From positions 51,027 to 115,026 of the IMG/VR virus record IMGVR_UViG_3300030514_000035: DNA of 64,000 nt; one strand, given 5' to 3'. Both the position numbers and the translations under genes were made by a program. Every line of letters starts with the position of its first letter. Position 1 is the stretch's first letter. This DNA comes from a virus. The notes below the pieces were generated by a model that saw only the letters and a program-made list of their open reading frames with translations, had not been told where the DNA came from and did no database searches. Positions 1 to 64,000 of this stretch are shown here, piece after piece.

Positions 1-1
1 T

Positions 2-235
2 GTTAAAGACTTGTCAGAAGGTAAAGGTCGAGGATTCTTCAACGAAATGCTTAAGCCTGAACTAAGACAGATTCGTAAGACGCTAGAGTTGTTTACTGCT
101 AACACTCCAATTGAAGATGCTGAAGAAGCAACTGCTTGCGGTGTAGGATACAGTAAAGACCAAGAGTGGAACTTGACAGTCAAGGTTACTTCAGGAAACT
201 CTTCACGAGTTATCAAGATTGATCGTTGGGACTGA
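2..235 (+). CDS. hypothetical phage protein, 5' truncated by window edge
   Basis: Frame is open from the window start (VKDLSEG...) to TGA at 233-235. Confidence 0.6.
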   Translation, partial: VKDLSEGKGRGFFNEMLKPELRQIRKTLELFTANTPIEDAEEATACGVGYSKDQEWNLTVKVTSGNSSRVIKIDRWD

Positions 236-247
236 TATAGCAAACAT

Positions 248-278
248 GGTTGCGTCCATCTTTAAGGTGGATGCAACC
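248..278 (+). other. intergenic stem-loop (13-bp stem with two G:U pairs)
   Basis: ggttgcgtccatc-tttaa-ggtggatgcaacc. Confidence 0.55.
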
Positions 279-304
279 TACATAATAAACTAGGAGGTAA
301 TACA

Positions 305-490
305 ATGGATTTAGTTCATGAGTTACACACTGTTCTTAATATGTTAAAAGGTTTTCGTGCAGGATACACTTCGAGAAACGATAGTCAAATGGTGATTGGC
401 TATAAGAAGAAGGTTTACAAGATTACTATCGAAGAAGTTGACGAGGGTAAACTGGATATCCAGCATCTTAGTCACATCGATGACAAGTAA
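305..490 (+). CDS. hypothetical phage protein (61 aa)
   Basis: ORF track; RBS ggaggt upstream. Confidence 0.7.
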   Translation: MDLVHELHTVLNMLKGFRAGYTSRNDSQMVIGYKKKVYKITIEEVDEGKLDIQHLSHIDDK

Positions 491-527
491 TAAAATCGAC
501 ATTTCATTAACAATTAGGAGTGATTAT

Positions 528-803
528 GTGGAACTGAAAATCGAGAGAAACTTCCCTTCAGCAATTGAACTAGAGAAGGAAATAGCTAACGTACAACTTG
601 CCATCAGGCATACTCGCAAGAGTGTCAGACTTCATCAAAATAAGAAGAAGCTAAAGTCTCTAGATAAGAAACTAGCACTTAAAATCTATCGTTATAATCA
701 ATATCACATGCTTGAGTATCTTGATTATATTGTTGGAGAGAGAATGAAAAGCTACCTTAAATCATTAGAATTTGCTGAGATTGGAGACTTATCATGGAAG
801 TAA
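528..803 (+). CDS. hypothetical basic protein
   Basis: ORF 396..803; start moved to GTG 528 because RBS aggag lies at 516-520. Confidence 0.65.
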   Translation: MELKIERNFPSAIELEKEIANVQLAIRHTRKSVRLHQNKKKLKSLDKKLALKIYRYNQYHMLEYLDYIVGERMKSYLKSLEFAEIGDLSWK

Positions 804-1030
804 CTACTATGGATGCACTGAATAAGTGGGGCGCTAGAGCATTCAATAATGCCTACCTATACTACTCAGAGATGGCAAAGAGTGAGAATGAAAATGTCTT
901 CATGATATTCGATGATTGGTGGCATGGTGAATCAGTTTATTCTGCAGAGTACATGGGCAAGTGTACTGAGGAAGACCATGATATGGCAGATGGAATTATA
1001 ATGACAGCTATTTCAAATGGATTTGGATAA
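794..1030 (+). CDS. hypothetical phage protein
   Basis: ORF track; overlaps upstream stop; ggag RBS. Confidence 0.65.
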   Translation: MEVTTMDALNKWGARAFNNAYLYYSEMAKSENENVFMIFDDWWHGESVYSAEYMGKCTEEDHDMADGIIMTAISNGFG

Positions 1031-1044
1031 GGAGTGATAGCTAA

Positions 1045-1239
1045 GTGGAAAGAGTAAAGCCATTCACTTCAAGACATGTATTATCTAATAAGTATACAAT
1101 TGTAGATGGTAAATTGATTATCACATACACAAGAACTATAGATGACTGTATGAAGGAAATCAACGAAGCGATATACAATTATCTAGCAGGAGGGACAGAA
1201 TGTCTGAGATTAAACGTGAGAGGGAAGAGGCTTTTCTAA
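1045..1239 (+). CDS. hypothetical phage protein
   Basis: ORF track; aaggagtg RBS. Confidence 0.65.
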   Translation: MERVKPFTSRHVLSNKYTIVDGKLIITYTRTIDDCMKEINEAIYNYLAGGTECLRLNVRGKRLF

Positions 1240-1445
1240 AGGAGTTAAATGAGTTAGTTAAACGTCATGGCTTAGTGATTAGAGGAAAACAAAATGATTC
1301 ATTCATCTATGACATCTACTATAGTAAGGCTGGATCAGATGTTGTGTTTGACTCTTTTATAACAGATGAATATAAGTTTGTAAACAATGAAGCTATAGAG
1401 CCTTTTAAACCATTTTGGAAACATTTAATGAGAGGTAATTTATAA
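1200..1445 (+). CDS. hypothetical phage protein
   Basis: ORF track; ggaggg RBS. Confidence 0.65.
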   Translation: MSEIKREREEAFLKELNELVKRHGLVIRGKQNDSFIYDIYYSKAGSDVVFDSFITDEYKFVNNEAIEPFKPFWKHLMRGNL

Positions 1446-1463
1446 TACTAAGGAGGAATTATT

Positions 1464-1724
1464 GTGAACGTAAAAGTTGTAGGAAGAAACAATGTGATTA
1501 AGGTAGGAGATATCATTGAGTATGAGAAGTCTTCGCATAGACCTCATCCATTCTATATGGTATGTGAATCAGAAGCAGATGGATTCTTTGTAATGAGTCT
1601 CACAGGTAAGAAGGGTCAAATGAAATTCTATAGTTCATTAAGATATCTTCAAGCATGCTTAAGAGGAGTTAAAGAGATTTACTCAAGTAAAGAGTGGCAA
1701 TTGAAAATCGATAGAACAAACTAA
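1464..1724 (+). CDS. hypothetical small beta-rich protein
   Basis: ORF track; aaggagg RBS. Confidence 0.7.
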   Translation: MNVKVVGRNNVIKVGDIIEYEKSSHRPHPFYMVCESEADGFFVMSLTGKKGQMKFYSSLRYLQACLRGVKEIYSSKEWQLKIDRTN

Positions 1725-1757
1725 AGCAAAAGTATTGACAATATAGGAGGAATTATC

Positions 1758-2240
1758 ATGAGTGCAAAAACAGGTTTGGATTTAGTAGTAGAAGTATTTG
1801 GTGAAGAATTGGCAGAAGAGATTATGGACTTACGTGACATTGAATATATCTCAGGAGTAACAGAATGGAGCACTGACTTTCTAAACGAGGATGGCTGGTA
1901 TTACTACTCTAAAGCAACATTTGTATACAAGAATAAGAAGTATGAGTTTGAATATAGAACTCATTCATCAGACAATGTTTGCGACTCAGATTCAGATGTC
2001 AATACATTCAAGGAGATTCCAAGAGACCTTTGGATTGTAGTAGCAGTAAAGCCACATTATCCAAGCGTACATCATTTTCATAGCGAGGAAGAGGCTAGAG
2101 ACTATTACAAGCATGCAAAAGATAATGGATTCGTAGTTCATATCGCTAAGGTAGAAGAGTATCATTATGATGATGAGTGCCATGGGTATGGACAAGAAAG
2201 AGAAGATGATATTAAGACATGGGATGTGTACTGGTCATAA
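1758..2240 (+). CDS. hypothetical phage protein (160 aa)
   Basis: ORF track; aggagg RBS. Confidence 0.75.
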   Translation: MSAKTGLDLVVEVFGEELAEEIMDLRDIEYISGVTEWSTDFLNEDGWYYYSKATFVYKNKKYEFEYRTHSSDNVCDSDSDVNTFKEIPRDLWIVVAVKPHYPSVHHFHSEEEARDYYKHAKDNGFVVHIAKVEEYHYDDECHGYGQEREDDIKTWDVYWS

Positions 2241-2262
2241 AATGTATTTAAGGAGAATTCTA

Positions 2263-2463
2263 ATGGAAATCAGAAAAGAAGTAAAGACCTATCAAGTAAG
2301 CTATAAATGTCCTGAATGTGGAGAAGGGGAGTTAAAGGCTAATGGCATGATGAAGCCTTCTAACCCACCTTATTATGGGCATACATGCACTAATAGAGAG
2401 TGTAGACATAAAGAGTATATCTTTGGTGCAACATACCCTAGAATCGAAACAGAGGAAGTATGA
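2263..2463 (+). CDS. small zinc-ribbon protein
   Basis: CPEC...CTNREC; start moved to ATG 2263 (RBS aaggag). Confidence 0.65.
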   Translation: MEIRKEVKTYQVSYKCPECGEGELKANGMMKPSNPPYYGHTCTNRECRHKEYIFGATYPRIETEEV

Positions 2464-2552
2464 TGACAAAGTTCTTTGTATTCATGGTAGCACTTATCCT
2501 TGCGATGATGTTCTATCTAGCAATCTTTAATCTAGCACATTTAACTATTTAG
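2460..2552 (+). CDS. 30-aa hydrophobic peptide
   Basis: MMTKFFVFMVALILAMMFYLAIFNLAHLTI; overlaps upstream stop and fills the gap before the next RBS; not in ORF track. Confidence 0.5.
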   Translation: MMTKFFVFMVALILAMMFYLAIFNLAHLTI

Positions 2553-2563
2553 GAGGAATTGTA

Positions 2564-2800
2564 GTGAGTGAAATTACTGTACAACTTAAGAACATCAGTG
2601 GCGAGGTAGTAGATGAGAAACATATTGTGGTTCGTGAAGGAGATACTTTGGTTATGCAATTCCCTGACGAGATGCGTATTGACCATGCTCATTCCGTATA
2701 CAAAACCCTGCTGAACGCATTAGAGAATCCTACTACTGGATTGATCGGTATTCCTGATACAATCAGCTTTCAAGTTCTTAGTATTAAACAAAAGTATTGA
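2564..2800 (+). CDS. hypothetical phage protein
   Basis: ORF track; aggagg RBS. Confidence 0.7.
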   Translation: MSEITVQLKNISGEVVDEKHIVVREGDTLVMQFPDEMRIDHAHSVYKTLLNALENPTTGLIGIPDTISFQVLSIKQKY

Positions 2801-2826
2801 CAATATAATAGGATAACTGGTATTAT
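2797..2826 (+). promoter_or_regulatory. sigmaA-type promoter for the DNA polymerase operon
   Basis: TTGACA-18-TATTAT with TG extension; -35 is the 3' end of the repeated motif. Confidence 0.7.
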
Positions 2827-2862
2827 ATTAATATCAGTTATCTGAAAGAGGGGAAATCAACT

Positions 2863-5800
2863 TTGACTAAAACAGTAGTAAGAACAATTCCATATAATAC
2901 TTTAAGTTCTAAGTATTATTACACAGCAATTCATCTACACACAGACCTGTCAAATCAGAACATGGTTGAGGTAGTCAATACTTATAAACAGTACATTGAC
3001 CAAGCTGTAGAATATGGCATGAAGGCTATTGCATTCACTGAGCATGGTAATATTCTAAGTTGGTACAATAAGAAGACATATGCTGAATCTAAAGGACTTA
3101 AGTACATTCATGGTTGTGAAGTTTATGTAACTATGACACTTGAAGAGAAGAAGCGTGACAACTTCCACATGGTTCTTCTAGCTAAGAACTTTGAGGGATT
3201 CAAAGAAATCAATAAGATGGTATCAACAGCATTTGAGCGAAAGGGTAATAACTATTACTATAACCCTCGTATTAGCTGGGAAGATATCAAGAATACATCT
3301 GACAATGTTATCATTTCTACTGCTTGTCTTGGTGGTATCATTTGGCAACTACACAAGAATAGAGCGCAAAGTGCAAACTCTGCAAACAAGTTAATTGAAG
3401 TTATTAAATGGTTTGCTGAGAATCAACATCGTGCATTCTTAGAAATCCAGCCACATTATCACATCGAGCAAATTCAATACAACAAACTTCTTAAGCAAAT
3501 AAGCGAAGAAACTGGCGTTAGATTAGTTGCTGGTTCAGATACTCATGCCTTAAATCAAGAGTATGACGAGGCACGTAAGGTACTTCAGAAGGCTAAGAAA
3601 ATCAAGTTCACAGATGAAGATAGCTTCGACTTAACATTCCATTCATACGACAAGATGTTTGAAATGTTCCAGCGACAAGACATTTTCACAGATGAAGAGA
3701 TTCACGAGGCAATGCAAATGACCAACGTTATTGCAGATATGGTTGAGCCTTGGGAAATTGATTATAGCAAGAAGTATCCACAATTATACGATGATCCTGA
3801 GCGTGTATTCCAAGAGAAGATTTCTGAAGGAATTAAGTATCGTGGAATTGACAAGCTACCTGATGAAGAGAAGAAGAAGTACGCAGATAGAATTGCACAT
3901 GAGTATGAAGTATACAAAGCAAACGATGCTATTAACTATATGTTACTTGAGGATGATGTTAAATCACACGCTCGTAAAGAGAAGGTGCGATATGGCTGGG
4001 GTCGTGGTTCAGCTTCAGGAAGTATCATTGCATATCTGATGCGAATTACTCAGATGAACAGTATTGATAGAAACCTTAACTTTGCACGTTTCATGTCAAA
4101 AGAGCGTATCAGTCTTGCCGACATCGATACAGACTATGAACCTAGCAAGCGACACATTATCCAAGACTATGTAATTAACCATCCTAAGCTGAGTTCAGCT
4201 AAGATTATCACTTATAACAAGCTTGAGAAGCTAAGTGCTATTCGTGATATTGGTCGAGGGCTTAACATGCCATTAAATGAAGTGGATGATATTGCTAAAG
4301 GCGTAGAGGAGAATGAAGGATACTGGAGAGATAGATATCCTGAGTTATTCAAATATGTTGACCTAGTTAAAGGTGTAGTAGTTTCTGTAGGAGCACACGC
4401 ATGCGGTATAGCCGTATCACCTATTCCATTAGATGAACATATGGGATTAATCACTGTAATTGATAATAAGACTAAAGAACCTGTAACATTAACGCAGATT
4501 AACATGAAAGAGATTGACGCACAAAACTTTGTTAAACTTGACCTACTTGGCTTAGACACAGTCGAAGTTTTAAGTCAGACAGTTGACTTTGCTGGATTGA
4601 AGTGGGAGGATGTATTCCCTGAAAATCTAGACTCAGAAGATGAAAAGGTATGGGAGAGTATCTTAGAAAGCAATATTGGCATCTTCCAATATGAATCTGA
4701 CTTTGCTCATCAAATCTACAAGGACTTATTCAGTAGAGAGACCATTTGGAAGATTAGACAGAAGCATCCTAACTTCTCATACATGGACTTATTCTCGCTA
4801 GGTAATGCGATCCTTCGACCTTCAGGTGCATCATATCGTGACTCTGTAGTACAGGGCGAGTTTTATGATAATGGGCATAAGGCACTGAATGAATTCCTTG
4901 CACCAACTTTAGGTAGACTAGTATATCAAGAGGATATCATTAACTTCTTAACTAAGTTCTGTGGGTACTCAGGCGGTGAGGCTGACGTTGTTAGACGAGC
5001 CATTGGGAAGAAGCAGAAGGAAGTATTAGAGAAAGTCTTACCTGAAATCAAAGAGAGATTCATTGATACAATGGTATCTAAATATGAAACTCGAAATGTG
5101 TTAGCTGAGGAAATCTCAGAACCATTCATCAAGGTAATCATTGATAGTTCTGATTATGGCTTCTCTATCAATCACTCTGATGCTTATAGCTGGTTAGGTT
5201 ATACTTGTGCATACCTACGCTATTACTATCCATTAGAGTTCCTTACAGCCAATTTAAACGTTAATATCAATAAGCAGGAGAAGACAACTAAACTAGTTGA
5301 ATATGCTAAGTCTAAGGGCGTTTCATTGAACAGCATTAAGTTCAGATATTCTCGTGCTGGCTACATGTTTGATAAGGAAACAAACTCTATTTACCAAGGC
5401 ATTCAGCCTATTAAATTCCTAAATGCTAACGTAGCAGAAGGGCTATATGACTTGCGTCACAAGGAGTACAATAGCTTTGTAGAGTTGCTATTGGATATCA
5501 AAGAAGGTCATGTTCTATCCGTGGACGGAAACAATATGACTATGAAGGAACTTCTTGAGAATGAAGAAGAATATAAAACAAAAGTATTGACGCAGTTAGA
5601 GAAGGATGGTAAAATTGAAATTGTTGGATTGGGCGGTGTACCAATCAACGCAAAACAAATGAAAATCTTAATCATGCTTAACTACTTCAGCGAGTTCGGG
5701 AATAACAAGAAGCTTCTAGAAGTATTCGAATACTTTGAGAAGACATATAGCCCTAAACATAAGCTGAAAACTAAAAGAGAACGTTGGGCAAAAGTATTGA

Positions 5801-6183
5801 TATTTGAACAAGAGGAAGAGAATGAGTCACTTTCATTAGTAGACCAATGTACTGCAGAACTTGAATTCCTAGGTCACATTGAAACTGTAAGTGATTCAGC
5901 GCCAGCGAACTACATGATTCTAACTGAAGTTAAGGCAATGAAAACTTTAACTAGAGCAAGGGCTTATCAGTTCTGCACAGGGGAGATTAGAGAGTTTAAA
6001 ATGGGTGCTACTTTATACAGACAAGTTCCATTTGAAGAGATGGATGTAATCGAAATTAAGAGCGCTGAAATCAAACCTAAGAGCAAGAAGATTGATGGTA
6101 GATGGCAACCTTCTCCTACAGAGAAAGAAGCATGGCTGAAGGATATTAAGTTCATTCGTAGAGGCTCTATAGCAGAAGATTAA
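2863..6183 (+). CDS. dnaE: DNA polymerase III alpha subunit (family C, PHP domain)
   Basis: HLHTD...AFTEHG PHP motifs, GRGSASGS, LADIDTD, VGAHACG, KLDLLGL, YGFSINHS. Confidence 0.95.
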   Translation: MTKTVVRTIPYNTLSSKYYYTAIHLHTDLSNQNMVEVVNTYKQYIDQAVEYGMKAIAFTEHGNILSWYNKKTYAESKGLKYIHGCEVYVTMTLEEKKRDNFHMVLLAKNFEGFKEINKMVSTAFERKGNNYYYNPRISWEDIKNTSDNVIISTACLGGIIWQLHKNRAQSANSANKLIEVIKWFAENQHRAFLEIQPHYHIEQIQYNKLLKQISEETGVRLVAGSDTHALNQEYDEARKVLQKAKKIKFTDEDSFDLTFHSYDKMFEMFQRQDIFTDEEIHEAMQMTNVIADMVEPWEIDYSKKYPQLYDDPERVFQEKISEGIKYRGIDKLPDEEKKKYADRIAHEYEVYKANDAINYMLLEDDVKSHARKEKVRYGWGRGSASGSIIAYLMRITQMNSIDRNLNFARFMSKERISLADIDTDYEPSKRHIIQDYVINHPKLSSAKIITYNKLEKLSAIRDIGRGLNMPLNEVDDIAKGVEENEGYWRDRYPELFKYVDLVKGVVVSVGAHACGIAVSPIPLDEHMGLITVIDNKTKEPVTLTQINMKEIDAQNFVKLDLLGLDTVEVLSQTVDFAGLKWEDVFPENLDSEDEKVWESILESNIGIFQYESDFAHQIYKDLFSRETIWKIRQKHPNFSYMDLFSLGNAILRPSGASYRDSVVQGEFYDNGHKALNEFLAPTLGRLVYQEDIINFLTKFCGYSGGEADVVRRAIGKKQKEVLEKVLPEIKERFIDTMVSKYETRNVLAEEISEPFIKVIIDSSDYGFSINHSDAYSWLGYTCAYLRYYYPLEFLTANLNVNINKQEKTTKLVEYAKSKGVSLNSIKFRYSRAGYMFDKETNSIYQGIQPIKFLNANVAEGLYDLRHKEYNSFVELLLDIKEGHVLSVDGNNMTMKELLENEEEYKTKVLTQLEKDGKIEIVGLGGVPINAKQMKILIMLNYFSEFGNNKKLLEVFEYFEKTYSPKHKLKTKRERWAKVLIFEQEEENESLSLVDQCTAELEFLGHIETVSDSAPANYMILTEVKAMKTLTRARAYQFCTGEIREFKMGATLYRQVPFEEMDVIEIKSAEIKPKSKKIDGRWQPSPTEKEAWLKDIKFIRRGSIAED

Positions 6184-6216
6184 ACTAAAACACAAACACA
6201 ATTGGAGGAAAATATC

Positions 6217-6528
6217 ATGACACAAAAAACAATCAAATTAGCAAATAAACAAGCAATTGAAACGATCGGCAAGGGTACAGTTTTAAAGTTACGTGGAGAC
6301 TTATTCATCGTAGCAGAAATTGAAACTCGCAAGGAAGTTGATGTAATTAGCCAAGCGCTTACTTCATCTTACACTAACAGAATGACTAAGCGTTATGCAC
6401 TAATTAGTTTCCAAACAGGTGATAACTACTTTAACTCACTTGACCCATTAACAACTTTACATCGCAAGATTTCAGAGAATAACCGATTTGAAGTAGTTCG
6501 TGAACTAGAGATTGCTGAAGTTCTTTAA
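6217..6528 (+). CDS. hypothetical small beta-rich protein
   Basis: ORF 6202..6528; ATG 6217 has a ggagg RBS. Confidence 0.7.
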   Translation: MTQKTIKLANKQAIETIGKGTVLKLRGDLFIVAEIETRKEVDVISQALTSSYTNRMTKRYALISFQTGDNYFNSLDPLTTLHRKISENNRFEVVRELEIAEVL

Positions 6529-6570
6529 TAACTATATTAAGCAAAAGTATTGATAATAAGGAGAGATTAC

Positions 6571-7161
6571 ATGACAGCAAAGGTTTATTTAGCAGGAGAC
6601 ATGTTGCCAAAAGCTTCGCAATTACTTCGAGCACAAGAGCGTGAACAGATTAAAGCCATAGGGTTGGATTTCTACAATCCTATGGACAACAAAGATATTA
6701 ATGATAAAAGCAAGGTAAGTAACGAAGGTTTGGCTGAGCGCATTGTTAAGGCTGATACAGACGCAATTATTGAGAGCAACATTGTAGTAATTGAGCCACA
6801 GCCATTTGCTCTTGGAACAATGGTTGAACTTGGTCAAATCAAAGGTATGAAAGATTTAGCCAAGATGATTCTTGATTTAGTTGATAGTGGAAAGCACAAA
6901 GATGATGCTCTTAAGGCACTATTCGCAATCTTAGATATCGTAGAGAAAGTCAATAATCAAGTTGTGTTTCCTCACTACGAAGATGTTAGACGCTTTGAAG
7001 GTGCAGGGAAAGATGAAGAGGGCGATCGTAGAAGCCTAGGAATCAATCAATATGTTTATGGAGTATGCCTAGACCTTACGAATGGTAAAGGATTCTATGA
7101 ATGGGATGAGGTTCTAGAAGAGTTAGAGAAAATCAAGAAAGACCCATCACTGTTGGGCTAA
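6571..7161 (+). CDS. nucleoside 2-deoxyribosyltransferase family protein
   Basis: KVYLAG, YNPMDN, DTDAI, GTMVELG motifs; start ATG 6571 after aaggag. Confidence 0.75.
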   Translation: MTAKVYLAGDMLPKASQLLRAQEREQIKAIGLDFYNPMDNKDINDKSKVSNEGLAERIVKADTDAIIESNIVVIEPQPFALGTMVELGQIKGMKDLAKMILDLVDSGKHKDDALKALFAILDIVEKVNNQVVFPHYEDVRRFEGAGKDEEGDRRSLGINQYVYGVCLDLTNGKGFYEWDEVLEELEKIKKDPSLLG

Positions 7162-7171
7162 GGAGGTCTTT

Positions 7172-8107
7172 ATGGCAATTGGCGATATCGTTTATGGAGA
7201 TATAATTCGTAACATTAATGACTTCGGTGAATGGGATACAGATGCGCCAGTGAGAACTAGATGGAAAGATGGTTCTCCTGCGTATACCAAATCTCTTATC
7301 AATGTTCAAATGAAGTTCGACAATGGAAAGGTTATCTGTCTGTTAACTCAAAAGGCAGTGCCACGTAAAGACCCTGTTCAAGAGATGTTTTGGATTTGGA
7401 AGTATAAATCAAACGATGTTAGATTCCTACGAGATTCATTAGGCTGTAAAGTATGGAATGAATGGGAACAAGAAGATGGAACTATAGGTCGAGCCTATGG
7501 GTGGGTTCTACGCAATAAGAAGCGCAGAGTAAAGATTACTCCTGAACTAATTGAGATGATTGAGAATGGAGAAATTAGAGACCACAAGCTATGTTATAGT
7601 GCATTTGGAAAGCATATTCAAAAAGGATATCTGATGCTTGACCAAGTAGATTACTTGATTTATACATTAAAGACTAATCCATATTCACGCAGAATCAAAA
7701 CTACTCTATGGTCTGTAGATGATTTAGACCGCATGGCTTTAGAACCTTGTGTCTATGAAACTCACTGGCAACTATGGGGCGGTAAGCTTCATTTGACAGT
7801 TAATATTCGTTCTAATGATATGGGATTAGGGAATCCTTACAACATCTATCAATATAGCATTTTGCATCGCATGATCGCTCAGGTAACAGGTCACGAGGTA
7901 GGTACTATCTGTTTCAACATCGATAACGCTCATATCTATGATAGACATATGGATGCATTATTAGAGCAGATTGAGAGACCAATGCATGAAGCACCAATTG
8001 TAGAAATCAATCCTGAGATTAAGAGTTTCTATGATTTCACAATCGATGACATTACAATCAAAAACTATAATCCTGAAAAATCAATCAGAATGGAAGTAGC
8101 TATATGA
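7172..8107 (+). CDS. thyA: thymidylate synthase (ThyA type)
   Basis: WNEW, YG, RRI, ALEPC, RSND, GNPYN, HIYDRH motifs. Confidence 0.95.
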   Translation: MAIGDIVYGDIIRNINDFGEWDTDAPVRTRWKDGSPAYTKSLINVQMKFDNGKVICLLTQKAVPRKDPVQEMFWIWKYKSNDVRFLRDSLGCKVWNEWEQEDGTIGRAYGWVLRNKKRRVKITPELIEMIENGEIRDHKLCYSAFGKHIQKGYLMLDQVDYLIYTLKTNPYSRRIKTTLWSVDDLDRMALEPCVYETHWQLWGGKLHLTVNIRSNDMGLGNPYNIYQYSILHRMIAQVTGHEVGTICFNIDNAHIYDRHMDALLEQIERPMHEAPIVEINPEIKSFYDFTIDDITIKNYNPEKSIRMEVAI

Positions 8108-8598
8108 TTACGTTGATTGCTTGTGTAGATAAGAATATGGGGATCGGCAAGGATAATAAACTCCTTGTCCATCTTCCAAAAGATTTAGAGCACTTTAAAA
8201 ACACGACAGAAGGTCACATGGTTTTGTTTGGAAAGAATACATGGGACTCGCTACCAGTGAAGCCATTACCAAACAGACAGAACATTGTCATGACTAGAAA
8301 TATTGGATTTAGAATGCCTACAGTTTGGAGATTTGATACCATAGACGATGTGCTTTGGTATGGCAAGTACTCTAAGACAGAGAATCAAGTATTTATTTGT
8401 GGAGGCGAAGCAATTTACAAGTTGCTAATGCCATACGCAGATGAGTTAATCATTAGTCATATGGACGCTGAATTCGAAGCAGATACATTCTTTCCACGCA
8501 TTGAAGAGGATGAGTGGATGTTGTATTCTTGTGAAGGCGTAGAAGACAATGTATATTTTGAAATCGCAAAATACTATAGAAGACATAAAGGAGAATAA
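8104..8598 (+). CDS. dfrA: dihydrofolate reductase
   Basis: IGKDNKL...LPKDL, GKNTWDSLP.KPLPNRQNIV, ICGGEAIY, DTFFP; ATGA overlap with thyA. Confidence 0.93.
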   Translation: MITLIACVDKNMGIGKDNKLLVHLPKDLEHFKNTTEGHMVLFGKNTWDSLPVKPLPNRQNIVMTRNIGFRMPTVWRFDTIDDVLWYGKYSKTENQVFICGGEAIYKLLMPYADELIISHMDAEFEADTFFPRIEEDEWMLYSCEGVEDNVYFEIAKYYRRHKGE

Positions 8599-8599
8599 T

Positions 8600-9262
8600 A
8601 TGCTAAAAACAAACTTAAAATGGGAAGAAATCATCATCGTAGTAAATCGCAAGAAGTTATTCAATAACGAAGAGTTGGCATTTCAAGGAGTTACTAAAGA
8701 CCAAGAGTTAGTAGATGCAATCATGCACAACATTGATATGCACTACAAGTCTATGCGTAGAGGTAACGAGAAAGACCCAACACCAAAAACTCGCAATGCT
8801 GAAATCAACACAGACTTCAAGCAACCAATTCCATACATTGTTATTCGTAGAGGCAATGAATTGTTTGTGACTGAGCGTTTAGAAGGCGCTGGAGAAGGTC
8901 GTTTACACGGTAAGCTATCTTTAGGTGCTGGTGGTCATATGAACCCTCTAGACAGCGATATGTTCTCTTTCCATAGAGTTCTTATCGAAAATACAGAACG
9001 TGAGTTGGAAGAGGAACTTGAAATCATTACTGGAAACGAAGCTTTTCCGAAAGTCATTGGATTAATCAATGATGATTCAGAGCCAGTATCAAAAGTGCAT
9101 ATTGGTATCCTAGGGATTATTGATTTATCAGAAGGAGATACTGTTACTGTTCGTGAGACAGAACAACTAGCAGGAAGCTGGATTTCACTAGATGACCTTA
9201 AGTCAAAAGAGGTTTATGATCGCCTAGAGAACTGGTCAAAAATTGTAGTAGATATTCTATAA
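8600..9262 (+). CDS. Nudix-family phosphoesterase (YmaB-like)
   Basis: KQPIPY, RLHGKLSLGAGGH, RELEEEL Nudix box, VHIG; start at ATG 8600 after aaggag. Confidence 0.8.
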   Translation: MLKTNLKWEEIIIVVNRKKLFNNEELAFQGVTKDQELVDAIMHNIDMHYKSMRRGNEKDPTPKTRNAEINTDFKQPIPYIVIRRGNELFVTERLEGAGEGRLHGKLSLGAGGHMNPLDSDMFSFHRVLIENTERELEEELEIITGNEAFPKVIGLINDDSEPVSKVHIGILGIIDLSEGDTVTVRETEQLAGSWISLDDLKSKEVYDRLENWSKIVVDIL

Positions 9263-9265
9263 TTA

Positions 9266-9274
9266 TGATATAAT
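9266..9274 (+). promoter_or_regulatory. extended -10 promoter of the type I toxin
   Basis: TGATATAAT about 60 nt upstream of the toxin ATG. Confidence 0.5.
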
Positions 9275-9333
9275 GGAATAAGTTGCAAAGCAGGGTGCGG
9301 TGGCACTTCCCGATAGAAGGGAGGTGTTCTCAG

Positions 9334-9417
9334 ATGAGTACTTACGAGTCTTTAATGTTAATGATAGCATTTGCTACACTAGTCGTAGTAATTATCGATA
9401 AAAGAGACAAAAAGTAA
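9334..9417 (+). CDS. type I toxin, holin-like small membrane peptide (27 aa)
   Basis: MSTYESLMLMIAFATLVVVIIDKRDKK; RBS gggagg sequestered in hairpin cttccc-gata-gaaggg; not in ORF track. Confidence 0.8.
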   Translation: MSTYESLMLMIAFATLVVVIIDKRDKK

Positions 9418-9552
9418 CCGAACCCTGCACTGGCGAGTGAAATAGGGTAGGTTACTTTTAGAGAAATATACCTTATACATTGAGCCACCGCATCTTGCGG
9501 AGTGACTACTGGAAGCGCTGATATGTCCGTATCAGTGCTTCTTTTTTATTAT
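9405..9552 (-). ncRNA. putative cis-antisense antitoxin RNA
   Basis: Minus-strand promoter at 9559-9587; hairpin aaaagtaacc...ggttactttt overlapping the toxin 3' end could terminate it; boundaries approximate. Confidence 0.6.
9512..9547 (+). terminator. intrinsic terminator of toxin mRNA
   Basis: gaagcgctgata-tgtccg-tatcagtgcttc followed by T6. Confidence 0.75.
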
Positions 9553-9558
9553 ACTCCC

Positions 9559-9587
9559 ATTATAAACCAATATGCGTTATAGGGCAA
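9559..9587 (-). promoter_or_regulatory. sigmaA-type promoter of the antitoxin RNA
   Basis: Minus strand TTGCCC-17-TATAAT. Confidence 0.65.
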
Positions 9588-9605
9588 ATATTTTAAGGAT
9601 AAGTA

Positions 9606-9635
9606 TTGACGTTTACTATACTAGTGTGTTAGTAT
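9606..9635 (+). promoter_or_regulatory. sigmaA-type promoter
   Basis: TTGACG-18-TAGTAT with TG; preceded by partial motif aagta. Confidence 0.5.
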
Positions 9636-9668
9636 ATTAGTATGACATTGAGATAGGGGCGACCAAAT

Positions 9669-10301
9669 ATGGCTAGTTTTCAAGAAAATTTAACCGCAAA
9701 AGAAATACAGAAGATAATAGATGATGGCGAGAAGGCAATGATGTTCTATCACATACCAAGAAGTGAGGTAGAGAGCAAAGACCTTCGTAGCTTGGATAAG
9801 GTAATGAACACTCTTCACACAGTAGGAAAAGGGTGCAAAGAGTCACTGATAATAACGTGTAATGGGTATGATGATACATCAGATGAGTTATATGAAATTA
9901 AAGAAGTAAGAGAGTTTGTACAAGCTATATTTAAGAAATATCCACATATCTTGTATTACATAAACTCTGAATTTGAAGCAGAGAAATGGATGTTGCACTG
10001 TATAGCAGACGAAATAGAGACTAGATTTGCAGGAGAGAAGCTATCTCCTATCGAATATCTAAAACGTGGAATCAGAATGGACGAGTATCCAAAAGTAGAA
10101 TCACATCTTAAGTTTTACGATGGACTATATCCTATCTTTAAGGCTATGTTGAAACATGGAAAGATGAAGAGGGATGTAAAAGGCTCTAAGCGCATGGTTA
10201 TAGACTACGCTCTCAAGCTTGACACGAGTCAATTAGAGAGACTTAGGATTACTGAGGCTGACCTAATCGAATTTTTAGAATACAAAGAAGGCGAAGAGTA
10301 A
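9669..10301 (+). CDS. hypothetical protein, possibly CRR6/DUF1817-like
   Basis: GYDDTSDELYEIKEVREF...YPHILYY resembles the recalled DUF1817 signature. Confidence 0.55.
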   Translation: MASFQENLTAKEIQKIIDDGEKAMMFYHIPRSEVESKDLRSLDKVMNTLHTVGKGCKESLIITCNGYDDTSDELYEIKEVREFVQAIFKKYPHILYYINSEFEAEKWMLHCIADEIETRFAGEKLSPIEYLKRGIRMDEYPKVESHLKFYDGLYPIFKAMLKHGKMKRDVKGSKRMVIDYALKLDTSQLERLRITEADLIEFLEYKEGEE

Positions 10302-10510
10302 TGCATGATTTCTATGTGAATCTCTTAGGAGGTATGGCGATTGGCGCAGTCACTATTTTATACATGACTAAAGTGACTGCCAATGTCACTCCTCTTAAAA
10401 AGAGAATGAGACTTATTGCTGGTATTGGGTTTCCACTTATATTAGTGATGATGGTGATAATGCAAATATCAGTTTACTTCTTGAAAGCGTGGTGGCTGAA
10501 GTATGTTTAA
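10301..10510 (+). CDS. small membrane protein
   Basis: Two hydrophobic segments; overlaps the upstream stop. Confidence 0.65.
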   Translation: MHDFYVNLLGGMAIGAVTILYMTKVTANVTPLKKRMRLIAGIGFPLILVMMVIMQISVYFLKAWWLKYV

Positions 10511-10748
10511 CATAAGCATTCAGAAGAAAGAGTTGCTCTCTGACTTTGAAGTTGGCGATGTATTTATTGTAGAAGAGGACAGGCGTATTATTCGACTCAT
10601 TAAGCTTGAGGATGGTAAGCTTGCTCTTCTTGATAACACAACAGGGAAACTTATGTACGACAGGGTTGAAAACACTACAGATGCCTATAATTATATAAGG
10701 CAGTACTATGGTAAGTGTGAGTTCGCAACGATCAGTGTTAGCTTCTAG
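10503..10748 (+). CDS. hypothetical small beta-rich protein
   Basis: ORF track; overlapping operon arrangement. Confidence 0.65.
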   Translation: MFNISIQKKELLSDFEVGDVFIVEEDRRIIRLIKLEDGKLALLDNTTGKLMYDRVENTTDAYNYIRQYYGKCEFATISVSF

Positions 10749-10761
10749 AAAGGGTGTCACC

Positions 10762-11019
10762 ATGAATAAGATACCAAAGCACATTGTTAATAAGATAATT
10801 CGTGCAAATGAAATGGCTCAGAAGAAAAAGTTATTAATGGCTGAAGTTGAAGATTGGATGACTTCTAAAGGCATAGATGTAGACGAGTACAGGACTGAAA
10901 CATTTAGTGTACTTGAACATGCAGATTATGGGGAACTCAACCCTAATGACTATGACAGTCTAGGAGAGACAATCATCAAAGATATAGAGGAAATTAGAGA
11001 GTACAAAAGTTCATTTTGA
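10762..11019 (+). CDS. hypothetical phage protein
   Basis: ORF 10708..11019; ATG 10762 after agggtg. Confidence 0.65.
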   Translation: MNKIPKHIVNKIIRANEMAQKKKLLMAEVEDWMTSKGIDVDEYRTETFSVLEHADYGELNPNDYDSLGETIIKDIEEIREYKSSF

Positions 11020-11074
11020 TAGGCAGATATAATTAATAAAAGTCTGATTTTATTATTATTAGGGGGAATGGTCT

Positions 11075-11344
11075 ATGCAACAATTACCAAGGGAAGCTTA
11101 TCTTGACATCGTGAAATTCACGCTTAATTCTATGTTAGATGCAGAGCAAGATATTGAAGGCTATGATTTCCTAGCTGACTTGCGCCACTATTACACTACT
11201 ACTATCAAGCCTCAAAACATGCTAACGCAGGACGAGTTATTGCTTTTTGTAGAACATGTTCGTGAGGAGAGAAGGAATACGGTTAGAGAAGGCGAGATTA
11301 AGCCTTTGTCAGAAATTCTAGATGAATTAAAGAATAGAAAGTAA
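11075..11344 (+). CDS. hypothetical phage protein
   Basis: ORF track; aggggg RBS. Confidence 0.7.
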   Translation: MQQLPREAYLDIVKFTLNSMLDAEQDIEGYDFLADLRHYYTTTIKPQNMLTQDELLLFVEHVREERRNTVREGEIKPLSEILDELKNRK

Positions 11345-11374
11345 TTGACTTTGGTGTGGCATTCGTGCTACACT
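11345..11374 (+). promoter_or_regulatory. sigmaA-type promoter
   Basis: TTGACT-18-TACACT with TG; motif copy at 11389 just downstream of the predicted start. Confidence 0.55.
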
Positions 11375-11421
11375 ATCTATATCGGTCTTAAACAAAAGTA
11401 TTAACAAATGGAGGAATAAAG

Positions 11422-11688
11422 ATGAATAATTACACAAAGAAAATGGTAGCAATGGACAAAGAGCAAGCAGGATTCTTATTAACAATGGTATTAGCAGATA
11501 TGCTTGAACATCAAGAAGTAGGCGTTGTTGAGCGCACGTTTAAAAACCCTCAACATATGGCAAAAGTTCTTAAGGCTGTTGGTGAAGTAAGCTACGATCA
11601 TTTATCAAAAGAAGAACAAGATGAGAAAGTTGCAGGAGTTCTACGTCAGCTTATTTACGCATTCGATTCTTCTTTACTAACTAAGTAA
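11422..11688 (+). CDS. hypothetical phage protein
   Basis: ORF track; ggagg RBS. Confidence 0.7.
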   Translation: MNNYTKKMVAMDKEQAGFLLTMVLADMLEHQEVGVVERTFKNPQHMAKVLKAVGEVSYDHLSKEEQDEKVAGVLRQLIYAFDSSLLTK

Positions 11689-11719
11689 AACAAAAGTATT
11701 GACAATAGGAGGTAACAAG

Positions 11720-12079
11720 ATGAGTTTCTCATATCCAATAAATGAAAAGTACAGTGTAATTCAAGTATTTAATGACAAGTTTATTCCTATTAACTCTTCA
11801 GCCAAGAGTCATTGGATAGACCTCTCTGAGTTCGACAGGGTAGCGTTAATGGATATAGGTTGGCATGCAAGTGAAACAATCCCAGTACTAGCACTAGCAC
11901 AATTACAGTCAGAGCATGTGGTTTCAGAGATTGAATGGTCTATGGATGGAGTTAATGTTATGGGAACAGAATCATTTCCTAATCATCTATTTACAAAGGC
12001 TAGATACGCTAGAATCAATATTCATAACCCTAACGACAGATGGATTAGCCTTTCAGCAAAATTAATTAGAATTCGATAG
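11720..12079 (+). CDS. hypothetical beta-rich protein
   Basis: ORF 11699..12079; ATG 11720 after aggaggt. Confidence 0.7.
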   Translation: MSFSYPINEKYSVIQVFNDKFIPINSSAKSHWIDLSEFDRVALMDIGWHASETIPVLALAQLQSEHVVSEIEWSMDGVNVMGTESFPNHLFTKARYARINIHNPNDRWISLSAKLIRIR

Positions 12080-12090
12080 GAGGAATTATA

Positions 12091-14394
12091 TTGGCTACAG
12101 TTAAAGGAACAGCAAAGTTAAAGAAAATCATGTATCCAAAAGGTGTTTATTCAACAGGTGGAGGTTGGGCTATCGCATCCTTCGTACCAATTGAAATGGA
12201 AGAAGGAGATGTTGAAGTTCACAAAGACTTCCGCACATTCTCTCTTAAAGGTGATATGCCTCCATTAAAAGAAGGTCAAGAGTATTACTTCATTGCAGAA
12301 GAGGGAGATAGACATCCTACGTTTGGAATAAGCTATGACCTAGCTTTCATGAGACAGAACGTTGACTTAGATACTCAAGATGAAGCTTCGGTAAGAGACT
12401 TCTTAGAAATCATCTTAACCAAACGACAAGTAAATGCGCTGTTCGAAGTATTATCAAATCCTATTGGAGCGATCGAGAACAAGGATATTCAATCGCTTAT
12501 TAAGGCAAGTGGTATTGGCATGAAGACTGCAGAGCGCATCATTGAACACTATGAATCACAAAAGGATTACTCATTCGCATACATCGAGTTAAGTAAATAT
12601 GATTTAACGCCTAAGAGTATTCGTAAGATTACAGATTACTATGGTTCTCCTGAATTGGCTGTAGCAAAGGTTAAAGAGAACCCATATGAGTTAATGCGCA
12701 TTGATGGCTATTCGTTCAGGTCATGCGACAAGATATATTTAAGCCTAGGTAAAGACCCAAGCGCTAGTTTGCGAGTTAAATCATTTCTGATGTTCATGCT
12801 ACAGGAGCAAGCTAACAATGGTAACACATGGTCAACTCCAATGGATTTGATTCAAGCTACAGCAGAGTTTATTCCTGATGTGGATAAGGCTTTGTTAGGC
12901 AGAATGCTTCTTGAAGATGAAGAGTTTTATCTAACAGAAGACAAGGGTAAAATCTCTCTTCTAGGATTCCAAAGACTTGAACTACTAGTAGCAGACCAAT
13001 TAGAGAGACTTCTTAAAGCAGAGAATGACTTTGACTATGAAGGATGGGAAGAGTTTGTTGATGCAGTAGAAGAGGCTCAGGGGTGGAAATTCACTGACCA
13101 ACAGCGTAATGAAGCTATGGTTATGATGTTAGAGAATAACGTGTCAATTCTACAAGGTTATGGTGGTACAGGTAAAACCACAACTCTTAAAGCAGTAGCA
13201 GATATCCTAGAAGAGAAAGGCTATCTATATGCTCAGTGTGCATTGAGTGGTAAAGCCTCAAACAACTTGGCTTTAGTTACTGGTAAGGAAGGCTCTACGA
13301 TCAGTCGCTTATTAGGATTCTCTCCAATTGAAAGTGGATTCTATTACAATCAAAAGAACCCATTGCCATACGATATCATTATCATCGATGAGATTTCAAT
13401 GGTAGATGCTCGACTATTTGGTCACTTACTACTAGCTGTCAGAACAGGCGCTAAGATTATCATGCTTGGAGATAGTGAACAGTTAGAGGCTATTGGTATC
13501 CCAATCATGATTCCTATGATTAAGAGTGGCGTAATTCCTACCATGACATTAACTCAGATTCATCGTCAAGCACAAAAGTCTGCTGTTGTTACAGATAGTA
13601 TTGCCATTCGTCAAGGTAAGCAGATTCTTGGAAGAGAAACAGGTCGTGTTGTTCACGGTGAACTACAGGACTTAGAGTATGACTTAGTTGATTCAGACGA
13701 GGATATCTTCCTGCATGTTATGAGAGAGTTTTATAAGTACATCCAAACAGAAGATATAATGGATATTCAAATCCTTACTCAGCAACGTGAGAAGGGTAAA
13801 GCATCATGCCTTCTTTTAAATAACGCTTGTCAGAAAATCTACAATCCTGCTAGAGAGGATAAAGAAGAGTATTTCTTAGGTAAGGTTACTAAGAAGAAGA
13901 ATGAGTTTGGAGAAGAGGTAGAAGAGAAGGTTGGCTACTATCTTCGTGAAGGAGATAAGGTAATCAACGTTAAGAACAACTATAATGCTGTAGATGAAGA
14001 TAATATGTCTTGTCCAGTGTTCAATGGTAACGTAGGCATCCTAGAGAGATTTGACTGCGATGATGAAGATGGCGATAAGTACATGGTTATTAACTTCGAA
14101 GGTATTGGTAGAGTTAAGATTTATGAAGGTAACTATCGCTCAATTGAACTTGCATATTGTATCACTGTACACAAGAGTCAGGGATCGTCTAGCAAGATTG
14201 TTATTATCGCTTTGCCATTCCATTACACTCTTAATACTCGCCAGCTTTTCTATACAGCTATTACACGTACAAGAACTCATTGTGTGGTAATTGCTACCAA
14301 GAAGACAATAGTATCAGCCATTCAGAAAAATGATGTATCTAATAAACGGACATATCTAGCAGAATATCTACAAGAACGATTAATAGCATCTTAA
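12091..14394 (+). CDS. recD2: RecD2/TraA-family SF1B helicase
   Basis: HhH motif GIGMKTA, Walker A GYGGTGKTT, IIDEISMV, GDSEQL, YCITVHKSQGS, FYTAITR. Confidence 0.92.
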   Translation: MATVKGTAKLKKIMYPKGVYSTGGGWAIASFVPIEMEEGDVEVHKDFRTFSLKGDMPPLKEGQEYYFIAEEGDRHPTFGISYDLAFMRQNVDLDTQDEASVRDFLEIILTKRQVNALFEVLSNPIGAIENKDIQSLIKASGIGMKTAERIIEHYESQKDYSFAYIELSKYDLTPKSIRKITDYYGSPELAVAKVKENPYELMRIDGYSFRSCDKIYLSLGKDPSASLRVKSFLMFMLQEQANNGNTWSTPMDLIQATAEFIPDVDKALLGRMLLEDEEFYLTEDKGKISLLGFQRLELLVADQLERLLKAENDFDYEGWEEFVDAVEEAQGWKFTDQQRNEAMVMMLENNVSILQGYGGTGKTTTLKAVADILEEKGYLYAQCALSGKASNNLALVTGKEGSTISRLLGFSPIESGFYYNQKNPLPYDIIIIDEISMVDARLFGHLLLAVRTGAKIIMLGDSEQLEAIGIPIMIPMIKSGVIPTMTLTQIHRQAQKSAVVTDSIAIRQGKQILGRETGRVVHGELQDLEYDLVDSDEDIFLHVMREFYKYIQTEDIMDIQILTQQREKGKASCLLLNNACQKIYNPAREDKEEYFLGKVTKKKNEFGEEVEEKVGYYLREGDKVINVKNNYNAVDEDNMSCPVFNGNVGILERFDCDDEDGDKYMVINFEGIGRVKIYEGNYRSIELAYCITVHKSQGSSSKIVIIALPFHYTLNTRQLFYTAITRTRTHCVVIATKKTIVSAIQKNDVSNKRTYLAEYLQERLIAS

Positions 14395-14416
14395 CAAATT
14401 ATATTAAACAAAAGTA

Positions 14417-14445
14417 TTGATATTTAAATTTGTGTGTGATATAAT
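14417..14445 (+). promoter_or_regulatory. sigmaA-type promoter of the nrd operon
   Basis: TTGATA-17-TATAAT with TG; -35 lies within a motif copy. Confidence 0.75.
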
Positions 14446-14519
14446 TGAATTTATAGTCGTCTTAATATTTTCGATTATATCACTAAGCAAAAGTATTGAT
14501 ATAAAACAGAGGTGAGTGT

Positions 14520-14921
14520 TTGATGTTAGTAGTATACGCATCAATGACAGGTAACGTTAAACGCTTTGTAGATAAGATGGGCTTATCAGAGAGCGCTCAG
14601 ATAAGTGGGTCTTTTCTTTGCGTAAATAAGCCATTCGTTCTTATCACATACACAATAGGCAATGGTGAGACACCAAAAGAAGTAGAACAGTTTCTACAGT
14701 ATGATTACAACCACAGACATTTAGTTGGTGTAGTTGGAAGTGGCAACAGAAATTGGGGAGACAACTTCTGTAAAGGCGCTAAGAACATAGCTAACAAATA
14801 TAATGTACCTTTACTTCACACATTTGAGTTGAGTGGGTACGACGGCGATGTAGAAATCGTAACAACTAAGATTAGAGAAATAGAAGGGATGAAGCAAGTT
14901 TGGCAAAATGGATTGAACTGA
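14520..14921 (+). CDS. nrdI: class Ib RNR flavodoxin NrdI
   Basis: YASMTGNVKRFV, GSGNRNWGDNF, FELSG. Confidence 0.92.
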   Translation: MMLVVYASMTGNVKRFVDKMGLSESAQISGSFLCVNKPFVLITYTIGNGETPKEVEQFLQYDYNHRHLVGVVGSGNRNWGDNFCKGAKNIANKYNVPLLHTFELSGYDGDVEIVTTKIREIEGMKQVWQNGLN

Positions 14922-16993
14922 ATAATGAAGTAAAAATTAAAGATGAGAATGGTCAATTTCAATATGATAAGGATATTGAAGCTACTCGTTCCTATTTCGT
15001 AGACTATGTTAACAAGAACATGCAATTCTTCCATGACTTAGATGAAATGCTAGAGTACATGTTTGAGAATAACTACTACGACAAATCAGTGTTTGACGCT
15101 TATAAGCAACGTCAAATTAAAGAGATTTACAAGATGGTTTATGGAGAGAAGTTTCGCTTTAAATCATTCATGTCTGCATTTAAATTCTATAACAACTATG
15201 CACTGAAAACAAATGATGGTAGTAACTTCTTAGAACGCTACGAGGATCGCATTGTAGTTAATGCTCTTTATCTAGCAAGAGGAGATTATGAATTAGCTAA
15301 GCGTATTGCTCGTCAGTTAATCAAGCAGAATTTTCAGCCAGCAACGCCTACATTTTTGAACGCTGGTCGTGCTCGTGCAGGACGATTAGTAAGTTGTTTC
15401 TTATTACAAATGCCTGATAGTACAGAAGGTATCTTCTACATTAACGAAGCTGTAGCACAATTATCTCGCTTTGGTGGAGGAGTAGCTGTTAACCTATCAA
15501 TCTTACGTGGTGCTGATGAACCAATCCTAGGCATGGAAGGCGCATCTACATCAGTAGTAGGTATTGCTAAGATTCTAGAAGACATCGCTCTTAAGTTCAA
15601 CCAATTAGGACAACGAGAAGGCGCTGTAGCAGTATATCTTAACGCATTCCATTCTGATTCTAAGGCTCTATTAAATACTAAGAAGATTAACGCAGATGAG
15701 AAAGAGCGCTTGAAATCACTTTCTATTGGTATGATTGTTCCTAGCAAACTATATGAACTAGCAGAGAGAGATGAAAACTGGTTTTCATTCTATCCTAACT
15801 CAGTATACAAAGAGTATGGCGTTCACTTAGATGATATGCACATGGATGAAATGTACGAAGAGTTAATCAATAACCCTAACGTTCGTAAGAAGCCGATGGG
15901 TTCTGCTCGTGTATTCCTTGAAGAGATTGGTCGTACACAGCTAGAAAGTGGATATCCTTACATTCTTAATAGAGATGTAGCTAACAGAGTTCACTTATTA
16001 AAAGACATTGGTCAAATCAAAATGTCTAACCTTTGTGTTGAAATCATTCAGCTTCAAACAGAGTCAGATGTTCAAAGTTACAAAGGCGTTAACACATTTG
16101 GATATGATATCTCTTGTAATCTAGGAAGCTTAAACATTGCTAATGTAATGGAAAGCAAAGAGTTCGCTGAAGCTGTAAGAACTGCTGTTGATGCATTAAC
16201 TGCTGTTACACAATTAACTTCTATTGATGAAGTACCATCTGTTAAGAAGGCTAATGAGGCGTTCCACAGTATTGGATTAGGTGTAATGAACTTACATGGA
16301 TACTTGGCTAAGAACTTCATTTCATATGAGAGTCGAGAAGCTAAAGACTTTGCTAACACATTCTTCTCAATCATGCGTTATCACGCTTTATATCGCTCTA
16401 TGGAGATTGCTCAGTTACATGGTGCATTCAAAGACTTTGAGAAGTCAGAATACGCTAAAGGCACAGCGTTAACTCGCTACATTGAACAATCACACTTCCC
16501 TAGAACAGATAAGGTAGCTAAGTTATTCGAAGGTATTTATATTCCTACTCAAGAAGATTGGGCTAGATTGAATGAGTTAATCATGGAGCATGGAATCTAC
16601 TCAGCGTACCTTATGGCGATCGCTCCGACAGGCTCAATCAGTTATGTTCAGAATAGCACACCGAGCGTTATGCCGATTACTGAAAAAATTGAGACACGAA
16701 CATATGGAGACTCTACAACTCACTATCCAATGCCCTTCATGAGTCCACAAACATTTTGGTTCTACAAAGAGGCATACCAAATGGATATGATGAAGCTAAT
16801 TGACCTTATGTCAGTTATTCAGAAGCATGTTGACCAATCAATTTCAACAACGTTATTTGTAGACAGTGCAAATATTACTGATGGAGACCTAGCTAGATAC
16901 TACATCTATGCTCACAAGAAAGGTCTTAAGACACTTTATTACACTCGAACTAAGGTTTCTACTTTAGACGAATGTTTATCTTGTACAGTTTAA
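14900..16993 (+). CDS. nrdE: class Ib ribonucleotide reductase alpha subunit, uninterrupted
   Basis: QPATPTFLNAG, SCFLL, SNLCVE, SCNLGS, IAPTGSIS, TLYYTR, C-terminal CxxC. Confidence 0.96.
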   Translation: MAKWIELNNEVKIKDENGQFQYDKDIEATRSYFVDYVNKNMQFFHDLDEMLEYMFENNYYDKSVFDAYKQRQIKEIYKMVYGEKFRFKSFMSAFKFYNNYALKTNDGSNFLERYEDRIVVNALYLARGDYELAKRIARQLIKQNFQPATPTFLNAGRARAGRLVSCFLLQMPDSTEGIFYINEAVAQLSRFGGGVAVNLSILRGADEPILGMEGASTSVVGIAKILEDIALKFNQLGQREGAVAVYLNAFHSDSKALLNTKKINADEKERLKSLSIGMIVPSKLYELAERDENWFSFYPNSVYKEYGVHLDDMHMDEMYEELINNPNVRKKPMGSARVFLEEIGRTQLESGYPYILNRDVANRVHLLKDIGQIKMSNLCVEIIQLQTESDVQSYKGVNTFGYDISCNLGSLNIANVMESKEFAEAVRTAVDALTAVTQLTSIDEVPSVKKANEAFHSIGLGVMNLHGYLAKNFISYESREAKDFANTFFSIMRYHALYRSMEIAQLHGAFKDFEKSEYAKGTALTRYIEQSHFPRTDKVAKLFEGIYIPTQEDWARLNELIMEHGIYSAYLMAIAPTGSISYVQNSTPSVMPITEKIETRTYGDSTTHYPMPFMSPQTFWFYKEAYQMDMMKLIDLMSVIQKHVDQSISTTLFVDSANITDGDLARYYIYAHKKGLKTLYYTRTKVSTLDECLSCTV

Positions 16994-17006
16994 TTAAACA
17001 AAAGTA

Positions 17007-17035
17007 TTGATATTAGTATATAAATATGTTATCAT
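17007..17035 (+). promoter_or_regulatory. sigmaA-type promoter between nrdE and nrdF
   Basis: TTGATA-17-TATCAT with TG; -35 lies within a motif copy. Confidence 0.6.
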
Positions 17036-17100
17036 GGTAAGAGAGTGTTCGGGAATACCTAACTCTCTTACTAAACAAAAGTATTGATGGAGGAATTACA

Positions 17101-17652
17101 TTGAAATATAATAACAAGAAACAACCATTTGATATCGTTGGACGCTTTCGCATCCTAGAAGAAGAAGGCTATGTAGAATACTGCCGAGTTCGATTCTTCA
17201 ACACAAGAAAAGAACAAGTTGTTCGTGCAGGATTAATCGCAACAGGTGAATTTGAAGACTCAAGTTTAGCAGACACATGGGAATCATCAGAGAATGATGT
17301 AACATACGGTGGCGGTACACTCGTTACAGGAACTATTACAGCTAAGCATATTATTGACACAATCAACGAATCTCCTGAAACAGTTGGAGAACCAGCAGGA
17401 GAGATTGACCTAAGTGGCAAAGTAGAGGTTAAGGAAGTTGCAGAAGAGCCTAAAGAAGAGGAGTCTGAAGCATTAGTTGAAACAGATGATTTTGCTGTTA
17501 AATACATTGCTACTAACCCTAAAGGTGAAGACATCGAAGTGTACAACCTTGAATCATTTGTAGCTGAAAATGGCTTGGATATGGAGGCAGTACAATCAGT
17601 TCTTAACGGTGAACAAAAGACTCATAAGAAATGGAGATTTGCTAGAGCATGA
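17101..17652 (+). CDS. hypothetical protein with a homing-endonuclease-like DNA-binding C-terminus
   Basis: C-terminal YIATNPKG...LESFVAENGL...VLNGEQKTHKKWRF resembles NUMOD1/IENR1-type modules; no HNH or GIY-YIG motif seen. Confidence 0.6.
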   Translation: MKYNNKKQPFDIVGRFRILEEEGYVEYCRVRFFNTRKEQVVRAGLIATGEFEDSSLADTWESSENDVTYGGGTLVTGTITAKHIIDTINESPETVGEPAGEIDLSGKVEVKEVAEEPKEEESEALVETDDFAVKYIATNPKGEDIEVYNLESFVAENGLDMEAVQSVLNGEQKTHKKWRFARA

Positions 17653-18776
17653 CAATTAACAACTATGAAGAATTATCACAAAGCATAGAACAAAATGGCG
17701 TAGAAGCTACTATGGACGCAGTACAAGCGACAGTTTCTCAAGCTTATGCAAGTGGATTAATGTCTAAAACATTCGATAAATCTCCACGAGTTCATAAAGC
17801 GATCAACTGGAATAGACCTACAAACGCTTATAACCAAACATTCCATGATAAGAATATCGAGCAGATGTGGACTCACACTGAGTATATTCCATCTAAGGAT
17901 AGAAATGTATGGGATCGCTTAGACCCAGCAATTCAAGAGGTTTATAAGAAGGTACTAGGTGGATTAACTCTATTAGATACTAAGCAAGCAACAATTGGTA
18001 TGCCTTTAATTTCCCAAGTAGTAGAAGACCTTCATCAAAAGGTAGTTCTATCGTTTATGGGTATGATGGAGACTATTCACGCTCTTAGTTACTCTACTAT
18101 CTTTACTACACTTTTAACAGATACTGAGACAGACGAAGTGTTTGATTGGGTAGAAGAGAACCCTTATCTTCAATTTAAAGCAGAACATATCACTCATTAC
18201 TATGAGAATATCACTGACTCTAAATCTCTTTACCTAGCAATGGTAGCTTCAGTATTCCTTGAGTCATTCTTATTCTATTCAGGATTCTTCTTGCCTTTAT
18301 GGTTAGCTGGTGGAGGCTTAGAAGGTAAGGCGAAGATGGTAGCTTCAGGTGAAATCATTAACAAGATAATTGCTGATGAGTCAATTCATGGAGTTTACGT
18401 TGGTCTTCTTGCACAGGAAGAATATAAGAAGCTAACTGTTGAAGAGCAGAAGGAAGTAGACTATGAAGTCGAAGCATTAATGAAAGAGTTAATGGAGAAC
18501 GAAATCAAGTACACAGAAGACTTGTATGCTCCTATTGGTCTTGACCATGAAGTTAAGAACTACTTAATCTATAATGCTAACAAAGCTATGATGAACCTAG
18601 GGAAGACTCCTATCTATGAAGAGAAGAAGATTAACCCAATCGTAGAGAACGGTCTGTCTACAGAGACTAAAACACACGATTTCTTCTCAACTAAAGGCGC
18701 AGGATACATCCTAGCTAAACACAGAGCGTTAACTGATGCCGACTTTGAATTCGTAATTGATACAGAGTGGGATTAA
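17649..18776 (+). CDS. nrdF: class Ib ribonucleotide reductase beta subunit, uninterrupted
   Basis: GLTLLDT.Q, METIHALSYS, VFLESFLFYSGF, DESIHG, HDFFSTKG. Confidence 0.95.
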   Translation: MTINNYEELSQSIEQNGVEATMDAVQATVSQAYASGLMSKTFDKSPRVHKAINWNRPTNAYNQTFHDKNIEQMWTHTEYIPSKDRNVWDRLDPAIQEVYKKVLGGLTLLDTKQATIGMPLISQVVEDLHQKVVLSFMGMMETIHALSYSTIFTTLLTDTETDEVFDWVEENPYLQFKAEHITHYYENITDSKSLYLAMVASVFLESFLFYSGFFLPLWLAGGGLEGKAKMVASGEIINKIIADESIHGVYVGLLAQEEYKKLTVEEQKEVDYEVEALMKELMENEIKYTEDLYAPIGLDHEVKNYLIYNANKAMMNLGKTPIYEEKKINPIVENGLSTETKTHDFFSTKGAGYILAKHRALTDADFEFVIDTEWD

Positions 18777-18829
18777 TTTAAAACTATATTAAACAAAAGT
18801 ATTGACACAGAATGGAGATAAATGATATC

Positions 18830-19096
18830 ATGAAATTAATCAAGTTCAAGCAAGAGAATTGTACACCATGCAAGATGCTAGACGAGATGCTAAAGCAGAA
18901 TGGGATTGAGGTTGACGAAGTAGCTAACCTTACTAATCCTGAGAAAGATGAGCATTTAATGATGGCTGGAATGCACAATATCGAGAAGACTCCAGTACTA
19001 TTACTTCTAGACGATAATGGCGTTGAAATCGATCGTCATAAAGGCGTAGGCGCTACAGGCGTTAAACGTGTACTAGCTAAGCGTGGATTAATCTAA
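18830..19096 (+). CDS. thioredoxin/NrdH-like redoxin
   Basis: MKLIKFKQENCTPC active site, KTPVL; alternative start 18812. Confidence 0.8.
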   Translation: MKLIKFKQENCTPCKMLDEMLKQNGIEVDEVANLTNPEKDEHLMMAGMHNIEKTPVLLLLDDNGVEIDRHKGVGATGVKRVLAKRGLI

Positions 19097-19103
19097 ATAC
19101 AAT

Positions 19104-19122
19104 GGGAGAGGATTTCTCTCCC
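19104..19122 (+). terminator. stem-loop after the nrd operon
   Basis: gggagag-gattt-ctctccc; no strong T-tract. Confidence 0.4.
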
Positions 19123-19152
19123 TACATAACATACAAATTGGAGGAACTTATA

Positions 19153-19566
19153 ATGAATGTAACTGCTATTAAACCAACGAAAACTGATGTGGCTATTTAT
19201 CAAGATGCAATTAAACGTGCTCCAACTCAACGTGAACTTGTTCTGAATACTTTGCGAGAAGCAGGAGATAAAGGCGTTCTCAATACAGACTTAGTAAAGC
19301 TATGTATCCGTTACACTGGTAGACTTGCTGAGTTATATCAAATGGGATATAAAGTAGATGTTGAGTATATTGAGAAGGGCGTTTGTATCTATACACTTGT
19401 ATCAGAGCCAGCCAAGCCGATCACGGAAGTTCCTAAAGCTATCTCTGTTTTGGCTAAGGAAATTGATGAACAGTTCCACGGTGCTATTACTACTGAAAAT
19501 CTAATTCAGTTACTACAAGATAAGAACTTCAATGTGGTTCGCAGAGGCGGTAGCCACAAAAAGTAA
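19153..19566 (+). CDS. winged helix-turn-helix protein
   Basis: VLNTLREAG..GV.N..L...RYTGRL.ELY..GY.V pattern; ATG 19153 after ggagg. Confidence 0.6.
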   Translation: MNVTAIKPTKTDVAIYQDAIKRAPTQRELVLNTLREAGDKGVLNTDLVKLCIRYTGRLAELYQMGYKVDVEYIEKGVCIYTLVSEPAKPITEVPKAISVLAKEIDEQFHGAITTENLIQLLQDKNFNVVRRGGSHKK

Positions 19567-19584
19567 TACCCTTAAACAAAAGTA

Positions 19585-19613
19585 TTGACGTAATAATATA
19601 CGAGTGATATACT
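19585..19613 (+). promoter_or_regulatory. sigmaA-type promoter
   Basis: TTGACG-17-TATACT with TG; -35 lies within a motif copy. Confidence 0.7.
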
Positions 19614-19644
19614 AATTATAGTTAAAAAATTGGAGGAAACAAAC

Positions 19645-20673
19645 ATGAATAACCTAAGTAACGAAAGTCGAGTAATGCTTTTCACACACAACGATTTAGA
19701 TGGCATTGGATGCGAGATTGTAGGGAAATTAGCCTTTGATAATATCGAAGTTAAGAATACACGTAATCCTCAAGATGCAAGCAATGAAGTAGAAGCGTTC
19801 ATCAATGCTGGACGACACAAGAGTTTTGACGCAATCTTTATCACAGATATCTCAGTTACTGAGCGAGTTGCTGATATGATTGACGACTTAGATGCAAATG
19901 AAATGTTTAAGTTCTATCTTCTAGACCATCATAAAACAGCAGGAGACCTAAACAAGCGTGTATGGGCAGAGGTTGAAGTAAATGGAGTCATTGGATTAAA
20001 CTCAGGAACAAACATGTTCTATGAATATCTTCGTCACGAAGGATTCTTCAAAACAGAAATCTATCGAGATGCAATTCAAGTATTTGTTGAAAAGGTTCGC
20101 AGATATGATTGTTGGGAATGGAAGACAAGATACGATGACCTAGAAGCAGGAGCGTTAAATCAACTGTTTTGGTTGCTAGGGCGTAACGTGTTTACATCTA
20201 AGATGATTCGTAAATTCAAGGCAAATCAATTCTTTAGTGTGAGTGAAGGTTCATGGCTAGAAATGTTCGATAGTGTTGATCGTGCAATCATAGACATTGA
20301 TAATCACAAGAAAGAACTATACGTTAAGATGAAAGAGCGTCAAATGAAGACAACTGAATTCTTAGGCAATCAAGTAGGAGTAGTGTTCGCAGAGCAATAT
20401 ATCTCTGAATTAGGAAATGAGTTATCTGAACGCAACCCACACTTAAAATACATCATGCTTATTGATATGGGTGGTAACAAAGTGTCTCTACGCACAATTC
20501 ACGATGACATTAACCTAGGCACAGAAGTTGCTAAGCGATTTGGTGGCGGTGGTCACGCAAAAGCTTCAGGATTTGTATTCGATGAATCAGTAGTAAAACA
20601 CTCAGTTAACTTAATCACAGAAGTTGGAATCGTTTCAAAATTACGAAAATTTGTTGACAAGTTTTCTAAATAA
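19645..20673 (+). CDS. DHH/DHHA1 phosphoesterase (NrnB-like nanoRNase)
   Basis: THNDLDG, TDIS, LDHH, SLR, GGGGHAKASG. Confidence 0.88.
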   Translation: MNNLSNESRVMLFTHNDLDGIGCEIVGKLAFDNIEVKNTRNPQDASNEVEAFINAGRHKSFDAIFITDISVTERVADMIDDLDANEMFKFYLLDHHKTAGDLNKRVWAEVEVNGVIGLNSGTNMFYEYLRHEGFFKTEIYRDAIQVFVEKVRRYDCWEWKTRYDDLEAGALNQLFWLLGRNVFTSKMIRKFKANQFFSVSEGSWLEMFDSVDRAIIDIDNHKKELYVKMKERQMKTTEFLGNQVGVVFAEQYISELGNELSERNPHLKYIMLIDMGGNKVSLRTIHDDINLGTEVAKRFGGGGHAKASGFVFDESVVKHSVNLITEVGIVSKLRKFVDKFSK

Positions 20674-20682
20674 TAGTATAAT
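20654..20682 (+). promoter_or_regulatory. sigmaA-type promoter
   Basis: TTGACA-17-TATATT. Confidence 0.6.
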
Positions 20683-20785
20683 TAATGGTGAGGTAGGAAG
20701 TACCTAACTTTTTATCTTACCATTAAGCAAAAGTATTGACATGGTGAGAGTGAGGTGAAGAGACACTAAATAAAGGAGAATTAAC

Positions 20786-20950
20786 ATGGAAGTTAAACAA
20801 TGGACAACATTAGAACTTGTTGAGTTCCTAAACTCATACAACAGAGTATTTAAAGAAAATGAAGCTGAGGCTTTGAAATATAAAGAGTTATACGTTAAGG
20901 CATTTAATGAATTGAATAAACGTAGCCCACTATTAGCGATGGTTTACTAG
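20786..20950 (+). CDS. hypothetical protein (54 aa)
   Basis: MEVKQWTTLELVEFLNS...; aaggag RBS; below the ORF-track cutoff. Confidence 0.65.
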   Translation: MEVKQWTTLELVEFLNSYNRVFKENEAEALKYKELYVKAFNELNKRSPLLAMVY

Positions 20951-20960
20951 GAGGTTAAGC

Positions 20961-21299
20961 ATGGAAGAAAGAGATGTATGGTATCCAAAGTACGATAGAG
21001 TCTCAGTCGTAGTAATTGTTGACAATGAAGAAGACAAGATTCATTACTTCAAGCTATTTAGACTTATGCTTGCTAATGACATCATTAGAGGTCATTCATC
21101 AAAGCATAATTTATATATTGAATCAGATAAGTTCTTTATAAGATTTCTTGTCAAAGGAGAGGACATGAGAGGTTACAGAGCGCACTATGTATTAAATCTC
21201 ACTCAAGACAAGGAGTTTGATGACTTCATTGCAAAGCCAATGACAAGAATTCATGACTACCTTGAGAAAGACCCTAACTGGTTTAGTTTAGTCAAATAA
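20961..21299 (+). CDS. hypothetical phage protein
   Basis: ORF track; aggaggt RBS. Confidence 0.75.
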   Translation: MEERDVWYPKYDRVSVVVIVDNEEDKIHYFKLFRLMLANDIIRGHSSKHNLYIESDKFFIRFLVKGEDMRGYRAHYVLNLTQDKEFDDFIAKPMTRIHDYLEKDPNWFSLVK

Positions 21300-21308
21300 C
21301 AATAAGAG

Positions 21309-21767
21309 GTGATAGCGTTGGTAGATGATTTACTAGGATTCCTAGAAGATAACAATATTAAGCCTGACCCATCAAAGAATCAAGCTATCGCTTTTAAGGA
21401 CACTATCCTCTATCTATACGTAGAGGATGGGATTCCTACATTACACGTAGAGCGCATTGATAGCGTTGAACTCTTCCACGATGTAAGCATTGAACATTTC
21501 ATTGACGATGAGGATATGGCTATGTTTGATGAATACGATGATGAAGATTGGGAAGATGAGTACGATGAGGACTTCGAAATCGAGCAAGAGATAATCAGAC
21601 AGGAAGCTGAAAAGGCTCTTATCAAGGAGTTACTCAAAGATACTGTAGATGGCTTGCTAGATAAGTACAATATTGTAATGGATATGTACAATGAATTCGG
21701 AGACGAAGAGTATAAACAACGTGCCGATCAGATTCTAGAAGACTTAAAGAAAACCAAATTAGAATAG
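21309..21767 (+). CDS. highly acidic hypothetical protein
   Basis: DDEDMAMFDEYDDEDWEDEYDEDFEIEQE tract. Confidence 0.7.
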   Translation: MIALVDDLLGFLEDNNIKPDPSKNQAIAFKDTILYLYVEDGIPTLHVERIDSVELFHDVSIEHFIDDEDMAMFDEYDDEDWEDEYDEDFEIEQEIIRQEAEKALIKELLKDTVDGLLDKYNIVMDMYNEFGDEEYKQRADQILEDLKKTKLE

Positions 21768-21783
21768 GCTGTAGGAGGCAATT

Positions 21784-22008
21784 ATGAAGGATAAAGTATT
21801 TGTACAATTAAAAGAATCTAATTTAGTTCATGCTGTTCCAATTACACATGGTTCTAAGTTTGAAGTAGACAAAATGTATTTCTTTGACGCATTTATAGCA
21901 AACACTAATAACGTTGCAAAGGCTCTTAAGCTATTCGACCTTGTAATTGAAGATGTAACTTTAAGTGGTGTAATCATTCGATTTGATGAAAAACAGGGAG
22001 GCAATTGA
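21784..22008 (+). CDS. hypothetical phage protein
   Basis: ORF track; aggagg RBS. Confidence 0.7.
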   Translation: MKDKVFVQLKESNLVHAVPITHGSKFEVDKMYFFDAFIANTNNVAKALKLFDLVIEDVTLSGVIIRFDEKQGGN

Positions 22009-22009
22009 T

Positions 22010-22294
22010 ATGAAATTAGATATTACTAAACCTGATAAGGCAGTAAGAGTTGATAAAGGAGATATGGTTGTCCTTAAAAGAGATATTTATAAAGACTTTA
22101 TTCATTTTCTAATAGTTCAAGATAAGGTGACTAATGAATATTGCTTGTTAAATTTAGAAGTAAATAATGTACTGGCAAATGTCAGAGGAGAAACTATCGG
22201 AGAGTTGGTTGTAGAAATGACCAAGCGCCTTAAAGGTGAAATCTACGAAGTAGTCTCATCTGAGAACCTAGTACTATCTCGTAAGAGTAACTAA
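22010..22294 (+). CDS. hypothetical small beta-rich protein
   Basis: ORF 21983..22294; ATG 22010 after gggagg. Confidence 0.7.
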   Translation: MKLDITKPDKAVRVDKGDMVVLKRDIYKDFIHFLIVQDKVTNEYCLLNLEVNNVLANVRGETIGELVVEMTKRLKGEIYEVVSSENLVLSRKSN

Positions 22295-22332
22295 TAAAAC
22301 CCATATATTATTAACTTTTAGGAGGCAGTACC

Positions 22333-22563
22333 TTGGAGGCACGACTAGCAGAAATCATAGACAAATATGAAGATAAGGTTCTTAGTTCATTTTTAAACAA
22401 TGAAGTTTATGATGATATCAAATATCTTATAGCAAAAGTTGAATCTTTCGAAGATACATTCGCATGGCTACAAACATTAAGTAGGCGTGAAGATATCATC
22501 AGAATCACAGAACTCGAATACAAGATTCAAGAACTAATGAAAACTCAGGAGGCAACATCATGA
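22333..22563 (+). CDS. hypothetical phage protein
   Basis: ORF track; aggagg RBS, TTG start. Confidence 0.65.
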   Translation: MEARLAEIIDKYEDKVLSSFLNNEVYDDIKYLIAKVESFEDTFAWLQTLSRREDIIRITELEYKIQELMKTQEATS

Positions 22564-23027
22564 AATATTCAAGATTCGATAAATTAGTAGTAACAAGTGA
22601 ATTTGGATTTTTAGTAACGCCACACCGATACATGCGCTTCGAAGAGGGAAGAAAAATGTCTGTTTTAGACCCAAGGGAAAGCGATGAAATGTATCTTGTG
22701 AGCAGTCAGGATGTAGTGTTTTATATCGACAAAGAGACACTAGAGTTTTCAACAGAACCGCATGACTTAAACAACAAGCAGTACAGCAAGGTAATTGAAT
22801 CAGGCTTAACTTATGGTCAAGCTATGGAAAAGTTACTAGTTGAAGGTAAAATGGTTACTCGTAAAGTTTGGGATGGATATTGGACTGTTCAGACGCTTGG
22901 AAATCTAACTGGTGAACCAGCATGGCATGGTAGATTTATTGTAGCAAAGCTTAAGAATGGTGGTTTTGCAGTAGCATCTCCATATCAAGAAGATATGTTT
23001 GCTACAGATTGGATGGTAGTAGAGTAA
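22560..23027 (+). CDS. protein with C-terminal DUF2829 / Tad2-like domain
   Basis: LTYGQAMEKL...GKMVTRKVWDGYW...SPYQEDMFATDW in the C-terminal ~75 aa; extra ~80-aa N-terminal domain. Confidence 0.7.
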   Translation: MKYSRFDKLVVTSEFGFLVTPHRYMRFEEGRKMSVLDPRESDEMYLVSSQDVVFYIDKETLEFSTEPHDLNNKQYSKVIESGLTYGQAMEKLLVEGKMVTRKVWDGYWTVQTLGNLTGEPAWHGRFIVAKLKNGGFAVASPYQEDMFATDWMVVE

Positions 23028-23059
23028 GTCAAACTATAAACGAAAAGGGGATACTAATC

Positions 23060-23365
23060 ATGGCAGTAAAAGTAAATGATGTTTATAAACATTGGGGGAA
23101 TAGAAAGAAGTACAAAACTATCGCAATTGCATTACCATTTAATGTGGCTGTTGGAGTTCTAGGTTCAGAAGGATCGGGCAAGGCTCTCCACACAGAAAAT
23201 GAGAAGCATATTCGATACTTCTCAGATGGCAACATCTACTACACTGAATGTGATGAGTACTTAGTGTTGTATCAACGCCAAGGTGAAAATACAGTTTATG
23301 CAAGACCAGTAGATATGTTCTTTGAACATGTAGATGGCGAAATTAGAAGATTCACAAAGCAATGA
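23060..23365 (+). CDS. DUF1653-like SH3-fold protein
   Basis: VYKHWG...KY.....A...H.EN...LVLYQ.....VYARPVDMF. Confidence 0.7.
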   Translation: MAVKVNDVYKHWGNRKKYKTIAIALPFNVAVGVLGSEGSGKALHTENEKHIRYFSDGNIYYTECDEYLVLYQRQGENTVYARPVDMFFEHVDGEIRRFTKQ

Positions 23366-23457
23366 GGGAATTCATTAAGGGTTGTTTTATTGGGTTTGGA
23401 TTATCACTTATATTATGGGCATTAATTATTATGGGATTTATTATTAAGACAAATTAA
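23362..23457 (+). CDS. 31-aa membrane peptide
   Basis: MREFIKGCFIGFGLSLILWALIIMGFIIKTN; ATGA overlap with the upstream stop. Confidence 0.55.
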   Translation: MREFIKGCFIGFGLSLILWALIIMGFIIKTN

Positions 23458-23486
23458 AACAAAAGTATTAACAAAGGAGAATTAAT

Positions 23487-23747
23487 ATGGAACAAAATCA
23501 AATTATCGAAGCAGAAGCAACAGAAGTAAAGGAAGAGGTAGAAACAAAGCCACTAGAAGTACGATTAATTATGAATGAAGGCGATCCGTTAGAGTTCACT
23601 ATTAACAGCTTACGACCTGAAGATTATCGTGCATGGATTGCTCAAACAGTATTTGATATGCACACAGGGCATCTATTATCAGGTATCTTCCTAGGCACAG
23701 CGTTCATTCCAATGGACAAAATCAAATTCTTTGAACAAATCGTTTAA
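23487..23747 (+). CDS. hypothetical phage protein
   Basis: ORF track; aaggag RBS. Confidence 0.75.
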   Translation: MEQNQIIEAEATEVKEEVETKPLEVRLIMNEGDPLEFTINSLRPEDYRAWIAQTVFDMHTGHLLSGIFLGTAFIPMDKIKFFEQIV

Positions 23748-23749
23748 TT

Positions 23750-23899
23750 ATGCGAAGAAAGCGTAGACGAAGACATTACTATCCAAGAAGGCGTTCAGAA
23801 TCAGAAGAGTACTTTAGACAATGGATGATTTGGGATATAGTGGGCGACTTCATCGAGATGTTAATTATGATACTTTTCTTTTGGAAAGATGGTGATTGA
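23750..23899 (+). CDS. 49-aa peptide with Arg-rich N-terminus and hydrophobic C-terminus
   Basis: MRRKRRRRHYYPRRRS...FIEMLIMILFFWKDGD; fills the operon gap; weak RBS. Confidence 0.45.
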   Translation: MRRKRRRRHYYPRRRSESEEYFRQWMIWDIVGDFIEMLIMILFFWKDGD

Positions 23900-24058
23900 G
23901 TGGAGGAGCAGTTAGTATTACTAAGCTTAAACAAGAATGAAATGAAGATGGTTCTAAGCGCACTGATTAAAGCAAATATTGCTACAGGCGCTACAGATGA
24001 AGACCTAATGGCATTACTAGCCAAGGTTGGCGGTAAAGCATCAGAATTCAGTAAATAA
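23900..24058 (+). CDS. hypothetical protein (52 aa)
   Basis: GTG start directly after the upstream stop; VEEQLVLLSLNKNEMKMVLSAL... Confidence 0.5.
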   Translation: MEEQLVLLSLNKNEMKMVLSALIKANIATGATDEDLMALLAKVGGKASEFSK

Positions 24059-24074
24059 GGAAGGATGGGTAGCA

Positions 24075-24632
24075 TTGACTCAATTTGTTATGAGTTACGA
24101 TGAACTACCCATTTCAGTTAATAACTACATTCGTCCATCAGCGAGAATCGTTAATGGCAAGGCATTGATTCATTTATTTGAGACAAAAGAGAGTAAAGAT
24201 TGGAAGAAGAGATTTCAGGCTTATTTAAAGCGTGAAGTTACTAGACAGAAATGGGATATAGAATTAACAAAAGAAGGACATTGGACATTAGAGTGTGTGT
24301 TCATTCAGTCTAGAACAAATCAAGACAATAACAACTATTTCAAAGTGCTCTGTGACTCACTCACTGGCATAGTAATTGAGGATGATAAGAATGTGCTAGT
24401 GCAAACCAAACGAGTACTTTATGACGCTAAGCATCCTAAGTTCTATGCAGTATTGAGACCAGTTGACTATATAGGTATTTTTAACAACAAAGAGGCAGAA
24501 GCAGAATTCATTGTACACAACTGTTCTATATGTAATAAAAACCAAGACAAATGTACTATTCTCAGAAAAGCTAGAGAAGGTAGAATCCAAGAAGATGTAG
24601 AAGGCAATATATGTAAAAAGAAGAAGGGGTAA
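24075..24632 (+). CDS. rusA: RusA-family Holliday junction resolvase
   Basis: ISVNNY, KDWK, QDNNNYFKVLCDSLTG...DDKNV; C-terminal CxxC; start TTG 24075 after aaggaagg. Confidence 0.75.
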   Translation: MTQFVMSYDELPISVNNYIRPSARIVNGKALIHLFETKESKDWKKRFQAYLKREVTRQKWDIELTKEGHWTLECVFIQSRTNQDNNNYFKVLCDSLTGIVIEDDKNVLVQTKRVLYDAKHPKFYAVLRPVDYIGIFNNKEAEAEFIVHNCSICNKNQDKCTILRKAREGRIQEDVEGNICKKKKG

Positions 24633-24653
24633 ATTTACCTTCTTCTTTTTTTT
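24615..24653 (+). terminator. intrinsic terminator (likely bidirectional)
   Basis: aaaaagaagaagg-ggtaaattta-ccttcttctttttttt. Confidence 0.8.
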
Positions 24654-24674
24654 GTAAAATCTGTCCCAAAAGTG

Positions 24675-24702
24675 TTTACTTTTGTCCAAATCAGTATATA
24701 CT
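24675..24702 (+). promoter_or_regulatory. probable sigmaA promoter of the DGQHR-XRE operon
   Basis: TTTACT-16-TATACT directly after a terminator. Confidence 0.45.
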
Positions 24703-24753
24703 TAAGTTAATCCATAAGACGAACTTGTTAAAATTTAAAGGAGGAAGGTATTT

Positions 24754-25113
24754 ATGGGCGAATATAGAATTAACGTTTATGAAGATGATTATAGGGAAAA
24801 AGTTGTAGCGAGGGTTCGATATAACAAAAATCTTGATAGTTGGGATGGACACGAATATAACAGTGGTAAAGGGCTTCACAAGGGGATTACGAAGCTTAGA
24901 GATGGAAGATATGTTATCATTCATGGCTCTCAATGGCAAGGCAGTGTAGATTATGGAACTATTGTCTCCGCAGAGGAAGCATTACAAGAAATTCTCAAAA
25001 GTGGGAACAGTGAACTATTGAAAACTAAGAAGTTTAAAGGTTTAAATGAGTTGTACAAATCAACTATGTTGAGTGAAGAAGAAGAGGATGAACTCATAGA
25101 GGAGGAAGTTTAA
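24754..25113 (+). CDS. hypothetical protein with acidic tail
   Basis: ORF track; aggagg RBS. Confidence 0.75.
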   Translation: MGEYRINVYEDDYREKVVARVRYNKNLDSWDGHEYNSGKGLHKGITKLRDGRYVIIHGSQWQGSVDYGTIVSAEEALQEILKSGNSELLKTKKFKGLNELYKSTMLSEEEEDELIEEEV

Positions 25114-26325
25114 TTGGCAAAAGAGCAAAAACAACACCTTCCAGTATTTGATACAAAAGCAGACCTAGAAACGAAGCAAATGGCTCAGTTATCTGCTATC
25201 AAAGGATCGCAATTTGGCAAGGATGTTTATTCATCAGTTATTAAATTCAAGGACTTGAAGAAGTTCTTAGAGATATTCCCTGCAGTACAACGTGATATTA
25301 TCCCTCGAAAAGTAGCTTCAATTAGACGCTACATCTTAAGTGGCTTAAATTCAGACGATGTTAATATGAGATTTTTCTCAGCAATGACAGTTACCTGTAA
25401 GGGAACATTGTTTTACGATGAGCGTCAGAATCGAGTAGCTATTGATACACAAGATTCAAAACTTTCAATTAACGATGGTCAACATAGATATGAGGCTGTA
25501 ATTACTGCATTAGAACATCTAGAGAAGGAGTTTGTCAAGAGTAAGGACAAGCTAAAGACATCTAGAATTCAACAGATGATATATGAGTTAAGAGAAATGG
25601 TTATCCCAATCATTATCTTTGATGATTTAAGCGAATCAGAAGAGAAGCAATTGTTCCATGACTTAAACAACTTGGCACAGCGTCCTTCACGAAATGCTAA
25701 TATTCGCCTTAATCAGACTGACCTATTCTCTAAAATGGCTAGAGAACTTGCTGAAAAGAACAAGTATTTTGTTCATTATGGAGTCGAAATGGACAAGATG
25801 TCTATTAGTGGGAAGAATAACCCTAATACAATCCTATTGAGTACTATCTACGAATCAATAAGAGAGATTCTAGGAGCAGAGTTAAAACAGGACTATGCAT
25901 TCTTAACTAATGAGAACTATGATGGACTTAAGATGGTTGTCAACGACACATTCTCTAAATTGTTCTATGCTTTGCCACCTGATATCGACACACGAGGCAA
26001 GTACATTACAGATAAGAGTTATGCAATCAAGGCTATCTGTAGATTCATCTGTCATGCTAGAAATTATATAGACCTTCAGTTGCCTGACCAAGAGATATTC
26101 GACATCATTCACAGCGTTGATTGGACTTATAACTTAAGCCAGTGGTCTAACTATGGTGGCGTTAAAGGTCAAAAAGGAAACATTGTCTTTGGAGGCGGTG
26201 GAGGCGGTGGATTCAGAGCAATCTACAGTATCCTAATGGAGAAAGCTACAGGTGAAAGACCTCAAGGTAGAAGAGCGACAGTTACATCAATTTCCGATAA
26301 AAGGAAGGCAGAAGTAGTCCGATGA
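25114..26325 (+). CDS. DGQHR / DndB-family (ParB-like) protein
   Basis: INDGQHRY motif, VQRD...KV..I..YI, QLFHDLN. Confidence 0.85.
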   Translation: MAKEQKQHLPVFDTKADLETKQMAQLSAIKGSQFGKDVYSSVIKFKDLKKFLEIFPAVQRDIIPRKVASIRRYILSGLNSDDVNMRFFSAMTVTCKGTLFYDERQNRVAIDTQDSKLSINDGQHRYEAVITALEHLEKEFVKSKDKLKTSRIQQMIYELREMVIPIIIFDDLSESEEKQLFHDLNNLAQRPSRNANIRLNQTDLFSKMARELAEKNKYFVHYGVEMDKMSISGKNNPNTILLSTIYESIREILGAELKQDYAFLTNENYDGLKMVVNDTFSKLFYALPPDIDTRGKYITDKSYAIKAICRFICHARNYIDLQLPDQEIFDIIHSVDWTYNLSQWSNYGGVKGQKGNIVFGGGGGGGFRAIYSILMEKATGERPQGRRATVTSISDKRKAEVVR

Positions 26326-26759
26326 CAGTAATGAAACACAAGTTAAATAAAGAACTGAGCAGACAGGTTTACGAAACATGCTCTGACAATATCCTTCCCA
26401 AACATTGCTACAATAATGTTTGGGAAGTTTTTGAAGAGTACACTGAATGTTTTAGAGAGAGAGATTGGAAGGTGGCATATGGATATGTTCATGCCACTAG
26501 TAATATGATGGCAAGACATTGCTTTATCGTCAATAGTAAGGGAGAGGCAATTGACCCAACGCTATATACTCTAAGCTTCTTTGATGAAAATAAAGAGCCT
26601 GAGTATGACCATGTATCCTTTAAACTTCTTGATTTCGATGAATATCTAACTGTTTTAGCCAAAAATGATAATCAGCCATCTTTATTCTTTGCATTTAGAA
26701 CTAAAGAACAAAAGGCTCATGAATGGGCTATGAATAATGGGATGGTGTTCATGGGTTGA
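26322..26759 (+). CDS. small protein with a transglutaminase/papain-like Cys-His-Asp pattern
   Basis: HCYNN...AYGY...ARHCF...IDPT; ATGA overlap with the DGQHR gene. Confidence 0.6.
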   Translation: MTVMKHKLNKELSRQVYETCSDNILPKHCYNNVWEVFEEYTECFRERDWKVAYGYVHATSNMMARHCFIVNSKGEAIDPTLYTLSFFDENKEPEYDHVSFKLLDFDEYLTVLAKNDNQPSLFFAFRTKEQKAHEWAMNNGMVFMG

Positions 26760-27073
26760 GTCATTTTACTAAAACATTAAAGAACCTTAGAGAATCAAGA
26801 GACTTTAGGGTTGAAGATATAGCTAGATGTCTAAAAGTAGCATCTAGTACATACTATTCATACGAGCAAGGTGTAAGAGAGCCTTCGTTTGAAACCTTGG
26901 TTGGAATATCTAAGCTGTACAATGTTTCAACTGACTATTTACTAGGCGTAGAAAGTGACAACTCATCACATCTCAAAGTCTTAACAAACAGTCTATCCGA
27001 GGATCAATTAGCTAATGTTGAGCAATATATAGAGTATTTACACTGGAAATCAAATGGAAAGAAATTCATCTAA
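26756..27073 (+). CDS. XRE-family HTH transcriptional regulator
   Basis: LKNLRE...IARCL.V..STYYSYEQG.REPS...L..IS.LYNVSTDYLLG. Confidence 0.9.
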   Translation: MSHFTKTLKNLRESRDFRVEDIARCLKVASSTYYSYEQGVREPSFETLVGISKLYNVSTDYLLGVESDNSSHLKVLTNSLSEDQLANVEQYIEYLHWKSNGKKFI

Positions 27074-27086
27074 TACCTGTATAATC

Positions 27087-27116
27087 AAGCGATGGTAGTA
27101 ACTCACCATCGCTTTT
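27087..27116 (+). terminator. intrinsic terminator
   Basis: aagcgatggt-agtaactc-accatcgctt-tt. Confidence 0.75.
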
Positions 27117-27197
27117 GTTTTACACTCATGGTTTAATATTTAAAGTGACAGTGACAAATTCATAAACTGTCAGTATAAATCATGAGGAGGGAAAACA

Positions 27198-27899
27198 TTG
27201 AAGAAATTTATTATTGCTACTGCATTGGCTTCGATAACTTGCTGGAGTTATCCATTCTTTGCAAACCATAAAGCAGAAGCAGAAATCAGTATGTATAAAG
27301 AGCCTCCATTCGAGGCGTACAAAGTTGATCGTGGAGACACTTTCTACTTCATCGCTAAAAGGTATGGCTTAGATTATAAGAAACTAATGGAGTTAAATCC
27401 ATCAGTTAATCCACAAAATATGCAAGTTGGCTCAATCATTCGATTAAAACCAGCTTCAACTAGCAACACAGGAACTACATCTAATTCATCTTCTAATGCA
27501 GTATCTACAGGAAGCGTGACAATTAGTGCTTATGAGAAACAAGTTGGCGACCTTGTTAATCAGGAAAGAGCAAAAGCAGGATTAAAACCACTTAAGATAA
27601 ATGCAGAACTATCTCGTGTAGCGAGATTTAAATCTGCTGACATGCATGACAAACATTACTTTGACCATACGTCACCTACATATGGCGATCCATTTAAAAT
27701 GATGAAGTCATTTGGTATCAGCTATAACTCTGCAGGTGAAAACATTGCTTATGGACAGAAGACTCCTGCAGAAGTAATGAAAGCTTGGATGAATAGCAGT
27801 GGTCACAAAGCTAACATCCTAAACAGTAGCTATACAGAGATTGGTATTGGCTACGTTGCTGATGGTTCATATTGGACGCAACAGTTTATTGGTAAGTAA
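27198..27899 (+). CDS. secreted LysM + CAP (SCP/YkwD-like) protein
   Basis: Signal peptide; LysM YKVDRGDT..IAKRYG...L.ELNP; CAP VNQERAKAGL.PL...A..KS.DM...YFDH.SP..G...GENIA.G...WMNSSGHKANIL. Confidence 0.9.
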   Translation: MKKFIIATALASITCWSYPFFANHKAEAEISMYKEPPFEAYKVDRGDTFYFIAKRYGLDYKKLMELNPSVNPQNMQVGSIIRLKPASTSNTGTTSNSSSNAVSTGSVTISAYEKQVGDLVNQERAKAGLKPLKINAELSRVARFKSADMHDKHYFDHTSPTYGDPFKMMKSFGISYNSAGENIAYGQKTPAEVMKAWMNSSGHKANILNSSYTEIGIGYVADGSYWTQQFIGK

Positions 27900-27965
27900 T
27901 TAATTAACCATTGTTCTCTATATATTTAATGCATTTACAACAGACAAACACACAAAACACACATT

Positions 27966-27999
27966 AAGAACCATGACTAATAAAGGTCATGGTTTTCTT
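27966..27999 (+). terminator. intrinsic terminator
   Basis: aagaaccatgac-taataaag-gtcatggttttctt. Confidence 0.7.
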
Positions 28000-28190
28000 G
28001 TTAGTTGAGTAAATACTAGAGCATTAAATACGAAAATGTTTCATCACTTACATATGTTGTAGAATAATTATCTATTTGTCTACAACTTGTGTAACTGTAT
28101 ACACTAATGAAAGTATATTGCTATTTCAATATTTTCTTAAGTACACATAATACTTGTTTGAACGGTTATAATATGTATGGAGGTGTCAAT

Positions 28191-28253
28191 ATGACTAATG
28201 ACAGTAAGTCGAATAGGATTGATGGCGTTGAATTTGATGCAAAGAAAGAGTAG
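28191..28253 (+). CDS. 20-aa micro-ORF
   Basis: MTNDSKSNRIDGVEFDAKKE; strong ggaggtg RBS and an upstream TATAAT. Confidence 0.35.
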   Translation: MTNDSKSNRIDGVEFDAKKE

Positions 28254-28336
28254 GAATCTAACGAAGAATATGCTATAATATATAAGTATTATGTTTTTCT
28301 GATTACATTTGCAATCAGTTTACAACACGCATAGAG

Positions 28337-28376
28337 AAAAAAGGAAGTCAGTCTACCAAGCTGTCTTCCTTTTTTT
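28337..28376. terminator. bidirectional-type terminator
   Basis: aaaaaaggaag-tcag...ctgt-cttccttttttt. Confidence 0.65.
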
Positions 28377-28424
28377 ATGTTCTATATATTATATGGTATT
28401 ATATACTAGCGAGGAGGTGGATTA

Positions 28425-28655
28425 ATGGAACTTGAAATCGAGAGAAGGATTTCTAAGATAGGGAATTCTCTAGGAGTTACGCTTCCAGCAGAAGTAGCGA
28501 AAATTGCAGAAGTAGAAGCAGGGGAAACTGTCTATTTAACAGTTAATTCTATCTCAAAAGAGATAACAATAAGAAAGAGTCCTCAGAAAGAGGACTCTTT
28601 TAGAGAGATGGTAAAAGAGATAGTTGAGAATTATCTAAGGGAGAGAGACCTTTGA
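28425..28655 (+). CDS. AbrB/MazE/SpoVT-family DNA-binding protein
   Basis: RISKIGNSLGVTLP..VA.......GETV swapped-hairpin signature; gaggaggt RBS. Confidence 0.85.
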   Translation: MELEIERRISKIGNSLGVTLPAEVAKIAEVEAGETVYLTVNSISKEITIRKSPQKEDSFREMVKEIVENYLRERDL

Positions 28656-28660
28656 TAATA

Positions 28661-29344
28661 TCAGTCGATCACTCTTAGGTATACTGCGCCAGCAGGGTCA
28701 ATGTCGGCACGAATACGATAAGAGCCATTAAAGTAGTTTCCAGCCCCCGGAGCGTCTAAGCTATAATAACCATAGGCTTCTGTCGTAGCATAGTCACTAT
28801 TGTAGCCTGTGCTGTCGAGAGTTCTTGTTTTATTGCCCCACCATTTAGCATACGTTCCATTGAAGCCATCATACTTCCTTTGTACGTATACATATCTACC
28901 ACTGTGCTTGACATCTGTATACAACTTAACTTGGAAGTTGGCTACACCATAAAAATACGTTTTCTTTACGGTATACGTCTTATACCTTACAGCAGAAGCT
29001 GTCATGGTAGATTCAGCAGACACGCCTGACTTAGTGTTAACTTTGGGAGAGTTAGGCGTGTCGTATGCCTCTACTTCGTACTTAATCTTACTACCATCGT
29101 CAAATTTAATAACGATAGGCACATGTGGTTGAATACGCATTCTACCATTGCGGTCTAAATGTTTCTTCAACTCTTTTTGCTCAAGCGACTTGTTTAATGC
29201 TTGGGCTTTTTGTATTCCTTTAGGAACTGATTGTGATACTTGTGTACTTGCCTCAGAAGCGAAGGATTGTGTTGGAATCAAAGATGTAGCGCCTACTGCC
29301 AATATGATTGCAGAGGTTGCGATAGCCTTTTTAACTTTTTTCAT
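28661..29344 (-). CDS. secreted hypothetical protein
   Basis: Sec signal peptide MKKVKKAIATSAIILAVGATSLIPTQSFA; basic, Tyr-rich beta C-terminal domain; aaggagg RBS. Confidence 0.8.
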   Translation of the reverse strand: MKKVKKAIATSAIILAVGATSLIPTQSFASEASTQVSQSVPKGIQKAQALNKSLEQKELKKHLDRNGRMRIQPHVPIVIKFDDGSKIKYEVEAYDTPNSPKVNTKSGVSAESTMTASAVRYKTYTVKKTYFYGVANFQVKLYTDVKHSGRYVYVQRKYDGFNGTYAKWWGNKTRTLDSTGYNSDYATTEAYGYYSLDAPGAGNYFNGSYRIRADIDPAGAVYLRVID

Positions 29345-29487
29345 TCGAATCCTCCTTCGTGCTATTGAGTTCTATGTAATAACAATGTAATATTAAGTTA
29401 TTACAAGAATAAGTATATAACATTTGGCACATTTAGCCAATATATATTTCATGGTATAATAGACTCAAATTTAAAGGGGATGTTAGT

Positions 29488-29583
29488 GTGGATATAATTA
29501 CAAGCATAATTCCAATTTTTGTAGTCGCTATTGTGGTGATACTTGCTGTCATTTTCCTGTACAGGACGTTTATTAAGAAATAA
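29488..29583 (+). CDS. 31-aa single-TM peptide
   Basis: MDIITSIIPIFVVAIVVILAVIFLYRTFIKK; aagggga RBS; TGGTATAAT upstream. Confidence 0.6.
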   Translation: MDIITSIIPIFVVAIVVILAVIFLYRTFIKK

Positions 29584-29652
29584 AGGATTTTATACTAGTA
29601 ATAGAGAATAACTAAGTATGTAATAACATAATTTAACGTAGGAGGTATTTCA

Positions 29653-29751
29653 TTGGATTTCTTAATGAACATTACACCTTTAGTTGTTGTTTGGGGAAGC
29701 TTGGCTCTTTTGGTTAGATTTATTTACAAAGCATATGTTCAACGAACATAA
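29653..29751 (+). CDS. 32-aa single-TM peptide
   Basis: MDFLMNITPLVVVWGSLALLVRFIYKAYVQRT; aggaggt RBS, TTG start. Confidence 0.6.
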   Translation: MDFLMNITPLVVVWGSLALLVRFIYKAYVQRT

Positions 29752-29821
29752 TTTGTGGTACAATATATGTAAATTGTCACACCCTTGACAATTGCTTATA
29801 TGAGAATAAGATAATGGCATG

Positions 29822-29856
29822 GAGAAAAGTCGATAGCTGAACATATCGACTTTTTC
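29822..29856. terminator. bidirectional-type terminator
   Basis: gaaaagtcgata-gctgaaca-tatcgactttttc. Confidence 0.7.
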
Positions 29857-30104
29857 TCTTTTTTTTCTGTCTCACTTTCTTAAGTCAACTCTTTATTTTG
29901 ATATATCTAAAAGAGTTCCGAGAATATATGTTATGTAAACTAGAAAAGGAAAGTATGGATAAATTATGTACCACTCTCTGCATTTTACATGCATCTCATA
30001 TACATCTTTTATTGATTTGCGTAACTACCTCTGTTACAATTAAGATACTCTATGTTATCGCTTTAATCAGCATAACGAATCTTTATAATCTTTCTCCTTT
30101 AAGA

Positions 30105-30144
30105 AAGAAAGGGACTAGTTGCGTAGACTAGTCCTTATTTTTTT
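30105..30144. terminator. terminator at the end of the leftward tail/lysis operon
   Basis: ggactagt-tgcgtag-actagtcc flanked by A/T tracts on both sides. Confidence 0.7.
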
Positions 30145-30172
30145 GCTTATCGTGTCGGAAATTTTTAGAGGT

Positions 30173-30670
30173 CTATTTCGTGGATACATACTTTACCAAG
30201 TCGTAGAGTTCGTTTGGAGTAAGGTCAATTCCACGATCAATACTTTCTTTAATTCCCAAGTCTTTAAGTGCGCCAATTTCATCTAATACAAGAAATACAA
30301 GTTCTGAGCATATCATATGATTAGGATTGTTAAACTTGTTTCTTCCTTTTAGATGAAATACCTTTCGCAGTACATACCATAATATCTGAGTATAATCATA
30401 TCTCTTACCAATATACTTCATAGATGCATTGTAGATGTTTCTTCTCTGCTCAGGTTTTAACCCCAAATCAATAACTTCTATTATATTACACTTATCTTTC
30501 TCTATAGGTCTTACAGCAACTTTTGTATCATAATTAGCCTCTATTACTCTTGAATCTGAAACTGCTATGGCACAATGACTGAAAGTACCACGGTCAAAAT
30601 ATCTAACAAAACTGGATATAATCCCTTTGCCTTGAACAAATACAATGTCCCCTCTTCTCACGATACTCAC
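30173..30670 (-). CDS. permuted papain-like amidase (YiiX/YaeF, NlpC/P60 superfamily)
   Basis: RRGDIVF, FSHCAI, GKRYDY, MICSELV (His before Cys, permuted order). Confidence 0.85.
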   Translation of the reverse strand: MSIVRRGDIVFVQGKGIISSFVRYFDRGTFSHCAIAVSDSRVIEANYDTKVAVRPIEKDKCNIIEVIDLGLKPEQRRNIYNASMKYIGKRYDYTQILWYVLRKVFHLKGRNKFNNPNHMICSELVFLVLDEIGALKDLGIKESIDRGIDLTPNELYDLVKYVSTK

Positions 30671-30683
30671 CTTCTTATAATTA

Positions 30684-30705
30684 AAGGAGAGGTTTCCCTC
30701 TCCTT
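30684..30705. terminator. stem-loop between endolysin and amidase
   Basis: aaggagagg-tttc-cctctcctt. Confidence 0.5.
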
Positions 30706-30724
30706 GTTAATACTTTTTCTTTAA

Positions 30725-31726
30725 TTAAACGATTGTCATGTAAGATTTAGAAGCGTACTCAGCGCCAACCTTGAACATGCCATTCGAAGTCTCACCATAA
30801 ATCTTCCAGCTAGTTCCTGCAGGAAGTACTTGACCACGAGAAGCTTCATCGAAGTCAGGAGTTTTATGAGTCCAAACATCGCCAGTAGTTTTGGCTACTT
30901 GATTAATAGTTGTCATGTACTTTTCAGATACATAACCTCCACCGATCGCAATCATGCCGTTAACTGTTCCATAATTCTTGAAGATTTCACCAGCTTTAAG
31001 AACACGAACACGACTAGATTCATTGAAATCAGGCGTAGAATGCATCCATACATCGCCAGTTACTTGAACGTATGGGTAAACTTTAACGTCACCAACAACT
31101 GATACATCAGCAACAATGTTTTGTTCAATTCCAGTGAAGTACTCAAGTGGCTTTTCACCATTCAACACGTTTAGGTCAACAGCGCCAGCTACACCAGCAA
31201 GTTTACCATTTTGAGTGAATTGCCATAGGTCACAAGCATAGTCAGGTTTAACAGTGTGAAGCGTTCCATCATCATTTAGTCGATATCTTGGAATCCACAC
31301 GAAGTCAGCTTTTACTGCGCCCATACCATAAGTTTTATAGAATGAGTTACCAGTGTATAAACCTACTTTAGCTACTCCATTTTGGTGAAGATAATCGATG
31401 AATGCTTGAGTTGCAGGAATAAGGTCTGCTTGATTGTAAGTGGTCATTTCCTCTACATCAACAACCAAGAACTTAGAGTTTGCGCCCTTACGTGCTAAGA
31501 AATCTTTAGCTTCTTGGATCGCATCATTTACTGAAACGAAACGTGCGTAGGCATAATTTCCATAAGGAATTCCGTTAGCGTCACATCCAGCTTCGTACTC
31601 TTTGTGCTTTGAATCTTCTTTTCCTGAACCATATTGAGTTCGAATAATTGCTAAATCCAATTCTGTTTTAGCCTTTGAGAAATCAATTGTTCCTTGGTAA
31701 TAAGATAAGTCTGCGATTTTTCCCAC
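30725..31726 (-). CDS. endolysin, GH25 muramidase with two C-terminal cell-wall-binding repeats
   Basis: DLSYYQG, AIIR..YG...D, VVDVEE, LWQFT, VDLN; repeats TGDVWMHSTPDF / TGDVWTHKTPDF. Confidence 0.9.
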   Translation of the reverse strand: MGKIADLSYYQGTIDFSKAKTELDLAIIRTQYGSGKEDSKHKEYEAGCDANGIPYGNYAYARFVSVNDAIQEAKDFLARKGANSKFLVVDVEEMTTYNQADLIPATQAFIDYLHQNGVAKVGLYTGNSFYKTYGMGAVKADFVWIPRYRLNDDGTLHTVKPDYACDLWQFTQNGKLAGVAGAVDLNVLNGEKPLEYFTGIEQNIVADVSVVGDVKVYPYVQVTGDVWMHSTPDFNESSRVRVLKAGEIFKNYGTVNGMIAIGGGYVSEKYMTTINQVAKTTGDVWTHKTPDFDEASRGQVLPAGTSWKIYGETSNGMFKVGAEYASKSYMTIV

Positions 31727-31752
31727 TATACAACATCTCCTAGTTTTTATTG

Positions 31753-31779
31753 GTGGAGAGAAAGTCTCATTCTCTCCAC
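31753..31779. terminator. stem-loop upstream of the endolysin
   Basis: gtggagagaa-agtctca-ttctctccac. Confidence 0.5.
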
Positions 31780-31783
31780 TCTA

Positions 31784-32416
31784 TTATTTTGAATAAGTTA
31801 TCTTTAACTTTGGTTTACTAGAGCCATCTGCGACTCCATAAAAGTAACCATAGTAACTTAGATTAGTAGTATTTGCGAATAAGCTAATACCCTTGTAATC
31901 TCCATCACGAATGCCTTCACCGAACGACTTAGGCATCTGAATCCACTTAGCTTGTCCTCTAGAACTAAACTCTTCTGTTACAGCACCATACTTAGAATAA
32001 CTAAACATTGAAGGCTCAGAAGCATGGTTGTGATAACCAATAACTGCCTTCCCTCCTGCATAGTAATACCAGTGTTGGTTCTTAAGATAAAGTTCAACGT
32101 CTAGAATCTTAGCACCAGCCAGTTCAGATTTGATATCTCCAAATCCACATAGAGAACGTTGAATTCCCCATGGCTCTTGAACATACTCACCTTGACATAG
32201 CTTTCCAGCCTTCCAATCACTTCTCTTTTCGTTTGTATCACGATAAGACTGCGTCCAAGTAGCTTCGAATGTTTTGGTGTAGGTTTGAGAGGTCATGTTA
32301 ACCCACTCTCCATCTTGATACTTATAAGCATCAACATCTACCCATTGACCATCCTTATATACTTTTGGATTGATTGAAACTGGCTCACCATCAACGAACT
32401 TATTTATCAGTCCCAC
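31784..32416 (-). CDS. minor tail / fibre-associated protein
   Basis: ORF 31784..32425; GTG 32416 fits the gaggtg RBS; lies in the tail module. Confidence 0.65.
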   Translation of the reverse strand: MGLINKFVDGEPVSINPKVYKDGQWVDVDAYKYQDGEWVNMTSQTYTKTFEATWTQSYRDTNEKRSDWKAGKLCQGEYVQEPWGIQRSLCGFGDIKSELAGAKILDVELYLKNQHWYYYAGGKAVIGYHNHASEPSMFSYSKYGAVTEEFSSRGQAKWIQMPKSFGEGIRDGDYKGISLFANTTNLSYYGYFYGVADGSSKPKLKITYSK

Positions 32417-32451
32417 ATATATCACCTCACATTGTCAATACTTTTGCTCAA

Positions 32452-33810
32452 TTAAATATCGAACCAAATATCGCCATTCTCAGGATTTGGTGGAGCGACT
32501 GACTGAACAGTAACCTTTTTACCATTAATCTTAATAGCTTTTACAAATTCAACTTCACCACTTGCTCTATCAACGTTCATAACTCGTTGACCACTCTTCC
32601 AATCATGCATTCCAAATTGACCACTAGTGTTCATGAAGAATCCAATTCCATTGTCTCCATCTTTAACAAAGCGCTTGTGAACTTCTCTACTAGTTGCATC
32701 ATGATGATGACTGTATACTGATTCTAAGATACCATCGGATTTAAAAGTATGACCTGTTACAGTTCCACCTGTCATAGTTAAATCTCCATTTGCGGTAGCT
32801 GTAATCTTAGCCTTTTGAGTGTCATCTCCTGCTCTGAAGAATAGATTCCCTGCTTGAGAACTTCCACTGCTTGCTTTTATTACAATAGACTTACTATTCT
32901 CAACGAATTGGTCTCCTTTAAAGTGGTTGTTATACTCATCTTGCCTTGCAAACGCTCCACTATCTAAACCATCTAGTTTATCAGCGTCCAATCCACTCCC
33001 AGCGCCCATGTTTCCTGCATGGAATACTTTATAAGAAGTTGTTCCATTAGAAACCTTCAGGTCTCCTGCACTTGCTTGAATAACAGCTTTTGCACCAACA
33101 TCACCTAGTACTACTTGGTTAGAACCATCTACTTTACCAACATTTAAGTCAGCACCACTAGTATTCTTTCCAGCATATGAAGTATTGTTTTTCATTGAAG
33201 TCTTGCCAGTTAGCGATCCTCCAGTAAGCTGTAAGTATCTACTATCATGGTTATGATTTGTAGAATCTGCATCTAATGAAGCGATGTCAGCTTGAATTTG
33301 CACAATTGCACTTGAAGCGCTATTTACCTCTGATTGAACCTCGTTAATACTATTGACGATGCTAGTCTTGTTGCTTGTAGTTAGTGAAGTTAAGCTACCT
33401 ACAATTGTCTGTAAGTTTGCAATACTATCACTAGTAGCTTTACCTGTAGCAATCCAAGAACCAGCAGTTCCATTATAGATTGGTCTAGTGTAAGTGTTAT
33501 TGTTTTGGCGGTCATAAAATACCTGTTTAACAATCATTCCTGTTGTCTCTACAGACATTAGATAAGCTGTACCTGATGCCATTGTAATTGGAGCATCTGT
33601 ACAATCCTTAACCATATATAATCCTGTAGTATTAACAGTGCTTAATGCAACTCCTGTTACCGACTTCCCTGTGAGCAATAACTCTTCAAGGTTAGATGTA
33701 ACATTGCCATTTGCATCTAATACCTTAACTTGACTCGGCTGAGTCTCTAAATGATACGTGTCAAAACCTGTACCATTATGAAAATTATATTTACCTTTTT
33801 TAACTGTCAA
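32452..33810 (-). CDS. tail fibre / receptor-binding-like protein
   Basis: Knob-like TTGLY...AYLMSV...VKQVF...W, TSNKTSIVNSINEV, HNHDSRYL, GSGLDADKLDG motifs typical of fibres. Confidence 0.7.
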   Translation of the reverse strand: MTVKKGKYNFHNGTGFDTYHLETQPSQVKVLDANGNVTSNLEELLLTGKSVTGVALSTVNTTGLYMVKDCTDAPITMASGTAYLMSVETTGMIVKQVFYDRQNNNTYTRPIYNGTAGSWIATGKATSDSIANLQTIVGSLTSLTTSNKTSIVNSINEVQSEVNSASSAIVQIQADIASLDADSTNHNHDSRYLQLTGGSLTGKTSMKNNTSYAGKNTSGADLNVGKVDGSNQVVLGDVGAKAVIQASAGDLKVSNGTTSYKVFHAGNMGAGSGLDADKLDGLDSGAFARQDEYNNHFKGDQFVENSKSIVIKASSGSSQAGNLFFRAGDDTQKAKITATANGDLTMTGGTVTGHTFKSDGILESVYSHHHDATSREVHKRFVKDGDNGIGFFMNTSGQFGMHDWKSGQRVMNVDRASGEVEFVKAIKINGKKVTVQSVAPPNPENGDIWFDI

Positions 33811-33827
33811 GGTTTAAAGTCTCCCTT

Positions 33828-34214
33828 CTATTCCATTTCAAATACGATATCGATTGCCATCCCCAAATCTTCATCCCATAACTGTTCAACTGAACTTACG
33901 ATTCTATCTTCAACTGGATCATAGATATGAAACATATCCTTATTTATAGACGATATAACACCCTGAATAATCTTTCGAAGATTTCCATTAGTAATATCTT
34001 GGACAATTACGATATCATCTTTGCCAATGAAGGAAGCTAGGTTGTGAGGTATAATACATTCAGATTCACTACCTAGAACCTCAACAATAGCTTTTAAGCC
34101 ATCTGTACTTCTTACAATTCCAGTGTATGATTTAGTAAAGTTTACATTATCAAGTTTAGCCCCTGCAATTGTCTGTATAGCTTCTATTAAACTACTCTGA
34201 ATTTCCTTGCTCAC
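33828..34214 (-). CDS. baseplate-associated small OB-like protein (paralog 1)
   Basis: Similar to the neighbour: LIE.I..., GIV...G, V.VLG.E..C, GDIV(I/V)VQD. Confidence 0.65.
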   Translation of the reverse strand: MSKEIQSSLIEAIQTIAGAKLDNVNFTKSYTGIVRSTDGLKAIVEVLGSESECIIPHNLASFIGKDDIVIVQDITNGNLRKIIQGVISSINKDMFHIYDPVEDRIVSSVEQLWDEDLGMAIDIVFEME

Positions 34215-34486
34215 GTAGTCTCACCTAGCTTATTCACGATAAACTTATTGATATTATTGTTATAAAGGTCTTGTATCACAACAATATCTCCAACCTTGAT
34301 AAAAGTGTGAAGATGCTCAGCCATCGTACACTTAGTTTCACTTCCAAGAAATTCAACTGTACACTCAAAGCCATTAATCTCTTTTACTAGCCCAATGTTA
34401 GATGATGTGTAAGGTGTCTTTTTGATAGCTTCATCTACTAAAATCTCAATTGTTTCTATTAGCTTTCTCTGTAGTTCAGCACTCAT
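34211..34486 (-). CDS. baseplate-associated small OB-like protein (paralog 2)
   Basis: See paralog 1; overlapping stop/start. Confidence 0.65.
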   Translation of the reverse strand: MSAELQRKLIETIEILVDEAIKKTPYTSSNIGLVKEINGFECTVEFLGSETKCTMAEHLHTFIKVGDIVVIQDLYNNNINKFIVNKLGETT

Positions 34487-34496
34487 CTTTTGTCAC

Positions 34497-35192
34497 CTAT
34501 ACTTCTTGAATCCAAGTTACGCCTTGTTGTGCATTTGATGGAGCAGTTGAGCCGACATATGTCTTATCAAATAACATCCATTTAGTTGCATCTGTAGGCG
34601 CTTGTCCTGCAGTAGTTGCGACTTTAGCATAGTAGATGCTACCATTATAAGTTACTGCATCCCCTAATGCGTAAGCTTTTGTTGCGTCATAATTTCCCTT
34701 ATAAGCCAATCCTAGCCCAACGTCACCCTTGTCTCCTTTGACAGATATCTTCTGCCAGTTAGCTGTGTTTGTAGGAGTTACACCTTTTGCATCTTTTGTG
34801 CATAGGTAAAGGTCTCCATTATAAGTAACCATGTTTTGGAACTTATATTGAGTAGTAGCATTGTATACTCCTGCAAGTTTAAATGCATTAACATATGAAG
34901 CCCATTCTAATTGTTTTGTGTCAATGTAACCATCAACATTATTAAGAAAGAATGTCTCTACATTAGTAATTGCATCATTCATCTTGTTAAACACTTCAGG
35001 AGAGATAATGTAGCCATCTAATTGAGTAGTTATACTATTCAATTCTGATTGTTCACTTGCTGTTAATGTAGGCTGAATTTTTAATTCCTGATATCTCTTA
35101 GCCTTTGCTACCAAACTTGGTGGCAGGTCAAAGAGTTCAGTGAATGTGTCCACGCTTTGTGGAAATGTACTTCTATTCGCCAAATTGTTCAT
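34497..35192 (-). CDS. tail protein with two CBM5/12-like repeats
   Basis: YNATTQY...MVTYNG.LY...PTNTANWQ and YDATKAY.LGDAVTYNG..Y...PTDATKW. Confidence 0.7.
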   Translation of the reverse strand: MNNLANRSTFPQSVDTFTELFDLPPSLVAKAKRYQELKIQPTLTASEQSELNSITTQLDGYIISPEVFNKMNDAITNVETFFLNNVDGYIDTKQLEWASYVNAFKLAGVYNATTQYKFQNMVTYNGDLYLCTKDAKGVTPTNTANWQKISVKGDKGDVGLGLAYKGNYDATKAYALGDAVTYNGSIYYAKVATTAGQAPTDATKWMLFDKTYVGSTAPSNAQQGVTWIQEV

Positions 35193-35248
35193 CCTTCCTT
35201 ACCATCAATACTTTTGGTTAGTGCTACAATTAATTAACTCTATAACCA

Positions 35249-35277
35249 ATTATAGCACCGCACCAAGTTGATGTCAA
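35249..35277 (-). promoter_or_regulatory. consensus sigmaA promoter inside the tail module
   Basis: Minus strand TTGACA-17-TATAAT with TG. Confidence 0.8.
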
Positions 35278-35302
35278 CTGTTTTAATAATTTTGTTTAAA
35301 GA

Positions 35303-37378
35303 TTATGGTCTTACAAATCCGACTTTGAATCCTATAGCAGATACACCTTGAGTTGCTTTGCTGTTGTCAAAGATGTCTTCGGCATTTAAAGGAACTGATC
35401 CTCTATGGTCTGTACCAGCAATAGAACCTGTATCTACTTCATCGCCTGTAGGGTTAAGCGTTAGGTTTATCTTTACATGGTTGAATCCATTCTGAGTAAA
35501 GTTGGCTACAAATTGCTCGTATGTTGTAAAAGGCATCGTATTAACAATTGCCTCTTTTACAGCCTCATCTCCACTCTTATTAGACATCTTGATAGAATAC
35601 ATGAAATCCTTCATAGTTTTACCTGAAGTTAAGTTCATATCAATGAATCCTGAGATTACATATCCTGCTCCATAATCCATGTTTTCAGACTTAAATGATG
35701 CGCCATTTAGGAGTTCTACACATCGATTAACCAGTGAAGTTACAAGCGTATTATCTACTTTACCATCTTTTACAATGATAGCTTTCAATCGCTCGTCAGC
35801 ACCATGGATAAGTTCAGCCATACCTTCTTTAAACCATTCAGGCATATCCTTTGTCTTGTCGATTGTGAGAGCATTGTTCATAATGGCATGAACCATTTCA
35901 TGACCTAGAATTCGATCGCTGTACTCTTCTTTACCATTTCCAGTGTCTCCATTTTCACCTGTGCTTTCAAAGTCAGCCAAGTCAACTGTAAGAGTCTGTC
36001 TAGATTCATCAAGGAATGCAGTAACATAAGCTGTAACACCATGTAAACCTTCGTATTCGAATCTAACAATCAAGTCTGACCCATCGCCTTCTAAACCGAA
36101 GTAATCCTTAACTCGCTTCTCAGAAAGAGATAGCCAGCCTAGATTTTGAATGCCATTGATTACTGTATCAGCAATAGCTTGGTAATCTCCTAGAGAGCCA
36201 CCGATAGTCTCAAATTGATTGTAGTAAACTTTGTGACAAGATAAGCCTATCTCATCCTCAATCCCTAAGCCAATGCTTATTGAGTCAATTACATACTTCT
36301 CCATCTCTTTTGTTGCTAGGTTTCTAACTTCAATTACATTCCCTGTATCTAAGTAATAAATTGGAAGTGTGTTGATTTCTAGTTTTTCTTGAAATGTACT
36401 AGCCTTATACAACTCATATCTTGCCCTTGCATCACATTGCAGTACATCTCCCAATGTGGTATCTACGACAACAATTGTTTTAGTTCCTAGTTCATTTCTA
36501 TGAAATTGTGAATTCTCGTCAATGATATTGGCTTCTGACCTTGGAGTAACACCCTTACTATCCATTTGACCAATTACTACGCATCTATTCTTTACACCTT
36601 TGTATGAGAATGATTCTTTGAACGTTGTGATTAGGTCTGTCTCTTTGTCGAAAGTCCACGCTACAGGCTCTCCACCTTCTAGTTGAATATCAACATGTTT
36701 AAAGACAAATGTACCATCAATATCATAGTAGCATTCCCAATCCATATACAAGTCTCTAAGCTTAGTAATGATGTCTAGAACTGACTCTCCTTCATTAAAC
36801 TCTAATGTATATGGAATCTTCAAGTCAGTAAACTCAATGTCAATATTCCATTCTCCATACAGATTCATCAGTGAAGTTACAGCAGTATATAGTGGCGTTC
36901 CTGCATCAAACACCAACTTATTCTCTAAGTACTCTTCTTCCCATCGCATCATATTATCTTGCAGTGAGATACTGATAGAACGAGAATCCCTAGAGATATC
37001 AATGCTCGGCTCAGTAATGAAGAATGTTCCTAGACAGAAGTTTGTAAGGTCTCCATCTGCTGACATGTTGTTTTCAATTCCTGCATAAACTCTAATCTTA
37101 TTAGTCATCCATAACAAACTACCTCTTTTTGGTAGTAAGCTATCAAAGAGGACAAAGCTTAAACTACCTGTCCTCTTTATCAAACTGTCTCCTGAAACAC
37201 TTAAGCTTCCACCCGTAGATAAGCCCTGAACTGTCTCGATGGTATCATTGTTCTTATCTAATACTTCGATTGTTATATAAAGCTTTCTTACAGGTTGAAG
37301 ATGAAGGTCAGCGTAATTAGCTATGTTAGGGAGATATTTCGCTCCCATAACCACGTTACCTTGAACATATTTAGCCAC
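35303..37378 (-). CDS. tail hub-like protein with a C-terminal HExxH metallopeptidase (flagellinolysin-like)
   Basis: N-terminal ~390 aa hub-like; DRILGHEMVHA...MPEWFKEGMAELIHGADERL gluzincin pattern. Confidence 0.75.
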   Translation of the reverse strand: MAKYVQGNVVMGAKYLPNIANYADLHLQPVRKLYITIEVLDKNNDTIETVQGLSTGGSLSVSGDSLIKRTGSLSFVLFDSLLPKRGSLLWMTNKIRVYAGIENNMSADGDLTNFCLGTFFITEPSIDISRDSRSISISLQDNMMRWEEEYLENKLVFDAGTPLYTAVTSLMNLYGEWNIDIEFTDLKIPYTLEFNEGESVLDIITKLRDLYMDWECYYDIDGTFVFKHVDIQLEGGEPVAWTFDKETDLITTFKESFSYKGVKNRCVVIGQMDSKGVTPRSEANIIDENSQFHRNELGTKTIVVVDTTLGDVLQCDARARYELYKASTFQEKLEINTLPIYYLDTGNVIEVRNLATKEMEKYVIDSISIGLGIEDEIGLSCHKVYYNQFETIGGSLGDYQAIADTVINGIQNLGWLSLSEKRVKDYFGLEGDGSDLIVRFEYEGLHGVTAYVTAFLDESRQTLTVDLADFESTGENGDTGNGKEEYSDRILGHEMVHAIMNNALTIDKTKDMPEWFKEGMAELIHGADERLKAIIVKDGKVDNTLVTSLVNRCVELLNGASFKSENMDYGAGYVISGFIDMNLTSGKTMKDFMYSIKMSNKSGDEAVKEAIVNTMPFTTYEQFVANFTQNGFNHVKINLTLNPTGDEVDTGSIAGTDHRGSVPLNAEDIFDNSKATQGVSAIGFKVGFVRP

Positions 37379-38324
37379 TTACAACAGCCCCATTCTCGTT
37401 AAACGTTGTTTTTCTTTCAAATGCAGTAGTTGAAAGCAAGTCAGTCTTTGTCATAGCATCGAAGGTGATTTCACCAATCTCTGTGTAGTCAAATTGCAGA
37501 CTAGCCAATGGGCGAAGTAAATCCCCTTCTTTATGAGTTTGCGTAACATTATGTGTTACAATTAACATCAGGACACCATTGTCCATTCTTAATACTTTTG
37601 CTTTACCATTGTTTAAGAAGTCAACCCATTCCTGTCTGTTAACCTGTTCTGCAAACTTGTCAATCCCACCGCCAGCAAGAGCAATGGTCTCTCTAGATAA
37701 TGGTAGAACACTTAAGCTACCACTTCTATACTTACTCTGACCGAATGTTACGATTGGATATCCACTATTGATTGGCTGATTCAATGCTGAGTTTGTATTA
37801 TAAACAACTTCACCCATAGTGATATCAAACTCTAGTCTTCTATTTTCTTTTCTGTCAGTTATGAAGATACCTTCATATGAAGATTCAATTGGTTGAGAAA
37901 CTGTCTTTTCACCAAGTACTTCATTAGCAACAGGGACGATCGCATATTGATACATGATTCCATTTTGAGTATATCTATCAACATAATCATAAACATTGTA
38001 ATCTTCATCGTATTCAAAGATACCAATTGCATCCCATTTACTTGTGCCATAAACTGAACGATAGAGCATGATATGCGTAACCTTAAAGCCATCCATACCT
38101 ATAGAACCAGCATCTAAGTCACTTGTAAACTTAGCATCCATAATCGTAGTGAATCCCCATGATGTAGGTTTAACGTTGTCATCTACGATATTTTTACTTA
38201 AGTCGATATAAGCTTCATCATATGTCCCTTCATTTAACTGAAGTTCATCCAGCATATCTGTACATATTGGCGTGTCAAAGACTGCGCCTTCTTCTAAACC
38301 AAAGAAATTGTAATCAATTATCAC
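37371..38324 (-). CDS. baseplate / distal tail protein
   Basis: Position after the tape measure; FN3-like YDYVDRY...YQYAIVPV. Confidence 0.65.
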   Translation of the reverse strand: MIIDYNFFGLEEGAVFDTPICTDMLDELQLNEGTYDEAYIDLSKNIVDDNVKPTSWGFTTIMDAKFTSDLDAGSIGMDGFKVTHIMLYRSVYGTSKWDAIGIFEYDEDYNVYDYVDRYTQNGIMYQYAIVPVANEVLGEKTVSQPIESSYEGIFITDRKENRRLEFDITMGEVVYNTNSALNQPINSGYPIVTFGQSKYRSGSLSVLPLSRETIALAGGGIDKFAEQVNRQEWVDFLNNGKAKVLRMDNGVLMLIVTHNVTQTHKEGDLLRPLASLQFDYTEIGEITFDAMTKTDLLSTTAFERKTTFNENGAVVSG

Positions 38325-38337
38325 TTTATCACCTCTC

Positions 38338-39426
38338 TTACAGTATTTTTAGAGATAGGTCAATTCTATGCTCAACTACCTTTGCGTACACCATAAACTC
38401 TGCGCCACTTGGTATCGTTACAATGTTTGAGCGATATCTTGATGTAACTCCACTATACTCTTTTACTGCGACAATCTTGTTATCATATTTCCAAAATTGA
38501 ATTGCGATCCCTGTATCTTCAGGAGGACTAACTTCTGCGAATTTAGTTCCATTAGGGATATTCTTGCACCACAGCTTCATTACAAAGTCAGATGCCTTGC
38601 TCATTCCTAATCCCTGAAAGATAACAGGTCTCTCTTTAGGAATTACAATCCACTCATCATTAATGTAACTATAGTTGTTAGAATCATTTCCATCGTTATC
38701 TACTTGAGGAGTTCCCTTTACCTGAGTACCAGTGATTTGTTTTAGGTTTGTGGTAATCCTGATAACACCTTCGTCATAGTCGTTTACTGTCTGTATCAGA
38801 CCATTTGCAGAAGGAACGATGTACATAGGAATGAACTTTTCACGATGCGTCCATACAACACCATTTACAGTTTCAATTAAACACTCAATGAAGTAACCCT
38901 TGCCTCTTTCAAGACCTGTGATAGTTTCACTCAATACACTTGCTACTGATGGAGTTCTAATTGGATAGTTTAGTATAAGGTCTTCATTTTCATCGTATAA
39001 ACTGAATCTGTATGTCTTAACTAATTCACCATTTGCTTGTGTGTAATTGGCTTGAAATGTAACATCTTGGTTATAAACAAACCCTTCTCCATCAATACTT
39101 ATGATATCAAGAACAGGAGTTTTAAATGTTCTAAATTCTACTTCATTTGAATATGGCGAGTATGTCCCATCAGAAAGCTTTACTCTTATTTTTGCTTTGT
39201 ATATCTTGCCATTAATAAACTCTCTTGGTGGAAGATGATGAACTCTCTCAAAAGAACTGTATGAGAATGTATATACAATCTCTCCATTAGCAGTATCTGT
39301 TACTACTAGTTCATTATCCATTGCTTGTTTACTACCTGTATAAGTATAGTAAACGGAAGTCCCCTTCTCAGCATCCCAAGGTTGTATACTCAGCAATATT
39401 GGTTGAATTTCTGACACCAAATACAC
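38338..39426 (-). CDS. baseplate / tail protein with FN3/Ig-like domains
   Basis: Directly downstream of the tape measure; beta-rich. Confidence 0.65.
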   Translation of the reverse strand: MYLVSEIQPILLSIQPWDAEKGTSVYYTYTGSKQAMDNELVVTDTANGEIVYTFSYSSFERVHHLPPREFINGKIYKAKIRVKLSDGTYSPYSNEVEFRTFKTPVLDIISIDGEGFVYNQDVTFQANYTQANGELVKTYRFSLYDENEDLILNYPIRTPSVASVLSETITGLERGKGYFIECLIETVNGVVWTHREKFIPMYIVPSANGLIQTVNDYDEGVIRITTNLKQITGTQVKGTPQVDNDGNDSNNYSYINDEWIVIPKERPVIFQGLGMSKASDFVMKLWCKNIPNGTKFAEVSPPEDTGIAIQFWKYDNKIVAVKEYSGVTSRYRSNIVTIPSGAEFMVYAKVVEHRIDLSLKIL

Positions 39427-39484
39427 CTCGTTTTATATCAATAATTTTGCTTAAGGAGATTCATAAGAATCCCCTTAAGACTTA

Positions 39485-42400
39485 TTATAGCTTCTCTTTA
39501 GACTTTTGTAAAGCGATTTGTGGCAAGCTTAGGATCGCCTCTTGGATACTATCTTTGTCTGTAGCATTAGGGAATTCTACCTTATCCAAGTTGATACTTA
39601 CGGATTTGCTAGAAGTCGAAGACTCAGTAGCTTTACCAAAGTTAGGAAGTTTAGAAATTAATGCGTTAGCAAATGTTTCTCCAATATCTTTACTAATGTC
39701 ATTGAAAGCTTTGACCAGTTCAGTACTAAATCCTTCATAGATAGGAGTAGCTGTGCTAGGGATATTACCGTTGATAACATCTCCATTTTCCTTAATATAT
39801 TCAGAGTATGAATCAATCAATGACTTGATGTATTCATCCTTGATTTTAGGGAAGTCTCCTACAATAGAATCATAAGCTTCTGTTAGGTCATTAATAGCAC
39901 TTTGGAAGTCTTCTGCGCTGTCATACTGACCATTTTCAGCCTTAGTAAGAATAGCCTCTAGTTTAGTAGAGTAATCCTCACGAGCCTGTTGCTGTGCAGT
40001 CTCCATTTCCAATTGCTTATTATCAAGTTCCTCTTGAGCCTTGTCGATTTCTCCTTGGTTAGCTGTGTATTGCCAATCCCAAGTTCCATCAGCATTTTGC
40101 TTCAACGTTTGAACTGTTCTCTCATTGCTGAGGTTTTCAAGCTTCTGTTGAAGTTCAATTAGGTCAAGTTGTTTATTCATGTAGTCCATTTCATAGCGAC
40201 TCATTTTTTCTTGCTTATCTAGAAGAGCCATTTTCTCATCGAAGTTTTTTGTACCTAAGTCAGCAATTCTACCATACATCTTCTCTAGAGCCAGTTCTCT
40301 TTCTAAGCCTGTTACCCATAAATCATGATATGCTTTGAAGTCTTCAATAGTTTTACCATCGAACATTTCCTTTTGTACTTTGTTCATAGTATTATCGAAA
40401 GAGTTTTTCAAGATATTCTTGTTCATTTCGATAAGCTGTAGGTTACTAGCTTGTAGAAGTTTGTTATACTCAGTGACCTGAGCATTAATCATATTCCACT
40501 CATAGCTACCTTCTTCATAAGAGGATAACTGTTTGTTCAATGAATCCAATGTGGTATCGAGTTGCTTATTTCTAGCCTTCTCAACATCAAGCATCTGATC
40601 CATTACAAGACCTTTAGCTTTGAAGTTGTCTCCTCCAAGAGCGCTGATAAGGTTTTGTGCGTAAGTTAAATCTGTAGCGTACTGGTCATACTTAGACATC
40701 GCTTCACTTAGTAAGCTAAACTCAAAGTCAAAGCGCTCTTTAACACTTGCTTTAATTGCGTTTTGAGAATCCAAGTTCTCTTTTTCCAACGTATCAATTT
40801 GAGTGTTAATCTTATTGAATTGGTCATCGGTTAAAGTAGAATCTTTAAGCTGATTCTTGTACTCTGCAATAGCATCGTTATTAGCTTGAATTGACTTTTG
40901 AAGATACTCTTCTTGAAGCTTCATATTATTGATGATGAACTTGTTAGTTACAGCATCTTTAGCTTCTTGAGACTTAGCAGATGCTAAATCCTTTTCATAT
41001 TGAGTCTTCATCTTGTCTTGCTTAGCTTGTAAAGCATCGAAAGCATTGTCTAGCTTAGTGATGAATGTATAGCTATTGTCAAGCTTTCCTACGCCAGCCA
41101 GTTCATCGAATGTCTTAACGATTTGAGAATAAGAAGCTGTTTGTCCTGCAGTATAATCCTTCTGCATTTTCAACATTGAATTATACTTAGTAGCAGTAAT
41201 ATCAAGTTCAGCATTAGAAACGCCTTTTACTCTATCGATGTTCTTCTTAGCGAAGGCATCTAAAGCTTGTTGCATCTCTACTTCAAGATTGATTCTCTCT
41301 TTCTGAACTGCTTCATAGATATTGTTTCTTCCTAATTCTAATCCAGTAGACTTAGATGAAGCAAGGTCTCCAAAGTCAGTGCCACTCAGTAGCCCATCCT
41401 TAAGATTAGTGACGTTATTCTTAAGCTTGTTAACGTTTGAGTCAACAGCAGTTCCAAACTCATTCAAGTCATTAGTAACCCTTGAGATTTCTAATTCGTT
41501 GATAGCCTGTTCATACTTAACAATAGCATCAGCCTGTGCAAGTATTTCAGTGCTTAACTTATCTAGGCTTGCTTTTAACGCTGTGCCATTTTCTTCATAA
41601 CCAATTGTAGCTTTAGACAAGCTGTTAAACTGGCTAATTAATGAAGACATGTTGCCCTTAGCTTGTGCCATAGCTTGCTCATTAGTGATAAGAGCAAGTT
41701 CAGAATCGTTAGAGCCAATGAATTCTAGTCTCTTAGCAAAGATTGAGTCAGAGTTATTAACCTTTGTTAACAATGCGTCAATGCGCTTGATAACAGCATC
41801 ATATTTCTCTAATTCAATAGCGATATTGTTCTTCTTAATCTTCTCTTGAGTATCAAAGATTTGAGTCGTAATATCAGACATATTGTTTCCAATAGTGATT
41901 AACTCAGAACTTAGAGAGTGATAAGTGTTTAATAGCTTCTCAGCCTCTTCTGCTTTTGTTCCTGAAAGACTCTTAGCGTGGTCTAGGTTAGAGATAGTGT
42001 TTGTAGATGTGTTAACGTTGAATCCATATTTTTTCAATGAGTTTAATGTTGAATTCATCTCACTATCTTTTGCGCCTTGAAGACTACGATAGGCAGTCAT
42101 TTGCTGTCTTAACAGAGGGATCATTTGCTCATATAATTTCTTTTGGGCAGATTGGTCATCCCCAACCCATTGAAGAGTTCTAGTCAAATCCTTGATAGCA
42201 TCGTCAAGTTTGCTTACTGCGTCTTCTTTATTCCAGTATCTCCATACATCCTCAGATACCTTAGCAGGAGGCGTAGTAGAAGTTGTAGATGTCGCATTGT
42301 CCTTAACAGTTCCATTAGCGCTTGTTGCAAGACTAGAAATACCACGTACAGGGATTCCATTAGCAGATGATATAGAGTTGGATGAAATACCTTTAGCAGA

Positions 42401-45400
42401 AACAGACTTATCTTTCTTAACTGTCTTCTCTGTTTTGGTAATGCTAATTGAACCACTCTTAGAATAACTACCACTAAAGAAGCTTTTAACCTTATCCATA
42501 AGGTCGATACCAAATACCTTGAATGTAAACTTAGACTCCTTATGACTAGGAATGTCCTTAACCTTATTACCAGCATCTTTGGCATCTTTACTTAATGTTC
42601 TAGCAGAACTACTAGCGCCATCTAAACCTTTCTTAGCGTTATCTGCTCCTCGCTTACCGTTGTTCATTCCAGTTGCAGTGTCGTTACCAGCTTGTTTACC
42701 TTTCTTACCCATTTCTGAGGCGGCTTTTCCAGTTTTTTCATGTGCCGACTTTGCCTGTCCACTAGCTTGAGCAGAAGTCTTACTACCACTCGCTGAGTCA
42801 TTACCAGCCTGTTTACCCTTCTTACCCGATTCTTGAGCCTTTTTACCAGCCTGTTCATGAGCCTTTGCTTCAGCATCTGCACCTCTCTTAGCATTGTCAG
42901 AACCAGCCTTGGAATCGTTACCAGCCTGTTTACCTTTCTTGCCTTTGTCTTGAGCCTTCTTACCAGCTTTATCATGTGCAGAAGCTTCTTGGTCAGCACC
43001 TTGCTTAGCTTTGTCAGAGCCAGCTTTGGAGTCGTTACCTGACTTTTTACCAGCTTTCCCCTTCTCGTCCTTCTTCTTCTTGGCTTTTTCGTCAGCCTGA
43101 GCCTCAGCGTCAGAACCTTGTTTAGCTTTGTCTGAACCAGCTTTAGAGTCATTTCCAGCCTTCTTGCCAGCATCGCCTTTTTCTTTCTTCTTCTTCTTAG
43201 CTTCTTCGTCCTTGCTGATTTCTTTACTAAGAGCATCAATAGCTTTTTGCCCAGCTTCTGCAGACATCTGACCCTTTTCAACATACGCTTGAATAATCTC
43301 TTTACAAGCGTTTTGAGCCTCTTTGCTATGATTTATCTCATTAGCACTCCAAGTTCCAAAAGCACTGTCGATTTCAGGTATTAAATCTTTAACCATTCCC
43401 CAGTTTGTCTTAGTCAAAGTTCCTGATTCGGCAAACTGTTTGGATGCTAGATTACCATTAGCAACAGCATCGTTTAGTGTCTCCTGACCCTGTCTCATTT
43501 GGTCTAGTAGAGTTTTTCTTTCTGAAAGCTTTAAGTTACCTGAGTCAAATGAAGCGCCTTGCGCCAATGCAGATTGAACATATCCATCCATTGCAGATTT
43601 AGTTTCATTTAAGTTACTTGTTTGTTCCTTAATGTCACTATTAACGCCTTTAAGTTTAGACTGTGTGCTTTCTAATTGACCCTGAAGGTCTCTATAGTCT
43701 TGACTCATCTTCATAGCAGGATTTTTATCCATCTCTCCGAGCAAGTCTTTAAGCAGAGATTCTTTGTTTTTTAACTTATCTCGCTGATCCTTTAGCTGTT
43801 GGAGGCTATTCTTAAGACTTTCGATTTGAGAGAGACTATCTCCTACTTGGATAGCAATCTTTTGAGTACTTACTTCCTTGACCCCATTAAGCTTGTTTTT
43901 AATGGCATCTAATACTTTTTGAATTTCACCTGTGTCATTGATATCGAGTCTAATCTTCAATCCTAAATCTTTTGCAGTGTTATTGACATCTGATTGGAAT
44001 TTCGCAAACTCCTCGTGACCCATTTGACCTAAGTCAGAGCCTTTAGCGTTTGCCAGTTGCTTTTGCCAACCATCCAGCTTAGCTTTATTCTTATCTAATG
44101 AACCATTGATAATAGCGTTGCTTTTCTCAAACTCACTAGCAGTCTTTTCAAAAGCCTTTCTAGCTTCATCTGCACTATTAACAAGACCTTTAAAGCCTTT
44201 ACCGATAGTCTCAAATACTGGAATACCCATCATTTCCATCATGATTAGAGCGTCACCAACAATTGGTATCATCCCTGCCAAACCTTTGATAGCGCCTTTT
44301 ACTAAGCCAGTTTTAGTTACTGTAGCAGAAGCAGATTGAGCAACAGCTTGGTTAGTTCTAACAACTTCTCCCTGCGCCTTTCTAACAGCACTAGCATCAG
44401 CTTTGTACACAAGTGTTCTTACTACTGGCTTGTTACCAGCAGTTACTTCTGCCTGTGCTTTCTTAACCATTCTAGTATCGGCTTTCCATGTGACACTTCT
44501 AATTACAGGCTTGTTTCCTGCTGTAACTTCTGCTTGTGCCTTTTTAACAGCCTCAGTATTCGCCTTGTACACAACAGTTCTTACTTCAGGAGTAGAAGGT
44601 GCTTTTAATACTGCTGGTGCTTTTGCTTGCGATCCAGCTTGGATTTTACCAGCCTTAATCATAGCACTTGCTCCACTTTGCTGTACTCTAGCTGTTTCCC
44701 TTGCACTAGCTTGTTGTATTCTAGCAGATTCTTGAGATGCTCTAGCGATATCTCTGTTAGTATCTATAAGTCTTCTAGAAGAAGTATTTACATCATCTGT
44801 ACCTTTTTTCAGGTTTTTCAGAGCATTTACTGCGCCTGTAACTCTAGCAACATAATCTCTGAATCCACTAGTGAGCACATCTGTCATTCTCTTACCAGCG
44901 TTTGTAATTGCTTTAATAGCAACTGCAATTGCAAGCCATTTAGCTACATTCATAAATGCTGGATTGTTCATTAGGTCTGTAGCAACTTGTAAGCCATCAG
45001 TTAATGCGCCCATTACTTTTGATAGTATTCCACCATTTTCACCAATCTTGTTAGTGAATTCTAGCCAAGCATTTTGAAGTTTAGCAAGTTTAAATCTAAC
45101 AGAGTCCTGTTGTACTTCAAACTCTTTATACGCTGAACCTTTTATGCCTTGACCCATTTGGTTTTGAGCAGTTTTACTCGCCTGTTCAACTTTGTCCCAC
45201 TGGTCAATAATACCTTGTAGTACGTTGGAATGCTCTTTTCCTGCTAGATAGAACTTGGCAGTAGACCTTTCTTCAACAGACATGTCATCCCACTTCTCAG
45301 CAAGTTGACCGACAACATCAGTCATACTCTTTGCTTCTGATAAGTCAATCCCCAATGTATCTTTAAAGAAGTTGAACTTTCTTTTTTCACCAGCAGTCAT

Positions 45401-47746
45401 CTGTGCTCTCATATTACCAAAGTTTAGCGATATGGTCTTAATAGCAGTACCAATACGCTCACCGCCCATTCGAGTCGCTTCTTGCGCACCAGTAATCATA
45501 CCAGTTAAGTCATTGAATGATACTCCAGCATCCTTTGCAGTCCCTGCGGAACGCATGTATGCCTTACCTAACTCTTCCATTTCAATGGCGTTTTGGTTAG
45601 AGGTTTCATTCATTACGTTGATAACATCATTGGCTTCTAAGCCCTCTTTTTTAAATGCTTCCATAGGAATCGACATATATTTAACCATGTCGTCAGGACT
45701 GATATTACCTACGAAACTACCAACTAGAGATGTCTTTGCTAAGGCTTGAGAGTCTGTAAAGTTCTTACCAGCAGTTACCCACTTCTCTACAGCCATCATG
45801 TATTGGTCTGCAGTTACACCAAGCTGAGCGCCTGTGTCATAAGAAGTATCTTTAAACTTCTTCATGGTTTCTGAACCCATGTCAGCAACCTTGTTTACTT
45901 TCGTAAACGCCTCATCAACAAGTAATGAGTTCTTAAGAATCTCTCTGAATCCTTGTTCAAATCCAGCATATGTGCTATATGGATCAACCACACCGCCAGT
46001 ATTGCTAAAGCTTCTATCCTTATCCTTTGCATCTTGACGCAATCTGCTAAGACGAAGTTCTTCACTTTGCGCTTGTTTAATAGCGTTAATCTCTTCTCTT
46101 CTACTTGCAGTTAATTGCTTAGATGATGAGATTTCTCTTTCTAAAACACTAGCCTTTTCTCTTTCAGCACTTAACGCTCTTTCAATTACACCTGACTCAC
46201 GGACTCCTGAGAATTGAAGGTCACGCTGTAGTTGATTGATTCTTCTTAGACTATCTTCATAAGCCTTCATTTTAGAGTTGAAAGCATCTTGCTGAGCGTT
46301 GTTTTTAGCTACAGCTTGAACACGTTCCATATCTGTTTGATGAAGTCTTTCCATATAGCCAAGTTGTTCACGCAACTTATTACTTACAAGTCCTTGAGCC
46401 TCAGCATTGGTTCTGTTCTCATTTTGAATCTGCTTTGCAATTGCTAATGCTTTTTGTAGATTCTGTAGATTAGTATAGTCTCCCTCTTTAGAAGAGCCTC
46501 TAGATTGAATCTCATGAATCTTAAGTTGTAAGCTTTGAATCTCTTTTAAGTCTCGCTTCATTTGAGAAGCGTATTCTCTTTCAGCTTGACTTAGTCTCTG
46601 AGTAGCTTCAGCATCTGCTTTCTTAGCTTGAGCCTTTTCAACTTGCAACATTGCACTAGTTCTAATAGCATCAAGTTCTTCTCTTTGAGAAGCAGTCATT
46701 TTCTGAGTCAGATTATTGCTCTCACTAATCTTGGCTTGAATCTTATCATGATAGCCATACTCTTCTCTAAGAGCATTTAACTCATTGCCCTTGGCGTTAA
46801 CCATCTGAACAGCAAGTTGACTTTTCTTAGCTTCGAGTTGTGCTACTCTAGAAACAGCATTAGCAATTTCTTTCTCTTCGTTCGAGACTTCCTTGGCATA
46901 CATAGCTTGGTCTTTTAGACTTGCAACCAATTGTTGCGATCGCACAAGCGCCTGTGTGCTACCCTCGTCCATAGAGTTAGCCTTGTATTTAAGTTGATAC
47001 TCCTCTTGCAACATTGCTAACTGTTGCTTATGGATACCTAACTCTTTATTCATTAATGCAGTACTTTCTTTATCAGCAGACTTCATGCTCATTTCAAGTT
47101 GATGAATACGCTTAAGAGTATCTTCAATTTCTTTTAGAGCCTTCTCCTGATTAAGTGTTTCTGTTATGTCAATCATTCCATTTGGTTTCTGAGTAACAGT
47201 TCTAGAAACATCAGCGCCATCATTGTAAGTTGACTTAATGGTATTGGCATAACTACCATCTGCCATCTGTTTGCTAATTCGTTGAAGCTTAGCGACTTTC
47301 TCCATATTAGCGTCAATCAATTTACCTTGGTCTCTGTAGGCTTGTTGTGTCTTCCTAGCACTCGCATCCTGAAGCTTGTCAATATTCTTCATGTCTTGAA
47401 GGACATCTTTGAAAGCCTGATCCATATCCAAGCCAGCAACTTTAATCTTTAACTCACGATTCTTACTAAGTTCATGGTCAAGTTTTCTTAGTTCTGTTTG
47501 AAACTTATTGACAGCCTTGAAAGCCTCTGACATATCCGCAGACAACTTAATCTCTACAGCATTATCACTTAAGGCTTTTTTAATTTTGGCTCTCATTGAA
47601 GCCAAGCTTCGTTCATCTACGTCAACATTAACTTTTGCAGTGAAGTTCTTCTTAACAGAAGCCCACTTCTTAGCTAACTCTGCCTGTAGTTCACCGACAG
47701 TCTGAAACTCTACTTGTACTTCAATACCTATCTTATTACTTGGCAC
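39485..47746 (-). CDS. tape measure protein (2753 aa)
   Basis: Long helical/coiled-coil composition; TP901-like core (NETSNQNA...ELG.A..RS...A...GVSF..L..MITG..EATRMGGERIGTAIKTI); position in the tail module. Confidence 0.88.
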   Translation of the reverse strand: MPSNKIGIEVQVEFQTVGELQAELAKKWASVKKNFTAKVNVDVDERSLASMRAKIKKALSDNAVEIKLSADMSEAFKAVNKFQTELRKLDHELSKNRELKIKVAGLDMDQAFKDVLQDMKNIDKLQDASARKTQQAYRDQGKLIDANMEKVAKLQRISKQMADGSYANTIKSTYNDGADVSRTVTQKPNGMIDITETLNQEKALKEIEDTLKRIHQLEMSMKSADKESTALMNKELGIHKQQLAMLQEEYQLKYKANSMDEGSTQALVRSQQLVASLKDQAMYAKEVSNEEKEIANAVSRVAQLEAKKSQLAVQMVNAKGNELNALREEYGYHDKIQAKISESNNLTQKMTASQREELDAIRTSAMLQVEKAQAKKADAEATQRLSQAEREYASQMKRDLKEIQSLQLKIHEIQSRGSSKEGDYTNLQNLQKALAIAKQIQNENRTNAEAQGLVSNKLREQLGYMERLHQTDMERVQAVAKNNAQQDAFNSKMKAYEDSLRRINQLQRDLQFSGVRESGVIERALSAEREKASVLEREISSSKQLTASRREEINAIKQAQSEELRLSRLRQDAKDKDRSFSNTGGVVDPYSTYAGFEQGFREILKNSLLVDEAFTKVNKVADMGSETMKKFKDTSYDTGAQLGVTADQYMMAVEKWVTAGKNFTDSQALAKTSLVGSFVGNISPDDMVKYMSIPMEAFKKEGLEANDVINVMNETSNQNAIEMEELGKAYMRSAGTAKDAGVSFNDLTGMITGAQEATRMGGERIGTAIKTISLNFGNMRAQMTAGEKRKFNFFKDTLGIDLSEAKSMTDVVGQLAEKWDDMSVEERSTAKFYLAGKEHSNVLQGIIDQWDKVEQASKTAQNQMGQGIKGSAYKEFEVQQDSVRFKLAKLQNAWLEFTNKIGENGGILSKVMGALTDGLQVATDLMNNPAFMNVAKWLAIAVAIKAITNAGKRMTDVLTSGFRDYVARVTGAVNALKNLKKGTDDVNTSSRRLIDTNRDIARASQESARIQQASARETARVQQSGASAMIKAGKIQAGSQAKAPAVLKAPSTPEVRTVVYKANTEAVKKAQAEVTAGNKPVIRSVTWKADTRMVKKAQAEVTAGNKPVVRTLVYKADASAVRKAQGEVVRTNQAVAQSASATVTKTGLVKGAIKGLAGMIPIVGDALIMMEMMGIPVFETIGKGFKGLVNSADEARKAFEKTASEFEKSNAIINGSLDKNKAKLDGWQKQLANAKGSDLGQMGHEEFAKFQSDVNNTAKDLGLKIRLDINDTGEIQKVLDAIKNKLNGVKEVSTQKIAIQVGDSLSQIESLKNSLQQLKDQRDKLKNKESLLKDLLGEMDKNPAMKMSQDYRDLQGQLESTQSKLKGVNSDIKEQTSNLNETKSAMDGYVQSALAQGASFDSGNLKLSERKTLLDQMRQGQETLNDAVANGNLASKQFAESGTLTKTNWGMVKDLIPEIDSAFGTWSANEINHSKEAQNACKEIIQAYVEKGQMSAEAGQKAIDALSKEISKDEEAKKKKKEKGDAGKKAGNDSKAGSDKAKQGSDAEAQADEKAKKKKDEKGKAGKKSGNDSKAGSDKAKQGADQEASAHDKAGKKAQDKGKKGKQAGNDSKAGSDNAKRGADAEAKAHEQAGKKAQESGKKGKQAGNDSASGSKTSAQASGQAKSAHEKTGKAASEMGKKGKQAGNDTATGMNNGKRGADNAKKGLDGASSSARTLSKDAKDAGNKVKDIPSHKESKFTFKVFGIDLMDKVKSFFSGSYSKSGSISITKTEKTVKKDKSVSAKGISSNSISSANGIPVRGISSLATSANGTVKDNATSTTSTTPPAKVSEDVWRYWNKEDAVSKLDDAIKDLTRTLQWVGDDQSAQKKLYEQMIPLLRQQMTAYRSLQGAKDSEMNSTLNSLKKYGFNVNTSTNTISNLDHAKSLSGTKAEEAEKLLNTYHSLSSELITIGNNMSDITTQIFDTQEKIKKNNIAIELEKYDAVIKRIDALLTKVNNSDSIFAKRLEFIGSNDSELALITNEQAMAQAKGNMSSLISQFNSLSKATIGYEENGTALKASLDKLSTEILAQADAIVKYEQAINELEISRVTNDLNEFGTAVDSNVNKLKNNVTNLKDGLLSGTDFGDLASSKSTGLELGRNNIYEAVQKERINLEVEMQQALDAFAKKNIDRVKGVSNAELDITATKYNSMLKMQKDYTAGQTASYSQIVKTFDELAGVGKLDNSYTFITKLDNAFDALQAKQDKMKTQYEKDLASAKSQEAKDAVTNKFIINNMKLQEEYLQKSIQANNDAIAEYKNQLKDSTLTDDQFNKINTQIDTLEKENLDSQNAIKASVKERFDFEFSLLSEAMSKYDQYATDLTYAQNLISALGGDNFKAKGLVMDQMLDVEKARNKQLDTTLDSLNKQLSSYEEGSYEWNMINAQVTEYNKLLQASNLQLIEMNKNILKNSFDNTMNKVQKEMFDGKTIEDFKAYHDLWVTGLERELALEKMYGRIADLGTKNFDEKMALLDKQEKMSRYEMDYMNKQLDLIELQQKLENLSNERTVQTLKQNADGTWDWQYTANQGEIDKAQEELDNKQLEMETAQQQAREDYSTKLEAILTKAENGQYDSAEDFQSAINDLTEAYDSIVGDFPKIKDEYIKSLIDSYSEYIKENGDVINGNIPSTATPIYEGFSTELVKAFNDISKDIGETFANALISKLPNFGKATESSTSSKSVSINLDKVEFPNATDKDSIQEAILSLPQIALQKSKEKL
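42640..43190 (-). repeat. 117-bp (39-aa) tandem repeat x5 in the tape measure
   Basis: GNDS/GNDT codons recur at 42680, 42797, 42914, 43031, 43148. Confidence 0.9.
44365..44583 (-). repeat. 81-bp (27-aa) tandem repeat x~3 in the tape measure
   Basis: R(T/S)V.(Y/W)KA....VKKAQAEVTAGNKPV; anchors at 44447 and 44528. Confidence 0.85.
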
Positions 47747-47778
47747 TTACGCTAACACCACCTTGTTAATACTTTTGC

Positions 47779-48825
47779 TTAATCTTGTTTGTTTTTATTC
47801 TTTAATTGCTTAAGTTTCTCACGAATCTCAGCCTTCGATTTCGGTTTAACATAGTGCTTCTGAGTTGTAGAAATATCACTATGGTTCGCCATTTCCTGAG
47901 CCAGTGTTAAATCTCCTGTCTCATCTACAATCTTGTTAATTGCAGTTTTACGTAAGCAGTGAGGATGTAAGTCAGGCAATCCTAGGATCGTACCCATCTT
48001 TCTAACACGCATGTAAATTGAAGTCTGAGACATCTTATGATAAACACCATTTCTTTTAGCGACAAAAATTGCGTCACATTCAAGATTGTCCATCTCCTTA
48101 CGCATTTCTCTCCACTTGATTAACAAGTCTCTAGTTGATTCCTCAAAAGCGACCTCAACCATCTTTCCACGTTTCTCTCTGATATCTACGAACATCATGC
48201 TTTCTAAATCTAAAGAAGACCATGTCAGCTTAGAAATAGCACCATTTCTGTTTGCAGATTCAATAGCGATATGCCAAATCAGTAAGTCTTGAATATCAAA
48301 CTTTCTACCTTTTGGCTTTTCGTAATCCTCATGCATTACACGAGTGATGATGTCGATTTGCTCTTGATTTAAGAAGTAGTGATTAATGAGTTTTTCATCA
48401 TTAGCACCTTTCATTCTTTCAAGCTTTCTATCAAATGGATGAATATCTACTGGAACACCCTTACGTTGTACAGCCCAATGGAAGTAACTAGATACAGCAG
48501 ATAACTTTGTGTTAATTACCTTCTTGTTATTTCCAAGTTCATCTTGTAAGAATCCAATGTATCCTTCCATGATTTCAACAGCATTTTCTAAGTACTCTTC
48601 ATCATGAATGCTGATGTTCTCCCACTCTTCCATTAGGTATACCAAGAACTGATTGAAGTAGTTTTGGTAAACTTTATAAGTAGTTTCTTTAACATCTCTA
48701 TTCTTGATAATTCTTGATTTCAAATACTTGTCATAAGACTTAACGCTTTCTTCGTTAACTTTAGCAAGCTTATCTTTAGTAAAATAGCGTTTATACTGAC
48801 GCTTTTGTTCTGCCACTTTCTTCAC
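47779..48825 (-). CDS. tyrosine recombinase (XerC/D-like) in the tail module
   Basis: ANRNG (Arg), K, HPHCLRK (HxxR), ANHSDISTTQKHY (His, Tyr). Confidence 0.88.
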   Translation of the reverse strand: MKKVAEQKRQYKRYFTKDKLAKVNEESVKSYDKYLKSRIIKNRDVKETTYKVYQNYFNQFLVYLMEEWENISIHDEEYLENAVEIMEGYIGFLQDELGNNKKVINTKLSAVSSYFHWAVQRKGVPVDIHPFDRKLERMKGANDEKLINHYFLNQEQIDIITRVMHEDYEKPKGRKFDIQDLLIWHIAIESANRNGAISKLTWSSLDLESMMFVDIREKRGKMVEVAFEESTRDLLIKWREMRKEMDNLECDAIFVAKRNGVYHKMSQTSIYMRVRKMGTILGLPDLHPHCLRKTAINKIVDETGDLTLAQEMANHSDISTTQKHYVKPKSKAEIREKLKQLKNKNKQD

Positions 48826-48862
48826 CTCTTATGGTTTATTAGCCACAAGAAGCCTCCTTAAA

Positions 48863-49363
48863 TTACACAGATACCACATTCCAACCTTGACTTCTTAGTG
48901 AACTAGCCAATGCTACAGCTAGTTCTCCACCACTTAAATCAAAGTAAGCATCCTCCATATAATGAGCGCCCTCACGATCAAATAATGAACCACTTGTTCC
49001 TTCTTCAACCCATAGTGGAATGTATTCACTAACATCTATACTAAACGCATCTGCGTGAGCATTCCATCCACCATAGCCATGTGTTCCATTTCTTATCTGA
49101 GGGTTGATTTTCCCTGTATCCATGTAAATCTCAAATGTTGCATATTTATATCCAATACTGAGATTTCCTATAGTTACACTATTCAACAGGTCAAATGTTC
49201 TATCGTAGGCTTCATCCCCTTGAGGGATATAAGCCTCGTATACATTCTTGCGAATATACTCTTGAACAACATCCATGCAGATTGCTGTTACCTTGGTTTC
49301 AATTGCAGTCATGATAGAACTTTTAAGGTGTCCTTGGAGTGCAGAGACAGTTTTAAATCTCAT
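48863..49363 (-). CDS. tail completion / morphogenesis protein (putative)
   Basis: Position; RTFDLLNSV pattern. Confidence 0.55.
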   Translation of the reverse strand: MRFKTVSALQGHLKSSIMTAIETKVTAICMDVVQEYIRKNVYEAYIPQGDEAYDRTFDLLNSVTIGNLSIGYKYATFEIYMDTGKINPQIRNGTHGYGGWNAHADAFSIDVSEYIPLWVEEGTSGSLFDREGAHYMEDAYFDLSGGELAVALASSLRSQGWNVVSV

Positions 49364-50049
49364 TATTTATCAAACTCATCCTTAGTTACACGCTGACTAA
49401 TTTCCCCTGCAGTAACTGTAATTTGAGCCTCTGCTGTTTTTACTCTACTAGCTAAGTCTGCAATATCACTTGCGTTAGCCTTTAGATTGATAACCTCTTC
49501 AACCTTTTCAGCAAGTTCTTCTTGACTGTTTGCGTTCTCTACTGCTTCATCTAATTCTCTTGAAGCTTCATCTACTTTGCGTACAAACTCGTGATCCCCA
49601 TTGCGCATAGCCTGTTCTACCATTAATGTTGGAATTTGAGAGATTAACTCAGCTTGAGATAATACACTTTCTGCACTTGCGATTTCTGTTTTGATTTTTT
49701 CAGCGTATAACTTGTTTACATCTGAGATGATTTGAGCAATCATGTTCTGAGCGATTAACAAATGAACAGATGGATTGTCAATAATTTTGCTTAATTCTTC
49801 GTCTGAAACGTCTGAAAAATCGATGTTTGTTAACAATGGGAAGAAATGTTTCACTACTGTAATTGCATCAAATACTACTGTGGCATCTTCTCCGAAGTCT
49901 ACACCCTCTTGTCGTTGGATATCAATTAGAGCGTCTGCCACTTCTAGTGTAGGCTCGTAAATCTCAATCTTTCCTGTTGGCGTATTAATGTAATCTCGTA
50001 CCTTCTTTTCTTCTTTAGGTACTGTTAAATTTGAAATGTGAATTGCCAA
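49363..50049 (-). CDS. putative tail assembly chaperone with a C-terminal fibre-type repeat
   Basis: Position upstream of the tape measure; ends RVKTAEAQITVTAGEISQRVTKDEFDK. Confidence 0.55.
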   Translation of the reverse strand: MAIHISNLTVPKEEKKVRDYINTPTGKIEIYEPTLEVADALIDIQRQEGVDFGEDATVVFDAITVVKHFFPLLTNIDFSDVSDEELSKIIDNPSVHLLIAQNMIAQIISDVNKLYAEKIKTEIASAESVLSQAELISQIPTLMVEQAMRNGDHEFVRKVDEASRELDEAVENANSQEELAEKVEEVINLKANASDIADLASRVKTAEAQITVTAGEISQRVTKDEFDK

Positions 50050-50104
50050 TTTGCTTCACTCCTTATTATTTGTCAATACTTTTGCTTAATATTGCCTTAT
50101 TATT

Positions 50105-50133
50105 ATAATAACAGAATGAGAGATAGATGTCAA
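50105..50133 (-). promoter_or_regulatory. sigmaA promoter whose -35 is the loop of a hairpin
   Basis: Minus strand TTGACA-17-TATTAT with TG. Confidence 0.65.
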
Positions 50134-50146
50134 TATCTATCTCTCA
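50117..50146 (-). terminator. perfect 12-bp stem-loop downstream of the holin
   Basis: tgagagatagat-gtcaat-atctatctctca. Confidence 0.6.
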
Positions 50147-50176
50147 ACTTTTTAATAAAATCTGAGTTTTATTAAA

Positions 50177-50704
50177 TTATTGTTTCTTGTCAGTCTCGAA
50201 CTTTCCATCTTTATTCAACTTCGCTTCATCTCCACCTTTGCCTTGAAATACAGCAAGGCGATCGATTATAGCTTGTGGAATTGGAACACCCATTTGCGCC
50301 AAGTTTTCAAGTACACTACTTCCTTCAACAAAAATGTAGAACCAAACAGCAATAGTACGTAGGATTGGAGCGTCTTCGGGCATAAGTTTATCAAACTGTG
50401 TTGCAAGTACGATTACGATAAAGTAGCCAAATTTTGTAGCAAAACCTTGTCGCATTCTCTTACTTGAGAATTCCTTTGTGTGAATACCTTTAATAATTCC
50501 TGTTAGCATATCTAAGACAACACATGTGATAAACACTTGGAAGGCTGTGTCCCAACCTCCAAACAACGCTGTTAACCCTGTCATACCGCCTGTAAATAAC
50601 AGAGGCAAGCTGTCTAAATGTTCTTGCTTAAAATAGCTGAATAGTACTTTCAATGGTGACACCCTTTCATTATGAATTTGCGTCATAATGATTTCCAGTG
50701 TCAT
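50177..50704 (-). CDS. holin (toxin-secretion/phage lysis holin family)
   Basis: LFGGWD....F...VVLDMLTG, SS..MRQG..K, FY...EG.S.LENL...GVPIP. Confidence 0.88.
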   Translation of the reverse strand: MTLEIIMTQIHNERVSPLKVLFSYFKQEHLDSLPLLFTGGMTGLTALFGGWDTAFQVFITCVVLDMLTGIIKGIHTKEFSSKRMRQGFATKFGYFIVIVLATQFDKLMPEDAPILRTIAVWFYIFVEGSSVLENLAQMGVPIPQAIIDRLAVFQGKGGDEAKLNKDGKFETDKKQ

Positions 50705-50724
50705 CCAATTCCCTTAACTCTCTG

Positions 50725-50753
50725 ATTATACCATATATCTATATTTATATCAA
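50725..50753 (-). promoter_or_regulatory. sigmaA promoter of the holin; -35 within a motif copy
   Basis: Minus strand TTGATA-17-TATAAT. Confidence 0.7.
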
Positions 50754-50773
50754 TACTTTTGTTCAATATATTT

Positions 50774-51394
50774 TTACACAGTAGTATCAGGAGTTTCTGT
50801 AGGAATTCCTTCTTCAATGGGAGTTTCGTCTACTGGAGTTTCAACATTTTCTTCTGAATTATTTTCTTCAGGAATAGTTTCCTCTTCTGTCGGAGTTTCT
50901 TCAACATCTTCTTCTTTTCCAATATTAAGAACCTCCTCATGTGAAGTAGCATCCATAACTGCTTTCTTAAGCATGTCATACTTAAAGATAAGAGCCTCTT
51001 TGTTCTGCATGCATTCATAAAACACCTTAATCCACTCTTCTCTAGTATGGTCAACGAACCCTGCGTCCTCCGTCTTCCACTTAACAATCTGTGCGTCAGG
51101 ATGATCGTTAAGGTATTCTTTTCTTCCTAGCATGTTTGTTTGGTCATCACGATTTGTTCTGTATATATGACCATTTGAAGCAGTGATACCTTCAAGTATT
51201 TTCTCTTCACATTCTTCTCTTAACTGTTCAGTTCTAAGGTTCTTATGATAGTCTAGAATATACTCTTCTGTTATTTGCTCCATAGGCACTCCCTCATTAC
51301 TAGCAAGATAAACGATGATATTATTCTTTTCATAGATAGAGAGGGCATCAAAGCCCTTCTCCACTATTAATTTATCCAATGGATTTGTAATCAC
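50774..51394 (-). CDS. tail-fibre-associated protein (DUF4376-like) with an acidic tail
   Basis: Follows the fibre gene; LREECEEKILEG...YRTNRDDQTNM...WKTED pattern. Confidence 0.55.
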   Translation of the reverse strand: MITNPLDKLIVEKGFDALSIYEKNNIIVYLASNEGVPMEQITEEYILDYHKNLRTEQLREECEEKILEGITASNGHIYRTNRDDQTNMLGRKEYLNDHPDAQIVKWKTEDAGFVDHTREEWIKVFYECMQNKEALIFKYDMLKKAVMDATSHEEVLNIGKEEDVEETPTEEETIPEENNSEENVETPVDETPIEEGIPTETPDTTV

Positions 51395-51417
51395 TTATTC
51401 ATTCTCCCTTCTTTTTC

Positions 51418-51446
51418 ATTTTACATCAAATGTTATTCTATATCAA
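51418..51446 (-). promoter_or_regulatory. sigmaA promoter; -35 within a motif copy
   Basis: Minus strand TTGATA-17-TAAAAT. Confidence 0.6.
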
Positions 51447-51459
51447 TACTTTTGCTTAA

Positions 51460-54400
51460 TTATCTTTTGCGAAGTTTGTTTTCTAGATAATCAACCTTTG
51501 CACTTAATTCCTGAATAGCTTTGAACGCATATGCTAGACCAGCATATAAGTCTAAACCAATACCCTGAGCATCAATCATATCCATAGGCGCTTCTTCTAA
51601 GATGAAACCTGTTCTCTTCATCTCATTATCATTATCGCTGTTAAGGTGATATTGATAAACAGGTGTATCCAAGATTTCTTTTAATGCAGATTTGTATAAT
51701 GGCTCAATATTCTTCTTCCACTCTCTACGAGAACTTACCTTGAACTCTGAAGCGTAAATAGGAATGTAAGCATTATCATTCGCATTAGTAGCATGAATCC
51801 CTGCAGTTCCATCATCAACCTTTAAACGAGATGCGTTTGTTTTAAGGATAACCTCATTGGCATCAGATTGAATAACAAAGTTATTACCTGTTGCATTTTC
51901 ATGACCGAAGAATGATTTACGACCTGCTCCTGTTCCATCAGGGAACATCTCAATATATGCGTCAGCAGTACCAACCATCTTCAACATACCACCTGCGCTA
52001 CCCGAAATAGTAGTAACACCTTGCAACGATTGATTTCCCCAAACACTAAGGTCTCCAGTAGCTGTAATATTCTTAGCTGATAAGCCAGCATAGTCTGTAT
52101 CATTCCAGTTACGAATTTGTACAACATCTTCACCAAGTAAACCTTTGACAATTGGACTACCTAGTTTTAATCCATAGTGCGAACCATATTTTTTAAGCGT
52201 CACATCGAACGAACCATCCATAACGAAGTTAAAAGTTGGCGTGTCGTCAATCGCCAAATATGTTAAATCGTTAGTGGCATAACGTGTACGCTTAATAGTT
52301 CCTGCGATTGAGTAATCGATTTTAGAACCATCATCACCAAGATAGAAAGTGTTTCCTCGTGCAGATTCTAATCGTACTGCTGTTAGTACAGCACCAGCGC
52401 CAAGCGTTACGTTACCATTCGCATCAACTTTAAACTGACCATTACCAACAGTAATTCCATTTAAAGATTTGATATGCTTAGCTTCAATTGTACCATCTAC
52501 GATAAGTTCAGCATTCGCCATACGATGAATACGAATGTTATCAACAATAAACGAGTTGTTTGCTGTTGTATTTGAAGAGAAGCTGATCCAAATTTGAATG
52601 TATTTAACTCCATCAGGAACGACAAATGTACCTGATTTATATCCAAAGTTTTGGTCTTTAGTTCCTGTCCATGCTACAGCAGTATACCAATGGTTGTCAC
52701 TACTCTTTTTAGCATCATATGTCTTAAATCCAATGCGACCATACCCATCACCGTTAGTGTTGTAGTATCTACCCTCAGCACCAACGTAGAACTGTTGTCC
52801 TGCGGATACAGGAATAAGAGTGTCCATATATGCGCTAGAACTTTGTGTAGCCATTGCATCAATCTGAAAGGCTCTGTTACTACCATTTCCATAGGTGTAT
52901 GCTGAAATATCAACTACACGATAGTTAGTTCCGCCTGTGAATCCCATAGGATTTGAATTAGGTGTATCTAGTTCAAAGTCAGGATTTTCACATAGGTTTG
53001 TAAAGTCACTCATCAACATAGACTTAGCGAAGATAGTTCCTGTTGCAATGTTTCCGCCATTAATCTTTGTTGCGTCACCATTGTATTTCCATAAGTCTAT
53101 CTTAGTCTTGGCATCATTCCAGTTTGTTGCACCAGAAATCTTAGCATCAGGAATAGTTCCGTAGATTTTATCAGGGTCTAGGTTTCCATCGCTTCTAAAG
53201 TTACTTGCTCTATTCCAAACTGTTTTGTTGTCATCAACAGTCTTTGTAACAGTGTTCGCTGTAGTATTTGCCGTGTTAGCTGTACTTTGAGCACCATCTG
53301 CTCTTGACTTAGCGTCCTCACTAGTTGCCTTAATAAGAAGCGCTTTCTTATCGTAATAATCATCAAACTTTGCTCTAAATGTTGTAGAGTTAATTGAGGT
53401 AGTCGTAGACATATTCGATAGAATAGATGTCATATCTGTGTTTAGATTATTGTACGATGTATTAAAAGCATCTCTTTCTGCTGTCTTACCAAAGGTTGTA
53501 CCCATATTATAAAGAGTTGGTTTTTCTGCTTGGATTGTAGCCCACTCTTTTTTAAGTTGTACTTTTTCTAAAGGAGTCACTTTAGAGTCTGAGGACATAT
53601 CTGCAATGTCGCCTTTAGCTTTGTTGGCAGTAGCTTCAACCTCTTCGATGTAACCAGTTACCTCTAAAGGACTAGGAGACCATGAGGTAGGTTTTGTACC
53701 TAATTCAACTTGAAGTTCTCTAATTACAAATCCTTGACCATCTACGCCAGTTCCAACAATACCTATTAGTAAATTGGCATCTGCTACGTCAGCATTATGA
53801 GAGAAAGTAAAACTTACTCGTCTACTAATATTATCGTTTTGGTCATATACAGGGAAGTCATTTTTGACAAAGTCAGGTAGCTTCTTAATAGTAGTTCCTT
53901 GACCACTTCTCAGATAAATATAATCAAACGAAGTTTCAAAACTATAGGCGCTTCGAGCAATGAATGAACATACGTAAGTCTTATTAGCTTGGATAGGGAA
54001 TGTAGGAGTTTGAACCCCAATAGAACTCGTTGTAGCTGTTGGAGCATAAACCCTTATTCCATTCTGTTTACTAACAGTTCCTGCTGGAGAAAATGTAGTA
54101 ATTGTAGCTGAACCATAGGCTTTCCACCCTGAAAGGTCTCTAAGGAATCTAGTATTGTTGACTATGTTAGCCCCACCGATTTCAAGACCATCAATTGTAC
54201 TCTGAGCAGTGTTTGCAAGACTTCTAGCCTTTTCATTAATTACTCTATTTAGAATTGCTTTCTTATCGTAATAGTCATCGAACTGCGCTCTAAATGTTGA
54301 CGCTGTAACACTTGACGTTGTCTGCATGTTTACCAATACTCCACTAGAACCATTTAAAGTTGTATTCAAAGTATTGTATGCATTAACAAAGTTTGTCTTC

Positions 54401-56253
54401 TCTGTTGTGACACCATAGGTATTTGCAAGTGTTTCATAAGAAGGCTTTTCGGCACTGATTGTCGCCCATTCCTTCTTCAGTTGGACTTTTTCCACTGGCG
54501 TAATCTTAGAATCAGAAGACATATCTGCAATCATCAAATCAGATTGATAAGCTTTAATTTCTTCACTCGTAGCTTCTCTAATATGAACTCTATCATAGAT
54601 GATATCCTTAGCTACCTTAGCAGAGATAGATGGATAGTTACCCATTAGATATCCAGCCATATTTGTCCATCCAGTTAATGTATCAGTAGGTCTCACAATT
54701 AGCTTTCTAACAGTGTACCACTTGTTAAGGTCAGGACTAGTTATCTCTTTGTCAAGACCAAGTGTGACTCGATAAGGATTCATGCCTGTCCAATCCACAA
54801 GTAACCCTGCTCCACTTAGAGTTCCACTCACAAGCATAAAGTCAATTTCTACTACAAGGTACTTAACATTAGCCACGTTAGGAATATAGAATGAACCATT
54901 TAAGTTTAATCCTACATCTTCTGTTCCAGTAGCTATCATTCTTACAGCATTTCCACCAGTTCTACTTAATGTATTTTCTTTCTTTACATTAGTTGAATTC
55001 GTTGTGCTCCAATATCCAGTACCAGCAGGGACAGCACCTGTCCAATCTAGGAACAGTGGATTCTTAATCATAGAGCCAGCTATTGTATTCTTAGCATCTA
55101 TAGCCATGCTTTGTGCTGTGTTCGCACTTGTTTGAGCATTTCCAGCATTAGTGTTCGCTGTATTTGCTGTTGTCTGTGCGCCATCTGCTAAAGTCTTAGC
55201 CTTAGTTGAAATTACTTTAGAAAGGATCGCAAGCTTATCATAGTAATCTGCGAAGTAGTTTCGCATTGTCGTGCCATTGATACTACTCGTTGTCGTTAAG
55301 TTTGAAAGCAATGGATTCACATAATTATAAAGAGTTGTATACGAGTTCCCATAGTTTGTTTTTTCTGTAGTGATTCCATAAGTTGTAGCAAGAGTATCGT
55401 TCTGAGCCTTTTCTTTGATGATATTATCAAACTGTATCTTCAAGTTTCTCTTCTCTAAAGGAGTTAGCTTGCTATCATTTGACATATCATTAACGATAGA
55501 CAAATTGTACTCTGCACTTACTTCTGATTTAGCAAGTTCCTTAAGGTTGTATTGCTCTCCTCGACCAAATCCTAAGTTACCTTTAAAATCCATGTTGTAA
55601 GTAGTTTGAGTATCTGTATCAAATCTTAACTTCTTGTACTCTTCTACTGCTGTATAAACAGCCTCTGCAAAGTCGTAAATCTTTTGCGTCCAGTTCTTTC
55701 TGTCTGTTCGATTTGTTTTAGACCAGTCATAGTTTGTAAAGAATGCTTTACGTTGTTGAGATGTTAACTCAAGCTGTACGCATCCACCCTTCAACGTTCT
55801 ATTAGAAACATTGTCAGGCTCTTCTCCAATAATATTAGAAGGTGCGATTACAGCGTTAAATCCTCTCTTGGTCAGTTCTGACCAAACTGCATTACGTAAA
55901 GGGATGTCGAGACCACCAACATTGATAATCTCTGTATCTCCCGATGCACCATGCACTGCTACGTGGTTCATAGCATTAGTTACCATCTTAACCATAGTAG
56001 GTTCATCATAATGAGTAGATGTAACGTGTAAATCTCCATTGTTTGCAGAGCGAAGCCCTTCAAATGCAAAGTAGTTGTAACTACCAATTTCAGCAATTAG
56101 AGTGGAGAGTTCAGAGACACCAATCTCTATCCCTCCACCATGGATTCCTGACACGAGAACATCTGTATCGTATGTTCTCGTGACAATCTGCCAATCTACA
56201 CCTTCTACTGTATTTTGTTTCATTTCTGTCATTGAAGCATATAAATCTGCCAT
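51460..56253 (-). CDS. tail fibre/spike: N-terminal poly-gamma-glutamate hydrolase, helical repeats, CBM-like modules, C-terminal S74-type chaperone
   Basis: IHGGGIE, FEGLRS..N..LHVTSTHYDEP, VAVHG, VQLELT; 3x DMS.DSK.TP.EK repeat; SSRREWKKNI...Y.Y chaperone. Confidence 0.85.
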   Translation of the reverse strand: MADLYASMTEMKQNTVEGVDWQIVTRTYDTDVLVSGIHGGGIEIGVSELSTLIAEIGSYNYFAFEGLRSANNGDLHVTSTHYDEPTMVKMVTNAMNHVAVHGASGDTEIINVGGLDIPLRNAVWSELTKRGFNAVIAPSNIIGEEPDNVSNRTLKGGCVQLELTSQQRKAFFTNYDWSKTNRTDRKNWTQKIYDFAEAVYTAVEEYKKLRFDTDTQTTYNMDFKGNLGFGRGEQYNLKELAKSEVSAEYNLSIVNDMSNDSKLTPLEKRNLKIQFDNIIKEKAQNDTLATTYGITTEKTNYGNSYTTLYNYVNPLLSNLTTTSSINGTTMRNYFADYYDKLAILSKVISTKAKTLADGAQTTANTANTNAGNAQTSANTAQSMAIDAKNTIAGSMIKNPLFLDWTGAVPAGTGYWSTTNSTNVKKENTLSRTGGNAVRMIATGTEDVGLNLNGSFYIPNVANVKYLVVEIDFMLVSGTLSGAGLLVDWTGMNPYRVTLGLDKEITSPDLNKWYTVRKLIVRPTDTLTGWTNMAGYLMGNYPSISAKVAKDIIYDRVHIREATSEEIKAYQSDLMIADMSSDSKITPVEKVQLKKEWATISAEKPSYETLANTYGVTTEKTNFVNAYNTLNTTLNGSSGVLVNMQTTSSVTASTFRAQFDDYYDKKAILNRVINEKARSLANTAQSTIDGLEIGGANIVNNTRFLRDLSGWKAYGSATITTFSPAGTVSKQNGIRVYAPTATTSSIGVQTPTFPIQANKTYVCSFIARSAYSFETSFDYIYLRSGQGTTIKKLPDFVKNDFPVYDQNDNISRRVSFTFSHNADVADANLLIGIVGTGVDGQGFVIRELQVELGTKPTSWSPSPLEVTGYIEEVEATANKAKGDIADMSSDSKVTPLEKVQLKKEWATIQAEKPTLYNMGTTFGKTAERDAFNTSYNNLNTDMTSILSNMSTTTSINSTTFRAKFDDYYDKKALLIKATSEDAKSRADGAQSTANTANTTANTVTKTVDDNKTVWNRASNFRSDGNLDPDKIYGTIPDAKISGATNWNDAKTKIDLWKYNGDATKINGGNIATGTIFAKSMLMSDFTNLCENPDFELDTPNSNPMGFTGGTNYRVVDISAYTYGNGSNRAFQIDAMATQSSSAYMDTLIPVSAGQQFYVGAEGRYYNTNGDGYGRIGFKTYDAKKSSDNHWYTAVAWTGTKDQNFGYKSGTFVVPDGVKYIQIWISFSSNTTANNSFIVDNIRIHRMANAELIVDGTIEAKHIKSLNGITVGNGQFKVDANGNVTLGAGAVLTAVRLESARGNTFYLGDDGSKIDYSIAGTIKRTRYATNDLTYLAIDDTPTFNFVMDGSFDVTLKKYGSHYGLKLGSPIVKGLLGEDVVQIRNWNDTDYAGLSAKNITATGDLSVWGNQSLQGVTTISGSAGGMLKMVGTADAYIEMFPDGTGAGRKSFFGHENATGNNFVIQSDANEVILKTNASRLKVDDGTAGIHATNANDNAYIPIYASEFKVSSRREWKKNIEPLYKSALKEILDTPVYQYHLNSDNDNEMKRTGFILEEAPMDMIDAQGIGLDLYAGLAYAFKAIQELSAKVDYLENKLRKR

Positions 56254-56281
56254 AGAGTAACTTTGTTACCTCCTTTGAATG

Positions 56282-59200
56282 TTATGCTAGTTCTTTGTCA
56301 AGTCTAGCTTTCTTCGATATTCTCAATCCTTTAATAATGGTTCTACAGTCAGTTGCAACGTCTATTGTTTCTCCTGAGTTAATGTTTCCAAGAGTGTTCT
56401 TATCATAAGATTGAATTCCTTGTAGAACTCCATTTATGAACAAGCTATAAGACAATGTTGCTGAAGACCATTTAATTGCCACCCTGAAAGTGTCTCCTGC
56501 TCTAACGAAGTCAGCTAATGTAGAGATGCTAGTTGATCCGATGCTTAACTTAACTTGGTTTGTGCTGGTTAGAGACAGTGCCATCTTGCTTCCTGAAGAG
56601 TAATCCATTGACATTAGAGTTTGGTTTTTACCAGCCTCAATTGCATAGAACGCAGTTTCAATCGTCCCTTCTTCAACGTACACAGCGTTGTCAGTAGGAA
56701 TATTCAATGTCTCACCTTGTACACTTTCAACAACCAATCCATTCATATCGTAAACTGGCTCGTCAACTCCATAAGTTCTACCTTTATAGTCCCTTGTAGT
56801 TGCACGTTTGAAAGTTGGAGGTTTAGCACCTGAAGAAATACCACTCTCGTTAGTATTCTTAGTAGTCGATGTTTCAACCGACTCAACCTTAGATTCTGTT
56901 GCTGTAATTCTCTCTTGAGTAGAGTTATCAAACGAAGAGAATGTTACTTGACCTTCGATATCAACCTTGCTACCTTGAATCTTGACTCCCTCTGAGGAAG
57001 CATTGATTGAAGCTAAAACGCCATCTTTCTTAACAACGTTGATTGATACTTCATCAGCAGTTTGTTTAATTTGTGAAGCCATTGAATCCATCTGTCCACT
57101 AACATCTTCGGGTGCTGGAGACCAGCCAGTAGGCTTGTTTCCAAATTGAATCATAAAGTTAGAGATTGTGATTTTTGCCCCACTAGTAACATTGTCTAAT
57201 CTCATATTAACTGCAGTGAATGGGTTGCCTGTTATTGTTCTAGTCACTGAATAACTACCACTCATATTAGAAGATGATAATGTTACTCTATCCGCAATCA
57301 TTGAATAAGGGTTGCTACCTTGCATATAGAAAGTACCTGAAGGTGAAGCTACTCCCTCAACTTTCCAATCGAAAGTAACAGTAATTTCTTTACCCATGAT
57401 TTGTTGTGAGTTTCCTCCAACAAAATTATAGATATTCATTGTTTGGTTAGTGATATTTGTTCCAGTGATAGATTTTGCAGTAGCAGTACCAAGTACTAAG
57501 TTTCTTCCACCGACTGAAATACCATCAACTTTGTTACTCACGTTTGTTACAGTGCTAGTAATGCTATCTGTAGTCTGTTTAATTTCACTCTTAGCATTTG
57601 TAACCGCAGTACTAATCTTTCCATCTGCCTCTGTCTTCGTGTATACATCTGTCTTCTCAGCCTTAGAAGTTATCGAACTATTAAGCTGACTAATAGATGT
57701 CGAATGACTAGATAGCGTTTGACCCTGAGTCGTTGTAGTAGACTCTAATGTTGCTACGTCAGAAGCGATAGAATCAGTTGTGATTTTGATACTAGCCTTC
57801 GCATCGTTAACAGCAGTTGTTACTTTTCCATCGGCTTCACTCTTCGTGTATACATCTGACTTATTAGCCTTCAATGTAATATCACTAGACGTTTGGTCGA
57901 TAGTAGTTTGCATTGCAGTTAACTTAGTCTCCAATCCATCTACCTGACTTTGTGGTGTGACTTTAGTGACTCTCACATCAGTGAAGTACCAGTTACCATA
58001 GCTTGAAGATGCATTAATCTGAGAGAAGAACCTAGCTTTCGTTTTCCCAGCAGGGATTGTATATACTTGTTTGAAGTACTGCCACGTTCCAGCGCCTTTG
58101 CTCATATGACCACTTACAAGCCAAAGGTTAGTTCCAGCATTATCTTGAGTATTTAATCCAAGACCAAAGTTTTGAGCACTGTCTGTACTTGCAATCCATC
58201 CCTCAACAATAAACTTGTCTCCTTCTTTTACAGAGAAGAAATCGCTAATATAGTTATCTCTACTAGTCTGCCTTCCTACATAACTCTTAGGTGCGCCTGT
58301 AGGTACTCCTGCATCTGTAGAAGCGAAAGCAGTAGCATTTGTATAGTAAGTGTTCTTCTTACCTTCAAATGAAGGGTTAGGGTTATAGTTAGTCGAATCG
58401 GTATTTAGAGAGACCTTGTCATTTAATACATCAAATGTGGTCTGAGCAACTTTAGTAGCAATGTTGTCGTTAGCTACAGTCAGGCTTGACTCAGCATTTG
58501 TCACACGAGTGACTAACGCATTAAACGTTGAGTTATCAGTTTTACCAGCCAATAGATTACCAGCTTCTGTCTTGGTATAGACATCAGTCTTATTAGCTTT
58601 TAAAGTGATCGCTTCATTGGTTTGTTGAATCTGAGTTCCTTGGTTAGAAATCTGTAATTCAACAGCATCAATTTGACCGTCAATCTCGCTCTTAGTGTAT
58701 GTTGTAGCTTTGTCAGCTTTAAGAGTGATCGCTTCTGCAGTTTGAGTAATAGATGTTTCAGCACTTGTCATTCTTTGACCTAGAGCAGTTAAATCGCCTT
58801 TAATATCCTCGACTGCTGGAGTCCATGTTGTTTCCTTGTTACCAAATTCAATCTTCAGATTAGAAATCGTAACTGCTCCATTCAATCCATCCAATCTTGC
58901 TTGGATACTCTTTGCAGTACCATCGGTAGGTTGAGTCACTGTCTTAGAGAAGTGTTTTTTAGTAGTTCCTACGTCAACCGAACCACTTAGATATCCCCAA
59001 GGAGTACCACTCCACTGAACAATAAGTTTTCCACTTGCAGTGGAAACAGCATCAAACGAAATTGTAATCTCTTTTCCTGCAACAAGACTAAAGTCTAAGT
59101 CATAAAGATTGGTTGTTTGGTTCGTTCCACCTGTACCTGTTGCAGTCTTAGGAGTTTCAGTTCCGAGCGCTAAGTTTCTACCACCTACAGATAATGCATC

Positions 59201-62200
59201 AAATTCAGTCTTTGTAACACGCTGAGTAATTTGGTCTGCTTGCAATTCAATTGAAGCTTCTGCATCAGATAATCTTCCAGTAACCTCATCCAGTTCAGTC
59301 TTCTCAGCTTTTAACAAGATTGAATCTTGAGTTAGCGAGATTTGAGTTTCAGAATCAGTAATACGTTGGTCTAAACCATCAATAATCTGTTCATCAACTT
59401 TTAAAGAAATACTCTCGTTTAACTGTTGGATCAGTGTTTGCTGGTCTTTAACAGTGTTGTTTAAAAGGTTGTAATCTGTTGTACTAACCTTTTGAGTAAT
59501 CTCATCTTTTAACTGAACGATATCAGACTCTGCAGTTGTTAACTTTTGAGAGTAAGCATTGAAATCAGTCTGAGACACCTTAGAATTGATTTGGTCAGTA
59601 TGAAGAGTGATTGAAGCTTCTGCATCAGAGATTCGATTACCCATAGCAGTTACCTCAGTTTTAGTTGCTCTAAGAGCAATATCACTTGCATTCTGAATGA
59701 TAGAAGTTTCAGCTTGAGTTAAGCGTGTTTCATTCTTATCTCCCACACCAATTACTGAAGTCATCTTGTCTACGTTATCTGAAAGTTTGAGACCAAGTTG
59801 CACAGACTCTCCACCTGAATATTCATGATGAAGGATTTCTAAAGTGTTCCATCCTGCTCTGAAAGCCACAGCAACAGGTAGTGCGCTAGTTGCGCTTCCT
59901 CTCGCCATAATACTACCACCATTAAGGAAGATGCTTGCTCCATCGTCATTAGTAACACTTAGATTCACAGTCTTCGCTGTGTTCATATAGATATTCGTGA
60001 AGTAGTGTCCGATATATCCATCACCAGTAAATGGTTGAAGTCTAGAGTTATCAGCGTAATCAATAACTGAAACAGGTGTCTTACCTTTGATATGAGCGAA
60101 TATAGGTATTGCTCCAGCAGAACCTAGATTTACATCATATCTACTAGCTACCCATTTGTTCACACCGACAGCATTGTCCATTTCAGTTTTCGTAACTCTC
60201 TGAGCAATTTGATTAGCGTTCACTTCGATTTTACCCTCGGCAGTACCAACTCTCGTTCCTAAATCAGAAACAGATTGTGCGCTTGCTTTAAGGGTGATCG
60301 CATCCTTATTAGCAGTAATTTGTGTTTCTGCTGTAGATACTCTTCCTTCTAATCCACCAATGTCGTTTTGAACCTCTTGGACAGTTAAATCAAATCCATC
60401 TGCTCTTTGGTCAAGCGTAGAAATTTGACTAGTATGACTAGAGACTGTTCCATCGATATCATTGATAGTAGTTTGTTGGTTAGAAGCTGTTTGCTTAATT
60501 CCATTTATATCAATATCAATCGAAGACATCTTATTGTTATAAGTTGTCGTATCTAGTTTTCCACCAAGCTTTGAATCTACTTCTGTCTTTTTGTAAACAT
60601 CAGTTGCGTTAGCCTTAAGGTTAATAGAAGTTGTATGCTGACCAATTGTGGTTTCTGCATTAGAAATTCTAGTTCCTTGACCATCCACAGTTGTACTTAA
60701 GCTTGACACTGTTTGCGAGATACTATCTGCCTTTTGGTCAACATTAGAGATACTTTGATTTACAGAATCAAACTGTGCATCTGTATCTAAGAAACTTGGA
60801 GACCAATCAGTAACCCTCGTTCCACGAACCATCATTAAGTGAGAGACCCAAAGTTTACCATTACGTTGTAGCCAAACCCTAGCATTCGCCTTTACAGTTC
60901 CTGCTGGTGCTGTAATGTTTTCTGTAGTAACCTTTTGCCATTGGTCTAATTTCGATAAGTTAGGCTTTGAAGTTGCAGTTGCAAGAGCACTTATTCTCGT
61001 TCCATCTGCTTTATAGAATTGCATTTCAAGGGTAGGAGCGCTCCCATCAATTCCATGTCCTGTAGGAATATATACTTCTGCACTGGCTGAGAATACCTCC
61101 CCTTCTTTCGCTTCAATGAGAGTAGGATTAGCACTTCTCCATGCATCTCCAGTTAATCCTGATACATCATACTTAAATGTATTTAATCCTTTATTCAGGA
61201 ACGATGTATCTCTCGTTACTCCTGCTCCAAGAGAAAAGTAAGAAGCATCTTTCTTAATAGCTGTATTTCTTAAGATGTTCCCTGCACCAATTTGCATATT
61301 GTTAATCTTAGAATCTACATTAGATACGCTTTGACTAATCCCATCAGTTGTTACTTTGATTTCAGCTTTGGCATTATTTACAGCAGTTGAAACTTTGTTG
61401 TCGGCTTCAGTCTTTGTATAAACATTGCTTGCCTCAGCCTTCAGTGCGATACTACTATTTAACTGAGTAATACTAGTCCCTTGACTAGAGATTGTTCTCC
61501 CTTGCTCATCTACAGTGTCACTTAAAGATGATACAGATTGTTCAATACTATTTGCTTTTTGTGTTACTGTCGATACATTTTGTTTAGTAGTTCCTAAATC
61601 ATTTGAGATATCAGATACTTCTTGTGTGATCCCATCGATGTCTAGTTCAATCTGAGCAACCTTATTGTTGTAAGTTGAATTATCCACCTTGCCACTCAGT
61701 TTGGAGTCTGCTTCTCCTTTTGTATAGACGTTGCTTGCTTCAGCTTTTAAAGCGATAGAACTCGCATGCTGAGCGATTGTAGTTCCTTGAGTTGTGACAG
61801 TTCCTTCAAGAGTATCGAAGTCACTCTGTTCAACCTTAGACTCAATAGCATCTGCATTAATCTGAATACTTGCCTCTGCAACGCTTAGTCTATCTTCTGA
61901 TTCACTAGTTCTATTCGCAAGTAAAGTAATGTCAGACTTAGTTTGAAGAATCTCTGTTTCTTGTACAGCCATTTGCTGAGTAGTTTGGTCATACTCTGAG
62001 TACTCAACCTTTTGCGAGATTGAATCTGCAAGCTGTTCAATAGAAGATTGTTGATTTACCAATCTGCTATCATGGTCTCCTAGAGTAGTGTTAATCTTGG
62101 ATACATCTTGTTTGATTCCATCTGTCGTTACTTGAATCTCAGATTTTGCACTACTTACTGCTGTGTTGATTTTCCCATCAGCCTCAGTTTTAGTATAAAC

Positions 62201-64000
62201 ATCTTTCTTTTCTGCTTTTAAGTCAATACTTTGGTTTAACTGAGTAATAGATGTACCTTGGGATGAAATTGTTTCACCCTGTTCATCAACAGTTGTGCTA
62301 ATTGAAGTTACTTGCTGTTGAATACTATCAGCCTTTTGGTCAACAGTTGAAATATCTTGGTCTAACTGAGTAATTTGACCAGTTTGAGTATTCACTGTTC
62401 CTTTTACATTAGTAACCTCTTGGTTAATTCCATCTGTAGTAAGCTTGATTTCAGCCATCTTATTATTATAAGTTGTGTTATCAACCTTTGAACCTAGTTT
62501 ATTATCAGTCTCGCCTTTTGTGTAAACATTACTTGCTTCTGCTTTTAAAGCAATCTGATTTGAATGTTGTGCGATAGTAGTACCCTGAGTTTCTACAGTC
62601 CCACTTAAAGTATCGAAGTCAGATTGTTCCACTTTAGAAGTGATAGCCTCAGCAGTCTGAGTGATGTTTGATTCTGCAGTAGTAACACGAGTTGTCAAAG
62701 CAGATAAATCACTTTGCTTAGCTTTTGAGTTAATATCATTCTGCATAGCAGTTTTGTCAGTAGTGTAAGTTGTTTTCTCTACCTTAGAAGAGATTTGACC
62801 AGCTTGCACTTCTAGTTGAGCCTCAGCGTCATCTACTCTTCCTGTTACTGTATCCATATCAGTTTGAGAAGCTTTAAGTGCAATAGCGTTCTTGTTCTGA
62901 GTTACTTGAGTTTCGGCAGTCGATAATCTACCATCGATACCTTCTACATCATCTTGAATGCCACTTACTGTCGTTTGAATCTGAGTTGCAGTTTGTTCTA
63001 ATGTAGAAACGTCTGTTTTAAGGTTAGTTATTTCGCCTGTAGCGTTATCAATTTCACCTTCAGTAGCAGTAACCCTCTGAGTGATTCCATCGGTTGTGAG
63101 GTCAATCTCAGCCATCTTATTGTTATATACTGAACTATCAACCTTGCTTCCTAATTTTGTATCAGTCTCGTTTTTCGTGTAAACATCCGACTTCTCTGCC
63201 TTAAGATTGATTTGCCCAGCCTGAGTAGTAATCTTACCTTCTGCAGTTGAGACACGACCTGTCAGTGTATCCATTTCAGACTGACTTGCTTTAAGCGCAA
63301 TCTGTCCTGCTTGAGTGGTGATATCTCCCTCTGCTTTTGTAACTCTACCTTTAACAGTATCCATTTCTGATTGGGTAGCTTTTAAGGCGATTTGCCCAGC
63401 CTGAGTTGTGATACTAGCTTCGGCACTTGTAAGTCTTCCATCGATATCTTCTGATTTAGTAGCAAGGATTTCTACCTGAGAAGCAGTTTGTAAAATGCTT
63501 GTCTCTTGAGTTGAAACTTGCTGAGTTAACTCGTCATAATCACTATATTCTACTTTCTGCGTGATCGAGTCAGCTAACTGCTCTACAGTCGCTTGTTGAT
63601 TGGTTACTCTTCCTTCTAAAGCATCGTGTTCAGTTTTCTCAACTTTAGATGCAATCTTACCAGCCTGAATCAATAACTCAGCCTGTGCCGATTGGACATC
63701 TCCACTCAATGAGTCAAAGTCTTCTTGGGAAGCTTTGAGTGCAATCTGCTCAGCGTTTTGGTCAATTGCTGTTTCAGCATTGTGAAGTCTTGTTTCATGA
63801 CCATTTGTAGTCTGTTGTAGATTGCTTACATTCTGACTAATGCCATCTGTAGTAACCTTAATCTCAGAAACCTTATTGTTAAAAGTCTGAGTATCCAGTT
63901 TAGAACCTAGTTTACTATCAGTCTCAGTCTTATTGTAGACATCTGTTTTTTCAGCCTTAAGGCTAATAGATTCAGAGTGCTGTTCTATCGTTGTTTCAGC
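56282..64000 (-). CDS. giant repetitive tail fibre (>2570 aa), 5' end outside the window
   Basis: Frame is open from 64000 to the stop at 56282; coiled-coil repeats with about 11 KA(E/N)..DVYTK.E motifs; inserted CBM- and PA14-like modules; LamG-like C-terminus. Confidence 0.85.
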   Translation of the reverse strand, partial: AETTIEQHSESISLKAEKTDVYNKTETDSKLGSKLDTQTFNNKVSEIKVTTDGISQNVSNLQQTTNGHETRLHNAETAIDQNAEQIALKASQEDFDSLSGDVQSAQAELLIQAGKIASKVEKTEHDALEGRVTNQQATVEQLADSITQKVEYSDYDELTQQVSTQETSILQTASQVEILATKSEDIDGRLTSAEASITTQAGQIALKATQSEMDTVKGRVTKAEGDITTQAGQIALKASQSEMDTLTGRVSTAEGKITTQAGQINLKAEKSDVYTKNETDTKLGSKVDSSVYNNKMAEIDLTTDGITQRVTATEGEIDNATGEITNLKTDVSTLEQTATQIQTTVSGIQDDVEGIDGRLSTAETQVTQNKNAIALKASQTDMDTVTGRVDDAEAQLEVQAGQISSKVEKTTYTTDKTAMQNDINSKAKQSDLSALTTRVTTAESNITQTAEAITSKVEQSDFDTLSGTVETQGTTIAQHSNQIALKAEASNVYTKGETDNKLGSKVDNTTYNNKMAEIKLTTDGINQEVTNVKGTVNTQTGQITQLDQDISTVDQKADSIQQQVTSISTTVDEQGETISSQGTSITQLNQSIDLKAEKKDVYTKTEADGKINTAVSSAKSEIQVTTDGIKQDVSKINTTLGDHDSRLVNQQSSIEQLADSISQKVEYSEYDQTTQQMAVQETEILQTKSDITLLANRTSESEDRLSVAEASIQINADAIESKVEQSDFDTLEGTVTTQGTTIAQHASSIALKAEASNVYTKGEADSKLSGKVDNSTYNNKVAQIELDIDGITQEVSDISNDLGTTKQNVSTVTQKANSIEQSVSSLSDTVDEQGRTISSQGTSITQLNSSIALKAEASNVYTKTEADNKVSTAVNNAKAEIKVTTDGISQSVSNVDSKINNMQIGAGNILRNTAIKKDASYFSLGAGVTRDTSFLNKGLNTFKYDVSGLTGDAWRSANPTLIEAKEGEVFSASAEVYIPTGHGIDGSAPTLEMQFYKADGTRISALATATSKPNLSKLDQWQKVTTENITAPAGTVKANARVWLQRNGKLWVSHLMMVRGTRVTDWSPSFLDTDAQFDSVNQSISNVDQKADSISQTVSSLSTTVDGQGTRISNAETTIGQHTTSINLKANATDVYKKTEVDSKLGGKLDTTTYNNKMSSIDIDINGIKQTASNQQTTINDIDGTVSSHTSQISTLDQRADGFDLTVQEVQNDIGGLEGRVSTAETQITANKDAITLKASAQSVSDLGTRVGTAEGKIEVNANQIAQRVTKTEMDNAVGVNKWVASRYDVNLGSAGAIPIFAHIKGKTPVSVIDYADNSRLQPFTGDGYIGHYFTNIYMNTAKTVNLSVTNDDGASIFLNGGSIMARGSATSALPVAVAFRAGWNTLEILHHEYSGGESVQLGLKLSDNVDKMTSVIGVGDKNETRLTQAETSIIQNASDIALRATKTEVTAMGNRISDAEASITLHTDQINSKVSQTDFNAYSQKLTTAESDIVQLKDEITQKVSTTDYNLLNNTVKDQQTLIQQLNESISLKVDEQIIDGLDQRITDSETQISLTQDSILLKAEKTELDEVTGRLSDAEASIELQADQITQRVTKTEFDALSVGGRNLALGTETPKTATGTGGTNQTTNLYDLDFSLVAGKEITISFDAVSTASGKLIVQWSGTPWGYLSGSVDVGTTKKHFSKTVTQPTDGTAKSIQARLDGLNGAVTISNLKIEFGNKETTWTPAVEDIKGDLTALGQRMTSAETSITQTAEAITLKADKATTYTKSEIDGQIDAVELQISNQGTQIQQTNEAITLKANKTDVYTKTEAGNLLAGKTDNSTFNALVTRVTNAESSLTVANDNIATKVAQTTFDVLNDKVSLNTDSTNYNPNPSFEGKKNTYYTNATAFASTDAGVPTGAPKSYVGRQTSRDNYISDFFSVKEGDKFIVEGWIASTDSAQNFGLGLNTQDNAGTNLWLVSGHMSKGAGTWQYFKQVYTIPAGKTKARFFSQINASSSYGNWYFTDVRVTKVTPQSQVDGLETKLTAMQTTIDQTSSDITLKANKSDVYTKSEADGKVTTAVNDAKASIKITTDSIASDVATLESTTTTQGQTLSSHSTSISQLNSSITSKAEKTDVYTKTEADGKISTAVTNAKSEIKQTTDSITSTVTNVSNKVDGISVGGRNLVLGTATAKSITGTNITNQTMNIYNFVGGNSQQIMGKEITVTFDWKVEGVASPSGTFYMQGSNPYSMIADRVTLSSSNMSGSYSVTRTITGNPFTAVNMRLDNVTSGAKITISNFMIQFGNKPTGWSPAPEDVSGQMDSMASQIKQTADEVSINVVKKDGVLASINASSEGVKIQGSKVDIEGQVTFSSFDNSTQERITATESKVESVETSTTKNTNESGISSGAKPPTFKRATTRDYKGRTYGVDEPVYDMNGLVVESVQGETLNIPTDNAVYVEEGTIETAFYAIEAGKNQTLMSMDYSSGSKMALSLTSTNQVKLSIGSTSISTLADFVRAGDTFRVAIKWSSATLSYSLFINGVLQGIQSYDKNTLGNINSGETIDVATDCRTIIKGLRISKKARLDKELA

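Follow-up and report, generated by a model that had tools for sequence, protein, structure and literature searches.

Two phages, SPbeta and phi3T, provide the closest described systems. MrpR of SPbeta binds an oriented element, SPBRE, at ten promoter regions (PMC10516654), and SroF of phi3T clamps as a monomer around an asymmetric box of 26 bp, in a system that is under SOS control through LexA (bioRxiv 10.1101/2025.11.27.690993). The stoperators of mycobacteriophage L5 and other Cluster A phages, bound by the repressor gp71 (PMC9283540, PMC6550527), offer a further comparison. The 64,000-nucleotide stretch analysed here (the window) comes from a 145,395 bp record of a Bacillus-type phage and carries an array of oriented sites which is most likely a further case of the switch type already known from SPbeta and phi3T, namely the docking-site array of an integrase-shaped master repressor.

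An exact scan of the window for the core CAAAAGTATT gave 22 copies, 15 on the + strand (core starts 1727 to 23460) and seven on the - strand (core starts 32437 to 51445). Dinucleotide-preserving shuffles of the window yielded a mean of 0.41 copies and at most three; roughly 0.5 chance copies had been estimated when the word was described in an earlier reading of the sequence only; each exact copy pairs with one of the 22 coordinates given in that reading, which lie 2-4 nt below the core starts because the start of a longer motif was marked. The full motif, ttAArCAAAAGTATTGAyA, has 19 bases, the last six of which are a sigmaA -35 box. Neither internal pairing within the motif nor inverted motif pairs with a crossover spacer were seen. 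The whole genome holds 61 exact copies, and a profile scan identifies 75 sites where approximately one is expected, a density of about one site per 2 kb; approximately 95% of the copies are outside coding sequence, tied to gene starts and -10 boxes. The copies have stayed perfectly preserved and are not decaying (61 exact versus 15 degenerate). The copies switch strand where the two gene arms converge, and the GC skew changes sign near window position 28-32 kb. The earlier claim that every copy points with transcription and changes strand with the genes holds for 72 of the 75 profile-level sites, the exhaustive genome scan having returned only three that oppose their arm; all 15 degenerate copies, six of them in the window, run along theirs.

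Approximately one-third of the copies (about 20, class I) have a TATAAT-like -10 box 16-18 bp downstream and are near-consensus sigmaA promoters. Each of the six window copies earlier credited with a -35 box is followed, 17-18 bp on, by a -10-like hexamer (TATTAT, TATAAT, TATCAT, TATACT, TATAAT and TAAAAT for core starts 2789, 14409, 16999, 19577, 50752 and 51445 respectively). The remaining two-thirds have no -10 box at any sensible spacing and are located just before a ribosome binding site (RBS) or in a leader. Many class II copies are 0-10 nt ahead of the RBS, the motif-to-RBS distance across copies ranges from 0 to > 100 nt, and a check of positions bore out that some copies lie 10-25 nt ahead of start codons; class II and III copies have an RBS or a stable hairpin directly downstream. 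Several promoter-less copies sit in the transcribed leader of a motif-less promoter, and the strong promoter-like sites that are co-oriented with the window genes either have a copy fused to them or have one within approximately 80 nt downstream. Strong sigmaA promoters that lack the motif are also present in the genome. Leaders between paired copies are structured (median z approximately -3), with a hairpin that ends right at the second copy, and one copy is located 13 nt ahead of a Pistol ribozyme. Early units, late units and the unit of a sigma-like gene are all headed by the motif. The two transcription arms are almost free of terminators, and at their divergent heads copies are found at genome positions 142890 (-) and 143149 (+). 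The copies in the window are listed in Table 1.

Table 1. Copies of the motif in the window, with one motif-less promoter (20654..20682); positions are those of the window, and G002-G004 and G006 are related phage records.
Position	Strand	Type	Context
1722..1740	+	class II (RBS-proximal)	17 nt to ATG of ORF 1758-2240
2784..2802	+	class I	TTGACA-18 nt-TATTAT; heads DnaE-like polymerase gene 2863-6183
5574..5592	+		inside DnaE-like gene; TTGACG-17 nt-TAAAAT, possible internal promoter; orthologous position kept in G004
5784..5802	+		second copy within DnaE-like gene; orthologous position kept in G004
6537..6555	+	class II	15 nt to ATG of 6571-7161 (nucleoside 2-deoxyribosyltransferase-like)
9593..9611	+	degenerate, leader type	two core mismatches; co-oriented
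11388..11406	+	class II	hexamer relaxed to TTAACA; ahead of ORF 11422-11688
11686..11704	+	class II	ahead of ORF 11720-12079
14404..14422	+	class I, first of pair	TTGATA-17 nt-TATAAT; pair kept in G003 and G004; first copy decayed in G002 and G006
14483..14501	+	second of pair with 14404	79 nt downstream, past structured leader; 18 nt to start of 14520-14921; intact in G002 and G006
16994..17012	+	class I, first of pair	TTGATA-17 nt-TATCAT
17071..17089	+	second of pair with 16994	77 nt downstream, past hairpin; 11 nt to start of 17101-17652
18789..18807	+	class II	22 nt to ATG of 18830-19096
19572..19590	+	class I	TTGACG-17 nt-TATACT; heads 19645-20673
20654..20682	+	promoter without motif	consensus sigmaA-like, 12/12; copy 20723 is 41 nt downstream
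20723..20741	+	leader copy	between motif-less promoter 20654..20682 and RBS of 20786-20950
23455..23473	+	class II	TTAACA; last copy of + arm, followed by 7.2-kb accessory zone without motif
30705..30723	-	degenerate	one mismatch; first copy encountered on - arm
32433..32451	-	class II	ahead of ORF 31784-32416
35203..35221	-	class II	10 nt to ATG of 34497-35192; downstream of promoter 35277-35249
35281..35299	-	degenerate	abuts 12/12 promoter 35277-35249
37587..37605	-		within ORF 37371-38324; core in same codons in G003 and G004
39436..39454	-	degenerate, class II	one mismatch; ahead of 38338-39420, downstream of promoter 39512-39484
47764..47782	-	class II	17 nt ahead of 2753-aa tape-measure gene 39485-47746
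49776..49794	-	degenerate	one mismatch; within ORF 49363-50049
50071..50089	-	class II	ahead of 49363-50049, downstream of motif-less promoter 50133-50105
50748..50766	-	class I	TTGATA-17 nt-TATAAT
51441..51459	-	class I	TTGATA-17 nt-TAAAAT
62221..62239	-	degenerate	one mismatch; within 3048-aa structural gene

An SPBRE consensus was derived here from seven MrpR-bound upstream regions of SPbeta; it reads approximately tAGACAAAtAcAAAwAATATGTATAtAAt and spans the -35 box, the spacer and the -10 box. The SPBRE core, AAAAAATATGTAT, has only two occurrences in this genome at ≤ 1 mismatch and the core of the present phage occurs once per strand in SPbeta, so the comparison that the sequence-only reading had proposed as a check gives no match and the element is new in sequence. 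The arrangement of the sites is alike. Scanning SPbeta reveals promoter-embedded SPBREs, copies right before the RBS (yopM and yopV) and pairs 64-68 bp apart; both phages thus have asymmetric, oriented repeats in sigmaA-type promoters or just ahead of an RBS, pairs approximately 65-80 bp apart, and an MrpR-family gene that adjoins a YopP-like recombinase gene in the same genome. As in an SPBRE-like array, asymmetric repeats occupy many distant, gene-oriented promoter sites in a genome that encodes an SroF/MrpR-family protein. However, SPBRE covers the -35 to the -10 whereas the element here consists of the upstream region and the -35 only, and SPbeta has approximately 13 copies, in the early region and at yonO only, compared with 61-75 here on both arms, including tail and lysis genes. 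SPbeta also encodes the YonO polymerase, whereas a search of the present genome found no YonO match, no DxDGD-type candidate and, among the large proteins, no PHROG or Pfam match to an RNA polymerase.

In phi3T, a clamp that reads approximately 24 bp of an asymmetric, A-tract-rich box (Phi3TRE/SroF, PDB 9rd5) would account for a long oriented site such as the one described here, and the LexA/SOS control of that phage has a counterpart in a conserved double LexA box. The Phi3TRE box is nevertheless unlike in sequence, with only an ATTAAG plus A-tract stretch in common on one strand, perhaps by chance. For the 80-aa protein whose gene is LexA-controlled here, similarity was detected neither to Sar, the SOS-controlled antirepressor, nor to a solved chain, and tblastn detected no arbitrium genes.

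The stoperators of L5 and Cluster A resemble the present sites in that they number in the dozens, are asymmetric and include a -35-like hexamer; besides the site at the early promoter, many occupy the short gaps between genes in both arms, and they follow the direction of transcription. Here too, oriented asymmetric sites occupy gaps in both arms and one covers the -35 of an early promoter. gp71 is a monomeric repressor, as the binder here would be by analogy, but it has helix-turn-helix domains whereas the candidate here is an integrase-like clamp, and the folds are unrelated. The site lengths (13 bp there, 19-24 bp here) and the host phyla also differ, and the block to elongation that we infer here has been shown for L5. 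The start-associated sequences (SAS) of Cluster K mycobacteriophages are likewise conserved asymmetric words a few bases before many start codons and co-oriented with the genes, but, unlike the word described here, they take in the RBS and do not serve as the -35 of a promoter; SAS are not known to have an assigned function or a link to a repressor.

The same core is found in at least five other phage records (G001-G004 and G006), with 13-54 copies each, one of the records being a 26-kb fragment. The four records that were compared have approximately 30-40% of their DNA in common with this phage at roughly 70% identity. For G002-G004, the alignments cover only 30-40% of this genome, at approximately 68-70% identity, and the proteins that they have in common with it are mostly 40-80% identical. 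The copies are conserved islands amid diverged intergenic DNA, and orthologous genes have retained both sites and site pairs: 69 of the 118 orthologues of site-bearing genes also have a site, compared with 26 of 170 for site-less genes. In five genomes taken together, motif and local coding run the same way at 207 of 217 exact copies. Sixteen bases of the motif are invariant across the motif phages, and the hexamer 3' of the core is phage-specific (TTGAYA, TTGAAA, TTGCAA or TTGCAG) and is retained in copies without a -10 box as well.

The sequence-only reading had pointed to SPbeta MrpR and had named a repressor outside the window as one possible binder. The pointer was apt, and an MrpR/SroF-family gene at genome 27870-29183, approximately 22 kb before the window start, fits the second suggestion. 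Its product scores 66.4 bits on Pfam MrpR_N_CB (cut-off 27), matches the MrpR/YopR/SroF structures (PDB entries 9rd5, 8a0a and 8bjv) in sequence (E 1e-10 to 4e-9) and, relative to SPbeta MrpR, carries an additional N-terminal region of approximately 120 aa. The predicted model, which is of moderate quality (pLDDT 67), has its best fold matches in 9rd5, 9rgl, 8bpz and 8a0a; 9rd5 is the best match in both sequence and fold. The protein has no score on Pfam Phage_integrase, on which the YopP-like and YomM-like recombinases do score, a distinction at the level of the profile. An MrpR-like protein is present in all complete motif phages, where it forms one well-supported clade, and went undetected in five named, related phages without the motif; these cases were counted on related genomes and so are not independent. 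Against this pairing, the MrpR-like proteins of the motif phages are only 38-49% identical to each other, whereas 16 motif bases do not vary, with no unusual conservation established for the DNA-reading residues. The chromosome of Bacillus sp. OV166 has an MrpR-like gene inside the motif clade with no motif nearby, thus family membership alone does not predict the motif.

The candidate binders that had been named within the window are disfavoured. The YomM-like tyrosine recombinase (47779..48825, - strand), the catalytic residues of which look intact and which is 76-81% conserved, is present in all five related motif-less phages; the XRE protein at 26756 and the DGQHR/DndB protein at 25114 both belong to a motif-free accessory operon; and the 154-aa protein encoded at 19102-19566, earlier read as a winged helix-turn-helix protein at 19153, has no Pfam family, its one match being a PHROG of unknown function. 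In some or all of the five motif-less phages, YomM-like, YopP-like and sigma-like proteins are present. Of the earlier proposal of a single controller, the core is the best supported account, namely that one sequence-specific protein acts on an oriented array at promoters and between genes.

On balance, we think it probable that the motif array constitutes the operators of the phage's own monomeric SroF/MrpR-family clamp repressor, the candidate being an integrase-shaped protein that reads a non-palindrome. If the analogy with phi3T SroF holds, one monomer would clamp one asymmetric site of approximately 20-24 bp; the length of the site, its lack of palindromic symmetry and its orientation would then be accounted for. 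At class I copies, the bound clamp would cover the -35 box and the upstream contact region and prevent initiation; at leader and intercistronic copies, it would serve as a second lock against read-through. In the prophage, which is probably plasmid-like, the array may in this way keep both arms silent, with their genes for replication, structure and lysis, while accessory operons that lack the motif would stay free of repression.

A different reading, which we regard as unlikely, takes the motif as a promoter-specificity element, that is an extended -35 or upstream box for host RNA polymerase acting with a phage sigma-like protein or a phage activator; copies without a -10 box would then be unconventional starts, with short leaders protected by the RBS or a 5' hairpin. 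The -35 hexamer does lie within the motif, the RBS or stable hairpin that follows class II and III copies at once is what is expected at an RNA 5' end, and a sigma-like protein (350 aa, genome 140063-141115) matches PHROG 5767 'sigma factor' and has a weak C-terminal sigma-region-4/GerE helix-turn-helix. However, conservation of this protein reaches only 40-49%, the motif-less pCD1602_4 encodes a homologue, no phage RNA polymerase was found, and the near-consensus class I promoters need no helper. The two-thirds of copies with no -10 box also speak against it, some class II copies would put the start site 0-5 nt from the RBS, and a motif that stands alike at the head of early units, late units and the unit of the sigma gene itself cannot mark out any one temporal class.

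The sequence-only reading had offered an RNA-level signal as its alternative, and this has been weakened to the point that we give it little credence. The motif would be an endoribonuclease cleavage site or the site of a translational regulator in leaders and spacers, with its overlap with promoters secondary. Strict co-orientation with transcription, the structured leaders and the copy next to the Pistol ribozyme favour such a role, and the copies adjacent to an RBS or hairpin, or in the leaders of motif-less promoters, would fit it equally well. Approximately one-third of the copies, however, precede their own start site, placed exactly as a -35 box relative to a -10 box, and in every class the 3' part, phage-specific as it is, retains a -35-like TTG. 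There is no upstream co-directional transcription at genome 142890 (-) and 143149 (+), so the copies at these divergent arm heads cannot act as sense RNA. The variable distance to the RBS and the lack of internal pairing in the motif also count against an RNA signal.

Far less probable is a polar DNA signal unrelated to transcription, whether for translocation, packaging or segregation (KOPS- or Chi-like) or as half-sites for the YomM-like or YopP-like recombinases: orientation does flip with the arms and the GC skew, and both tyrosine recombinases look active and have integrase domains, but a translocation signal need not be non-coding and tied to gene starts and -10 boxes as these copies are, homologues of both recombinases occur in related phages without the motif, and no inverted pairs with a crossover spacer were seen. 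Equally improbable is that host sigmaA polymerase uses the motif as an unusually well-conserved module of UP element and -35 box, or that a host factor binds it, the motif having spread by duplication with no phage reader: although the A-rich tract adjoins a TTGACA-like hexamer and the C-terminal domain of the alpha subunit contacts DNA at UP elements next to the -35, each phage retains its own hexamer, even the sub-optimal TTGCAA or TTGCAG and even without a -10 box, exact copies outnumber degenerate ones, the genome has strong sigmaA promoters that do without the motif and the core does not rise above background density in a 7.1-Mb Bacillus chromosome (68 versus 56 for the reversed control).

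If the sites are indeed operators of the MrpR-like repressor, they form the densest known array for an integrase-shaped repressor, one that spans early, structural and lysis genes where that of SPbeta comprises early-region sites. The motif would then provide an annotation rule for large Bacillus-type phage-plasmids, its presence marking lytic transcription units and its absence pointing to accessory genes that the prophage is likely to express. The six related genomes are a natural series, with a fixed core and a variable 3' part, that is useful for asking how SroF/MrpR clamps read DNA and whether they block elongation as mycobacteriophage stoperators do. It is possible, although we hold it doubtful, that the non-promoter copies are true stoperators, at which an integrase-fold clamp would stop host polymerase in one orientation only. 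Such sites would amount to a genome-wide transcription lock in a Bacillus-type phage-plasmid, evolved independently of the actinophage system, and would take the place of the indirect late-gene control that has been inferred for SPbeta through its YonO polymerase. A still bolder version would have the same word also working in the RNA leader.

Several features of the genome bear on a temperate lifestyle. An actin-like partition gene is encoded. The double LexA box is conserved in four phages, in the promoter ahead of a gene for a protein of 79-81 aa, and a CI-like helix-turn-helix gene is on the opposite strand. The -35 box of the LexA-box promoter is itself a motif copy in G002 and G006, and a degenerate copy adjoins it in G000 and G003. 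A weakened copy of the motif is also present in the promoter of the MrpR-like repressor gene itself.

An exact scan of the window for the 10-mer core of the motif, CAAAAGTATT, gave 22 matches, 15 on the + strand and seven on the - strand (Table), against a mean of 0.41 and a maximum of 3 in dinucleotide-preserving shuffles. Each of the copies listed in the sequence-only reading was found; its coordinates are 2-4 nt lower, because they give where the longer motif starts. The switch of strand, which that reading had placed where the genes switch, coincides with the convergence of the two arms (the oppositely transcribed gene blocks) and with a change of sign in GC skew. The window covers bases 51027-115026 of a 145,395-bp phage record of IMG/VR, rated complete by CheckV, and over this whole record the core occurs exactly 61 times (40 forward, 21 reverse) and the reversed control word not at all. 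A position-weight model made from the exact copies (cut-off at least 10 bits) finds 75 sites in the genome, compared with about one in Markov-simulated sequence, and its degenerate extra copies, six of them in the window, are all oriented with their arm (15/15). Anti-oriented copies, which had been named as the observation that would count against a directional array, number only three of the 75 in this exhaustive scan, and the finding is strengthened. No copy, exact or profile-level, was found in a 7.2 kb stretch of the window at the arm junction. Its accessory genes encode a LysM-CAP protein and, in one operon, DndB-like and XRE regulator proteins, and most of the terminator-like hairpins fall here too.

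Coordinates of the motif copies and of other features in the window and in the whole record (genome)
Feature	Window	Genome	Remarks
Core copies, + strand	1727 to 23460		n = 15, core starts
Core copies, - strand	32437 to 51445		n = 7, core starts
Anti-oriented copies		644, 11255, 25862	11255 stands before a small leftward ORF (36 aa, strong RBS)
Motif-free stretch	23473-30705		
Motif-less promoter and its downstream copy	20654, 20723		
Motif-less promoter and its downstream copy	35277, 35203		
Motif-less promoter and its downstream copy	39512, 39436		
Motif-less promoter and its downstream copy	50133, 50071		
Palindrome	50117-50146		13-bp stem, centred on the -35 of motif-less promoter 50133-50105
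Leader hairpin	14420-14485		
rli28-like match	9259-9404		46.6 bits (gathering score 45), ORF-free gap
YomM-like recombinase	47779-48825		
YopP-like recombinase		25935-26975	outside the window
MrpR-like protein		27870-29183	outside the window
CI-type helix-turn-helix gene		29785-30159	opposite strand
Double LexA box and 80-aa gene		34640-35001	
ORF-poor region		9900-12446	about 2.5 kb; motif-fused promoters at 11718 and 11929
Pistol ribozyme		13378-13441	68.9 bits (gathering score 34.5); motif copy at 13352
Arm divergence point		about 142700-143130	

The conserved block spans about 19-20 bp, ttAArCAAAAGTATTGAyA, and its last six bases, TTGACA or TTGATA, form a sigmaA -35 hexamer. Three classes of copy can be distinguished. 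In class I (about 20 of the 61 in this genome) a TATAAT-like hexamer follows TTGAYA at 16-18 bp, giving near-consensus sigmaA promoters. Class II copies (about 19) lack a -10 and have a Shine-Dalgarno sequence and start codon within 0-10 nt. The remaining copies (class III) lie in longer leaders, often directly 5' of a stable hairpin, and a few are intragenic; long ORFs of the same strand contain only four exact copies, of which two are in the DnaE-like polymerase gene, towards its 3' end, at positions where the related phage G004 has copies too. A class I copy is often followed after 73-111 nt by a second copy just 5' of the RBS; the intervening leader shows significant structure (median z about -3), its hairpin ending right at the second copy. 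The strong sigmaA-like promoters of the window that lack the motif each have a copy within about 80 nt downstream (Table). One of these promoters is overlaid by a palindrome, possibly an operator for some other, dimeric regulator. The stem of the inter-copy leader hairpin lies partly upstream of the expected start site; at window 14420-14485 and in the orthologous leaders its 5' arm takes in the -10 box (GTGATATAAT ... ATTATATCAC), and changes between genomes are compensatory, with GTGGTATAAT ... ATTATACCAC in the related phage G003. Elsewhere in the window, an ORF-free gap matches the Rfam model of the Listeria sRNA rli28 at borderline score.

Relatives were gathered by a pattern scan of IMG/VR followed by a search with the repressor protein described below. 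This brought in five more records sharing the core: G001 (26-kb fragment, 13 core copies), G002 (126 kb, 37), G003 (137 kb, 33), G004 (133 kb, 54) and G006 (127 kb, 32). Matches to the 18-base scan pattern were mostly single and due to chance; only the records with multiple matches are relatives. None of these is a close relative: G002-G004 align with this genome over 30-40% of its length at about 68-70% identity, and the shared proteins (n = 65) are mostly 40-80% identical. The two-arm polarity is common to all five, and 207 of 217 exact copies in five genomes are co-oriented with local coding. Genes with a site here have one at the orthologue in 69 of 118 cases, compared with 26 of 170 for genes without. 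Whole pairs of copies are kept in orthologues at similar distances from the start codon. In aligned orthologous intergenic regions the copies, including the RBS-proximal second copy, stand out as invariant islands, and one gene in G002 and G006 retains an intact second copy although the one at its promoter has decayed; selection thus acts on both kinds of copy.

The hexamer that follows the core differs between phages, being TTGAYA in this genome, TTGAAA in G003, TTGCAA in G004 and G001, and TTGCAG in G002 and G006. The phage-specific form is retained in all three classes, copies without a -10 included. This points to a phage-encoded reader with a footprint reaching into the -35, and not to sigmaA or a host factor acting on its own. 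A host factor is also disfavoured by the 7.1-Mb genome of Bacillus sp. OV166, in which the core is found only at background density (68 occurrences vs 56 of the reversed control).

The sequence-only reading had allowed for a repressor encoded outside the window, and tblastn with SPbeta proteins located a candidate there, a homologue of MrpR (YopR). The same search gave a YopP-like recombinase, also outside the window, a weak match of YomM to the recombinase within it, and no match in the genome to YonO or AimR. The MrpR-like protein scores 66 bits against Pfam MrpR_N_CB (cut-off 27) and matches PDB entries 9rd5, 8a0a and 8bjv with E values of 1e-10 to 4e-9. The best fold matches of a moderate AlphaFold model (pLDDT 67) are DNA-bound SroF, SroF-Sar, YopR and MrpR, with Cre, Tn1549 integrase and Xer lower; at its N-terminus the protein is longer by an extra region of about 120 aa. 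Every complete motif phage encodes this protein, and the sequences form a single clade (100/99 support). Neither the motif nor an MrpR-like gene was detected in pCD1602_4, PK-3, Thrax1, FADO or vB_BcoS-136, the nearest named phages by DnaE (39-43% identity), whereas these five have homologues of the YomM-like (5/5), YopP-like (4/5) and sigma-like (1/5) proteins. This phyletic pattern singles out the MrpR-like protein among the candidates. The YomM-like recombinase, earlier proposed as a possible binder and considered here because it ranks second in conservation among the proteins of the group (76-81%), is rejected on the same pattern and because its catalytic residues (R...K...HxxR...H...Y) are intact; with these it resembles an active enzyme more than a repressor. 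Its gene adjoins the tape-measure gene, directly upstream, and every related large siphovirus tested has a homologue.

The motif is probably the operator of an MrpR/SroF-type repressor, which would bind there and repress. SroF of phage phi3T binds its asymmetric 26-bp box as a monomeric clamp (bioRxiv 10.1101/2025.11.27.690993), and a clamp of this type would explain why the site is long, non-palindromic and oriented. As expected for autoregulation, a weakened copy with one core mismatch lies in the promoter directly before the repressor gene. A weak point is that the repressors of the motif phages are only 38-49% identical, yet 16 motif bases are invariant; judged by eye, the helices presumed to read DNA were not clearly more conserved than the protein on average. 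This core is missing from phages whose MrpR-like proteins are only distantly related (23-28% identity); one of them, IMGVR_UViG_3300033802_000252 (149 kb), has a strand-biased repeat of its own around TATCGATATAT, the word ATCGATATAT occurring 14 times forward and never in reverse. Bound at a class I copy, the clamp would prevent initiation by covering the -35 together with the DNA upstream of it. For copies of classes II and III its position would be intercistronic or between a promoter and the RBS; both arms are almost without intrinsic terminators, and by analogy with mycobacteriophage stoperators the clamp may block elongation there, as a second lock against read-through. A phage RNA polymerase was sought and rejected, the genome having neither YonO nor a metal-site motif of YonO type; late genes would then have to be silenced directly by the array, which would explain its extension over the tail and lysis genes.

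Other readings fit less of this. That the motif is a promoter-specificity element for a sigma-like protein (PHROG 5767) is unlikely. It would account for the RBS or hairpin directly 3' of many copies, and the protein has a sub-threshold match to sigma region 4 besides its PHROG sigma-factor match; however, it is poorly conserved, class I promoters require no helper, a -10 is lacking altogether from two thirds of the copies, and the motif marks no temporal class. Co-orientation, leader copies, structured leaders and the copy 13 nt before a Pistol ribozyme are what a signal acting in RNA would produce, but one third of the copies precede their own start site, in exact -35 register, those at the divergent arm heads cannot be in sense RNA, and the spacing to the RBS ranges from 0 to >100 nt, so that we consider such a signal quite improbable. 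A polar DNA signal or recombinase half-sites, and likewise a plain UP/-35 module, fit fewer facts and are both very improbable.

The kind of system that an MrpR/SroF-type repressor and its operators would form is already known (SPBRE/MrpR, 2023; SroF-DNA, 2025). In SPbeta, MrpR is reported to give ten ChAP-seq peaks at promoter regions bearing SPBRE, and a 15-bp motif is reported as well (PMC10516654). The text of that paper carries no sequence; SPBRE was derived here from seven MrpR-bound upstream regions of the SPbeta record, giving approximately tAGACAAAtAcAAAwAATATGTATAtAAt, with all copies oriented with the genes. The possible match of the two elements raised earlier did not hold: the sequences differ, and neither genome has the other's element above chance. 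The architecture is the same. At yorE, yonP, yorZ and others SPBRE spans a promoter (TAGACA, 17 nt, TATAAT); at yopM and yopV it immediately precedes the RBS, as in class II; and at yonX and yosX it occurs in pairs, 64-68 bp apart, as pairs occur here. About 13 copies are present in SPbeta, none outside the early region, with one more before yonO, the gene for the RNA polymerase that transcribes its late genes. New here are the sequence of the motif, the phage lineage, the density and reach of the array, the conserved pair-plus-hairpin leader, and the joining of the element to the upstream region and -35 of promoters instead of to the spacer and -10.

The genome suggests a temperate and probably plasmid-like phage; features that point this way are an actin-like partition gene, a CI-type helix-turn-helix gene, a double LexA box and the weakened motif copy before the repressor gene. 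Relatives are present as separate contigs in the isolate assemblies of IMG records 2529292751, 2648501629 and 2645728005. One promoter, next to a degenerate motif copy, has the double LexA box within it and downstream, with an 80-aa gene following. Such a gene (79-81 aa) follows the box in this genome, G002, G003 and G006; the -35 of the promoter is itself a motif copy in G002 and G006, and a degenerate copy adjoins it in this genome and G003. SroF is released by Sar, an SOS-controlled antirepressor (bioRxiv 10.1101/2025.11.27.690993), and the LexA-controlled gene is a candidate for an SOS-induced antirepressor; the profile of its product matched no solved chain and the protein has no similarity to Sar. 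A second weak point of the repressor reading is an MrpR-like gene, nested inside the motif-phage clade, on the Bacillus sp. OV166 chromosome (3.27-3.43 Mb). It does not belong to a prophage of the same family, as only two of 190 proteins match in 160 kb and no motif is nearby; only one other homologue of this phage lies in the vicinity. This orphan may be a captured repressor giving immunity to such phages.

The Pistol self-cleaving ribozyme is immediately followed by the gene of a 459-aa acidic protein. Some distance before it is a region without credible ORFs, into which two motif-fused promoters lead; it possibly holds large non-coding RNAs or an origin. An Rfam search of genome 9.8-13.5 kb at relaxed threshold gave only the Pistol ribozyme. 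The point where the arms diverge has five or six palindromic iterons (GAGACGAT..CGTCTC) and two direct repeats of about 70 bp, flanked by DnaD-like initiator genes, and is a probable replication origin or control region.
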